A DNA stretch of 64,000 nt. Source: Macrostomum hystrix (Eukaryota; Animalia; Platyhelminthes). Made by a program: the position numbers and the translations under genes. Numbering within the stretch: the stretch's first letter is position 1; every line of letters begins with the position of its first letter. Location: contig CATNEN010000041.1 of assembly GCA_950097015.1 (NCBI GenBank), positions 3,100,001-3,164,000 on the forward strand. Direction: 5' to 3'. A model generated the notes under the pieces. It was not told where the DNA came from and ran no database searches. It worked only from the letters and a program-made list of their open reading frames with translations. This document shows, piece after piece, positions 1 to 64,000 of the stretch.

Positions 1-236
1 GCCGGACTCCAGCTGTCCCATCTCAGCCGGACTCCAGCTGTCCCATCTCAACCGGACTCCAGCTGTCCCATCTCAGCCGGACTCCAGCTGTCCCATCTCA
101 GCCGGACTCCAGCTGTCCCATCTCAGCCGGACTCCAGCTGTCCCATCTCAGCCGGACACCAGCTGTCCCATCTCAGCCGGACTCCAGCTGTCCCATCTCA
201 GCCGGACTCCAGCTGTCCCATCTCAGCCGGACTCAC
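1..236. repeat. 25-bp minisatellite (gccggactccagctgtcccatctca) at the start of gene A intron 2
   Basis: About 9 near-identical units in view. On the minus strand the array begins at the donor GTGAGTCCGGC. Confidence 0.95.
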
Positions 237-987
237 AGTTGCAGGTGGCCTCAGTCCAAAGATTGCTGTAGCCGATGCCCACCTGGGTGAGCGCCCGCAC
301 AATGAGAGTCCTCTGCTGCTGGTTGTTTAGGCGAGAAAGGCGAATTTGAGGCACATTGGGCACGCTGGCGGCGCTGCTGCACCACTGACTGGCGACAGTG
401 TAGTTCACCTGCTGCCGGCTGCCGACTGCCCGGAAGTAGTAGCACAGGCCCAGCTGCGACTCGTAGTACAGCTGCCAGCCGGAACCGGCTGGAAGGCACG
501 TCGCGGCCTGCGCGGGCTGCGCTGAAAGACCTGGGGGCAGCGCAGCAGCGGTGTTTCTCTAGGTTTCTCTGCCTAACTCTGAGCAGCCTCACCTGCCTCA
601 CCTCACCTCATACTGCTCAGCCATCAGCTGACCCACACGCACAACAGCCTCACCTGCATCACAGTGCTCAGCCATCAGCTGACCCACACGCACAACAGCC
701 TCACTTGCATCACAGTGCTCAGCCATCAGCTGACCCACACGCACAACAGCCTCACTTGCACCACAGTGCTCTGCCTTCAGCTGACCCACACGCACAACAG
801 CCTCACCTGCATCACAGTGCTCTGCCATCAGCTGACCCACACGCACAACAGCCTCACTTGCATCACAGTGCTCAGCCATCAGCTGACCCACACGCACAAC
901 AGCCTCACCTGCATCACAGTGCTCAGCCATGGACTCACCTGCAAGGACAAGCAGTTGCAGCGGAAGCAGACTGGCAGCGACCCACAT
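237..987 (-). CDS. Gene A: secreted/membrane C-type-lectin-like protein, 5' exons only (paralogue of gene B; continues off the left edge)
   Basis: Exon 939-987 encodes signal peptide MWVAASLLPLQLLVLA and ends at G|GTGAGT. Exon 237-530 (ccccag| ... AACT|GTGAGT, 294 nt, phase 1-1) encodes CLPAGSGWQLYYESQLGLCYYF...NYTVASQWC...LWTEATCN. This aligns with gene B CTLPSNGW..LGLCVY..NYSASATLC..VWTQAACN and has the intron at the same position. Confidence 0.75.
602..938. repeat. 51-bp minisatellite in gene A intron 1, unit contains GCA(G/A)|GTGAG
   Basis: ctcac motifs at 653, 704, 755, 806, 857 and 908 (51-bp spacing). Confidence 0.95.
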
Positions 988-1709
988 CTTTCTGGCCAGG
1001 TGAGACACTGCAACTTCCGTGCTGTTCTGTTTTGGCTCCGAGAGCAGTTGTGGGCAGCGGCCAGCCATTTGCCACGGTAAATAAAGGAAAAACCGATTGC
1101 CAAGAGATGCGTCGTTAAAAAGCGCCCCTAGCAACCAAAAGAGAGAAGCAGCAGGACAAACGCGGAGTGCTAAATGAAAAGAGGAGGCGAAGGGACAATG
1201 CCACAGGCTTCCCAGTTTTTCTGAAGAGACTGACATGAATTATGAATGGCTGCTTCTGTGTCCAGCCTCCCGGAGCACCATCACTGCCGGGTCTCCGCGG
1301 CAGTAGTGCAATGTCTCGCTTGCATCTCCCGCATCCTTGTGGAAGGGCCATTGTTTCCAGCTGTGCAGTGGGATTTCTTCCCAGTTTTCTTAGTTGGCGA
1401 GTATATAGCGCCTGGCGGAGGCGAGACGCTTCTGCTCTGCTCTGCCCTCCCCAGCTCTGTAGAGAAGGGAGACTCGTGTACATGTATTCAATCCTCGCCT
1501 CAAAGTCAGAATGTAAAACATTTCAAAGCGCAGTGTTTGAGTGAGTTAAAACTTTGCCGCTGCACAAAGTATTTAAAACTTTTTTTTCTTAGCGAGGGAG
1601 TAAATATTTCGTATACAGTTGTCAAAATAAAACCATTTAAGAATTCATTCAGTCTAGAAGTTAGAATTCAAGTCTAGAAAAATGATACGCAAAAATTTGA
1701 TTGGGAAGG

Positions 1710-3998
1710 GTGAGTTCACTAGTATGGGATTAGTTCACTAGTATGGGATTAGTCCATTAGTATGGGATTAGTTCACTAGTACGGGATTAGTTCACTAGTA
1801 TGGGATTATTCCATTAGTATGGGATTAGTTCACTAGTACGGGATTAGTTCACTAGTATGGGATTAGTCCATTAGTATGGGATTAGTTCACTAGTACGGGA
1901 TTAGTTCACTAGTATGGGATTAGTCCATTAGTATGGGATTAGTCCATTAGTATGGGATTAGTTCACTAGTATGGGATTAGTTCACAGTATGGGATTAGTT
2001 CACTAGTATGGGATTAGTCCATTAGTATGGGATTAGTTCACTAGTACGGGATTAGTTCACTAGTATGGGATTAGTCCATTAGTACGGGATTAGTTCACTA
2101 GTATGGGATTAGTTCACAAGTATGGGATTAGTCCATTAGTATGGGATTAGTTCACTAGTATGGGATTAGTCCATTAGTATGGGATGAGTTCACTAGTATG
2201 GGATTAGTTCACTAGTATGGGATTAGTTCACTAGTATGGGATTAGTTCACTAGTATGGGATTAGTTCACTAGTATGGGATTAGTCCATTATTATGGGATT
2301 AGTTCACTAGTATGGGATGAGTTCACAGTATGGGATTAGTTCACTAGTATGGGATGAGTTCACAGTATGGGATTAGTTCACTAGTATGGGATTAGTTCAC
2401 TAGTATGGGATTAGTCCATTAGTATGGGATTAGTTCACTAGTATGGGATGAGTTCACTAGTATGGGATTAGTTCACCAGTATGGGATTAGTTCACTAGTA
2501 TGGGATTAGTTCACTAGTATGGGATTAGTCCATTAGTATGGGATTAGTTCACTACTATGGGATTAGTTCACTAGTATGGGATGAGTTCACAGTATGGGAT
2601 TAGTTCACTAGTATGGGATTAGTCCATTAGTATGGGATTAGTTCACTAGTACGGGATTAGTTCACTAGTATGGGATTAATTCACTAGTATGGGATTAGTT
2701 CACTATTATGGGATTAGTTCACTAGTATGGGATTAGTTCACAGTATGGGATTAGTTCACTAGTATGGGATTAGTCCATTAGTATGGGATTAGTTCACTAG
2801 TACGGGATTAGTTCACTAGTATGGGATTAGTCCATTAGTACGGGATTAGTTCACTAGTATGGGATTAGTTCACAAGTATGGGATTAGTCCATTAGTATGG
2901 GATTAGTTCACTAGTATGGGATTAGTCCATTAGTATGGGATGAGTTCACTAGTATGGGATTAGTTCACTAGTATGGGATGAGTTCACAGTATGGGATTAG
3001 TTCACTAGTATGGGATTAGTTCACTAGTATGGGATTAGTCCATTAGTATGGGATTAGTCCATTAGTATGGGATTAGTCCATTAGTATGGGATTAGTCCAT
3101 TAGTATGGGATTAGTCCATTAGTATGGGATTAGTCCATTAGTATGGGATTAGTCCATTAGTATGGGATTAGTCCATTAGTATGGGATTAGTCCATTAGTA
3201 TGGGATTAGTTCACTAGTATGGGATTAGTTCACTAGTATGGGATTAGTTCACTAGTATGGGATTAGTCCATTAGTATGGGATTAGTTCACTAGTATGGGA
3301 TTAGTTCACTAGTATGGGATGAGTTCACAGTATGGGATTAGTTCACTAGTATGGGATTAGTTCACTAGTATGGGATTAGTCCATTAGTATGGGATTAGTC
3401 CATTAGTATGGGATTAGTTCACTAGTATGGGATTAGTTCATTAGTATGGGATTAGTTCACTATTATGGGATTAGTTCACTAGTATGGGATTAGTTCACTA
3501 GTATGGGATTAGTTCACTAGTATGGGATTAGTTCACTAGTATGTGATTAGTCCATTAGTATGGGATTAGTTCACTAGTATGGGATTAGTCCATTAGTATG
3601 GGATTAGTTCACTACTATGGGATTAGTTCACTAGTATGGGATTAGTTCACTAGTATGGGATTAGTTCACTAGTATGGGATTAGTCCATTAGTATGGGATT
3701 AGTTCACTAGTATGGGATTAGTTCACTAGTATGGGATGAGTTCACAGTATGGGATTAGTTCACTAGTATGGGATTAGTTCACTAGTATGGGATTAGTTCA
3801 CTAGTATGGGATTAGTTCACTAGTATGGGATTAGTCCATTAGTATGGGATTAGTCCATTAGTATGGGATTAGTCCATTAGTATGGGATTAGTCCATTAGT
3901 ATGGGATTAGTCCATTAGTATGGGATTAGTCCATTAGTATGGGATTAGTCCATTAGTATGGGATTAGTCCATTAGTATGGGATTAGTCCATTAGTATT
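1710..3998. repeat. 19-bp minisatellite (tagttcactagtatgggat / tagtccattagtatgggat)
   Basis: About 120 units in two main variants. It lies between the 3' end of gene B and the 5' end of gene A. Confidence 0.97.
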
Positions 3999-4352
3999 GG
4001 ACCAACCAAAAGAACGGACGGCACTTTTGAGCCAGCTTAGTAGCAAATTACTGCTCGGTCTATACAGGACTTTTGTGCATACTAGTCAAACTTTTAAAGT
4101 GGCCCGCTTACCCAATGTGCAGCATAAAATGTAACTCCATTCTGTTTGTCTTATCGTACGAGCATAACATCTACCCCTGACTTTGATGTACATGACTGCG
4201 ACTGCTTCTCTTGCCATTCTATTTTTAGAATTTTTTATAAGGAGGTCTTCGCTAGCGAAGTCAATACACTGATAGCTACAATTTTAGCTGCAGTAATGAA
4301 AAGTGTTTCAGTGTTTTTTCTCTGCGTTTGAAGTCTTGGCGAGTCTGCTGAG

Positions 4353-4579
4353 CTATTGACTCTTCCGCATCTCAATCTTCAGCTTGATGCGGTGCAAGTT
4401 GGTGCGCAGCAGCTTCACATCCCGGGTGATGGTGGTCAGGTCCAGGATGAGGATGGTGCTGAAGAAAACGATCAGGATGATGATGACCACCAGGCCAAGA
4501 GACTCGGCGCCTTCGGCCTCCTGGGCTGGCGGAATGTAGCGAGTACCACCACCAGACAGCAACAACGGATCCGTTTGCT
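4353..4579 (-). CDS. Duplicate copy of the gene B terminal (transmembrane) exon
   Basis: Same sequence as 6644-6870, with an intact acceptor (catcgcag|AG) and a TAG stop. Confidence 0.6.
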
Positions 4580-4589
4580 CTGCGATGAG

Positions 4590-4909
4590 GTAGGTGGAAT
4601 AAGGGGTGGGTGGAATCAGGGGTGGGTCGAATCAGGACTGGGTGGAATCACGGGTTGCTGGAATCAGGGGTGGGTGGAATCAGGACTGGGTGGAACCAGG
4701 GGTTGCTGGAATCAGAGGTGGGTGGAATCAGGGGTGGCTGGAATCAGGGGTTGCTGGAATCAGGGGTGGGTGGAATCAGGGGTGGGTGGAATCAGGGGTG
4801 GGTGGAATCAGGGGTGGTTGGAATAAGGGGTGGGTGGAATCAGGACTGGGTGGAATCAGGGGTTGCTGGAATCAGGGGTGGCTATAATCAGGGATTGCTG
4901 GAATCAGGG
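4590..4909. repeat. 16-bp minisatellite (ggaatcaggggtgggt), duplicated part
   Basis: G-rich tandem units matching 6881-7200. Confidence 0.9.
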
Positions 4910-7200
4910 GTGAGTTCACTAGTATGGGATGAGTTCACAGTATGGGATTAGTTCACTAGTATGGGATTAGTCCATTAGTATGGGATTAGTTCACTAGTAC
5001 GGGATTAGTTCACTAGTATGGGATTAATTCACTAGTATGGGATTAGTTCACTATTATGGGATTAGTTCACTAGTATGGGATTAGTTCACAGTATGGGATT
5101 AGTTCACTAGTATGGGATTAGTCCATTAGTATGGGATTAGTTCACTAGTACGGGATTAGTTCACTAGTATGGGATTAGTCCATTAGTACGGGATTAGTTC
5201 ACTAGTATGGGATTAGTTCACAAGTATGGGATTAGTCCATTAGTATGGGATTAGTTCACTAGTATGGGATTAGTCCATTAGTATGGGATGAGTTCACTAG
5301 TATGGGATTAGTTCACTAGTATGGGATGAGTTCACAGTATGGGATTAGTTCACTAGTATGGGATTAGTTCACTAGTATGGGATTAGTCCATTAGTATGGG
5401 ATTAGTCCATTAGTATGGGATTAGTCCATTAGTATGGGATTAGTCCATTAGTATGGGATTAGTCCATTAGTATGGGATTAGTCCATTAGTATGGGATTAG
5501 TCCATTAGTATGGGATTAGTCCATTAGTATGGGATTAGTCCATTAGTATGGGATTAGTTCACTAGTATGGGATTAGTTCACTAGTATGGGATTAGTTCAC
5601 TAGTATGGGATTAGTCCATTAGTATGGGATTAGTTCACTAGTATGGGATTAGTTCACTAGTATGGGATGAGTTCACAGTATGGGATTAGTTCACTAGTAT
5701 GGGATTAGTTCACTAGTATGGGATTAGTCCATTAGTATGGGATTAGTCCATTAGTATGGGATTAGTTCACTAGTATGGGATTAGTTCATTAGTATGGGAT
5801 TAGTTCACTATTATGGGATTAGTTCACTAGTATGGGATTAGTTCACTAGTATGGGATTAGTTCACTAGTATGGGATTAGTTCACTAGTATGTGATTAGTC
5901 CATTAGTATGGGATTAGTTCACTAGTATGGGATTAGTCCATTAGTATGGGATTAGTTCACTACTATGGGATTAGTTCACTAGTATGGGATTAGTTCACTA
6001 GTATGGGATTAGTTCACTAGTATGGGATTAGTCCATTAGTATGGGATTAGTTCACTAGTATGGGATTAGTTCACTAGTATGGGATGAGTTCACAGTATGG
6101 GATTAGTTCACTAGTATGGGATTAGTTCACTAGTATGGGATTAGTTCACTAGTATGGGATTAGTTCACTAGTATGGGATTAGTCCATTAGTATGGGATTA
6201 GTCCATTAGTATGGGATTAGTCCATTAGTATGGGATTAGTCCATTAGTATGGGATTAGTCCATTAGTATGGGATTAGTCCATTAGTATTGGACCAACCAA
6301 AAGAACGGACGGCACTTTTGAGCCAGCTTAGTTGCGAATTACTGCTCGGTCTATACAGGACTTTTGTGCATACTAGTCAAACTTTTAAAGTGGCCCGCTT
6401 ACCCAATGTGCAGCATAAAATGTAACTCCATTCTGTTTGTCTTATCGTACGAGCATAACATCTACCCCTGACTTTGATGTACATGACTGCGACTGCTTCT
6501 CTTGCCATTCTATTTTTAGAATTTTTTATAAGGAGGTCTTCGCTAGCGAAGTCAATACACTGATAGCTACAATTTTAGCTGCAGTAATGAAAAGTGTTTC
6601 AGTGTTTTTTCTCTGCGTTTGAAGTCTTGGCGAGTCTGCTGAGCTATTGACTCTTCCGCATCTCAATCTTCAGCTTGATGCGGTGCAAGTTGGTGCGCAG
6701 CAGCTTCACATCCCGGGTGATGGTGGTCAGGTCCAGGATGAGGATGGTGCTGAAGAAAACGATCAGGATGATGATGACCACCAGGCCAAGAGACTCGGCG
6801 CCTTCGGCCTCCTGGGCTGGCGGAATGTAGCGAGTACCACCACCAGACAGCAACAACGGATCCGTTTGCTCTGCGATGAGGTAGGTGGAATAAGGGGTGG
6901 GTGGAATCAGGGGTGGGTCGAATCAGGACTGGGTGGAATCACGGGTTGCTGGAATCAGGGGTGGGTGGAATCAGGACTGGGTGGAACCAGGGGTTGCTGG
7001 AATCAGAGGTGGGTGGAATCAGGGGTGGCTGGAATCAGGGGTTGCTGGAATCAGGGGTGGGTGGAATCAGGGGTGGGTGGAATCAGGGGTGGGTGGAATC
7101 AGGGGTGGTTGGAATAAGGGGTGGGTGGAATCAGGACTGGGTGGAATCAGGGGTTGCTGGAATCAGGGGTGGCTATAATCAGGGATTGCTGGAATCAGGG
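4910..7200. repeat. Second copy of a ~2.3-kb tandem segmental duplication (first copy ~2562-4909)
   Basis: The unique tract 3999-4589 recurs at 6290-6880 (offset 2291). It includes the terminal exon of gene B and parts of the 19-bp and 16-bp arrays. Two substitutions were seen (tagcaaatt vs ttgcgaatt). Confidence 0.93.
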
Positions 7201-10200
7201 GTGGCTGGAATCAGGGGTGGGTGGAATCAGGGGTTGCTGGAATCAGGGGTGGCTATAATCAGGGGTTGCTGGAATCAGGGGTGGCTGGAATCAGGGGTGG
7301 GTGGAATCAGGGGTTGCTGGAATCAGGGGTGGCTATAATCAGGGGTTGCTGGAATCAGGGTTGGGTGGAATCAGGACGGGTGGAATCAGGGGTTGTTGGA
7401 ATCAGGGGTGGGTGGAATCAGGGGTGGGTGGAATCAGGGGTGGCTGGAATCAGGGGTGGGTGGAATCAGGGGTTGCTGGAATCAGGGGTGGCTATAATCA
7501 GGGGTTGCTGGAATCAGGGTTGGGTGGAATCAGGACGGGTGGAATCAGGGGTTGTTGGAATCAGGGGTGGGTGGAATCAGGGGTGGGTGGAATCAGGGTT
7601 GGGTGGAATCAGGACTGGGTGGAATCAGGGGTTGCTGGAATCAGGGGTGGGTGGAATCAGGGGTGGGTGGAATCAAGTCATTGCTCTAGTAGGACCCAAG
7701 TTGAGGGGAATCATATTGCACAGCGAATCAGAATCGAGAAGTATGACGCATGAAGTGATTTAGCTTCAGCGCTTACTAATGCAGGAGGAGACTCTGAAGC
7801 TCCAAGTACCGCTGCTGGCGCAATTGACCTCGGTTGAGTTGTCCAGCTTGGACTGGCCGCCTTCGCCCGGCGAGTTCATCTGGTGGCCAGACAGGCAGGT
7901 GAAACGAACCCGGGCCCCATATTCCAGTTCCGTTGACGTGGCGAACTCCGGGATGCTCATCCTGACCACTGTCTCGTCCGGCCTCGTTACGATCAGCGTG
8001 TCGTTGAAGTTGGACTGTAGCAGGTAGACCAGCAAGTTGTTCTGCTGCGTGAGGATCACAATCTCCTTCGTCAGGCAGGTGATGGCTTCGTGGGTGGAGA
8101 TGGCAGGTTGGGTTTTATCCGCTGCAGAGTGCGAAGTTAAATATTCACTGCTCAGCAGCTCACAGCCACCCACGTCAGTGACCCTACTTACAGCCACTCC
8201 AGTCAGTGACCCTACTCACAGACACTCCATTCAGTGACCCTACTTACAGCCACTCCAGTCAGTGACCCTACTCACAGCCACTCCAGTCAGTGACCCTACT
8301 CACAGCCACTCCATTCAGTGACCCTACTCACAGCCACTCCAGTCAGTGACCCTACTCACAGCCACTCCAGTCAGTGACCCTACTCACAGCCACTCCAGTC
8401 AGTGACCCTACTCACAGCCACTCCATTCAGTGACCCTACTAACAGCCACTCCAGTCAGTGACCCTACTAACAGCCACTCCAGTCAGTGACCCTACTCACA
8501 GCCACTCCATTCAGTGACCCTACTCACAGCCACTCCAGTCAGTGACCCTACTCACAGCCACTCCAGTCAGTGACCCTACTCACAGCCACTCCAGTCAGTG
8601 ACCCTACTCACAGCCACTCCATTCAGTGACCCTACTAACAGCCACTCCAGTCAGTGACCCTACTCACAGCCACTCCAGTCAGTGACCCTACTCACAGCCA
8701 CTCCATTCAGTGACCCTACTAACAGCCACTCCAGTCAGTGACCCTACTCACGGCTCAACTGCTCAGCCTACTCACTGATAAGCAGGGCACATTTGGAAAG
8801 TGCTCAGTGCTCACCCTTGCAGTCCATGATGTCCTTGCTAAGCACGGTGCCGCCGAAAGGGAACCAGACGGCCGTGTTGTTGGTGCCGTTGTTAGGCAGG
8901 TCGCACTTGAGCGACTTGTCATAGGTGCGGTCCATGAAGAAGTTGCCCTCCTGCCGGCAGCGGATGGACACCTCATTGGGGTAGTAGGGGAAGCGGTTGC
9001 TCTCATCCGAGGTAAAGGACCTGTCCTTCAGCCTGTTGAAGGCTTTGTAGGCCACCATCTTGGTATAGTCGTAGAACGGCATGCTTTCCTTGCAGCGGAC
9101 GGCTGGAGACGGGAATCCGGGAGTGGGAATTCTCAGAAAGCGCAGGAATTTGACCTACCTGGCCTACTGGCAACCCCTGGCTCACCCGTGCAGACAACCA
9201 GCGTGGTAGGCATCCACATGCCCAGGCTGGGGTTGAGGTCGCTCTGACCGCACTCGAGCTGCGCTGCGGTGGTGGTCTCGTCAAGCACGCTGACGTAGCC
9301 GCGCTTGCACTGCAGGCCGATCGTCTCACCGAACCGGTACTTGCGATTGGGGTCCACGGCGGACTTGTAGTCCTCCACATCCTGGATGATGGTCTTGTTC
9401 AGCAGCATCCAGCCCTGGCAGCTGCTGGCTGCAAAGTGCGACATTCGGCTCTGCTTTGATAAGCACTTTCGTGTCAAAAGATTTACCCGTCCGTCTATAA
9501 ATTGAACCTGATTTGGTAGACAATATGAGCATGAGTTTGAGGTTGAGCACGGCTGAAGAGACTCACGTTGGCAGGCCTCCAGCGGCTGCATGATGCCGAT
9601 CTGCAAGAAGCTGACGGTGCCGCGGCCGTCGCTGCCACCCGGCTGAAATGCGCAGAAGAACAGGTTTCTCGACGCGGAGGCTGCCTTGTCCACGGAGCCA
9701 CCGGCCAGCACGATCTCTGAAGGCCGGTAGTAGCCGGGGGCGCAGTTGAAGCGCACGGTCTGGTTGGCGAAGGCCGGGACACTGAGGCGCATTGTCACGC
9801 TGTTGTAGCCGGACACCGTGGACGGGTCACATTGCGGAGCTGGAGTGTCGGAGCAACAGAGAATTATTTTTACCTGCTGATCAGTAGGCAGGCTCGCACA
9901 TTACTCTTGCCGCAATAGGCATTCTAAGAAATTCTGTCAATCAGTAGGCAGGCTCGCACATTACTCTTGCCGCAATAGGCATTCTAAGAAATTCTGTCAA
10001 TCAGTAGGCAGGCTCGCACATTACTCTTGCCGCAATAGGCATTCTAAGAAATTCTGTCAATCAGTAGGCAGGCTCGCACATTACTCTTGCCGCAATAGGC
10101 ATTCTAAGAAATTCTGTCAATCAGTAGGCAGGCTCGCACATTACTCTTGCCGCAATAGGCATTCTAAGAAATTCTGTCAATCAGTAGGCAGGCTCGCACA

Positions 10201-12792
10201 TTACTCTTGCCGCAATAGGCATTCTAAGAAATTCTGTCAATCAGTAGGCAGGCTCGCACATTACTCTTGCCGCAATAGGCATTCTAAGAAATTCTGTCAA
10301 TCAGTAGGCAGGCTCGCACATTACTCTTGCCGCAATAGGCATTCTAAGAAATTCTGTCAATCAGTAGGCAGGCTCGCACATTACTCTTGCCGCAATAGGC
10401 ATTCTAAGAAATTCTGTCAATAGCTTCTGAAATGCGCATGCTCGCCTCACCTTCGTACTCGCAGAGCGGCACAAGTTTAGTTGTCAGGTCGACGGTCCCC
10501 TCAAAGCTGGACACAAAGGAGGTGTAGTCAGAGTTTACTGAGCCGCTAAAGTACACCCTGGCCCTGGCGTCAGTGCAGTCGACCTGTGGCGATACGGGGC
10601 TGCCCGAGGGCCACTCGAATCTCGACCTGCTGGCTGTGGTGGGTGGTGGGCGGAGAGACTCAGTCAGCAGGCGCACAAAATACTCTAAAAAGTATCCTGA
10701 CTCACTGTTGCAGGCTGCCTGAGTCCACACACGCAGGTATCCGAAAGATCTCTTGAGCATCGCGCTGAGCAGCAGGATCTTCTTCTGCTCCGTGGTCGGC
10801 ATGGCCAGCTTGGCAAGGTTGGGTGTTGCCGTGGCCTGGCCGCACAATGTCGCGCTGGCCGAGTAGTTGAAGCTGCCTCTGGTTACCAAATCCTGTGTGT
10901 ACACGCAGAGTCCGAGGTCGGGCAGATAATCGGAGTTCCAGCCATTGCTCGGCAAGGTGCAGAGACCGCTGCTGTCGCCATGGCAACCCACAGGCAGAAG
11001 CGCCAGCAGGACTAGCAGAAACAGCTGGATAGAGCCTGCATCAGGGCGGATTGGGGCACGAGCTTTTGCTGTGATTTGTGACATTGTCCTGAACATTGCT
11101 CATGAATTCCTCAGCAGAGACGATGAATCGGTAAAGACTTTCTGAATTACCCTGGATCAGGAAAATCCAAGCTTCGTCAGTCAGCGGATGACATGAGCAG
11201 GCAGTGGTGACAGACTTACATGAGCAGGCAGTGCTCACAGACTTACATGAGCAGGCAGTGGTGACAGACTTACATGAGCAGGTAGTGGTCACAGACTTAC
11301 ATGAGCAGGCAGTGGTCACAGACTTACATGAGCAGGCAGTGGTCAAAGACTTACATGAGCAGGCAGTGGTCACAGACTTACATGAGCAGGCAGTGGTCAA
11401 AGACTTACATGAGCAGGCAGTGGTGACAGACTTACATGAGCAGGCAGTGGTCACAGACTTACATGAGCAGGCAGTGGTCACAGACTTACATGAGCAGGCA
11501 GTGGTCACAGACTTACATGAGCAGGAAGTGGTGACAGACTTACATGAGCAGGCAGTGGTGACAGACTTACATGAGCAGGCAGTGGTCACAGACTTACATG
11601 AGCAGGCAGTGGTCACAGACTTACATGAGCAGGCAGTGGTCACAGACTTACATGAGCAGGAAGTGGTCACAGACTTACATGAGCAGGAAGTGGTCACAGA
11701 CTTACATGAGCAGGAAGTGGTCACAGACTTACATGAGCAGGAAGTGGTCACAGACTTACATGAGCAGGTAGTGGTCACAGACTTACATGAGCAGGTAGTG
11801 CTGACAGACTTACATGAGCAGGCAGTGGTCACAGACTTACATGAGCAGGAAGTGGTCACAGACTTACATGAGCAGGAAGTGGTGACAGACTTACATGAGC
11901 AGGCAGTGGTGACAGACTTACATGAGCAGGCAGTGGTCACAGACTTACATGAGCAGGCAGTGGTCACAGACTTACATGAGCAGGAAGTGGTCACAGACTT
12001 ACATGAGCAGGAAGTGGTCACAGACTTACATGAGCAGGAAGTGGTCACAGACTTACATGAGCAGGAAGTGGTCACAGACTTACATGAGCAGGAAGTGGTC
12101 ACAGACTTACATGAGCAGGTAGTGGTCACAGACTTACATGAGCAGGTAGTGCTGACAGACTTACATGAGCAGGCAGTGGTCACAGACTTACATGAGCAGT
12201 CAGTGCTGACAGACTTACATGAGCAGGCAGTGGTCACAGACTTACATGAGCAGTCAGTGCTGACAGACTTACATGAGCAGGCAGTGGTGACAGACTTACA
12301 TGAGCAGGCAGTGGTGACAGACTTACATGAGCAGTCAGTGCTCACAGACTTACATGAGCAGGCAGTGGTGACAGACTTACATGAGCAGGTAGTGGTCACA
12401 GACTTACATGAGCAGGCAGTGGTCACAGACTTACATGAGCAGGCAGTGGTGACAGACTTACATGAGCAGGCAGTGGTCACAGACTTACATGAGCAGTCAG
12501 TGCTCACAGACTTACATGAGCAGGCAGTGGTCACAGACTTACATGAGCAGGCAGTGGTGACAGACTTACATAAGCAGGCAGTGCTCACAGACTTACATGA
12601 GCAGGCAGTGGTGACAGACTTACATGAGCAGGCAGTGCTCACAGACTTACATGAGCAGGCAGTGGTGACAGACTTACATGAGCAGGCAGTGGTCACAGAC
12701 TTACATGAGCAGTCAGTGCTCACAGACTTACATGAGCAGGCAGTGGTCACAGACTTACATGAGCAGGCAGTGGTTTGCAATGTCTTTTCCAT
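6644..12792 (-). CDS. Gene B: type I membrane protein, signal peptide + C-type-lectin-like domain + 4 sushi/CCP domains + TM (~640 aa, selectin-like architecture)
   Basis: Exons 12759-12792, 10706-11035, 10451-10633, 9567-9839, 9186-9428, 8815-9102, 7777-8121, 6644-6870. All junctions are GT-AG phase 1 and the total is 1923 nt, open. Signal: MEKTLQTTACSCSIQLFLLVLLALLPVGCHG. CTLD motifs: GW..LGLC, FEWPSG, LCEY. Sushi motifs: FNCAPGY, YRFGETIGLQCKRGY..GMW..C, YGARVRFTCLSGH..C..SGTW..C. TM: LGLVVIIILIVFFSTILIL. An alternative start at 11096/11084 without exon 1 is possible. Confidence 0.82.
6881..7678. repeat. 16-bp minisatellite (ggaatcaggggtgggt) filling the last intron of gene B
   Basis: About 50 variant units. 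It is the source of the GGIRGGWNQ ORFs. Confidence 0.95.
8170..8760. repeat. 28-bp minisatellite (agtcagtgaccctactcacagccactcc) in a gene B intron
   Basis: About 21 units. The sense-strand unit contains GTGAGT and CTGAC. Confidence 0.95.
9881..10420. repeat. 60-bp perfect tandem repeat (9 copies) in a gene B intron
   Basis: Consecutive 60-nt sequence lines are identical. Confidence 0.97.
11190..12774. repeat. 27-bp minisatellite spanning the exon 1/intron 1 junction of gene B
   Basis: Minus-strand unit ACCACTGCCTGCTCAT|GTAAGTCTGTG. cttac motifs run from 11219 to 12758 = 57 x 27 bp. Confidence 0.97.
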
Positions 12793-13887
12793 ATCTGTTC
12801 TGTTGGATGTTATGACACTGGCTGAGCAGTCCTCAGATGATCCTGTTGTCCAGTTAGGCCCTGCTCAGCAGCCTGGCCGCTGCAGGGGGTTAAGTCGAGG
12901 CTTCAGTGTTTTGTCGCAGTGTTGCTATGGCAACCCCAATTTCCTAGCTGGGCAAGAGGTGCTGGCTTAGAGCTGGGCCACGGTTAGTCTTAGCCAGGGG
13001 GGGATACGACAGATGAGGAGGCTCAAAGTGGGAGGCTTTGATGATGGGATAATAAAATTGGGAGTCTGAGTGCCCAGCGCTTATCCAGTCTGTTGCTCCG
13101 CGGCTCTGCCTAACAGCAGGGCCCGCAGCAGCTCCCCAATGCACGGGGGAACTTGTCATTGCGGGATAACTGCCTGACTACTAGGAAAGTATCGATTTTT
13201 TCGGTAGTGCAGACCCTCCTAGGGCTGAAGTGGTCAGGCACAATGGCCAGTGTACAGTGGACAAATGCTCGATTCTAATTTTAATGCATAAAAACTTTAG
13301 CAGCAAATGCAGGTAGTATCATTGCTACTGAGAGATGCTTTGCAAGAGAAGATTTGCAGGAGAAGCTATGTGTGCTGTCCAATGATTATCTTAGCTTTTA
13401 TTTAACTAAATAAACATGATTATTGTCTTTATAATGCGTCATTCACTATGAAAGTTAAAAATGCATGCCGAAATTCTAGGAAGTAAGGCCATGAATACAG
13501 ATAGTTTTCATCTGTCCAAAAGTGCATAGAATATGAACTACACTTGTTTTCTAAAAAGTTGCATTGCCAAGTACACGCTGATGACTCATAACTGGCCCCG
13601 CAATGTCCAGTTGGCAGGATATTCTCTCCGTCCTCTCTAACCCTCTGCGTCCTCTGAGGCCGCATTGAAGCCTCAAGTTTCTTGCCACTTCTACCCCCAG
13701 CCTCGAATGTGATTGGCTGGCCAGTTTGCCCGCCACCCGAGCTCTCCAACAGCTGCATAGAAAAACTGCCAACTATTGGTAAATGGAGACTTGAACGGCA
13801 GTTGGCTCGCTACTCCAGCTAATATTCGCTGCACAAGCTTCACCAGACGCAACGGCAGCAGCTCTATTTGAAAGGCCACGGAAAGCT

Positions 13888-15435
13888 ATGAAGGACAGTC
13901 GGCCGAGGAGGCACCCGTTGATGGCCCTCAGAGAGCGACTTAAGGGCGGCGGTCCGTTAGGCGCCGGGCCTGCGGCGAAGCGCAGTGCAGCATCTGCCGC
14001 CGCAGCCACTCTGTCCTCGATGACAAGAGCGAAGGAGGCACCGCTGTACTACCTGCCACCTCTCAGGGGAGCAGGGCACCACAGAGCCGGCCCCCAGCTG
14101 CTCAGCGACCAGCTCTATGAGACTGTTCACCCGTTGCTGTTCAACTCGGCCTCGCCCTCCATCAGCGGCATTGCCGGCAGTGGAGGCGACGGCGACTCGC
14201 TGATGCTCGGCGGTGGCGCCGCAGTTGCTAGACTGGGCGGAGGCGGCTCAGGAATCTCTTCCGCAGCCACGTCGTCAGTGTCAACACGGCCAGACAGCGA
14301 CGCCTCGGCTGGAGGACGTCGGCCGAACTGCGACTGCGACTTCTGCCAGCGGGTGGCAGCAGCAGACTTCTCACCAGACATCACAGCGGCGGCGGCGGCC
14401 TTGGCGGCAGCGGCGGCGGCGACAGCTGGATCCGACGTTACCAGGTCCGAGACAATCGACTGGTACAATGTGTCCGCCGAGATCGAGGCCGCTGCTGCTG
14501 CCGCCTCGGCTGCTTCAAAGTCAGCCGCCGTGACTCAGCTGCGTGATCGAGCAACCGCGACAGTTGGAGACAGCACGCGGGAGTTCTTCGGCGATGAAGT
14601 TCGCCTGACACTCCAGAGTTCCGCTGCCATGCCGTCAACAGTGGCCACCGCGGCCGCTGCCTCATCGACGCCGCATCAGCGGGCTCAGCAGAGTCAGCTG
14701 CCTGGAGAGTCCGCGATGCCGCCTTACTCTCGGCAGCTGCTGGCCCGCCTGCTGGCCGAGCCATCACCGAGCACCACTACCAACACGGAGGGTGGTCAGG
14801 ATGGCGACTTTCGGCATTCGCCAACGTCGTCCTCACCATCTGTTGGCAGCTTCATCGTGGGATCGCCGCTGCTGCACAACAGCCGCTGCAGCCCTGCAGC
14901 GAGCGGCGGCCTCACTGGCGGCGCACCCGTCAATCCCGATCTCGCCGGCCTCGACTTCAGCGGCGCTGCCAGCAGCTGCCGGCTGATTGGCTCAGTCGCT
15001 ACCCCGACTTCAACTTCATCGCTGCTGTCTGCGACTCCTCCGCCTCCGCCACCACGGTCGATGCCATCAATTCGGCATCAGAGGCCGCGTCCTCGCCTTC
15101 CTCACTGGAGCAACCTGCGAGTCTCGGGGCTCGCCCAGTCGCCATCCTCGACCTCGTCCTACAAGTCTTCCCTGATACCGTCCAGCACCGAGTCCTCCTT
15201 GAGTGGCTACAGGCCCGGCTCGATTGTGCTCACGCCACCGCCCGGGTTTGGCAGCCCGGCGCCCGATGTCACCGTGGTTGCCGCGGTATCGTCTTCGGCT
15301 GAGGACGACACAGCCAGCCTGGAAGGCGCCGGCTTCGGCCGCGGTGCCTCAGCCCTGCGGCTTCGCCGGTTCCGCAGGATGGCGCCGCAGCTGCGGCGGG
15401 CGAACGCATTTTCGAGTAAGCTGCGCTGGCACTGA
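13888..15435 (+). CDS. Uncharacterised 515-aa Ser/Ala/Pro-rich, largely low-complexity protein
   Basis: Long non-repetitive GC-rich ORF with the same poly-Ala style as real exons in this window. No domain recognised. A GTAAGC donor at 15416 could mean the real C-terminus is spliced. Confidence 0.6.
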   Translation: MKDSRPRRHPLMALRERLKGGGPLGAGPAAKRSAASAAAATLSSMTRAKEAPLYYLPPLRGAGHHRAGPQLLSDQLYETVHPLLFNSASPSISGIAGSGGDGDSLMLGGGAAVARLGGGGSGISSAATSSVSTRPDSDASAGGRRPNCDCDFCQRVAAADFSPDITAAAAALAAAAAATAGSDVTRSETIDWYNVSAEIEAAAAAASAASKSAAVTQLRDRATATVGDSTREFFGDEVRLTLQSSAAMPSTVATAAAASSTPHQRAQQSQLPGESAMPPYSRQLLARLLAEPSPSTTTNTEGGQDGDFRHSPTSSSPSVGSFIVGSPLLHNSRCSPAASGGLTGGAPVNPDLAGLDFSGAASSCRLIGSVATPTSTSSLLSATPPPPPPRSMPSIRHQRPRPRLPHWSNLRVSGLAQSPSSTSSYKSSLIPSSTESSLSGYRPGSIVLTPPPGFGSPAPDVTVVAAVSSSAEDDTASLEGAGFGRGASALRLRRFRRMAPQLRRANAFSSKLRWH

Positions 15436-17055
15436 CTCGGCGCAGAATTGTTTTACTGAGGTCCCGCGCCCAGAGATTTGTTTTAATTAGTTAGCGTAAT
15501 ATTCTTAGTTTTTTCTCAGCTTTTCCTATTGAGACACTTCAAAGCAGGCTTTTATTGCGAACTCAGCAGGTTTTAAGCTGATTCCCGTGACCCACCTGTA
15601 CAGCCGCCCCGCCCCATTCGCTAATATAATACGTGTGTAATATCGGTGACAGTCTGCCTGCGGATTGCAGGACACCATTCTGCTCCTCTCCCAGCTTGAA
15701 GTCCCTTGTTCAAACTCTCAGTTGTTTTAGACCCGTTTTGCTTGCTTCCTCGCTTTTTGTCTTGAAACACTTTTTATCGATCGATTGGACCAAGTGCTTC
15801 TCAGCTCACGAGAGCGCTTATTTTAGTCTTTGTAGTATTTGCTCATCAGTTGGCAGTCTTTGTTCCTGTGGCTGCGTTATTGATAATCTTCATAATAGAA
15901 AACTGAAAATTGCGCGAGTCCGAGACAATGGGTCTGAGTTATCAACTAATTCCGCCAGGTTTGGCACGCTTTTCATGTTGCAGGAAAATTTTATCCACTT
16001 TTTGCAGCTTAAATTTTGCAGCGCAACTTTGGTTCTCAGAATATCGAATATGAAAACGCATTTTATATTTGTACAATATTTTCCAGACTTCATTTGTCAT
16101 TTGAGAGGATGCACAAGCAAAGAGTGGGCTAAAGTTAAGTCGATATACAAGAAATCAGTTTTTTTCTAATTAAATTATCACTTCGACATGTGAATTAGCC
16201 CAAAAATGTATTGCATTTATTCTCTTACCGTTAAATTCTACTATCAGTAGCGAGTCACGAAGTTCGAAATATAAGTCAAAAATTAGCTTTGACTGATGGC
16301 TTACACAGGCACGAGACTCGCATTGGTTGGCCCTTTCCGCCCTGTGACGGCTGACACTATCGGCACTCCAACAGCTCATTCTGTTACACACAGACGCTCA
16401 GAAGGGCAGGGAGACAGTGGGTGAGTCGGTCTTGAAGAGCCTTGCTGCTGAGCGTGCCGTATAGCAGCGGCAGGCAGCGGGCCCTATTATCATAGAGCCC
16501 GCAATGTCTCTGTGCATTGTTGTCAGTTTTCCGCACCGCCGACCCCCCTTGCCCCTTCATCTCCTCACAGCCAGCAGCGGAGTCTGTCTGCTTTGAATGG
16601 CCATTTTCTGTATTCGTGCTTCACCGCTGCCAAAATGCTGGACTGCTGGCGGAGACCCATGTGGGGGGAGCGGCTACCCGTTGCAGTTTTTTTGGTCAGG
16701 GCAGGGGTTGGAGACACAACGCTACTCAAGTTGTCAGGGTAACATTCACGAAGAGATGAAGGGCAGGTGAGGGGAGGCTGCAGCTGCGCTCAGAATTTGT
16801 TGCCAATGCGAGAGCATTGTTTTCTGTCCCCAGCCTGTCCTCCGCTCCTCTGCCCCGCTCTTCTTTATTTTCTTCTTCTGCTGTGTTTTGTGGATTCTTT
16901 GCAATCCTATTTTCTGACCACCCGCCCGCGCCTCCCAATTTCCTCATCCCAACAGCCAATTCCCAGCAAGCCAGGGAGTTTCTGGTGCAGGCCATAAGCA
17001 GAGGACTCAGGTGCTCACTCTTCAGGTTTCTTCAAAACAGAGATCCACTGCAGCA

Positions 17056-17541
17056 ATGGCGGCGGCTACTAACCCTTCTGACGAGCCTGAGGTGAGCGAG
17101 GAGGAGCTGACGCGGTGGAACGACGTGTTCTCCCTGTTCGACAAGTACGGCGACGGCAACATCGACAATGACACTCTGGGCGCCGTAATGCGCGCGCTTG
17201 GCCGATTGCCCACGGAGGCAGAGCTGCAGAAGCTCATCGCAGAAGTCGACACGGACGGCAACGGGACCATGGACTTTGACGAGTTCTACCAGGTCATGTT
17301 GCGGTTTCCTAAGCTGCAGGGCTCCGTGGAGGAGCTCTCAGACGCCATCAAGGTGCTGGACCACAATTGCGATGGCTACATAAACATGCAGGAGCTGCGG
17401 CACCTGCTCACCACCAAGGGCGAGCCGCTGACTGATGAGGAGTTGGACGCTCTGCTCAACACCTTTCCTGCCGACGGCGATGGACGCGTCTCCTACCGGC
17501 TCATTGCTGAGAGCATCTGCGACTTGGGCGAGGAGTTGTGA
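17056..17541 (+). CDS. Calmodulin-like / myosin-light-chain-like EF-hand protein (161 aa, intronless CDS)
   Basis: VFSLFDKYGDGNI..LGAVMRALG..PTEAELQKLIAEVDTDGNGTMDFDEF..VLDHNCDGYINMQELRHLLTTKGEPLTDEE follows the calmodulin pattern. Confidence 0.9.
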   Translation: MAAATNPSDEPEVSEEELTRWNDVFSLFDKYGDGNIDNDTLGAVMRALGRLPTEAELQKLIAEVDTDGNGTMDFDEFYQVMLRFPKLQGSVEELSDAIKVLDHNCDGYINMQELRHLLTTKGEPLTDEELDALLNTFPADGDGRVSYRLIAESICDLGEEL

Positions 17542-17836
17542 GCTGCAGAGGGTTTTGGACGCACATGTACTTTTATCTGTATCGGGAGTCTTATTCAGAA
17601 TTTGTGCTGCCTCCGCACTGAGATCAAGACATAATTTATTTTTATGTTTGTATCTTGGTTTTATAACTTCACTGGTGTCGAAATTTAGTTCCCGAAGTTC
17701 GAAGTTTTGAATATTACATGCAGATGACAATCAAAGCCGTCAGCAAAAACCTGCTTTGGTGCTGATTCACCTGCAAACACTGAGGCAAAGGAAAATAAAT
17801 AGACTGGCTCGAATTGGACGAAATTCTGGGGCGTGA

Positions 17837-18086
17837 GAAACGATTTGTATCTCATGGAATCATACACTTGCACATGGAATTCGGGTGAAACGATTTGTAT
17901 CTCATGGAATCATACACTTGCACATGGAATTCGGGTGAAACGATTTGTATCTCATGGAATCATACACTTGCACATGGAATTCGGGTGAAACGATTTGTAT
18001 CTCATGGAATCATACACTTGCACATGGAATTCGGGTGAAACGATTTGTATCTCATGGAATCATACACTTGCACATGGAATTCGGGC
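17837..18086. repeat. 50-bp tandem repeat (~5 copies)
   Basis: Unit tcgggtgaaacgatttgtatctcatggaatcatacacttgcacatggaat. Confidence 0.92.
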
Positions 18087-21000
18087 ATCATTTTCGCAAG
18101 AGATCTAAGGATCCTGTAAAGAATACTTTTTCTGCCAGCAGTTTGCGTTGCCAAAAACTTTGCAGTGCCCAACTGCTTTGTATTCTGCATCGAATAGTAT
18201 TTGCATTATTTAGTTTTGTTCCCAGTTTCTACAACAAGGGTTCCGTGAGAGATCGAGCAGTGGCCTTAAAAAAGATCAGTAGTTCAATATTATAATTACG
18301 GTCTATAATATTCATGTATATGTAATGCACCTATGCGACATGAATGAATTACAATATTATTGTTTTCAATAGCTCTAGATAAAGAATGTCAAAATATTTC
18401 GAAATAATGTAAGATTCAGCTCGTAACTAAGACTTTTTAACATGCTATAGACTGCCCTGCTGCAGTGGCTCATGCTGCTACAACAGCACGTTGTACATAC
18501 ACGATAAATACAACATTATTTCTTATAAACTTCTAGCTTCTTAAAAAATTTAAATTTGCGTGGCTATACTTTAATTAATAAGTTTCACTCTATCAAGATC
18601 CAATAATCTAGATCATATATGCAAGGCGCTTGTAGCACAGTCGAACTTTTGAATTGGAATTTCGGGAGTAGGAGGTCCAGTTTTGGAATCTCGATCAGCC
18701 CAAAGGGAAGCACTTTTTACTTGATCCAACACTAATTGAGATCCCTAAGTGCTTCAGTTCACGGAACTTTGAACTTTGTACTATCAGCTCCTGGAATATA
18801 AATTTGAATGTGCGTGGCAGCCTCCCCAGTCTTAAATAGCGTTCGGTAGCGCCACGCAACAGCTGCCTGCGGCTGTACCACTGGCTGTAACCCAGCTAGG
18901 TGCACTTTCTCTAAACTTAATTTACTAAATAAATTTGTATATTTTAGTGTTCGTGAAAACGAATATGAATTTTATGAAATGTTGCAAAATTTGTGGGTCT
19001 GTTGTTAAATGAAAGCTTAGCTGATCGTGCTTTGAAAATTTTCTCTCGATATTTCACAGAAGACCACTTTGTGAAATGTAGGTCTAGGTCTAGGTCTCAT
19101 GCACCGACACCAAGCTGTGATGGTTGGATTACAAATCAGATGCATGGAGAGATAAACTATTAAACGAAGCAGGGCATTCCTTACGTTCCGACCATTTTAT
19201 TTGTCTCGAATTTATACGTTTCACATTTCCGATTGTTTCCGAGACAATTGTGCTTTTTGTGTTCTATATTGTCTTTTTTTACATAAGAAAGTTTGAGCTA
19301 CGTGACGTTCGGGCTTTTTAAGATATAACAAACGTGACAAAAGTCTACCTTATCAGCAAATATTTAAACATTATCTTGTGCATGAAATGCAGTTTACTGT
19401 TACTATAATTAAAGAATAGAGCAGTGAGAGCCAATAAACTGTACGACTACTTTATTGCGACAAGTAAAAAATATTATTTACGAAAATTGTAAAAAAAATT
19501 ATACGACTTATTTTCAGTATTTACTAGGTAGTAGTTATAACTTTCAATAAATTGTTCGCGACTTTTGTCAATCATATTCTTTTTCATGTATGAACCATGC
19601 CGATTGGACAAAGATGTAAATAGGCAAAATATGTAGTAGAGAACAAAAAATATACTCGAGTATTGTAAAGCTAGTCTACTTAAATATTCTATTATAAGAA
19701 CTTATAGTTAGTCTATAAATGTCGTTAATCTATGATTGTGGGAAGTTTAGTACATAATTTGTGTAAATCATTAGGCTCCTTGTTATTTTAAAGAGATTTA
19801 TTTTGTTCCTATACAGAATGCATGTGACAACAGCATAACTAAATAACAAAGACAACCTTGTTTTTCTTATTATTACTTAGCTATCATTTGTATAGTAGGC
19901 CTAGGGCCTAGCTTAATTTGGGATACTGATACTTGAATATTTTTTGTTAATAGCCAACCTAGCTACTGCTAAAATAGCAGCATTGCACAGACAATTTGGT
20001 TATAGAGAAGGGAAGCAATTGTTAATTGATAGCCTAGCTATTCTCCGGACCCTTAAACATGCATACATATAGCTGCTCAGTACCTGGACACCTGCATGGA
20101 CTTATAGCAATATTATATGCATTTTTCCTTTAATTTTTTCATTGTTCACACATAGCCCTAATGCCATAGTAATGAAGGTGATAGTTAGGTCAGAAAATTT
20201 AATTTAATTTAAGGTAAAAATATAATAAAAAAATAAAATGTAATAAAAATAAAAAATCAAATAAGGTAAATATAATTTTTTTATTTTTAATGCACTGTTT
20301 TTTTCATCGAAATAATAATTCTGTTTTCCTTGATTAATTATTTGAAACTGCAAAATATTGCCATAAATTTAATATTAAGGTAAATACAATTTATTATATG
20401 ATAAATTTATTGCCAATCTTTACTATTACTCTTTATTAGTAATTCACCATTTTTTGAAGAAAGCTTTTTTGTCTGTTAGTTATTTTCAATTAATTTAGGT
20501 AAACTTTTTTGTGGTCAAATTTATTTTCCCACACACTGCTACATTCCTGACTAGGCCAACGGCTAATGTAATGATTATCTTAATCATTCAAAATTATAAA
20601 GGCTACAATTACAGTTGGCCTAAAGTCAAATACTACCCTAATGGAGAATATATGCTGTAATTTCTTTCCCAAGCATTATGGTGCTAGGCTTCTTGTCAGG
20701 TTTGAGTTTTGAACTGTCCAGAATTTACTATAGAAGAAAGTTATAGGAAAGGCATTCAGACATTAGGGTCTGTGGTAACTAGCTTATAGGCAAGATGCAT
20801 ATAGTATAGACACTCATTGTCTTCTAAATATAATTGCTAACTTTGTCTTATGAGTGAGTAGCCACCTGTCAGGAAATAATAGCAGGGTATGAACTGAGAG
20901 CAACTTGAATCCCATTGGGTGTAAGGTAGTAAAGATAGAAAGAATTGAAACAAAAATAATAAAGCCAGAGTCAAGAGTCTTACAAGGAGGATTGAAACCA

Positions 21001-22520
21001 TGCTGCTCCTTTGCTAGTTCGCTGGTTTGTATTCTTTTTACTTTGTAGTGGTTGTTCTCTGAGTAGCTAACTCAATAGGATTGGTTCTTGGTGTATCACA
21101 AGCTTCACATCACCCTATATATATATATATACAAGATTAAGAAAGGTGAGTGCTAACGCAAGGTGATGGTTTAGCAATATAAATGTAGGGCTGACCAATC
21201 AGGCACCAACCTGGCTATGCAGAACCAGTTTGTGTTGGCCATCAGAGTGGGGGTAGGGTTAGGTCTAAGGCCTCATAGGGCTGAGGCTAGGTGGGGCATG
21301 GCTACACAGCTCCAGCATTGCAAGGGCAATTGCAAGGGGGCAGCCATCAGAGTGCTTTAGATTAGCAAGTACAGGCCAGGTGGGAGAAGTGGATTGGAAG
21401 GTGGAGCTAAGGTAGAACTGAGATAGGATGAGGCAAAGGCAAAACAAGGCAAGGGTACAGGTCACAACATATTGCTATTAAGTAATACAATTTTTCATTT
21501 AATTTAATTTGTTTAAATTTACAATTTATTACCAAAAAGGAAAAACATATATGTTTCTGCACAGTTATTAACTGTTATAAATTTTTTTCTATGCTAGCAT
21601 AATTAAAGTTATTTCTGATAGGCAGAAAACATACAGTTGGAGTATATTATTATAACACATGCCCAGCATTATTTCCTATATTAAAATACACACACTTTTA
21701 ATTAGTAAACAAAGCCCAGTATAAGCAATGTCAATTGAGAATGTGCTATACACATTCTACTTTTTATGTTTTAAAATCAGATAAAACTTTATGTTATCAA
21801 TATTTTGCATTAGGCATAACAGATTTTCTATTAGGCCCTTTTGATCATTCAATATAGTCTTAAAATTGTAAAAGTATTATATTGAAAGCCAACACATTTT
21901 TTCTAATATTTATGTTTGCTTTATTGAGAAGGGTATATCGAAAAGTCACGAAAAATGCATGAAAAAGTTAATTTTTCATTATTATGATAAGCTTTAATAA
22001 GATAACATTTTTTAATCTAATGGATGAGTATGCCCACACTGCTCTGCATAGCTGTTTAGATGTCTTCTCTGATACATTAATTATTTTATGAGTGGTCTAA
22101 ATGTCAACATATATTTCTAAAGTAAAAAATATTTTTATACATTCAGAATATTGTATTAGAATCATACAAACTATATTGTTAATTTTTGTTTTGGTTGTTT
22201 ATTAAGTCACTTTAATAAGTTTCATTTCTATGCATGATGTAGATCTGAATTTATGTACACCTCTTTTGTAATATTGAGTACACAAGTATCGAGTGTACTC
22301 ATGGGACTACTCACATCACTATCTTGACTATGGCATAAGACTTGAAACTTTACATATGTGAAAACTGCTTCTAGGACAATTAAAATATTTTTAGCAATTT
22401 ATATTTCTATGAGGATGATTGATTAGCACATTTAGCATGAGAATATAATGAAAGTTACATTCTGCAATAGCCACACTGAGTGCACACCTGTTTGTAAAAT
22501 AATGATATATTAGTCTGTGT

Positions 22521-22705
22521 AGTGCACCCTATTGTTGGGCTTCTCCTGCTCAGATGATGGTGAAGTCTGCGCTGCAGTGCACCCTGGTGTTGGGCTTCTC
22601 CTGCTCAGATGATGGTGAAGTCTGTGCTATAGTGCACCCTGGTGTTGGGCTTCTCCTGCTCAGATGATGGTGAAGTCTGTGCTATAGTGCACCCTGGTGT
22701 TGGGG
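22521..22705. repeat. 55-bp tandem repeat overlapping the stop codon of the 22660-23329 gene
   Basis: agtgcaccct starts at 22521, 22576, 22631 and 22686. Confidence 0.9.
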
Positions 22706-23329
22706 TTCTTCTCCCGCCTGGCAATCCAGTCCCGGGTTTTCGCTGAGAAGAGCCGCTGCGCGATTTCGGATCTCTCCTCTTCGGTCTTTGGCGCCTGCTT
22801 TCGGCGCTTTAGTCGCTGATTGGACTTGGTGACCTCCGGCTCCGTGTAGGCGAACTGTTTGTCCCGCAGCGCCTTCGCGCCGGTGCTAGACACGGTCGGC
22901 TGGCGTAGGCGCTGCGTGATGGCGTCCAACTCCTCCTTCGACACCTGGTTGAAAGCCCGCGATGAGCTGTGCCTATTGGTGTAGGGGTCCACCCAGCTGG
23001 CCGTGGGGCCCTGCTGCACGTAGGGCGACCGCGGCCTGATCCACTTCTTCTCTCGCGGCTGCTCTCGCTGGGCCCTGTCGGACTCGCTGGAGTCCTTTCT
23101 GTGGCCCTGGGTGCAAATCAGAGCTCCATTATCTAATCATGACTGGTATCCTGTGCATACTTCAAATAGTTAATTTACTCTTTGTTGAGTACGTTTTCTA
23201 AATCTGTTATTTGACATCCGCAATTATAGAAATGCAGTTCACGAATGGCTTGTAGTCAGGTCCGAGTCATTCACTCACTTGCTCCTCCTTGCCGTGTCTC
23301 TCGCCCTGTCGCGGGCTGCTGTTGGACAT
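22660..23329 (-). CDS. Uncharacterised small basic/charged protein (~165 aa, two exons)
   Basis: Exon 23279-23329 encodes MSNSSPRQGERHGKEEQ|GTGAGT. Exon 22660-23106 (gcacccag|GGC, phase 0) is in frame with the supplied ORF 22660-23019. Confidence 0.7.
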
Positions 23330-24085
23330 TCAATTTGCTGCTTGCTGTTCGATCTTCTCAAGAATTCTGGTTGCTATGACAACGCTTGGCTCTCCGAGCG
23401 CCAATGCAACGGAGTCTGGGAAGGGGTTGCTGCGTCTGTCAGCTGCGACTGACAGTTTTATTCTGCCGCTGCTGTCTAAGCTGCCTTCAGGCTGCAGCCA
23501 AGCCCAGTCTCCGAGCTGCACCTGATAGTGCATTGCCCATGTACACTCATTATTTGTCAGCTGCTACAAGCATTGGGCACTCGGTGCTGCTCTGTCTGGC
23601 CTTTCTGTTTGCACCCTGAGGTGAGGTAAGAAAAATTAATTTCTGCCGGCCTGCCAGCTGTTTCAGCTCGACCTTATCTGACTGCTCAGACACATTTGAG
23701 ACTCTCTGTGCACTCATTTATAAATTGAGTTTGTTAAGCTGAGCCAAATGCTTATTATATCTGCTTTTGAGTCCTTGCAGAGCGGTGTTGACTTGTCCTG
23801 GCACTAACTAAATGCCCGGTTTAGTCTAGTGTGTTTGTCAAATTTGTCTTAGCAATGCTGTTGTCCAGTTGCTGTGCGCTGATCTGTCAATTATCATTCG
23901 CAGGTTTTAGGCATTGGGTGACGTAAATGCCCGATGATTGCAATTTTAAGGCGCCTTTCATCCATGTAGAATCACATATTAGCCAGCTGCAGGACTTGGT
24001 TTCAGTTTTTGCCCATTTACGAGCTATTCAGCTTCCCAACTCTCACCACTCCAGCCTCCCGCTCCGTGCCTCAACCTGCGAGATT

Positions 24086-27022
24086 ATGTCTAAAGCAAAG
24101 CCACCGGCTGCTCCCGCGATAGAAATTGTCAGTGGCGGCGGCGGTGGTGGCGGCAGCGGCGGCGGCGCCCCAAGCGGCGGCTCCTTGAAGCAGCGCCGTC
24201 GGCCGGGCTCCGTGCTCTACGCGTTCGGCAATTTTTTCAGCGGTGGCGGCGGAAGTGGCGGCAGCGGCCGCAAGCAGAAGTGCGCCTCGGCCTCGTCTTC
24301 CGTCCGCCAGCCACCGTCCAGCCGCCGGTCGCAGAATCCCATCGACTCCAGCAACACTGATGCGCCCGGACCTTCGGCTTTGTCGTCTGCTGCGGCCACC
24401 GCAGTGTCTCCTGCTGCAGCCGCGGCTGACTCGGATGGCCTGACCGAGTGTCCGGTGTGCGCAGAGCGCCTGCCGACTACCCAGTTCCCTGACATGCTCA
24501 GCGACTGCGGCCACTTTGCTTGCCGACCCTGCCTGGCTACTGCGCTGCGGCTGGCCATCTCCGAGGGTATGCCAGCTGCCTGCCTCACCTGCAGCACCCG
24601 CCTGCACCCGGATGATGTGAACGCCATCGTCAGCGAGGAGCTAAGGGAGAAATACGAGCTGTTCACTCTGCGGCGCGTCCTGGCTGCCGATCCCAACTGT
24701 CGCTGGTGCCCCGCTCCCGACTGCAAGTGAGTATTTTTGTGGCTCCCTGGCTCGTATGTTTATATGTTTCCCTAGTCACAGACACTCTTCAGGTGCAGTT
24801 TTGGTCACTGTCACAGACACTCTTCAGGTGCAGTTTTGGTCACTGTCACAGACACTCTTAGGTGCAGTTTTGGTCATTGTGACTGACTCGGATGCAGTTT
24901 TGGTGATTGTGACTGACTCGGATGCAGTTTTGGTGATTGTGACTGACTCGGATGCAGTTTTGGTGATTGTGACTGACTCGGATGCAGTTTTAGTCATTGT
25001 GACTGACTCGGATGCAGTTTTAGTCATTGTGACTGACTCGGATGCAGTTTTAGTCATTGTGACTGACTCGGATGCAGGTTTGGTGATTGTGACTGACTCG
25101 GATGCAGTTTTGGTGATTGTGACTGACTCGGATGCAGTTTTGGTGATTGTGACTGACTCGGATGCAGTTTTGGTGATTGTGACTGACTCAGGTGCTGTTT
25201 CGGTCATTGTCACTGATTGAGGTGCAGTTTCGGTTTTAATGAGTTTTACTCATGTTGAACGAACAACAACAAATTGGCTAATTGATTGCTACCACCACCT
25301 TGAATTTCCGCCGTAACTAGGTACGCGGTTATCGCCAACGACTGCGCTAGCTGTCCCCGCCTCGAGTGCGAGGTGTGCGGCATGAGCTTTTGCTACCACT
25401 GCAAGAACGAGTGGCACCCCAACAGCACCTGCGTGCAGGCCCGCCTCGAGCGGCACCGGGCGGAGCTGGTCGCGGCCGCGCAAAGCAACCCGGAGGTGCT
25501 GCTGTCGCCGGTGAGCTCGGAGCCGGCAGCCGAAATCAAGCAGTGCCCGCGCTGCGCCACCTACATCTCCAAGGAGAATGACGGCAGCTGCAACCACATG
25601 AAGTGCAAACTGTGCGGCACAGAGTTCTGCTGGCTGTGCCGCAAGGAGATCACCGACCTGCACTACCTCAGCCCCAGCGGCTGCACATTCTGGGGCAAGA
25701 AGCCCTGGTCACGCAAAAAGAAGATCATGTGGCAGGTGCGTGGCATTCCGAGTTCTCCCATCCCAGTTCTCCCATCCTAATTCTCATATTCCCAGTTCTC
25801 CCATCCTAATTCTCCTATTCCCAGTTCTCGCATTCCCAGTTCTCCCATTCCCAGTTCTCGCATTCCCAGTTCTCGCATTCCCAGTTCTCGCATTCCCTGT
25901 TCTCCCATTCCCAGTTCTCCCATTCCCAGTTCATTCATTCCCAGTTCCCACATCCTAATTCTCCCACATCCAGTCTCGTGACAGCCAGGTGCAAGGCTAG
26001 ATAGCTGTGCGGGCCTATCATCTTGCAGGTGGGCATGCTGATTGGCGCCCCAGTAGGCATCGCCCTGCTGGCTGGCCTTGCGGTGCCGGCCATCATCGTG
26101 GGACTTCCTGTGTGGGCGGGTCGCCGTATGCGGCACCGGCTGCGCAAGTCGGGCCGTCGGACGCCCGCCCAGCGGCGCTGCCTGGTGGCGCTGACAGTCA
26201 CCGGCAGCATCATCGCTTCGCCGGTTGTCGCCGTACTGACTGTCGCCGTCACTGTGCCCATTCTGCTGGCCTACGTCTACGGCGTGGTGCCCGTGTCGCT
26301 GTGCCGCTCGGACGGCTGCGCATCCACACCTGAGGACGAGCAGGATGGCGTCGACGGCGAAGTTGGGGTTGACCAGGTCGGCATGGACTTCACTAATGTC
26401 AGTGAAATACGCGCTGCGGTGGCGGCAGCTGCGGCATCAGCGTCAGCGGCTGCGGATAGCGAAGGCGACTCAAAGAGTGGGCAGGTGCGGGTTACGGCCG
26501 ACGTCAGTCCGAGTGCTGCATCTACGCCTAGCGATGAGGCGGCGAACTTGGATGAATGTCGGTGAGTTAGACCAACTCGACCAGGTGTCCATCTGGGATG
26601 ACTTAGTCATTCATCCATGTGGGATCAGGTGTCCATCTGGACTTACGCAGTCAGGTGTTTATCTGGGATAAATCAGTCAGGGGTTTATCTAGGATAAATC
26701 AGTCAGGTGTTTATCTGGGATAAATCAGTCAGGTGTTTATCTAGGATAAATCAGTCAGGTGTTTATCTGGGATAAATCAGTCAGGTGTTTATCTAGGATA
26801 AATCAGTCAGGTGTTTATCTGGGATAAATCAGTCAGGTGTTTATCTAGGATAAATCAGTCAGGTGTTTATCTGGGATAAATCAGTCAGGTGTTTGGTTTC
26901 AAACTGTCATTTGATCCCCATTCCTCAGCGTCGAAGAATCCCAGCACGAAGTCAGCCGTGTGCGCAGTCCCGAGGCGCTTGATCGGCCGGCACAGACCTC
27001 GCCACCGCAGGACGAGAATTGA
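24086..27022 (+). CDS. RNF19: RBR E3 ubiquitin ligase, RNF19A/B (Dorfin) family (~560 aa)
   Basis: Exons 24086-24726, 25321-25735, 26029-26561, 26929-27022 (phases 2, 0, 2). RING1 [13 protein letters not shown]; [24 protein letters not shown]; RING2 [19 protein letters not shown]; family signature [23 protein letters not shown] followed by [13 protein letters not shown]. Confidence 0.95.
24770..25220. repeat. 30-bp minisatellite in RNF19 intron 1
   Basis: Unit gtgactgactcggatgcagttttggtgatt. Confidence 0.95.
25742..25965. repeat. 15-bp pyrimidine-rich minisatellite in RNF19 intron 2
   Basis: Unit cattcccagttctc(g/c). Confidence 0.9.
26650..26894. repeat. 26-bp minisatellite in RNF19 intron 3
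   Basis: Unit tcagtcaggtgtttatct(g/a)ggataaa. Confidence 0.93.
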
Positions 27023-27147
27023 ACATTGTGCGGCAGGATGGTGATTGACGCTGTCTGCGTACATTTTAACTGCCGAGTTTTGTTATTATCTACAAAGCGC
27101 TTTCGATGGCTGCTCCAGTAGCCTAGAATATTAATATACGCATAAGG

Positions 27148-28098
27148 GGTCAGTGGATTGCTAATCTATCCAATATGCGCATCAATGGGTCAGTGGATTG
27201 CTAATCTATCCAATATGCGCATCAATGGGTCAGTGGATTGCTAATCTATCCAATATGCGCATCAATGGGTCAGCGGATTGCTAATCTATTCAATGTGCAC
27301 ATCATTAGGACAGCGGATTGCTAATCTATTCAATGTGCACATCATTTGGACAGTGGATTGCTAATCTATTCAATGTGCACATCATTTGGACAGTGGATTG
27401 CTAATCTATTCAATGTGCACATCATTTGGACAGTGGATTGCTAATCTATTCAGTATGCACATCATTAGGACAGTGGATTGCTAATCTATTTAGTATGCAC
27501 ATCATTAGGACAGTGGATTGCTAATCTATTCAGTATGCACATCATTAGGACAGTGGATTGCTAATCTATTCAGTATGCACATCATTAGGACAGTGGATTG
27601 CTAATCTATTCAGTATGCACATCATTAGGACAGTGGATTGCTAATCTATTTAGTATGCACATCATTAGGTCAGCGGATTGCTAATCTATTCAGTATGCAC
27701 ATCATTAGGACAGTGGATTGCTAATCTATTCAGTATGCACATCATTAGGACAGTGGATTGCTAATCTATTCAATGTGCACATCATTAGGACAGTGGATTG
27801 CTAATCTATTCAGTATGCACATCATTAGGACAGTGGATTGCTAATCTATTTAGTATGCACATCATTAGGACAGTGGATTGCTAATCTATTCAGTATGCAC
27901 ATCATTAGGACAGTGGATTGCTAATCTATTCAGTATGCACATCATTAGGACAGTGGATTGCTAATCTATTCAGTATGCACATCATTAGGACAGTGGATTG
28001 CTAATCTATTCAATGTGCACATCATTAGGACAGTGGATTGCTAATCTATTCAGTATGCACATCATTAGGACAGTGGATTGCTAATCTATTCAGTATGA
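27148..28098. repeat. 40-bp minisatellite downstream of the RNF19 stop
   Basis: Unit cagtggattgctaatctattcagtatgcacatcattagga, with variant units clustered at the 5' end. Confidence 0.95.
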
Positions 28099-28820
28099 AC
28101 ACCAGAGAGCCATGAAATGCTTTTCCGACCCGTAAATTTAACAATTGGTGTCAAACACCGCCAGATTGTATCCGCCTCCGCTGCTCCTGTGTTCTCCTGT
28201 TGCTTTCATTTGCATAGCTTTTTGTTTTGTTTGTTGTAAACCTCTTTCAAGAAGGTCATCATCACGAAGCGGTCGGTTCAACTAACTATTCATTCTTGAC
28301 ATTATTTTACCGCGAAACTTCCGACCTCATCTGTGATTTTTGCTCTTTTACTACTGCTATACCCGCTGCGCTTCATGCGTTACTGCACTAAATGCTTATA
28401 CTGCTTATTAGTAATGCCCGCTTGTGCCTACTCACTTCCTGTCTGTCAGTAACGTGAAATGCGTTTCAGTGTTATATTTTTCATTAATTCAATGCGCCCA
28501 ATCTGGAGTGTACTCAGAGAGGAAGTAGAATTGATGGTGTCTACCAGTTGTCAATCCGTTGGAACAACCCACGTATTTTTCATATTGACTTGTCAAATGC
28601 TGCCAAACTGCATTGGCTGCCAGTCCCAGCTGCATGACAACAGTTGAGAAGCTTCCCAGAGCTCGAATGTCACACTGTCAATTTGATTGTCCTAAAATAT
28701 TTTGTCTGCCTGGTGGCTGCAGCTGGAATCCCCAGATCAGGGGTTCCCCTGCTTGGGGTCAGCTAGTTGCGATTTGTTATAGCGTAAAATAATAAATTGG
28801 TAATTTAATTTGTTACGAAA

Positions 28821-31800
28821 TCAGTTCTGAATCAAGAGCCTGCGCTGTTCTAGTCTCAGTGCTTTGTTAACCAGCTCCATGTCTCCGGCTTCGAAGTTTT
28901 GCTGCAGTGAATGCAGGATCATGTTTTGCTGCAGTGAATGCAGGATCATGTTTTGCTGCAGTGAATGCAGGATCCATGTTTTGCATGCAGTGAATGCAGG
29001 CATCATGTTTTGCTGCAGTGAATGCAGGATCATGTTTTGCTGCAGTGAATGCAGGATCATGTTTTGCTGCAGTGAATGCAGGATCATGTTTTGCTGCAGT
29101 GAATGCAGGATCATGTTTTGCTGGGTTCAAATGCTAATCAATACAGAGGTTCGAAAACATATTTTAACTTCAAAAGAAAAAAGAAATCGCAGACGATGTC
29201 CGCGTAGCTTTATACTCGTAGCAGTCATTCGCTTGCTTATTTCCACATATCTGAAGCCTATATTTAAGCTCAGGTTACTAATAAAAAATGAGTGAAGCTA
29301 AGCCTGTACAAGCCGCTGACGAATGTATTTAAAAGTTGGCTTGAAATTTCGCGAGTCCCAGAGGATTTTTCCTGTGGGGACTCCGGACTGTAGTCACTTG
29401 GCTTTGCTGAGTCAGCCCGTAGATCCTGCGATAAAGACCCTTACCGGAGCCTCTGGCTGACCGGACTGGCCTTCAGGGTGCTCGATGTCGGTGATCAGAT
29501 CCGTCAGCTTAATGCGCTGGCCTGAGGTTTGGAATGCAGAGTCAGCTCACTGTAGCTGCTGGTAGCAGGGTGGGTACGGAGTCAGCTCACTGTAGCTGCT
29601 GGTAGCAGGGTGGGTACGGAGTCAGCTCACTGCAGCTGCTGGCAGCAGGGTGGGTGCGGAGTTAGCTCACTGCAGCTGCTGGCAGCAGGGTGGGTGCGGA
29701 GTTAGCTCACTGCAGCTGCTGGCAGCAGGGTGGGTGCGGAGTTAGCTCACTGCAGCTGCTGGCAGCAGGGTGGGTGCGGAGTCAGCTCACTGCAGTTGCT
29801 GGCAGCAGGGTGGGTGCGGAGTCAGCTCACTGCAGTTGCTGGCAGCAGGGTGGGTGCGGAGTCAGCTCACTGCAGCTGCTGGCAGCAGGGTGGGTGCGGA
29901 GTTAGCTCACTGCAGCTGCTGGCAGCAGGGTGGGTGCGGAGTCAGCTCACTGCAGCAGGGTTTGTGCGGTGTCAGCTCACTGCAGCTGCTGGCAGCAGGG
30001 TGGGTGCGGAGTTAGCTCACTGCAGCAGGGTTTGTGCGGTGTCAGCTCACTGCAGCTGCTGGCAGCAGGGTGGGTGCGGAGTTAGCTCACTGCAGCAGGG
30101 TTTGTGCGGTGTCAGCTCACTGCAGCTGCTGGCAGCAGGGTGGGCGCTGGGACTGCTAAAAAAAGGCCTTCAATAAATCGAAAGAGCTTTACCATTAGGC
30201 GTGTGCCACCTGAAGACGTACTCAAATTTCGGCACCCGCTGCTCGCACTCGGGCTTCAGGCTTTCTAGCAGAGGCACTTCAATGTCGAGCCGGGCAGCTA
30301 CGGCATTTATGAGGCTGTGCATGGGCAATGAGCTGGGCTGCAGCGCGTTGAGGTAGGCGGATTGGCCGCGCTCGGCCAGGCACTTCCTGCGCAGCATGTT
30401 TGGCCGCCACACGCGGTCGCACAAGGCGGGCAAGATGCGCACGTGATAGGGCTCTGGGTGTCGCTCGTGATCGCTCTCTGATGGAGTGCTGCTTGAGGTC
30501 TCGGCGCTGAGACCGTCATCGATGCCACCACCTCCTACTGAACTGACGCCGCCGCCCCCACGGCTGCCAACACCTTGGCTGCCGCCGCCTCGGCCATAGT
30601 TTCTGCCGTCACAGCTGCCGCCACCTCTGCCACGGCTGCCACCGGCCCAACTGCCAACGCCCCCGCCACAGCTGCCTTCGTCACAGCTGCCGCCGCCTCT
30701 GCAACAGCTTCCACCACCGCTACCTTCGCCACCACCGGACGAGGGGACGCCAAGTGAGGCAGCCGACCCCATAACCTCCGTGATGAGTTTCGAATTGGCC
30801 AGATGCCGCCAAGCCTCCAAAGCTTCCAGCTGAAAGCGTAAAAGAGAGAAAACAGTCGACAAGGGGATTCCACGCTTAACATCGGCAGAAAATATAATGT
30901 CACTCGCCTCCGCATCGATGTTGGAGCTGGTCCTCAGGCTGCACCTGCCGCTGCTGACTCCGCTGGCCTTGAATTCAGTCGACAAGTTGCAGTTGCGCCG
31001 CGCAAGTTCGGCCGGGCAAGACTTCAACGAATAGCTCTCTGGAGGGTCAGTTGAAATGGATGTGCTAATATCTCAGTCAGTGCTTGAGACTAAGTCTTAG
31101 GGACCACCATATATGTGAGCAGATGTCAATATTGGACCGATGGGCTGTTGGTCTCTGAGCCAATAGCCAAAATACCTGAAGGGTAGCCAATAGGAACGGC
31201 CGGGTGATTCCCAAGGTCGTCCTTGTATATGGACCACACTCTTGATAAGGCCTCCCACCCAACCTGATTCAATAAGTGCACGGATTGTCTTCTCATCTTC
31301 TTATTTCACTGTTTTACGATTTACGATCTTTTCTATGGCCTGCGACCTCATGAGCCCCGAGCCCCTAGTCAAAATGACCGCACAAAACCACCAGCCCCTA
31401 GTCTGCTCATTGTGAGGTTAGGAAGCCCCTTCCGGCTGCTGACGGCGATGGCCTGACGCACCTGCTTCCTGGCTTGACATTGAGCGGTCGAGCAGATTCA
31501 GCCGTTGCAGCAGCAGCAGTTTCAGTGAGGTCCCACCAGCTAAAACGAATTTAAGCATGCAAGAAATCTGAGAAGCCATCAGCTCACACACTGGAGCACT
31601 GCTCGACTCACTGAAGCACTGCTCACTCACTGGAGCACTGCTCACTCACTGGAGCACTGCTCACTTACTGAAGCATTGCTCACACACTGGAGCACTGCTC
31701 GACTCACTGAAGCACTGCTCACTCACTGGAGCACTGCTCACTTACTGAAGCATTGCTCACACACTGGAGCACTGCTCGACTCACTGAAGCACTGCTCACT

Positions 31801-33468
31801 CACTGGAGCACTGCTCACTTACTGAAGCACTGCTCACTCACTGAAGCACTTCTCACTCACTGAAGCGCTGCTCGCACATGCTCACTCACTGAAGCGCTGC
31901 TCACTCACTGAAGCGCTGCTCACTTACTGAAGCACTGCTCACTCACTGAAGCACTGCTCACTCACTGAAGCACTCCTCACCTGAAGAAGCGCTCTGCCAA
32001 AAGATCTAAAAAATTACATTATGTAAGCAAACAGAAGTATATTGAACACTCACGGGGGCATCCTTCGGACGGGTTGCTGGTTATCTGAAATTTTCCAAGA
32101 ACTTTTTTCTTGCTGCAGAGAAAGGTGCATTGTGGGGCATCCACTCACCGACTGCAGAGCGGGGCGGTTCGCGTGGCTGGCCAAACGCAGCTGCTGGCTG
32201 CTCAAACAGCCTAGAGACCCGCCGGACCGAAGCTGCACCGGCTCTACAATTGCGCAGGGTGGGTGGGCGAAATCCCACTGGAGTCCGTTGGCCGAAATTC
32301 ACTCGTGCAACCGCAAAATCTTCAAACCTCTAAAACCATGAAAACTTGCAAATAAATAATAATAAGCTTTTTTATTCCAGAAAAACCCGCACAGCATCCC
32401 AGAGAGAACCACACAATATCCCGGAGAGCAGTGCACAATATCCCAGAGAGCAGTGCACAATATCTCAGAGAGCAGTGCACAATATCCCAGAGAGCAGTGC
32501 ACAATATCCCAGAGAGCAGTGCACAATATCCCAGAGAGCACCGCACAATATCCCAGAGAGCAGTGCACAATATCCCAGAGAGCACCGCACAATATCCCAG
32601 AGAAGCAGTGCACAATATCTCAGAGAGCAGTGCACAATATCCCAGAGAGCAGTGCACAATATCCCAGAGAGCAGTGCACAATATCCCAGAGAGCACCGCA
32701 CAATATCCCAGAGAGCAGTGCACAATATCCCAGAGAGCACCGCACAATATCCCAGAGAGCAGGGCACAATATCCCAGAGAGCACCGCACAATATCCCAGA
32801 GAGCAGTGCACAATATCCCAGAGAGCAGTGCACAATATCCCAGAGAGCACCGCACAATATCCCAGAGAGCAGTGCACAATATCCCAGAGAGCACCGCACA
32901 ATATCCCAGAGAGCACCGCACAATATCCCAGAGAGCACCGCACAATATCCCAGAGAGCAGTGCACAATATCCCAGAGAGCACCGCACAATATCCCAGAGA
33001 GCACCGCACAAGATCCAAAAAGCAGCTGCCAAATATATTATGCTGCTAAAATAGCTCACAGTTGAATAGCCTTGCTCTCCACTTATCCCCAAATATCCCA
33101 GCGCTTCGAGGATTCCCGCCCAGCTCACTCGCGCAGACGCCAGACTCAATCGTGTAGGTGCTGTTGTCGCTAAAGGCGGTGAATCCGCCACTGCTCAACT
33201 GTATCGACCGGCGCCACGGATCTATGAAGGTGCTGTCAAAGACGTCGGCAGTCGCCGAAGAGGGCCAGGACGAAGACGCGCTGCGCCGGTTACAGAATTT
33301 ACTGAGCCACAGGCGGACCTTCTGGTGGGTGCCAACTCGGCGATTGCCAGCGGACGGACCGACGCTAAAGTCACCGGCCAGTTGCACTTTCACGAACGAT
33401 GGCGAAGATGCCGGCTTGCCTTGATTCTCGGCACGATGACTTCTGCTTTTGTCACAATTTTCCGACAT
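28821..33468 (-). CDS. Uncharacterised multi-exon protein-coding gene; 3' exons well supported, 5' exons ambiguous
   Basis: Phase-consistent chain: 31462-31539 (1-1), 30193-31038 (1-1, Gly-rich insert), 29445-29521 (1-0), 28821-28901 (0-stop). It gives ..EYVFRWHTPNGQRIKLTDLITDIEHP..QNFEAGDMELVNKALRLEQRRLLIQN*. Candidate upstream exons lie near 32149-32280 and in ORF 33046-33468. No family recognised. Confidence 0.6.
28896..29121. repeat. 27-bp minisatellite spanning the last intron/exon junction of the unknown gene
   Basis: Minus-strand unit ATGATCCTGCATTCACTGCAG|CAAAAC. Confidence 0.93.
29535..30146. repeat. 40-bp minisatellite (intronic)
   Basis: Unit ggagtcagctcactgcagctgctggcagcagggtgggtgc, plus shortened variants. 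Confidence 0.95.
31582..31980. repeat. 19-bp minisatellite (intronic)
   Basis: Unit ctcactcactg(g/a)agcactg. On the minus strand it begins at CTTCAG|GTGAG. Confidence 0.9.
32398..33010. repeat. 22-bp minisatellite
   Basis: Unit gagagca(gt/cc)gcacaatatccca. It explains the six overlapping ORFs here. Confidence 0.95.
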
Positions 33469-34215
33469 TGGCTTGAGTAGACTATTTCAAATGTTACTTT
33501 TGCATGAAGTGAAGGCCTCCGCGTTGCTAAGAGCAGGTGCACAGCTCAAACTGGACTCCGGCTGAATGCTGAATTCTGGCGCGGCAAGGGCGAGAACAAT
33601 CTTCATTCTATAGAATTCTATACTTTCTGCAGAGACCACGGGACTAAAGAGTGCGTGACGTGACCATTTTGAGCCATAGACAGATTGCTATAGTCACAGC
33701 ACCGCTGGTCCGGTCGTTTCGGAACGTGGTTTTAAATTGTTTTAAAGTGTAGACACATGTAAGCTATGGGAGCAGAGTATGGAGACTGATGCCGTGAAGG
33801 GGACCTTAGACCATAGATATTAGCGAATATACCCAATTACAGAGGCTGTATAGCCATGACTATATAGCAACGCATGACTGTGTGAGCGTACGGTATCTGT
33901 ATGCGTGTGTGCTCAGGAGTCACAATGGGCAGAATAGCCTCCTCGCTGGCTGCGAGTCTAGTGTCATCAAATGATGTGCCATTGCCCGCAGCCCTCCTGC
34001 AATTATTATTATTATTTTGGTTGCGTACATCTGCCCTGACTTTCTCATCGTCAGGCAGTGTACACTTCACTGTACCTTGGAGGTTGGCGCTTAAGGGCGT
34101 AAATTGCACAAGCCTTCTCTCCGCACCCGAAATAAATGCGGCCTCGCTGCGAAATCGAACTTAGGGACCTTGGCGTGAGAGGTAAACGCGTTAACAGCTC
34201 TGCCACCGACCCCTC

Positions 34216-34600
34216 AACGCTGACCATAACGCCATGATGCCAATAGCAACGCTGACCATAACGCCATGATGCCAATAGCAACGCTGACCATAACGCCATG
34301 ATGCCAATAGCAACGCTGACCATAACGCCATGATGCCAATAGCAACGCTGACCATAATGCCATGATGCCAATAGCAACGCTGACCATAATGCCATGATGC
34401 CAATAGCAACCCTGACCATAACGCCATGATGCCAATAGCAACGCTGACCATAACGACATGATGCCAATAGCAACCCTGACCATAACGCCATGATGCCAAT
34501 AGCAACGCTGACCATAACGCCATGATGCCAATAGCAACGCTGACCATAATGCCATGATGCCAATAGCAACGCTGACCATAATGCCATGATGCCAATAGCA
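34216..34600. repeat. 32-bp minisatellite
   Basis: Unit ccatgatgccaatagcaacgctgaccataacg. Confidence 0.95.
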
Positions 34601-35523
34601 TAGTGCTATGATGTCAGAAAAAAATACTTTAAAGCCGGCGCCGCATTGACAATTTGGGGAGTCGCGCATTTTGTATTATTAATTAATCCATTCATTAATT
34701 TATTAAAAACACTCAGAAATGAGCAAGCAGAGAGAGCAACATCTCTGACGCAATCAAATAGCAGGTGTTGCCAACTAAAGCGAATCGGTGACAGGTGAAC
34801 CTGCTACAATGAAGCGAGAGACGGCAGGGAACAGAAGCAGAGCGAATGAAATATTCAACGGGGCTTTCAATCAGCCTCGATAGAGATCGAAGGTAAAACA
34901 GGGCCTGGGGAATTTACAGGCAGCTCGAGGCGGCCAATGTTAAAATCTGCGAGCTAAGCGGTGGAGGATCAGCTGGGATCCGGGATTTCAGCACTTTATT
35001 GCCTGCTTCAAACTGTAGTAATTGGCTCAACTGTCCGCTACTCGCTACTCGCTAGTAGCCAGTTGAGACAGTTGCACATTTTAAACGATGCGATAATAGT
35101 ACAAACGAATTAGATTAGAGCAGAAAACACAAGTATGCGGATAAAAAGATTAGAAATAAATATTTTCAGATGGGCATAAAGAGCCGGTGCCAACAGGGCG
35201 GCTGCGGGTCTGGGCTAAAACAGACAGGTTGGGGACGCCGGACAGATAGGCTGGGTACAGTGGACAGGTAGCTGGGTATGGTGGACAGGTAGCTGGACAG
35301 GCAATTTCCGTGTTGGGGACAGGCAATGGTTGTTTGGGTGTTGAGTAACGAACATAACGAGTGTGAGGGCTCAGTCAGGCCAGTGATCAGCCAGAGTTGA
35401 CCATAGCGGAAAGAGTTGAAAAGACAACGCAACGGATTGAACAATCGACAATAATTTAGAAACAGCAACACGCAAACATGCTTCGGAGAATCAAACAATT
35501 AAAGCATTGAAAATAGTTTGCAG

Positions 35524-35890
35524 GTGAGGATTTCCCATGATGATTCTAGGTCAGTTGTGTGCATTGGGATCCCAGTGGCAAGGATTTCCCATGAGAATTC
35601 TAGGTCAGTTGTGTGCATTGGGATCCCAGTGGCAAGGATTTCCCATCAGAATTCTAGGTCAGTTGTGTGCATTGGGATCCCAGTGGCAAGGATTTCCCAT
35701 CAGAATTATAGGTCAGTTGTGGGCATTGGGATCCCAGTGGCAAGGATTTCCCATCAGAATTCTAGGTCAGTTGTGTGCATTGGGATCCCAGTGGCAAGGA
35801 TTTCCCATCAGAATTCTAGGTCAGTTGTGGGCATTGGGATCCCAGTGGCAAGGATTTCCCATCAGAATTCTAGGTCAGTTGTGTGCATTG
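35524..35890. repeat. 54-bp minisatellite
   Basis: Unit aggatttcccatcagaattctaggtcagttgtgtgcattgggatcccagtggca (~7 copies). Confidence 0.95.
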
Positions 35891-36142
35891 CAATGTGTTT
35901 TAGTTTCGCTTAAAAAATTTGTCAACTATTAATGAAGTGAATGTTCTTTACGCACTACTGCCTAGTAGCATCCAGTGGCGAGACCACAGCACAGGGACCG
36001 GAGGGCAGCAGTCTAAGGAAAACAGTGATAGCAGAAGAAATTACACAGTAAAAGCAGAGACAGCAAAGTAAAGAAACTCAAGACCCGAAGCTTAAGTGTC
36101 TCGCGAACTGGCCGCCCCATGCGAGGGCTCGTCAGGGCGGCT

Positions 36143-39100
36143 TCACCTGTGCGCGGACTGGTTGGCCAGGCCGGCGCTGCTGGCCGCGGTTGTGGCGCGC
36201 TGCTTCAGCAGAGTCCAGTCGAACACGTAGTCGAACACGAAGTTCAGCGTGCGGAACAGGATGCGGAAGTTCTCGCGCAGCCAGCGGTAGTCGGGGGCCT
36301 CCTCGAACTTTAGGTTGCGGCAGTAGCTGAGGTAGCGGCTGAACTCAGGCGGATAGCCCTTGGTCAGGCTCTCAATCGGGGTCGACACCTTCTTCTCGTA
36401 GATGCGCTCGTATTTCTGCTTCTTGTTGTTCGCCTTGGGATTCAGAGGTGAGTACAACAGGTCTGCTGCGGCCCAGAATGCTTAAGGAGTCAGACTGCTC
36501 AGATGAGGACGGACAGACGGGTTGGGGACGGACAGACGGGTTGGGGACGGACAGACGGGTTGGGGACGGACAGACGGGTTGGGGACGGACAGACGGGTTG
36601 GGGACGGACAGACGGGTTGGGGACGGACAGACGGGTTGGGGACGGACAGACGGGTTGGGGACGGACAGACGGGTTGGGGACGGACAGACGGGTTGGGGAC
36701 GGACAGACGGGTTGGGGACGGACAGACGGGTTGGGGACGGACAGACGGGTTGGGGACGGACAGACGGGTTGGGGACGGACAGACGGGTTGGGGACGGACA
36801 GACGGGTTGGGGACGGACAGACGGGTTGGGGACGGACAGACGGGTTGGGGACGGACAGACGGGTTGGGGACGGACAGACGGGTTGGGGACGGACAGACGG
36901 GTTGGGGACGGACAGACGGGTTGGGGACGGACAGACGGGTTGGGGACGGACAGACGGGTTGGGGACGGACAGACGGGTTGAAGAAGAAAGCTAAGAGTGC
37001 AGCTCGCACGCAAACACGAGTTATGCAGCGATGAAGTTTTTCATATCAGGATGGAAGCGGTAACGATAGTTTGCAGAAAGTACAGTCCAGAATCCATCAT
37101 TTCCTAGCATTGTGAAAGCATCTTCTTGCATCACAACGTGTCACTCAGAGCGAATTCCTTCGGTCTGGTCTAGTCACTCGGAGTGAAGAGGGGAAATAGG
37201 CAGAATAGGCGGAGAGGGAGACAGATGAGGGTGCGCAGGAATTTAATTGAATTCAGCGTCCCGACCCGCTGCCAGACAGACAAACAGAGCAAGAGTTTGC
37301 CGCCCATGAGTGCACGCATCAGGCCGCAACAGCTTGGGCAGAGGCTGTGCTTGAGGGCCCAGCAGACAATGAGCGGACCGGGCACGGGGGGAGGCTGGGA
37401 GCTCACACAATGAGGAGGGTCTGAAGTGGCAGAGGCGGGTGCCACGCCCAGAGCGCTGAATGCAAGAGTTCAAAATCTTTCAAAACTTCGTCAGTCTTCA
37501 ATTCTCTCTCTCGCACTGAGCTGCCCAGGTGAGTGCGGCGAGGCAAACTGCAAGCAGTTCCACGCGAGCTAATAAAATAATGTTGATGTGACTCGCTTGT
37601 AACAATTTCCAACACAGCAACAAAAGCTCTCGCGGCATTTTCCATTTCTACGAAGGGCACTCACTTTAAATGAGTTTGCAACAGAAGACCTTCGCTCTCT
37701 TATGTGAGCCCAGAGGAGCTGGGAAGGTGGGAGCTGAGCCTGAGGATCTCGGAAGGTGGGAGCTGAGCCTGAGGATCTGGGAAAGTGGGAGCTGAGACTG
37801 AGGATCTGAGAAGGTGGGAGCTGAGACTGAGGGTCTGGGAAGGTGGGAGCTGAGCCTGAGGATCTGGAGAGTAATCAGAAGATCTGGAGAGGAACCAGAG
37901 GATCTGGAGAGGAACCAGAGGATCTGGAGAGGAACCAGAGGATCTGGAGAGGAACCAGAGGATCTGGAGAGGAACCAGAGGATCTGGAGAGGATCCAGAG
38001 GATCTAGAGTATCCAGATCCTCAGAGGATTCAGAAGATCCAGAGGATCAAGAGGATTCAGAGGATGCAGAGGATCCGAGCTCATATCGGAGCAGCATGTG
38101 CCTGCCCAGTACTCACCTTGAGCCCCTGCCAGGGCAGGGAGGACCTGAGAAAGTACATGAAGACGTAGCCCAGACTTTCGAGATCGTCGCGCCGCGACTG
38201 CTCGATGCCGGCGTGGGCGTTGACCGAGGCGTAGCGGGCGGTACCAGTCAGGTTCTTGTCGTCCCGGTAGGGGATGTGCGTCTTGGTGCGCGAGTCACGG
38301 TATTTCTTGGCCAGGCCGAAGTCCACGAGGAACAGCTTATTGCAGTGACGGCCGATGCCCATCAGGAAGTTGTCCGGCTTGATGTCTCTGGGGATGGCAG
38401 GTGAAACCCGAATGAGGAAGATACACATTGGGAGCATTTTCTGATGGGGGTTGGGAAATCGATGGGTATCAGGTATCGATTTGAGCTTGAGATAACTGAG
38501 AAAATAATTAGAAAAACCATAGATAAGAATTGGAATCAGTAAGGGAAAACCATAGATAAGAATTGGAATCAGTAAGGGAAAACCATAGAGAAGAATTGGG
38601 AATCAGTAAAGGAAAATCATCAATGGGATTTGGAATCAGTAAGGGAAAACCATAGATAAGAATTGGGAATCAGTAAGGGAAAACCATAGAGAAGAATTGG
38701 GAATCAGTAAGGGAAAACCATAGAGAAGAATTGGGAATCAGTAAGGAAAACCATAGAGAAGAATTGGGAATCAGTAAGGGAAAACCATAGAGAAGAATTG
38801 GGAATCAGTAAGGGAAAAACCATAGAGAAGATTGGGAATCAGTAAGGGAAAACCATAGATAAGAATTGGGAATCAGTAAGGGAAACCATAAAGAAGAATT
38901 GGGAATCAGTAAGGGAAAACCATAGAGAAGAATTGGGAATCAGTAAGGGAAAACCATAGAGAAGATTGGGAATCAGTAAGGGAAACCATAGAGAAGAATT
39001 GGGAATCAGTAAGGGAAAACCATAGAGAAGAATTGGGAATCAGTAAAGGAAAATCATCAATGGGATTTGGAATCAGTAAGGGAAAACCATAGATAAGAAT

Positions 39101-41681
39101 TGGGAATCAGTAAGGGAAAACCATAGAGAATAATTGGGAATCAGTAAGGAAAACCATAGAGAAGAATTGGGAATCAGTAAGGAAAACCATAGAGAAGAAT
39201 TGGGAATCAGTAAGGGAAAACCATAGAGAAGAATTGGGAATCAGTAAGGGAAAACCATAGAGAAGAATTGGGAATCAGTAAGGGAAAACCATAGATAAGA
39301 ATTGGGAATCAGTAAGGGAAACCATAGAGAAGAATTGGGAATCAGTAAGGGAAAACCATAGAGAAGAATTGGGAATCAGTAAGGGAAAACCATAGAGAAG
39401 ATTGGGAATCAGTAAGGGAAAACCATAGAGAAGAATTGGGAATCAGTAAGGGAAAACCATAGAGAAGAATTGGGAATCAGTAAGGGAAAACCATAGATAA
39501 GAATTGGAATCAGTAAGGGAAAACCATAGAGAAGATTGGGAATCAATAAGGGAAAACCATAGAGAAGATTGGGAATCAGTAAGGGAAAACCATAGAGAAG
39601 ATTGGGAATCAATAAGGGAAAACCATAGAGAAGATTGGGAATCAGTAAGGGAAAACCATAGAGAAGATTGGGAATCAATAAGGGAAAACCATAGAGAAGA
39701 TTGGGAATCAATAAGGGAAAACCATAGAGAAGATTGGGAATCAGTAAGGGAAAACCATAGAGAAGATTGGGAATCAGTAAGGGAAAACCATAGAGAAGAT
39801 TGGGAATCAGTAAGGGAAAACCATAGAGAAGATTGGGAATCAATAAGGGAAAACCATAGAGAAGATTGGGAATCAGTAAGGGAAAAACATAGATAACATG
39901 CTTAACATGCTCAATGCTTAACACGCTTAACATGCTCAATGCTTAACATGCTCAATTACATGGGAGTCGCGCACAGACAGCCGCAACAATGCAGCGCGCA
40001 GACCCCAGGGGAGCGGCCGGGCCGGCAAGTTGCGCCAGTTCACTAATTAAAAATGCACGCTGACACGGCAACCACCAGCTCCTAGTCCTCCTATGTCAGA
40101 AGGTGAGCCAGGCATAGCAGGCAGCTAATTATGGGCCAGGCGCCCCAGAGCTCGCTAAGTGATAAGAGCTGCCCACATCGGGCCAGGACTAAAATAGCAA
40201 CCTGGCGATGTGTCTATCAAGCTGCTTGGATGCATGCAAGAGTGGCTCGAGTTCTGCTAAAAATAGACTGTGAGCCCTAGCAACTACAGTTCGCGAACTG
40301 TCTCGGAGAACAACACGGACTGCAGTCAGGCAGGCCTGCAACTTGTGACTTGAAATAGCCACCTGCTGGCATTCATGGGCCAAACTGGAAGCAAATATCA
40401 AATCCTCTATAAATAATGTAAAGAAGCCTCACCTGTGAATGAAGTTCTTGTTATGCACAAACTCAATACGGCACAGCATCTGGTCTGCCAGCATGAGCAC
40501 AGTCTTCATGGTAAACCTGCGCGAGCAGAAGGTGAACAGGTCCTCCAGGCTGGGGCCAAGCAGGTCCATCACCAGGCAGTTGTACTGGTTTTTCACGCCA
40601 TCCTGGCCGTACCATCTGAGGGGAGAGGCCAATATGGCACTGTTTCAGCTGGCGCCTTTCAAAACCCACTGCCTTCAGTGACACACTTCGAGTATCTGGA
40701 CTGCCAATGACTTTAGCAAGCGGACAGCTGGAGCACACAGGGTGGAGAGGACAACGGGAGTAGTGGACAGCTGGAGGAAGGCAGTGGACAAACGAGAGAG
40801 TGGACAGCTGGAGGACACAGGGGAGGGCAGTGGACAAACGGGAGAGCGGACAGCTGGAGGACACAGGGGAGGGCAGTGGACATACGGGGGAGTGGACAGC
40901 TGGAGGACACAGTGGAGGGCAGCGGACAGCTGGTGGACACAGTGGAGGGCAGCGTACAGCTGGAGGACATAGTGGAGGGCAGCGGACAGCTGGTGGACAC
41001 AGTGGAGGGCAGCGGACAGCTGGAGGACACAGTGGAGGGCAGCGGACAGCTGGAGGACACAGTGGAGGGCAGCGGACAGCTGGAGGACATAGTGGAGGTC
41101 AGCGGACAGCTGCAGGACATAGTGGAGGGCAGCGGACAGCTAGAGGACACAGTGGAGGGCAGCGGACAGCTGGAGGACATAGTGGAGGGCAGCGGACAGC
41201 TGCAGGACATAGTGGAGGGCAGCGGACAGCTAGAGGACACAGTGGAGGGCAGCGGACAGCTAGAGGACACAGTGGAGGGCAGCGGACAGCTAGAGGACAC
41301 AGTGGAGGGCAGCGGACAGCTAGAGGACACAGTGGAGGGCAGTGGACAGCTGGAGGACATAGTGGAGGTCAGCGGACAGCTGCAGGACATAGTGGAGGGC
41401 AGCGGACAGCTGGAGGACAGGCTGGAGAAGTGCAAGCCCATGGGCCGCACCTGACGCTGGGGATGCCGATGCCATCCTGCAGAATCTTGTAGACTTTGCT
41501 CTCGTAAAGCAGCTGCGGGTGGCGAGCAGTGACGGGCTCGAGCTTCACGGCCACCTCCTCTCCATTGACAATGCTGACGCCAAGGTAGATCTCGCCAAAG
41601 GAGCCAGCTGCCAATCTTGCGTGTCAGCTTGTACTTACCACCAACCACAAAGTCTGTCTTTCGCACCACCTGCGGGTCCAT
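36143..41681 (-). CDS. CSNK1A1: Casein kinase 1 alpha (~324 aa); as written carries a +1 frameshift in the Gly-rich loop
   Basis: Exons 41451-41681, 40433-40615, 38117-38387, 36143-36433. Motifs: VGGKYKL..KIG(S)[101 protein letters not shown]. The GIGRHCNK motif points to the alpha isoform. Extra base at 41606. Confidence 0.93.
36506..36980. repeat. 19-bp minisatellite in CK1 intron 3
   Basis: Unit gggttggggacggacagac, near-perfect, ~25 copies. Confidence 0.97.
37712..38080. repeat. Compound ~28-bp and 20-bp repeats in CK1 intron 3
   Basis: Units ggaaggtgggagctgagcctgaggatct and gaggatctggagaggaacca. Confidence 0.85.
38512..39895. repeat. ~33-bp minisatellite in CK1 intron 2
   Basis: Unit gggaatcagtaagggaaaaccatagagaagatt with indel variants. 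Confidence 0.95.
40722..41420. repeat. 30-bp minisatellite in CK1 intron 1
   Basis: Unit gtggagggcagcggacagctggaggacaca. Confidence 0.95.
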
Positions 41682-42157
41682 CTGTGGGTTAGCCAGTTTT
41701 GAGCTGTGATGAAACTCCAACTTGGCTGCAAGTGGCTAGATTTACTTTGACGTTCGCTCCTAGAAGCTGGACGGCAGTGGAGGCCCAATGGACTTAAAGC
41801 TGCAGATGCAATTGGGCATAACAGATATATACTTTTGCATATATACTTCTATGCAAGGCTTAGTTATAATTCTAAATTCACATAGGACTTAAAATTAAAA
41901 TTGAATTTGTTGAAAGGCTGAAAGCTTTAGATTACAATTAAAAAAAAACTGTAATCTAAAGCCATAAGAATGAAACACATATACATAAAAAATCGTAGGC
42001 TCTATCATCATAGCAACTTTATAAACTTTCATAAATTTTATTGCTTCAAAATGGGTCTGTAAGAGGTTTTTTCATCATTTAGTTATTAATAAAGTGCATA
42101 TTTTATTTCATCTATTAGAAAAGTGAGTAGCTAAAGTAAAAAAGTTGTGTTTAAATA

Positions 42158-42435
42158 CATACATGCGCAACACCCGGCCGACCCGGCCGAACCAGCCGGG
42201 TGAAACGAGGGCCAAGCAAGGTAAGTCGCAAAAACCAATCAACCAAGCGCCAAAAAATCAAAGGGGGGACCAAGGGACAAAAAGGAAGGCGTGAAGAAAA
42301 GGAAAAAGGGGAGAGAAAAAGAGCAAATGAGAGCAAACTAAGTCGTAAATAGAGCACTGAAACGAACTAAGTCGCAAATGAGAGCAAAAACTAAGTCGCA
42401 AGGCTGGCTAAGATTTGGGAGGTTGCGCATGTATG
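42158..42435. mobile_element. 278-bp MITE, hAT-type
   Basis: Perfect 14-bp TIRs CATACATGCGCAAC (42158-42171) and GTTGCGCATGTATG (42422-42435). Identical 8-bp flanks TTTAAATA (42150-42157, 42436-42443). Internal subterminal repeats (aactaagtcg). 8-bp TSDs are typical of hAT. Confidence 0.85.
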
Positions 42436-45400
42436 TTTAAATAGGAGGCACAGAAAGACATTAAATTTATTGTAAAAAATATTCAAATTTTAATACATTA
42501 CAGCAAGTTTAAAATTAAAATAACTATGCAGGTAACCCTAATTCTTACAAAGATAGTGCTGCACATAAAAAACTTTACCAGAGGTCTTGTACAGTACACA
42601 AGTAGGCCTTTAAAATTTTAAGATAGTGCTGATAGGAAGGATGATTCAGCTAAGTAAGCACAATATAGACTAAGTAATAACAAAAAAAGTAAACAAATGC
42701 CCCAATAATGAATACAGTACAATACTAGCATTAACCCATGAATGACTGATTTGATGTCATAATCCACTAATACGCGCGGCGAATTAAACCAACGATTAAA
42801 TTATTGGCTGCGGTTGGCCGAAGCAGAACAGAACGTTCACCTTACAAGCTGAACAATCGAAAACCGATGGGCTTAGGCTACAAGACGCAGCTTGAATACA
42901 AATAAAAGCAGTTAAACTCGGTGAGTGTCTAATTCGGTTCATTTGTTTTTAATGGTTGAAATAAAATATGCAGTACGTTACTTACGGTTACTAAGCAAAT
43001 AAAAAACAACTTCCGAGCTAAATTTGAAACATCGGAAATTCCGAAATGATCAGCTGTTTATTTACGAACAAAGCCGTCGATTTTTCATAGAAGCTTTATC
43101 ATGACACTATTTGCAAACTGACGATAAAGTAACGATACTTAAGAGAATAAGAATACTCACAAGTGGATAATGACAGATATTCAATGTAAGTTTAAGTATT
43201 CAACGGTTAGAGTCAACGCTCATATAATATATTAGCAAGCAATATAGTTAGTTGCTAATCAATATATAATATATTCGATGTATATGTTTTTGTGGTATAT
43301 CAATTTAGGCAAGGACGCAACAATAGAATACATTAACTACGACGCCTTGAAGCCTTTATTTTTATAGCACCATCTAAGTTTCATATCCTAAGGCCTATTG
43401 TTATCGCATAGTTTTCTTGTATTGTACTTTATACTCATAATTTATACATTCAATGGCCATGTATGTAGTTACTGTTGTGATGAGAGGTGTAGGCCAGTGT
43501 TTGGCGAGGGGTTGATGTTTCGTGCGTGGTTTTTCTTACCCCCTTGTCCGTCCGCCCCACTCCGCGACTGGCATTGTTATAAGAGTTTTCTGTGTGCGCG
43601 TATGAGTTTTTGTGAAGGGTTTTTTTGGTTTGAGTATTTTTCATCGTCCGGCTCGCTCAGCTAAGAAAAATATATTGTGGCCCAGACGGGAGCCAAAGAT
43701 AAAGAAAGAGAGATCAAAGACCTTTTTTTAAAACTCTTATGTCTTTCTCGCTGAAGAGAACAGTTACATCGTTTGTAAATCTTTGAAATATATGATAACA
43801 AGTTTTGTATATTGATGGTGGCGTTTGTCTGATACTTAATTTTCTAAAACAGGATCTTCTTTTTTAACATATATGACGAGAATAGTGATTTTATTAATTA
43901 GATCGAGTCGAACAAAATAGTTTTTTCTAAGAAAGTACCTGTCAGATGGAAGTTCGTTCGGAAGCTAAGTAATGTGGGACTCCTTTATAGGTTAAATTGC
44001 ATGCTTAATAGGCCTAGGCCTAGCATATCATCATGCATGTGATAATTTCTAATGTTTAACATAACATTTTATCAAAACTGGCCTAGCTATTGATTATGTA
44101 TATATATATATATATATATATAATGTAGTGCATCGTTTTCAACTTTATTAGATTAAAATATAATGTCGTCTGTTGAGACTCTACAATTAAACAAACAGTG
44201 TGTTGATTGTATATTGAGTGTTTTCACTTTGTAAATGATTATTGCAATTAAGTCATAATTCACTATCAAAAATATAATAATTTTGGCCTATATAATTTCG
44301 GTGGGTCTCCTGGCCACAGTCAGCTTAGCCATGGCATTTGGCTTTCATATATATTAGAGGCCTATACAGAGACACAATCAAAACAGACATACTGGCTCCA
44401 ACTTGAGTCCAAGAATTAGAGGAATAAAACACAGTACTTACTTTCGAATTTACCAAAATAGTGATTGGTACTGAGGGTATTTGCTTTGGCATTTCAGTTG
44501 GGAGAACAAATGAAAGATTTCTTACATTATTTCATGTATAATAAATCTTGTTAGTTTCTTGTTTTACATTATAAAAAATTGAATTAGTGCCAGATCTGCT
44601 CTTATATAGTATAGGTTTATTCCTGCTAATAGATTGCTTTACAAAACACATTTATATATTTTACATATGGTATAAAATGTATATCTCTTTGTATTTATAA
44701 ATTAATTTTTTTGTTTTTTTACTTTTAGTTTTTTTAATATTTCCTTGAATATTTTATTCAGCTAGTGTGCATGCTTAAAAAATTCCCATTATTCCTAGGC
44801 CTAGTAGCTAGCTACTCATTTTAGTAGCTTATATATATTTTATACTATGGTCTAAAACTACTGGTCTTATGTTTTATGCCTTTAATATAAATTTAGCAGT
44901 ATATAATTTTTTGCCTCAATTCACCTTGCAGGTTTACCTGTGTAGCCATGGAACAGCATGCTAGTACAAGGAAGACATGTAAGCAAAGCAAATAAGCTAA
45001 TTATGTTTTTAATGTTTGCTGTTTTATTTTAAATTTATGATTTTAATTGTCTGTCAAATGTCATTTAAAATGTAAAAGAAATTAGTTTCTTGATTTTACA
45101 TATGCTTTAAAAATCATGCCTGGTTGAATAATTAAACTGTCCTGCATGTTCAGGAATGTTTTCAAATTGATTAAATGATGCAACAGATCCAATCAATCAA
45201 AATGTTTTCAGACTTTACTTTGCTGTTCTAATTAATATGATAAATGTGCATTCACTTTCTAGTTACATTGAAACAGTCACCTATTATGCTGTGTTGATTG
45301 CACTTTAAACAAAAGCAATTGAGCCATTTGGTAATTTTATATGCATGTAGATATTTGACCATAACTGACAACTGACCTGCTTGATACACTTTTCAGCCAT

Positions 45401-46358
45401 TGGTAAATTCAATGCTTGTTTCTCTGCTGCTGAATGCTTAATTTGATAGCTTTCTTTCACTTCCAGTTTTTTACTTTTAACTAAGCTAATATTGATTTAT
45501 GTAGGCATTTTTGTTTTCTGTGGCTAAAAATTCACTAATAGCCAAAATCGTAATAGATACTTTAATTTGATAATAACCTATCATCTAGTTCAGAAATACT
45601 ACTAATAAACCATTTGCTAGCAGCCGTGGTTACACCAAACAGATTCCAGTCTTCAAGCATTTGAGTTGTTAATCAGAAGATGTAAGGTGTAGTTGAACTG
45701 GAGTCCTCAGTCGGATGAGCTGTATTGTTAGTGGATGCAGGCAGTTGAACCTCAGTCCTCAGGTTTTAAAACTGAGAACTTAGACGCCCTGATCGCTAAT
45801 CATCCACACCTGTACTTTAGACGCAGGGTTGGCGCTCCCAGCCTACATGGAGGGCAAGTGTTTAGTGAAATTACTCGTAGAACTGTTTTTAGCCAGCTTG
45901 CCACTTGTGACAGTGCTTGCACATCCCAGATTGCCATTTGTGACACACCAGAGCACTGAGATGACGTTTAGCAATGCATTCAGTCTGGAGAGCCAGAGCA
46001 GTCAGATGACAAATTGCATTGGCTTTTCAGCGTTCTGTGCCCGCACCAAACTATTGTTTCGGCAAAAACATGGTTGTTGTAACTGTCTGATACTTGCTAA
46101 CACTCCAAAGTGCGGCACCGCAGCTACCAACTCAGCTGAGCTGAGCCAATCAAATTATCTTCTAATTTTTGTCATTCGCCTATCCATTCTTACCGTATTG
46201 CACTCGGCGTTATATCCTTTCGCCATCTGCTTCAGCCGTCTCTCGCCTCATTCTTATCATGACATCGAATCATTCACTTGTCACTCTTCTTTTCATTCAC
46301 GTGCTGTGCAGTTTCTTGAGTGTTTCCGCCACGCCCCGCAGTCAGCGACGCGCTCCGC

Positions 46359-49300
46359 ATGCTGCCGCTGCATGAGCGGCCGGCCCTGGCCGTGTTCACC
46401 TCTGGTGGCGACTCGCAGGGCATGAACTCCGCCATCCGGGCCGTGGTGCGCATGGGCCTCTACTGCGGCTTTCGCGTCTACCTCATCTACGAGGGCTACG
46501 AGGGAATGATTGGCGACGGCGAGGGCGGTCAGGAGATGATCAAGGAGGCCAGCTGGGGCCAGGTGTCCGGCATCATCCAGCTGGGCGGCACCGTGATCGG
46601 TTCAGCCCGCTCCGCGCGTTTCCGCACGCGCGAGGGCCGCCTCCAGGCTGCCAGAAACCTGGTCCGCCGCGGCATCACTAACCTGGTCGTCATTGGCGGC
46701 GACGGCTCCCTCACTGGTGAGCCAGTGGCGGGTGGGATCTGGGAAGGAATGCTACTGCTCCCTCAGCGGTGAGCCAGTGGCGGGTGGGATCTGGGAAGGA
46801 ATGCTACTGCTCCCTCACTGGTGAGCCAGTGGCGGGTGGGATCTGGGAAGGAATGCTACTGCTCCCTCAGCGGTGAGCCAGTGGCGGGTGGGATCTGGGA
46901 AGGAATGCTACTGCTCCCTCAGCGGTGAGCCAGTGGCGGGTGGGATCTGGGAAGGAATGCTACTGCTCCCTCAGCGGTGAGCCAGTGGCGCGTGGGATCT
47001 GGGAAGGAATGCTACTGCTCTCTCACTGGTGAGCCAGTGGTGGGTGGGATCTGGGAAGGAATGCTACTGCTCCCTCAGCGGTGAGCCAGTGGCGGGTGGG
47101 ATCTGGGAAGGAATGCTACTGCTCCCTCAGCGGTGAGCCAGTGGCGCGTGGGATCTGGGAAGGAATGCTACTGCTCTCTCACTGGTGAGCCAGTGGTGGG
47201 TGGGATCTGGGAAGGAATGCTACTGCTCCCTCAGCGGTGAGCCAGTGGCGCGTGGGATCTGGGAAGGAATGCTACTGCTCCCTCAGCGGTGAGCCAGTGG
47301 CGGGTGGGATCTGGGAAGGAATGCTACTGCTCCCTCAGCGGTGAGCCAGTGGTGGGTGGGATCTGCGGTGATATTTGGAAGTCGGGAGTTGCTGCTAATG
47401 CAGTGTGAGAATGGGAAGCCAAGCACAGACAGACACCCAGAAGAAACCTGCTGCTATGAGAGAAGCGCATGCAGTAAAAGATGGATCGGGCCAAAAAACT
47501 CGCAGGTGCGGACCTGTTCCGTCAAGAGTGGCCTTCGCTGCTTGACGAGCTGCTGAAGGAGGGCGCCGTGACGGAAAAACAGCGGCGCGACTACGCCAGC
47601 CTGCACATCGCCGGCATGGTCGGCTCTATCGACAATGACTTCTGCGGCACCGACATGACCATCGGCACGGACTCTGCCCTGCACCGCATCATCGAGGCCT
47701 GCGACGCCATCGCCACCACCGCCCAGAGCCACCAGCGTGCCTTTGTCATGGAGGTGATGGGCCGTCACTGCGGCTACCTCGCCCTGGTGTCCGCCCTGTG
47801 CTGCGAGGCCGACTTTCTGTTCATCCCGGAGGAGCCGCCCGGCACGGACTGGCCAGAAGTGATGTGCAACCACCTCAGCAAGGTAAGCCGCACTTTAGAG
47901 AACTGGGCAGTCCTGTATCTGACGGCCTTTCAACTGCTTCTCCTCCTGGTTGGTCAGTTGACGACGGGCAGTGCTTACAGAAAGCTTAAAGCTTTCCTTT
48001 GCACTTTGTGCTGATTCTGTGGTCACTAGACAGCCGCTTTGACCCACTCCGCGCCACCACAGGCTCGTCAGCGCGGCAAGCGCTTGAACATCATCATCGC
48101 GGCCGAGGGCGCCATCGATACGGAGGGCAACGCAATCAGTGCCAACCTCATCAGGGACACCATCAGCCAGAAGCTGAAGTATGACACTCGCGTCACCGTG
48201 CTCGGACACGTGCAGCGTGGTGGCGCTCCCTCTGCCTTCGACCGCCTGCTGGGCTGCCGGATGGCCGCCGAGGCTGTGCTGGCCCTTTTGGACGCACGAC
48301 AGAACCCCGAGCTGCCCTCCATTGTGGTCAGCCTCGATGCCAACCAGGTGCGCTCACTGCCTGGCATATCTGCTTGAGAACATGATGGACTGGCAGTGCA
48401 CTAGGATTGGTTGCAGCATGACTGGCTGAGGACTGGGATTAGTTGCAGCATGACTGGCTGTGCACTGGGATTGGTTGCAGCATGACTGGCTGTGCACTGG
48501 GATTGGTTGCAGCAACACTGGCTGTGCACTGGGATTGATTGCACCATGACTGGCTGTGCACTTGAACATCATCATCGCGGCCGAGGGCACGATGTACTAG
48601 GATTGGTTGCAGCATATTGGATGGCTAGGATTGGCTGGCTGAGAGTTTAACGATCCGCTTTGCTGACAGCAAGCGCGCACAGTTGCATCACCCCGTCCCC
48701 CTCTCCCAGGCTGTCCGCCTGCCGCTAGTGGAGTGCGTGGCCCGCACTAAGGCCGTTAACGAGGCCATCCAGGCCAAGAACTATGCCCAATCCGTAGAGC
48801 TGCGCGGCAAGTCCTTCATCAACAACCTGGCCACCTATCGGACTCTTAAGAAGCTGCACTCGCCGGCCAGCTCCTGCACGGAAGGCTGTCCGACGCTGAT
48901 TATCGTGATGGTCGGAGCCCCCGCCTGCGGCGCCAACGCCTGCGTGCGCTCATTCGTCCGTACCGGCATCAGCAACGGCTTCCGCGTGCTCGGCGTCAAC
49001 GGCGGCTTTGAAGGGCTCGTGAAGGCCAGCTTTCGGCCGCTGAGCTGGGATGCCGTGTCCGGGCTGACGTCCACTGGCGGCAGCTGCCTCGGCACTAAGC
49101 GAACCACCGCCGAGGAGGTTGGCATCGCTCTGGTGAGTTGCTGGCTGAGCAGTCTGTTGCCTCAGGGCGCTCAGGACTCGGCATTGGGTGAATAGTTCTG
49201 CCACAATGCAATGGTGGGGTCCGGATTTGAGTTCAGCTGAGCAGACTTAGCAGGAGTTTCCCCAACCGCCTCTCAACAGGTGGCGGAGGCCCTGTCCAAG

Positions 49301-50939
49301 GTGGAGAACCTGAGCGGCCTGCTCCTGATAGGCGGCTTCGAGGCTTTCAGCTCGCTGGTGCAGCTGTTCCAGGCTCGGCCTAGCCACCCAGCACTGGCGG
49401 TGCCCATGCTGGTGGTGCCCTGCACCATCTCCAACAACGTGCCCGGCACCGACTTCTCCATCGGAGCGGACACCGCGCTCAATGAGATCACGCAGATTAT
49501 CGACAAGATCAAGCAGAGCGCCGTGGGCACCCAGCGCCGCGTGTTTGTCGTGGAGACCATGGGCGGCAACTGCGGCTACCTGGCCACCTTGGCTGGCCTG
49601 GCCGGCGGAGCCGACGCCGCCTACATCAAGGAGGACAAGTTCGACCTGGCCGTCCTGCTTGACGATGTGCGCCATCTCAAGCAGAAGATGCAGGACGACA
49701 GCGGCCTACAGCGCGGCCTCATCCTGCGCAATGAGCTGGCCAATGAGAACTACTCAACCGACTTTGTGTACCGCGTCTTCAAGGAGGAGGGCAAGGGAGT
49801 TTTCGACTGCCGCTCCAACGTGCTGGGCCACATGCAGCAAGGTGAGAACAGCTTGTGACAGCAAGGGCTCAGTCAGTGAGTCAGGGTGACAGCAAGGGCT
49901 CAGTCAGTGAGTCAGGGTGACAGCAAGGGCTCAGTCAGTGAGTCAGGGTGACAGCAGGGGCTCAGTCAGTGAGTCAGGGTGACAGCAGGGGCTCAGTCAG
50001 TGAGTCAGGGTGACAGCAAGGGCTCAGTCAGTGAGTCAGGGTGACAGCAAGGGCTCAGTCAGTGAGTCAGGGTGACAGCAAGGGCTCAGTCATTGAGTCA
50101 GGGTGACAGCAAGGGCTCAGTCAGTGAGTCAGGGTGACAGCAAGGGCTCAGTCAGTGAGTCAGGGTGACAGCAAGGGCTCAGTCAGTGAGTCAGAGTGAC
50201 AGCAAGGGCTCAGTCAGTGAGTCAGAGTGACAGCAAGGGCTCAGTCAGTGAGTCAGGGTGACAGCAAGGGCTCAGTCAGTGAGTCAGGGTGACGGCAAGG
50301 GCTCAGTCAGTGAGTCAGGGTGACGGCAGGGGCTGTCAGTGAGTCAGGGTGACAGCAAGGGTGACTCACTGACTCATTCCTCAGTCAGTGAGTCAGGGTG
50401 ACGGCAAGGGCTCAGTCAGTGAGTCAGGGTGACGGCAAGGGCTCAGTCAGAGAGTCAGGGTGACGGCAAGGGCTCAGTCAGTGAGTCAGGGTGACGGCAG
50501 GGGCTCAGTCAGTGAGTCAGGGTGACGGCAGGGGCTCAGTCAGTGAGTCAGGTGTCAGTCTCGCCAATCCGCAGGCGGCACTCCATCGCCATATGATCGC
50601 AACCTGGCCACAAAGTTTGGCGTGAAGGCCGCAGATTGGTTCTCCCGCGTAGTGTCCGGTGGGGCTTCTGGTGGCCCGGTCACAGCGGACGATTCCGCCA
50701 CCACCACGGCCGCCATTGTGGGCATCACAAAGCGGGGCACTAGCATCCGGGCTGTGTCCGAGCTGCTGGCTGACACGGACTTCAAGCTGCGCATGCAGCG
50801 CGCGGATACGCAGTGGTGGTTGAAGCTGCGCCCCCTGCTTCGCATCCTGGCCAAGCACGACTCGGTGTACGAGAGCGACTCGGTGCAGCGAACCCTCTCT
50901 GCCCAGGGGCTGGCCGAGGAGGACGAGATCGCGCTGTGA
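46359..50939 (+). CDS. PFK: ATP-dependent 6-phosphofructokinase, eukaryotic two-domain type (~789 aa)
   Basis: Exons 46359-46716, 47506-47882, 48063-48347, 48710-49132, 49280-49841, 50575-50939 (2370 nt, open). Motifs: [84 protein letters not shown]. An upstream N-terminal exon cannot be excluded. Confidence 0.97.
46716..47365. repeat. 52-bp minisatellite spanning the PFK exon 1/intron 1 junction
   Basis: Unit ggtgagccagtggcgggtgggatctgggaaggaatgctactgctccctca(ct/gc). gtgagc recurs from 46717 to 47341 = 12 x 52 bp. Confidence 0.96.
48378..48632. repeat. 32-bp degenerate minisatellite in PFK intron 3
   Basis: Unit catgactggctgtgcactgggattggttgcag. Confidence 0.88.
49855..50552. repeat. 32-bp minisatellite in PFK intron 5
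   Basis: Unit gtgacagcaagggctcagtcagtgagtcaggg. Confidence 0.96.
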
Positions 50940-51059
50940 GCGCTAGTTTGAGCACACTGTGGACTTGAGTCGGCTCTGATTTGACAAGTGCTTAACCAGA
51001 GACATTGGTCAGCGTGAAGCGAAGTTATTAAGGTTGTGTTGAATATCTGCTAGTCATTC

Positions 51060-51330
51060 GTTGCTAGATCTGAAGCTAGTGAAAGCGCAGTCAGTTGCTA
51101 GATCTGAAGCTAGTGAAGCGCAGTCAGTTGCTAGATCTGAAGCTAGTGAAGCGCAGTCAGTTGCTAGATCTGAAGCTAGTGAAGCGCAGTCAGTTGCTAG
51201 ATCTGAAGCTAGTGAAACGCAGTCAGTTGCTAGATCTGAAGCTAGTGAAACGCAGTCAGTTGCTAGATCTGAAGCTAGTGAAGCGCAGTCAGTTGCTAGA
51301 TCTGAAGCTAGTGAAACGCAGTCAGTTGCT
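51060..51330. repeat. 33-bp minisatellite downstream of the PFK stop
   Basis: Unit gcgcagtcagttgctagatctgaagctagtgaa. Confidence 0.94.
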
Positions 51331-52439
51331 AGGCATCTAGATGGAATTGTGTGCCAAGAACAGCTTCGCCTCAGCTGGCCGGTTGCGTCATCGGCTAGAT
51401 TTAGTTTTATTCTGTCGCCTTATTTATCAATGTAGAGCATTGGCTGAAGAGCAGGCAGCCGCCTGGAGGTCCGATAATGGCGGCCTCAGCTAATCCATAC
51501 CTTCCCCTGCCCTGAATCGCTCCTTTAGTTTTTTAACACAATTAGATTTCTCAGACTGCCGTGTTGTGTCCCAATTCTTTAATCTCGCATGATAGCTGCA
51601 GCCTCAGTCATAGAAAATGCTTGTCTACTCTCAGTAGCTTTTTGAGATCTCAGCTTTAATTTTTATCTATTCTATTTTTAGAAGCTCAGTTTGTGTTTTC
51701 ACCCGCTGGCACTGTTGCGCCTCTGTGATTTGGCCGGAGCAGGCGGAGTTTTGCTTTTTTTCTTCGCACTTTTAGTTTTCCCCCATTAACCTTTTTTGAG
51801 GGTGGGCGGAGCCTCGAACAAAACAGCAGCAGCAAGATCCCCAATCCCTGACTGAGGATCAGGGATACAGGATGGGGATCTGTGTCGGATGTGAGATTTT
51901 GTTTTTCTCCGGCTAAGAGCTAATTTAATCTCAGTTGTCAGAATCCATGTCAGCTATTTCAATAAATCGCCCATCGTACCGCGCCTGAGTTTCTATTTTG
52001 CTTTTAGTTTCACTCCTCACTGCAGCGCTTTGTCTATTAGTTATTCATCTGCACCACCCTTTCCTCTTCGACCTTGACAGTTGACTTACACGATGCGCGA
52101 TAACCAAGACTCTGCTATTATCTCTGCAGTATTCTATGCCGCGGCGAACTCACATTGTTTTTCTGTTTTTCACTCACGCCTTTTGTCTAGGCAGATTTAG
52201 CAGATTTTAATTTGCTAAAGTTTTATAACTTTAGTTAGATGTACTCATAGCTGATAAATATAGCCCACTTCTCCTCTACAACTGCAGTGAGTTGCTGCAG
52301 CCGCATAGCTCTGTCCCGTAGCAAAGCCACAGCTTGGTACCTGATTTCCAGAATAGTTCTTCCTTTTTTAGCATTAACAGCTTTAACACTAACGGGCAGC
52401 ATTCCCAGCAATTTATGAGGTTACTTGGTGTAAGCCGGC

Positions 52440-53172
52440 TATATAGATCTGTGAAGTCAGAGCTGACTGGGATAAACCAGGGCTATAGATCTGTGAAGTC
52501 AGAGCTGACTGGGATAAACCAGGGCTATAGATATGTAAAGTCAGAGCTGACTGGGATAAACCAAGGCTATAGATCTGTAAAGTCAGAGCTGACTGGGATA
52601 AACCAGGGCTATAGATCTGTGAAGTCAGAGCTGACTGGGATAAACCAGGGCTATAGATATGTAAAGTCAGAGCTGACTGGCATAAACCAGGGCTATAGAT
52701 CTGTGAAGTCAGAGCTGACTGGGATAAACCAGGGCTATAGATATGTAAAGTCAGAGCTGACTGGGATAAACCAAGGCTATAGATATGTAAAGTCAGAGCT
52801 GACTGGGATAAACCAGGGCTATAGATATGTAAAGTCAGAGCTGACTGGGATAAACCAAGGCTATAGATATGTAAAGTCAGAGCTGACTGGGATAAACCAA
52901 GGCTATAGATCTGTAAAGTCAGAGCTGACTGGGATAAACCAGGGCTATAGATATGTAAAGTCAGAGCTGACTGGGATAAACCAAGGCTATAGATATGTAA
53001 AGTCAGAGCTGACTGGGATAAACCAAGGCTATAGATATGTAAAGTCAGAGCTGACTGGGATAAACCAGGGCTATAGATCTGTAAAGTCAGAGCTGACTGG
53101 GATAAACCAAGGCTATAGATATGTAAAGTCAGAGCTGACTGGGATAAACCAAGGCTATAGATATGTAAAGTC
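52440..53172. repeat. 42-bp minisatellite
   Basis: Unit agat(c/a)tgt(g/a)aagtcagagctgactgggataaacca(g/a)ggctat, ~17 copies. Confidence 0.96.
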
Positions 53173-54057
53173 ATGGTCAAGTCCGAGAGTATGACAAATT
53201 TTACGTGTGATTCGCGTTACGCGTTGGCGAATGACATCGCGAAAGCCGCTCGGCGTAACATTTTATTAATTAAAACTCAATTAACACTGTGGGTGTTGCG
53301 CAATGTGCTACTGTCAGTACCACACTGAGTGCGAGCACTTATACTGGCAGTGTTCATTTCTGTGCTTAGCATTTGATTGAAACTTGCTGCTGCAACGTGA
53401 AGCATCACACTGGCGGATCACAATGATTGCAAGTGCAGTTGTACAATGCAGTACAGGTACAGCAGTTACTGTACAATACTAGGCCAAACAATCTTACAGA
53501 TGGCAGCGGTGCAATACGAGTATATAAATTAATACTGAGCCGTTCGTGCAAGCGGCGTGTAAAGTTGTGTCGCACATCTCAAACGAATCACGTGACTGCG
53601 GCGGGTCTTGGGACTTCAAGGCAGATCAGTGTGACTATTACAATTATTAGTATAACCTGGGGCTGGACTAAGCAATTTTAGATTTATGATTAAGTCATTT
53701 CGAACTAATCAACGCTATATAGTGTCTGTTGTTTTTTCGAGTTGCTTACGTCTACTAAACTTGTCTAGTACTAAATACAACTCCTTGAGTACTTAGCGGC
53801 TCGAAAGTATTCCCCAGTTGAACTATGCTGTACAACACAGCCATTATTAAATAATAATGGGGATGATATATCTGGGCTTGATGGGAACTTTTTGGGCACA
53901 GACTTCAGTCAGATAATGGGCCTTAGTTTCTTTCGCAACTTGGTCGCTACAGTTGAAGCAGCTGGACAGCACCTCAGCTTCTGCGGTAGCTGAAGGCAGA
54001 AAGGCCTCTGTGAGGGCAGCGGCAGCGGCGGCGGCAGCAGAGACGGCAAGGAGTGGC

Positions 54058-56232
54058 TACCTGTGAAGGGTTCAGGGAGATCGGTGCCTGCATGAGTGAC
54101 TGTGGCAGCATGTGAAGGGTTCAGGGAGATCGGTGCCTGCATGAGTGACTGTGGCAGCCTGTGAAGGGCTCAGGGAGATCGGGACCTGCATGAGTGACTG
54201 TGGCAGCCTGTGAAGGGCTCAGGGAGATCGGGACCTGCATGAGTGACTGTGGCAGCCTGTAAAGGGTTCAGGTTGGTCTATATGGCTGCATGAGTGACTG
54301 TGGCAGCCTGTGAAGGGTTCAGGGTGGTCTATGGCTGCATTAGTGACTGTGGCAGCCTGTAAAGGGTTCAGGGTGGTCTATGGCTGCATGAGTGACTGTG
54401 GCAGCCTGTGAAGGGTTCAGGGTGGTCTATATGGCTGCATGAGTGACTGTGGCAGCCTGTAAAGGCTCCAGGGTGGTCTATATGGCTGCATGAGTGACTG
54501 TGGCAGCCTGTGAAGGGTTCAGGGTGGTCTATGGCTGCATGAGTGACTGTGGCAGCCTGTAAAGGGTTCAGGGTGGTCTATGGCTGCATGAGTGACTGTG
54601 GCAGCCTGTGAAGGGTTCAGGGTGGTCTATGGCTGCATGAGTGACTGTGGCAGCCTGTGAAGGGTTCAGGGTGGTCTATATGGCTGCATGAGTGACTGTG
54701 GCAGCCTGTGAAGGTTTCAGGGTTGTCTATGGCTGCATGAGTGACTGTGGCAGCCTGTGAAGGGTTCAGGGTGGTCTATGGCTGCATGAGTGACTGTGGC
54801 AGCCTGTGAAGGGTTCAGGGTGGTCTATGGCTGCATGAGTGACTGTGGCAGCCTGTAAATGGTTCAGGGTGGTCTATATGGCTGCATGAGTGACTGTGGC
54901 AGCCTGTGAAGGGTTCAGGGTGGTCTATGGCTGCATGAGTGACTGTGGCAGCCTGTGAAGGGTTCAGGGTGGTCTATATGGCTGCATGAGTGACTGTGGC
55001 AGCCTGTGAAGGGTTCAGGGTGGTCTATGGCTGCATGAGTGACTGTGGCAGCCTGTAAAGGGTTCAGGGTGGTCTATATGGCTGCATGAGTGACTGTGGC
55101 AGCCTGTGAAGGTTTCAGGGTTGTCTATGGCTGCATGAGTGACTGTGGCAGCCTGTGAAGGGCTCAGGGAGATCGGGACCTGCATGAGTGACTGTGGCAG
55201 CCTGTAAAGGGTTCAGGTTGGTCTATATGGCTGCATGAGTGACTGTGGCAGCCTGTGAAGGGTTCAGGGTGGTCTATGGCTGCATTAGTGACTGTGGCAG
55301 CCTGTAAAGGGTTCAGGGTGGTCTATGGCTGCATGAGTGACTGTGGCAGCCTGTGAAGGGTTCAGGGTGGTCTATATGGCTGCATGAGTGACTGTGGCAG
55401 CCTGTAAAGGCTCCAGGGTGGTCTATATGGCTGCATGAGTGACTGTGGCAGCCTGTGAAGGGTTCAGGGTGGTCTATGGCTGCATGAGTGACTGTGGCAG
55501 CCTGTAAAGGGTTCAGGGTGGTCTATGGCTGCATGAGTGACTGTGGCAGCCTGTGAAGGGTTCAGGGTGGTCTATGGCTGCATGAGTGACTGTGGCAGCC
55601 TGTGAAGGGTTCAGGGTGGTCTATATGGCTGCATGAGTGACTGTGGCAGCCTGTGAAGGTTTCAGGGTTGTCTATGGCTGCATGAGTGACTGTGGCAGCC
55701 TGTGAAGGGTTCAGGGTGGTCTATGGCTGCATGAGTGACTGTGGCAGCCTGTGAAGGGTTCAGGGTGGTCTATGGCTGCATGAGTGACTGTGGCAGCCTG
55801 TAAATGGTTCAGGGTGGTCTATATGGCTGCATGAGTGACTGTGGCAGCCTTTGAAGGGTTCAGGGTGGTCTATGGCTGCATGAGTGACTGTGGCAGCCTG
55901 TGAAGGGTTCAGGGTGGTCTATATGGCTGCATGAGTGACTGTGGCAGCCTGTGAAGGGTTCAGGGTGGTCTATGGCTGCATGAGTGACTGTGGCAGCCTG
56001 TAAAGGGTTCAGGGTGGTCTATATGGCTGCATGAGTGACTGTGGCAGCCTGTGAAGGTTTCAGGGTTGTCTATGGCTGCATGAGTGACTGTGGCAGCCTG
56101 TGAAGGGTTCAGGGTGGTCTATATGGCTGCATGAGTGACTGTGGCAGCCTGTGAAGGTTTCAGGGTTGTCTATGGCTGCATGAGTGACTGTGGCAGCCTG
56201 TGAAGGGTTCAGGGTGGTCTATGGCTGCATGA
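54058..56232. repeat. 49/51-bp minisatellite with an internal 945-bp higher-order duplication
   Basis: Unit gcatgagtgactgtggcagcctgtgaagggttcagggtggtct(at)atggct. Confidence 0.96.
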
Positions 56233-56687
56233 GCTTTAACACCTCGCAGTATCAGTAACGAAGTGGACTGCATTTGAAGAAAACATATTTGAATTAGTTC
56301 TTAATGAATTCTTCTAAATGATACGAGTATATCATAGCGAGAAAATTTGCGTACTAATAGAAGCAAAAGCAACTGTTGCCACTGCACCAGATTACTCGTG
56401 CATTACGAGCTAGCTAGAAAGCTTTTAGCTAGATTTCCAGTGCAGGCAATGGGCTAAATTTCATTTCGAGGTCATTTTGGCTCTGCAACAAAACTGGAAA
56501 GCGCCGGCTGCGTCAGTCCGCTCGGGCACACCGGGGTGTTTCATCAGTGCGGATTCACTTGCACTTTATCTGCTTAGCGGCCAAACCCTGTGCAGCCCCG
56601 AAACCAGCTCTTACTGGCGTCTGCTGATTTGAGAACTGGAAGGAAGCCATCGACTTGCTCGTGCGACAGGCTGCGAGGCACCGGCAG

Positions 56688-57198
56688 TTTTAGCTGTTTA
56701 TCTGCTTCTTTAGCTGGTTATGTGCTACTTTAGCTGTTTATCTGCTACTTTAGCTGTTTATCTGCTTCTTTAGCTGTTTATCTGCTTCTTTAGCTGTTTA
56801 TGTGCTACTTTAGCTGTTTATCTGCTACTTTAGCTGTTTATGTGCTACTTTAGCTGTTTATCTGCTTCTTTAGCTGGTTATGTGCTAATTTAGCTGTTTA
56901 TGTGCTACTTTAGCTGTTTATGTGCTACTTTAGCTGTTTATGTGCTACTTTAGCTGTTTATGCGCTTCTTTAGCTGTTTATGTGCTTCTTTAGCTGGTTA
57001 TGTGCTACTTTAGCTGTTTATCTGCTTCTTTAGCTGTTTATCTGCTTCTTTAGCTGTTTATCTGCTTCTTTAGCTGTTTATGTGCTAATTTAGCTGTTTA
57101 TCTGCTACTTTAGCTGTTTATCTGCTACTTTAGCTGTTTATGTGCTTCTTTAGCTGTTTATGTGCTACTTAAGCTGTTCATGTGCTACTTAAGCTGTT
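56688..57198. repeat. 20-bp minisatellite
   Basis: Unit tttagctgtttat(g/c)tgct(a/t)c. Confidence 0.95.
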
Positions 57199-57222
57199 AG
57201 CTGGCGAATGGCCACTGTTACC

Positions 57223-57729
57223 CATGGTCATAAGTACACTGGGAATTAACTGCACATGGTCATAAGTACGCTGGGAATTAACTGCACATGGTCATAAGTA
57301 CGCTGGGAATTAACTGCACATGGTCATAAGTACGCTGGGAATTAACTGCACATGGTCATAAGTACGCTGGGAATTAACTGCACATGGTCATAAGTACGCT
57401 GGGAATTAACTGCACATGGTCATAAGTACGCTGGGAATTAACTGCACATGGTCATAAGTACGCTGGGAATTAACTGCACATGGTCATAAGTACGCTGGGA
57501 ATTAACTGCACATGGCCATAAGTACGCTGGGAATTAACTGCACATGGTCATAAGTACGCTGGGAATTAACTGCACATGGTCATAAGTACGCTGGGAATTA
57601 ACTGCACATGGTCATAAGTACGCTGGGAATTAACTGCACATGGTCATAAGTACGCTGGGAATTAACTGCACATGGTCATAAGTACGCTGGGAATTAACTG
57701 CACATGGTCATAAGTACGCTGGGAATTAC
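57223..57729. repeat. 32-bp near-perfect minisatellite
   Basis: Unit catggtcataagtacgctgggaattaactgca. It begins on the minus strand at GAAG|GTAATT. Confidence 0.96.
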
Positions 57730-58894
57730 CTTCGCTTCACGGGGCTGCGTCGCTGGCCGCCTCCGACAGTCCGGAGTCCAGCTGATGCAGCCCGGTGAAG
57801 CTGGACAAATCTTCCACAATCGCCTCCATCCTGGTAGGTGGCGTGGAGTCTTTGTTTTTCAGGATGCTGTGCTGCTGCTGCTGCTGAGGCTGGGCGGCAG
57901 GGGTTCTGGGCAGCTCCGGGCTCGGAGTCGCTGAGGTTGGCGAGGAGGCACCGCAGTCGGATCTTGGCAGGAGGCGCCTGGACTCTGTGAGTTGCGTCAG
58001 GCAGTGGGAGCGGAGTGAATGCGGGTCCTCAAATGGGCGGGAACTCTTAGAAAACGGGGAGTGTACTCGGGCTCTGCCTGTTCTTCTAGCAGCAACTCAA
58101 CTGGAGGGGCATTGTCTAACTCGGGAATAAATTCAGAATCTGGGCAGCGAATTCTCGAGTGCCACAAGCGCAGACTCGATAGAGAGATTGAGAACGACGG
58201 AGTGGCAGACAGAGTCACTCGATATGAAGCAGGCTCCCATGCCCAAGTATTTGAAGCCGAATTTAATTCAAGGCATCAATGTCGGCATGACTTCGCGATT
58301 CCCAGACATGAGTTCTCTGGGTCTCATTGTGGCTCACTGGGAAGGCCCGGCTGTCTGGGCCGGCTGCCTGTACGCTAGCGGAGAGGCTCGCCCGTCCCAG
58401 GGGGCTCCGGGGTACAACCGCGGCTGCAGAAAATTTGCATTCGCGGTCTGAGTACGCCTCAATCGCCCTCCCCTTCCTCTCTCTCGTGAGCATAGTCATC
58501 TTTTCCAAGCGAAGCGCGCCCAGTTTAGACAAACTGGAGAGTGTCCGGCCGCTCTGATCTGCTGCTGCAGAGAGCGGAGAGATAGGGAGGGAGCGGCTGG
58601 GCTGGAAGGCATTCGCCAGGATTAATCAGCTGCTCCGCTGGCCCACTAGGCCCGGCTGGCGCTTCGCCGAAGTCACGGCAGCGGCGGAGATCGACACGTG
58701 GAGAACGAAGCGCCTGTTAATTGGGTGCTCGCCCTGGGCCAAGGAGGCCGGGACGACTCGCAACTTCGGAGCTTCCAAATGAGCTGAGGGAACTGTTCGC
58801 TCCGATGATGCGATTCGGCACTGCCAGCGAGATAGTCCGTTGTTGAAGTAGAATGTTGGTACTAACAAGAGCTGAGGGTAGAACACTAGAGATT

Positions 58895-59125
58895 GATATG
58901 GGGATATGTCTTATAGGGATATGGGGATATGTCTTACAGGGATATGGGGATATGTCTTATAGGGATATGGGGATATGTCTTATAGGGATATGGGGATATG
59001 TCTTATAGGGATATGGGGATATGTCTTATTGGGATATGGGGATATGTCTTATAGGGATATGGGGATATGTCTTATAGGGATATGGGGATATGTCTTATAG
59101 GGATATGGGGATGTCTTATTGGGAT
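58895..59125. repeat. 23-bp minisatellite
   Basis: Unit atatggggatatgtcttataggg. Confidence 0.93.
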
Positions 59126-59776
59126 ACAAGACAAAAGCTATAGTTTCTATCATTTCTAAATGTTTAAATCTGGCATTCCATGCAGAGACACACTGCTGCT
59201 CCAGAACATAAATCACAAGCTGTCACTTCTACTTCAATGAAATTCTGTTTCTATTTCTAAGAAGTACGAGCTAAATGCTAAAATAAGACCAGGTAAAACA
59301 AAAAACGAAACAAGCCGGTGACAGAAAATATTCGTTGAGGTCTAGTTGAGATGAGCACTGAGAGTCATGAGCACACATACTCAACGGGTGCAATGGGTGA
59401 CAGATTTGCGGCAAAGAAAACTTTATCAAAAGCTCAGGTGTCGGGAAAAGACTAAAGTTGAAATAAACAGAAAGTAAGGTCTAAGATCTAGAAATAATAA
59501 AATGCCGGCCACATCTACTGGCTGGTCAGAGGAAACTTCAGGTCAGGTGGTAAGTGATAAGCTGAGTAAAGTTAACAATAATACATTGCATTACAATTCT
59601 ATACAGTGTTTGCCGCTCTGCTCTGTTAGTTCAGCATGTCGCGACATTCTCATGTTCTTTCTAAATCCCCTCTGAGTTCATTCCAGCTAACCCAGCTGAC
59701 TCTGCTCAAATTGTCTGGCTCTCTCGCCATCTTCTGATTGGTCCATCGCCCGCCCTTGAGGCTCGGTCTCTTGACC

Positions 59777-59918
59777 TGTACCACACCTGGTCCTCTTATC
59801 CTAGCGCCACCGCCCAGTATGAGGGGCTTTAGCTACACCTGGGACTTTGTACCACACCTGGTCCTCTTATCCTAGCGCCGCCGCCCAGTTTGAGGGGCTT
59901 TAGCTACACCTGGGGCTT
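59777..59918. repeat. 71-bp direct duplication (2 copies)
   Basis: tgtaccacacctggtcctcttatcctagcgcc.. starts at 59777 and 59848. Confidence 0.85.
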
Positions 59919-60459
59919 TGTGTCTCGCATTGTTTCTAAGGCCCTTACATCAGTTCACAGTGGCGGCATCGAGCTGCAGTCGGTGTCAGTTGCTTCCAGT
60001 CGGCGCCCCTGTCTCTCGCCCGCGTGCTTACCCGCACTGCCGGGCCTCAGACGAAGGCCGGCGACTTTCCTTTCCCCAGCAGCGCCCTTCTCTCTGGGGA
60101 TCGCGGCGGCATGGAATTAGGGCCGGGGGGCGGAGCGGCTGAGGCCGGGGCTGCGAAGGCGCATCATGAAAGTTGCGGAAAGCGGCCCATAGCAACCCAC
60201 TCTCCAGCGCTAACAAAGTCGAATAAGACGCTGCGCACTTATAGCTTCAAAAACTGGAAACTCATGGCCAGATATCGCAAAATATTCAATCTCAAATTGA
60301 TTAATGGCTCGTACGAGCTATGCAGCAAGAAATACGGACTGCCGGCATTCAATCAGGCTGATGAATGCGCGGCATGCACAGCTGGCGATGTACGCTCGTG
60401 CTTTGACATGATTGGACCGGAAATGCTTTGACTGTTGCATGCTGCATCTTGCAGTGGGA

Positions 60460-61105
60460 TCTGTGAGAGCTGTGCGATCTGTGAGAGCTGTGCGATCTGT
60501 GAGAGCTGTGCGAGCTGTAAGATATGTGAGAGCTGTGAGAATTGTGCGAGCTCTGAGAGTTTTAAGAGCTGTGAGAGTTTTAAGAGCTGTGAGAGTTTTA
60601 AGAGCTGTGAGAGTTTTAAGAGCTGTGAGAGTTTTGAGAGCTGTGAGAGTTTTAAGAGCTGTGAGAGTTTTAAGAGCTGTGAGAGTTTTAAGAGCTGTGA
60701 GAGTTTTGAGAGCTGTGAGAGTTTTAAGAGCTGTGAGAGTTTTAAGAGCTGTGAGAGTTTTAAGAGCTGTGAGAGTTTTGAGAGCTGTGAGAGTTTTGAG
60801 AGCTGTGAGAGTTTTGAGAGCTGTGAGAGTTTTAAGAGCTGTGAGAGTTTTAAGAGCTGTGAGAGTTTTAAGAGCTGTGAGAGTTTTGAGAGCTGTGAGA
60901 GTTTTGAGAGCTGTGAGAGTTTTGAGAGCTGTGAGAGTTTTAAGAGCTGTGAGAGTTTTAAGAGCTGTGAGAGTTTTAAGAGCTGTGAGAGTTTTAAGAG
61001 CTGTGAGAGTTTTAAGAGCTGTGAGACTTTTAAGAGCTGTGAGAGTAGTCACAGCTGTGAGAGCAGTGAGAGCAGAAACAGCTGTGAGAGCTGTGAGAAC
61101 AGTGA
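60460..61105. repeat. 18-bp minisatellite in a Kv2 intron
   Basis: Unit (g/a)agagctgtgagagtttt. It is the source of the RAVRVL, LTALKT and SCESFK ORFs. Confidence 0.96.
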
Positions 61106-61350
61106 GTATGGGAGATCAGTTAATCCATAATATGCTCACTGAACTGCAACTTTATAAAGGGGTGAGAAAGATGAGCAGCATAGAAATATAACTGGCTAAA
61201 AGCTTTCGGAAGTGAATGAAAGTGAAATGCGCCAGGCCATAAACAAACAAACTGTGATGCCCGGAGTCGCTGGCCAAGCTGCTCTCTAATGGCTTGTGTG
61301 ATTCCGCTAAAATTGAATTTGCTTTACGCAGCAGTTTGCAGCTGTCTTAC

Positions 61351-63508
61351 CTGGCGAATTGGAGGATGAAACCTGCAGCTCCTTTTTCGAGTTTTTGAAG
61401 CGGTCCTTCAAGGTCTTCTTCTTTGCTGGGGCAATCGGCGGAGACGCGGCTGACGTCATTGGCAGCGGCGGAGGTGACGGCGTGTGCAGCTCCTCGTCCT
61501 CCGGCGCGAAGTGGATTTTCTCGCGTCGCTGCGGTGGCAGGCGCAGAGGCTGAGGCGGCGAGTGGCGACAGGCGGGACAGGAGGCCCTAAGCGACAGGCT
61601 GGGCGACTGGTTGTTGGAGCGGCCCTGAGGAACTGCTGTCGAGCAGGTGGTGCCCGTGGCAGACGAGTCACTGCGGTCTCTGTGGCTCTCAACTGCTGAT
61701 GTTGGCTGCTGCTGCTGTGGCTCCACCGGGGAGCCGGGCGCGTGGCTGTTGCAGGTGAGGTAGCTGTCAGAGCTGGCCAGGCTGTGGCTGTGGCTGGTCA
61801 AGTCCGGCCGACTGATCAAGGATGGCGTGGCGGTAGCCGCTGCTGCAGCGGCCGTGGCTGCGGCGCTGAGGCTTCGAGGCAGACTGGCCTCCCGGCAAGG
61901 CTGCAACTGGTACTGCGGGGGCGGTGGGAGCTGCGTCTGCTGCTGATGCTGCTGAAAGCGCATGGCTCCGCGCTGAACACCAAGGAGCTCATCTTCGGAG
62001 TCGATGTAAAGAATTTCCTGAAAATGTATTATTTGTAGACACGAATTGGCTGGAGCTCGGGAAATCAAGCATTTCCCTGCGAGAGAAAGTCTACAGACAG
62101 CCAGCATCTACACGTACAAAAAGGAGGCCTCTTTATCTACAATTCGCGACAGCGAGTGCGCATGTACTTTCTCTATAGTGCAAAAGGACACAGTTAACGA
62201 TCAGCTGAATTCACTCGCCTGCCGGCCTCCTCGGCTCACCGCTGCGCCGAGGGTAGCAGCCGACGCCTGTTGCTGCTGCTGCTGTTGATGAGAGCTGACT
62301 GGTGGACCCGTCCGCCCACTCTTAAGCATCCAGGAGGCCCGGAGTTCGCGCCCTCCGTCGGACCTCTCGAATGAAACTGCTGCTCCGACGTCGTGAGAGT
62401 TGTCGACACCGCTGCCACCGCCTGCGCCTGGATTCTGGAAGAATACCAGAGGCTCCAGTTCCTGATGCTGCTCATGATGAAGATGCCGGTGATGGTGCTG
62501 GTGATGCTGGAGGAAATTTTGCAGCTGCTGCTGGCGCTCAGAGCAGCCGCCCGAGCTGCCGCCGCTCACCCGGTCGGCGCCGATACCGCCTCCTGCGATG
62601 CCGGCTCCTGTTGATGCTCCGCCACCGACTGCGCTGGCGCTCTCGTGGCTGGCTCGTCGGCGAGCGGTGGAGGCAATCGAGATGAGGCTGCCCTTCCGCT
62701 TGGCAGCGTCGATGGCCTCCATGCGGCGCTGGGCCTTCTCCCGGCGCGACTGCTCCTTATAGTACTCGGCGAAGTTGTTGACGATAATAGGTATCGGCAG
62801 GGCCACCACGAGAACGCCGCAAATGCAGCAGACGCTGCCCACAAGCTTGCCAAGGAAGGTCTTTGGCACAATGTCACCATAGCCAACTGTTGTCATGGTG
62901 ATGGCAGCCCACCAGAATGTGGCGGGGATGGACTTAAAGGGATTCGGCTTATCTCCTTCGCCTGGTTCGTCCTTCTCGGCGAAGTAGGCAAGGCTGGAGA
63001 AGAGCAGGACGCCCAGCAGCACGAACATGATGAGCAGTCCCAGCTCCTTGTAGCTGCGCCTGAGCGTGTAGCCCAGCGACTGCAGGCCGGTGGAGTGTCG
63101 GGCGAGCTTCAGGACACGCAGGATGCGCAGGATGCGGAAGATCTGCACGATCTTGCGCACGGAGGTCAGCGAAGTGTACGAGTCGCCGCTGCTATCGTCC
63201 TGCAGGCTGCGCATGAGGATGAGGGACAGGTAGTACGGCACTATGGCGATCAGGTCGATCACGTTCATGGGCCCCTTTAGGAACTTGCAGGTGTCAGGCG
63301 AGGCCCAGAGCCGCAGCACGTACTCCAGGGTGAACCACACGATGCAGACCGCCTCCACGATCTCCAGCTTGGGGTTGTCCTCCATGGTGTACACCGGGGT
63401 GCTGTTGGCGACAGTCTTTGTGTGGTTTAGCTGCAGCTCCGGGATCGTGTTCAGGGTCAGGCCTACCGTGGACAGCACGATGAACAGAATGGAGATTATC
63501 GCCACCAC
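61351..63508 (-). CDS. Shab: Voltage-gated K+ channel, Kv2/Shab family: S1-S6 exon plus C-terminal exon (T1 exon beyond the right edge; final exon unresolved)
   Basis: Exon 62240-63508 (cccgcag|[14 protein letters not shown], matching the Kv2 S1 exon start) contains S4 [25 protein letters not shown], pore TMTTVGYGD and the Kv2-type S6 [10 protein letters not shown]. Exon 61351-62017 is phase 0-1. Confidence 0.93.
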
Positions 63509-63911
63509 CTGCGGGTCGGCGACAGAATGGGTGGAAAACTGATAGCGAGTCCAAGAAGCTGGTTGCGTCATCTGCAGAGGCAGCTGAGAATTATCAGCCG
63601 ATAATCTCTTTCAGCTACAAAACTGGTCACAAAATTCATTCGTCCCGCTGCGTGATTCGATGCTGGAATGCTTGAATAACCAGTTACTCAGCGCACTTGG
63701 CATGATAGCTTTGTACTTTTAGCAAATATGTTCATCAGGTTGAACTATAAGTGCAGAGGAAATGCGGCCAGTGAAAGTGCATTTCAATGATCAGTAAAAA
63801 ATAGATCGGATGTCCCGATATCGCTGCCTCAGGTGGCTCGAATTCACGAACAACACTCAGGAAGTACATGTGTGCTGACTAACGAAAGGCATACAAACAG
63901 ATCTACCCGAG

Positions 63912-64000
63912 CCACTGCACTGACTCTCCAAGGGGCTAGCGAATCACCTCCCAACTGGCCGAGGTCTGCCACTGCACTGACTCTCCAAGGGGCTAGCGAA
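63912..64000. repeat. 57-bp tandem repeat running off the right edge (probably in Kv2 intron)
   Basis: ccactgcactgactctccaaggggctagcgaa at 63912 and 63969. Confidence 0.8.

What the first reader, a model, noticed from the sequence alone, without database searches (positions are those of the whole stretch)
1..64000. Minisatellites seeded on splice junctions: repeat units are copies of the neighbouring exon-intron boundary
Seen: many arrays start exactly at a splice site, and the unit contains the junction itself. Donor side: 236 (25-bp), 938 (51-bp), 12758 (27-bp), 31980 (19-bp), 46717 (52-bp), 57729 (32-bp). Acceptor side: 28902 (27-bp, CTGCAG|CAAAAC), 54061 (49-bp, CCCTTCACAG|G), 56694 (20-bp, TAAACAG|CTAAA). 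Other intronic units carry GTGAG or CTGAC on the sense strand (8170, 24770, 29535, 49855). In two arrays only the first copy keeps the donor (GTGAGT vs GGAGT at 236; GTAAT vs GTTAAT at 57729). Inference: a process that amplifies short segments at exon edges, such as splicing- or R-loop-coupled repair or rolling-circle amplification, drives intron growth here. I am not aware of a named system for this, but I cannot search the literature.
Basis: partly seen in the sequence, partly recalled or inferred. Interest (0 to 1): 0.8.

Follow-up and report, generated by a model that had tools for sequence, protein, structure and literature searches.

The report
Private minisatellites swelling flatworm introns
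This stretch of a Macrostomum-like flatworm genome is 37% short tandem arrays that bloat introns and 3' regions. A few of them copy a splice donor, a kind already known from amphioxus and the human F7 gene, but the arrays are not drawn to splice sites.

Summary
The arrays are real: 44 minisatellites cover 37% of the window. The claim that they are seeded on splice junctions does not hold.

- Four donors are supported: 46717 by PFK homology, 236 and 938 by paralog and reading-frame continuity, and 31980 by eye against a M. lignano ortholog.
- One is open: 12758, in a 5' UTR.
- Four are not supported: 57729, 56694, 54061 and 28902 lie downstream of stop codons fixed by M. lignano orthologs. This includes all three acceptor claims.

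In 81 homology-defined introns, 60% hold arrays and 54% of intron bases are array. The non-array remainder equals the length of array-free introns, so arrays do drive intron growth. Only 3 of 64 arrays overlap an exon edge, against 15.4 expected from random placement. Units are no more like their own exon edges than like other edges, and their sense strand is C-rich. Arrays are about as dense in 3' inter-gene DNA.

Junction-spanning arrays are best read as tolerated by-products. They are known as amphioxus "mirages" and the human F7 IVS7 VNTR. This scan already reported them elsewhere in this genome. New here: array units share a TGGGAT core, enriched 13-fold. No RNA test was possible.

The parts
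1..234 (-). 25-bp array, about 29 copies, running 488 bp further left of the window. It fills intron 2 of lectin-sushi gene A. The intron's first base is 236. The units are a degenerate copy of the exon edge plus donor with the T of GT missing.
531..939 (-). Intron 1 of gene A, after the signal-peptide exon. It holds the 51-bp array at 595-930. Each unit carries CAG|GTGAGG. The array starts 9 nt after the real donor.
1713..6292 (-). 19-bp array of about 239 copies between genes B and A. It is interrupted by an exact 713-bp copy (4200-4912) of 6491-7203, which holds gene B's transmembrane exon and a 16-bp array.
6880..12774 (-). Gene B (lectin-sushi receptor) arrays: 16-bp at 6880-7675, 28-bp at 8159-8751, 60-bp at 9880-10421, and 27-bp x 58.7 at 11191-12774. 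The last carries GTAAGT in every unit and lies upstream of the ATG at 11096. The claimed donor at 12758 is untested.
24727..26028 (+). RBR E3 ligase introns 1 (24727-25320) and 2 (25736-26028). Arrays at 24775-25234 start 48 nt from the donor; the array at 25744-25966 starts 8 nt from the donor. None overlaps an exon.
26625..29123 (.). Three arrays (26625-26894, 27151-28101, 28896-29123) between the stop codons of the convergent RBR gene and gene C. They make up about 51% of that DNA. The claimed acceptor at 28902 is here, outside any coding intron.
29522..30192 (-). Gene C intron holding the 40-bp array 29535-30144. The array starts 48 nt after the donor and ends 13 nt before the acceptor. 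Units carry GCTGAC, which resembles a branch point.
31540..31980 (-). Gene C intron whose 19-bp array (31582-31980) begins at the first intron base. Units resemble the edge of micro-exon 31981-32004 plus GTGAG.
   Evidence: the alignment to P0010 is by eye, and BLASTP was silent
36434..41450 (-). Casein kinase 1 introns 3, 2 and 1 (36434-38116, 38388-40432, 40616-41450), with seven arrays. None touches a junction.
46705..47365 (+). 52-bp x 12.7 array spanning the donor of PFK intron 1 (46717-47505). The unit is 12 nt of exon plus 40 nt of intron. This is the one rigorous mirage-type array.
48348..50574 (+). PFK intron 3 (48348-48709) has a 32-bp array 40 nt from the donor and an exact copy of part of exon 3 at about 48563-48590. 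PFK intron 5 (49842-50574) has a 31-bp array that leaves 13 nt at the donor and 22 nt at the acceptor.
51060..57728 (.). Five arrays (51060-51332, 52442-53173, 54053-56233, 56689-57198, 57223-57728) between the convergent stop codons of PFK (about 50960) and the 61-kb gene (57737-57739). They make up about 62% of that DNA.
58895..61106 (-). Three arrays in the roughly 3.3-kb intron between the exon ending near 61.36 kb and the last coding exon (about 58.0-57.74 kb) of the gene matched by M. lignano P0014.

Best explanation
The window comes from a Macrostomum-like flatworm genome. In this genome, short segments of non-coding DNA are repeatedly duplicated in tandem and expanded. Each intron or 3' region ends up with its own private minisatellite (units of 14-164 bp, 2 to about 240 copies).

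The likely machinery is ordinary: replication slippage, unequal exchange or template switching. It may be favoured at a short TGGGAT core. It acts without regard to splice sites.

Selection on splicing then shapes what survives:
- Arrays are kept out of exons.
- Arrays are kept away from the first ~8 nt of an intron.
- Arrays are kept away from the branch-point to acceptor stretch at the 3' end.
- A duplication that spans a donor is tolerated, because the exon-adjacent, most upstream 5' splice site goes on being used. This was shown for the human F7 IVS7 VNTR and is inferred here.

A minority of arrays therefore carry copies of exon edge plus GT. These are "mirage"-type arrays.

Shown here: the abundance of arrays, their contribution to intron length, their depletion at junctions, the donor-only pattern, and their density outside introns. 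Inferred: the mutational mechanism, which donor copy is used, and the role of selection.
For: Abundance: 44 arrays make up 37% of the window.

Introns: the sample is 81 homology-defined introns from PFK (two paralogs), RBR, CK1, 9 CCT genes, and kinesin and myosin genes.
- 49 of them hold arrays, and 54% of intron bases are array.
- The non-array remainder has a median of 170 nt, against 238 nt in array-free introns (p=0.22).
- Only 3 of 64 arrays overlap an exon edge, all at donors, against 15.4 expected (P=6.5e-6).
- Adding four more window introns by hand gives about 5 of 68 against about 17.
- In single-array introns, 27 of 39 arrays lie nearer the donor (p=0.024). This fits a longer protected stretch at the 3' end.

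Origin of units: units are unrelated to their own exon edges (Fisher 0.75 and 0.97).

Outside introns: arrays are as dense beyond stop codons. By my hand sums, 50960-57737 is about 62% array and 26563-29410 is about 51%.

Independent origin: the two PFK paralogs carry unrelated arrays in the same intron.

Template switching: an exact copy of an exon fragment sits inside the array region of PFK intron 3.

Core motif: TGGGAT occurs in 23 of 129 units against 1.8 in length-matched non-array DNA.

Precedents: PMC3087553 (mirages, regular splicing kept) and PMC1557585 (the most upstream 5'ss wins).

Taxon: M. lignano orthologs at 76-93% identity.
Against:
- The verified intron set is biased to conserved genes. 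In the fast-evolving lectin gene A and in gene C, donor-abutting arrays are commoner (3 of 4 arrays).
- The random-placement null assumes a uniform founding duplication and an ancestral intron length inferred from present sequence.
- The window shows a sense-strand excess of GTRAG in units (7 sense, 2 antisense, P=0.01 against shuffles). A few PFK units weakly resemble their own donor (p 0.014-0.04 each). Some arrays now inside introns may therefore have begun at a junction.
- AT-rich 5' intergenic stretches are nearly array-free. That leaves room for a link to transcription.
Confidence: 0.72

Rival explanations
1. A junction-targeted process, such as splicing-coupled or R-loop-coupled repair or rolling-circle amplification, copies exon-intron boundaries. 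These copies seed most intron arrays.
For: Four donor-abutting arrays in the window are real (46717, 236, 938, 31980). The window shows a sense-strand excess of GTRAG and GTRAGT in units. Arrays tend to sit nearer the donor. Three PFK-paralog units rank high against their own donor edge.
Against: Junction overlap is about 5-fold below random expectation. There is no general similarity to own edges. There is no GTRAG strand bias in verified introns (7 sense, 5 antisense), and the sense strand is C-rich, opposite to what favours R-loops. All three acceptor claims and one donor claim fall beyond stop codons. Arrays are as dense in 3' inter-gene DNA where nothing is known to be spliced.
Confidence: 0.07
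2. A sequence-specific process seeds or stabilises arrays at a short core, TGGGAT/ATCCCA. Candidates are a recombination or nicking hot spot, or a protein-binding site. Where arrays arise would then depend on where the core lies, not on splice sites. This refines the best explanation rather than excluding it.
For: TGGGAT is in 23 of 129 units against 1.8 expected, TGGGA in 38 against 6.2, and GGATCTG in 8 against 0.7. All have P<0.002 against length-matched non-array DNA from the same loci. There is no extended consensus, so common descent of the arrays is unlikely. There is no significant preference for the transcribed strand (6 sense, 14 antisense, p=0.12).
Against: Only about 18-29% of units carry the core. 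The enrichment could reflect which sequences expand or persist well (the motif-bearing strand is G-rich) rather than a dedicated factor. The arrays come from one window and about 40 gene loci, not a random genome sample. Other words, such as CAGTG and CAGCTG, are also enriched.
Confidence: 0.2
3. The arrays are kept because they do something, for example as intronic splicing enhancers or silencers, as decoy splice sites, or as sources of alternative in-frame donors.
For: In two arrays the donor is disabled in all but the first copy (236 and, nominally, 57729). Intron minisatellites have been linked to splicing decisions in C. elegans (PMC4039745; title and abstract only).
Against: Units are private and unrelated. 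Paralogous introns carry different arrays or none. Arrays are equally common beyond stop codons. No RNA evidence is available.
Confidence: 0.05

Closest known systems
"Mirage" minisatellites of amphioxus (Adh3, globin genes BflGb6/9; PMC3087553, citing Canestro et al. 2002)
   Same: Tandem repeats whose unit spans an exon-intron boundary, so each unit carries a splice signal. Units are 10-160 bp. They occur in several unrelated genes and are reported not to disturb normal splicing.
   Different: In amphioxus both 5' and 3' boundaries are reported duplicated. Here only donor-side cases survive checking. Here they are a small minority (about 5-20%) of a much larger population of intron and 3'-region arrays. 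Copy numbers reach 58 or more. Instability and splicing were not tested here.
Human F7 intron 7 37-bp VNTR (PMC1557585)
   Same: The first unit spans the exon-intron boundary, so the authentic donor is followed by identical pseudo-donors. [quoted passage not shown]
   Different: It is a single locus in a genome poor in such arrays. Choice of the first copy is inferred here, not shown.
Classical GC-rich minisatellites with a shared core (Jeffreys-type; from general knowledge)
   Same: Units of 10-100 bp, marked strand asymmetry (mean |GC skew| 0.43), and a short core shared by otherwise unrelated arrays (TGGGAT).
   Different: The core is different. The arrays are concentrated in introns and 3' regions of a compact 220-Mb genome rather than near chromosome ends. 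A link to recombination hot spots was not tested.
Tandem-repeat-rich Macrostomum lignano genome (PMC5730564)
   Same: Same genus-level lineage (orthologs at 76-93% identity). That paper reports 15% of the genome as simple and tandem repeats and mean introns of 1.1-1.4 kb.
   Different: In the passages I read, that paper does not describe arrays as the main component of introns or as spanning splice sites.

Membership tests
Mirage-type (junction-spanning) minisatellite | Head-to-tail array of a 10-160-bp unit | tested here: met
   TRF; for example 52 bp x 12.7 at 46705-47365.
Mirage-type (junction-spanning) minisatellite | Unit contains the exon edge plus the splice signal of a real exon-intron boundary | tested here: met
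   Met rigorously for 46717 (12 nt of conserved PFK exon plus GTGAGC). Met with small indels for 236 and 31980. For 938 only a consensus donor is copied. Not met for 57729, 56694, 54061 and 28902, which lie beyond stop codons.
Mirage-type (junction-spanning) minisatellite | Normal splicing retained, using the exon-adjacent site | not testable with these tools
No same-species transcript proteins were found. For PFK the reading frame requires the first copy, because 52 is not a multiple of 3.
Mirage-type (junction-spanning) minisatellite | Length instability or polymorphism | not tested
   No population or read data could be laid.
   3 of 64 observed against 15.4 expected, P(X<=3)=6.5e-6.
   Own-edge versus other-edge alignment scores: Fisher p 0.75 for donors and 0.97 for acceptors, n=55.
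   Window: GTRAG 7 sense, 2 antisense, P=0.01 against shuffles. Verified introns genome-wide: 7 sense, 5 antisense, not significant.
   About 51-62% array content between convergent stop codons (hand sums).
Core-bearing minisatellites | Short motif shared by unrelated arrays, above background | tested here: met
   TGGGAT in 23 of 129 units against 1.8 in length-matched non-array segments; P<0.002.

The most novel reading that the evidence does not exclude
Macrostomid genomes may run a sequence-specific minisatellite engine. A short double-stranded core (TGGGAT/ATCCCA) would mark where tandem arrays are born or expand in transcribed non-coding DNA. This engine, not transposons, would be the main driver of intron size in the lineage. 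Donor-spanning "mirage" arrays would be its tolerated fringe.
Probability: 0.2. Interest if true: 0.6.

Novelty: new member of a known kind. Interest (0 to 1): 0.35.

Why it matters
Intron size is usually put down to transposons and drift. In this sample, private minisatellites make up about half of intron DNA and account for essentially all the extra length of long introns. That is an unusual route to intron growth and easy to test genome-wide.

The donor-spanning arrays offer natural ladders of identical 5' splice sites, 12 to about 58 copies. They could be used to test how a flatworm spliceosome picks one site, as was done for F7.

The result also warns that a GT or AG at an array edge is not a splice site. 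Four of the nine junctions read from sequence alone lie beyond stop codons.

Tried and rejected
Those places were masked in all scripts and sent to no search tool afterwards.
2. Same-species transcript proteins. The word search with RBR exon 1 gave only relatives of 46% identity or less.
3. Relic junction copies. By eye, the units of PFK intron 5 and of the PFK paralog's introns looked like old copies of their donors. The formal own-edge versus other-edge test shows no general signal.
4. Intron gain by array expansion. Gene A has three array-filled introns that paralog B lacks, and the PFK paralogs differ at three intron positions. However, a C38 paralog has an intron at the position of A's intron 2, so loss in B is at least as likely. 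I dropped the idea.
5. Pfam on orphan exons of genes A, C and D gave nothing useful.
6. The exhaustive protein search with the 66-aa ORF at 53850-54047 gave no hit.
8. The last script, meant to give combined statistics with four extra introns, failed on an off-by-one error. Those combined figures are hand sums and are marked as such.
9. BLASTP of the 25-aa gene C exon against P0010 gave no alignment. Support for 31980 therefore rests on collinearity judged by eye.
Full report
**What is there.** TRF finds 64 rows. After removing overlaps these are 44 arrays covering 23,648 bp, 37% of the window. The window is G000:C41:3100001-3164000 of a 220-Mb genome. Two orphan ORFs have Macrostomum lignano orthologs at 76% and 93% identity, so this is a macrostomid flatworm, as earlier notes of the scan said.

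**Gene map** (homology, Pfam and codon scoring):
- Lectin-sushi gene A (-), which runs off the window's start.
- Its paralog B (-), about 6.6-12.8 kb.
- An EF-hand gene (+) at 17.0 kb.
- An RBR E3 ligase (+), 23.9-26.6 kb.
- Gene C (-), 29.4-33.4 kb, ortholog of M. lignano BOX15_Mlig001534g4.
- Casein kinase 1 (-), 36.1-41.7 kb.
- Phosphofructokinase, PFK (+), 46.3-51.0 kb.
- A gene (-) whose last two coding exons lie at about 61.4-62.1 kb and 57.74-58.0 kb.
- A Shaker-type channel ORF (-), 62.2-63.6 kb.

**The nine claimed junctions: four supported, all donors.**
- 46717. The exon ends in the conserved PFK motif IGGDGSLT(G), ACTG|GTGAGC. The 52-bp unit repeats the last 12 exon bases plus 40 intron bases.
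- 236. Gene A's exon ends CAACT|GTGAGT. After the array and about 100 unique bases, an acceptor restores the frame.
- 938. A signal-peptide exon ends CAG|GTGAGT and the intron is 531-939. The array proper starts 9 nt inside it. Each unit holds a consensus donor.
- 31980. A 24-nt micro-exon ends CAG|GTGAGG. Its frame joins the next exon to give WQSASSAGGTSLKLLLLQRLNLL, which by eye parallels M. lignano ...GSASARTSLNRLLLNRLSLL. BLASTP is silent at this length.

**One junction is open.** 12758 lies upstream of gene B's start codon. A 5'-UTR intron there is plausible but untested.

**Four junctions fail.**
- The ORF ending at 57740 has the same C-terminus as M. lignano P0014: 41 of 44 residues are identical and both stop after AAP. 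P0014's first half matches the ORF at 61.3-62.1 kb. The stop codon is therefore 57737-57739, and 57729, 56694 and 54061 all lie downstream of it. The 66-aa ORF next to 54061 has no relative among 1.84 billion representatives.
- Gene C's coding sequence ends near 29410, so 28902 also lies downstream of a stop.
- All three acceptor claims therefore fall.

**Is junction contact more than chance?** I defined introns from homology plus GT-AG and frame continuity.
- The window gave 10 introns and the PFK paralog gave 6.
- CCT genes gave 17.
- Kinesin and myosin genes gave 48.
- Of these 81 introns, 49 hold at least one minisatellite, for 64 arrays in all.
- Three arrays overlap an exon edge, all at donors, and two of those are in paralogous kinesins.
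- Suppose the founding unit fell anywhere in the pre-expansion intron, including across its ends. Then 15.4 overlaps are expected, and P(X<=3)=6.5e-6.
- Adding genes A and C by hand gives about 5 of 68 against about 17. For the window's own verified introns it is 3-4 of 17 against about 5.
- Junction-spanning arrays are thus at or below chance.
- Units score no better against their own exon edges than against other genes' edges (Fisher 0.75 and 0.97).
- In single-array introns, 27 of 39 arrays lie nearer the donor (p=0.024). The nearest non-overlapping arrays sit 8-14 nt from donors. This fits a short protected 5' end and a longer protected stretch from branch point to acceptor.

**Intron growth.** Arrays make up 54% of the 54.8 kb of sampled intron. 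What is left of array-bearing introns (median 170 nt) matches array-free introns (median 238 nt; p=0.22).

**Tests of the proposed mechanism.**
- In verified introns, GTRAG occurs in 7 units on the sense strand and 5 on the antisense strand.
- Units are C-rich on the sense strand (mean skew -0.185, 42 against 22, p=0.002). This is the opposite of what favours R-loops.
- Arrays are as dense beyond stop codons. About 62% of 50960-57737 and about 51% of 26563-29410 are array (hand sums).
- By contrast, the AT-rich stretches at 17.6-22.6 kb and 41.75-46.3 kb are nearly array-free.
- The two PFK paralogs carry unrelated arrays in the same intron.
- An exact copy of part of exon 3 sits in PFK intron 3, which points to template switching.

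**A shared core.** Across 129 arrays, the hexamer TGGGAT/ATCCCA is in 23 units against 1.8 in length-matched non-array DNA. TGGGA is in 38 against 6.2. There is no longer consensus and no significant strand preference relative to transcription.

**What is known.**
- Tandem repeats spanning exon-intron boundaries are called "mirages" in amphioxus (PMC3087553).
- The human F7 IVS7 VNTR has its first unit across the boundary, and the most upstream donor is used (PMC1557585).
- M. lignano is 15% simple and tandem repeat (PMC5730564).
- This scan had already followed up the same kind of array elsewhere in this genome.

**Limits.**
- No RNA evidence was obtained.
- The intron sample leans toward conserved genes.
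- The null model is simple.
- No joined exon model was ever searched.
- Places 47628-47684 were left out of all searches.

Noticed in passing
array units throughout the window (e.g. 26648, 32389, 35527, 46705, 48388, 52442, 57223) and loci L001-L043: Otherwise unrelated minisatellite units share a short core, TGGGAT/ATCCCA. It is in 23 of 129 units against 1.8 expected. The motif-bearing strand is G-rich and there is no longer consensus.
   Followed up: partly
window 62774-62887 (-): A full-length Rfam match to K_chan_RES, the Kv1 RNA-editing hairpin, lies inside the Shaker-type channel ORF (62.7 bits, gathering 51). The alignment marks about a dozen non-standard pairs, so it may reflect coding conservation only.
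   Followed up: partly
window about 41600-41612 (-): Casein kinase 1 exon 1 has a one-base frame break inside the glycine loop: ...KIGS, an extra T, then GSFGEIY. This could be an assembly indel, a real lesion, or an unseen splice.
   Followed up: no
window 48563-48590 versus 48085-48112 (+): An exact copy of about 28 nt from the start of PFK exon 3 sits in intron 3, just after the 32-bp array and before further degenerate unit fragments. It looks like a template-switch scar.
   Followed up: partly
window 4200-4912 versus 6491-7203: A 713-bp stretch is duplicated at 100% identity. It holds gene B's transmembrane exon and the start of a 16-bp array, and the copy is embedded in the 4.6-kb 19-bp array. 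It is either a recent duplication or an assembly artefact.
   Followed up: partly
window PFK versus L001 (C39:5968000-5977999); gene A versus gene B: Paralogs differ in intron positions. PFK intron 3 is unique to the window copy and two introns are unique to the C39 copy. Gene A has three array-filled introns where gene B has continuous exons. A C38 paralog shares at least one of them, which suggests loss in B.
   Followed up: partly
window about 57870-57960 (-): The last coding exon of the 61-kb gene matches M. lignano P0014 in one frame upstream (VQAPPAKIR...) and in another frame downstream (HSILKNKD...). This implies an indel or a tiny intron between them.
   Followed up: no
window about 29410-29420 (-): Gene C has TGA where the M. 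lignano ortholog has Trp (GWLTKAK). The protein would therefore end 6 residues early.
   Followed up: no
G000:C19:1-471 versus window 10566-11036: A contig end elsewhere in the assembly is 100% identical to part of gene B's first coding exon. It is probably a haplotig or an unplaced duplicate.
   Followed up: no
window 17600-22600 and 41750-46300: AT-rich (about 39-45% GC) stretches between genes are almost free of minisatellites. Introns and 3' inter-gene DNA are half array or more.
   Followed up: partly
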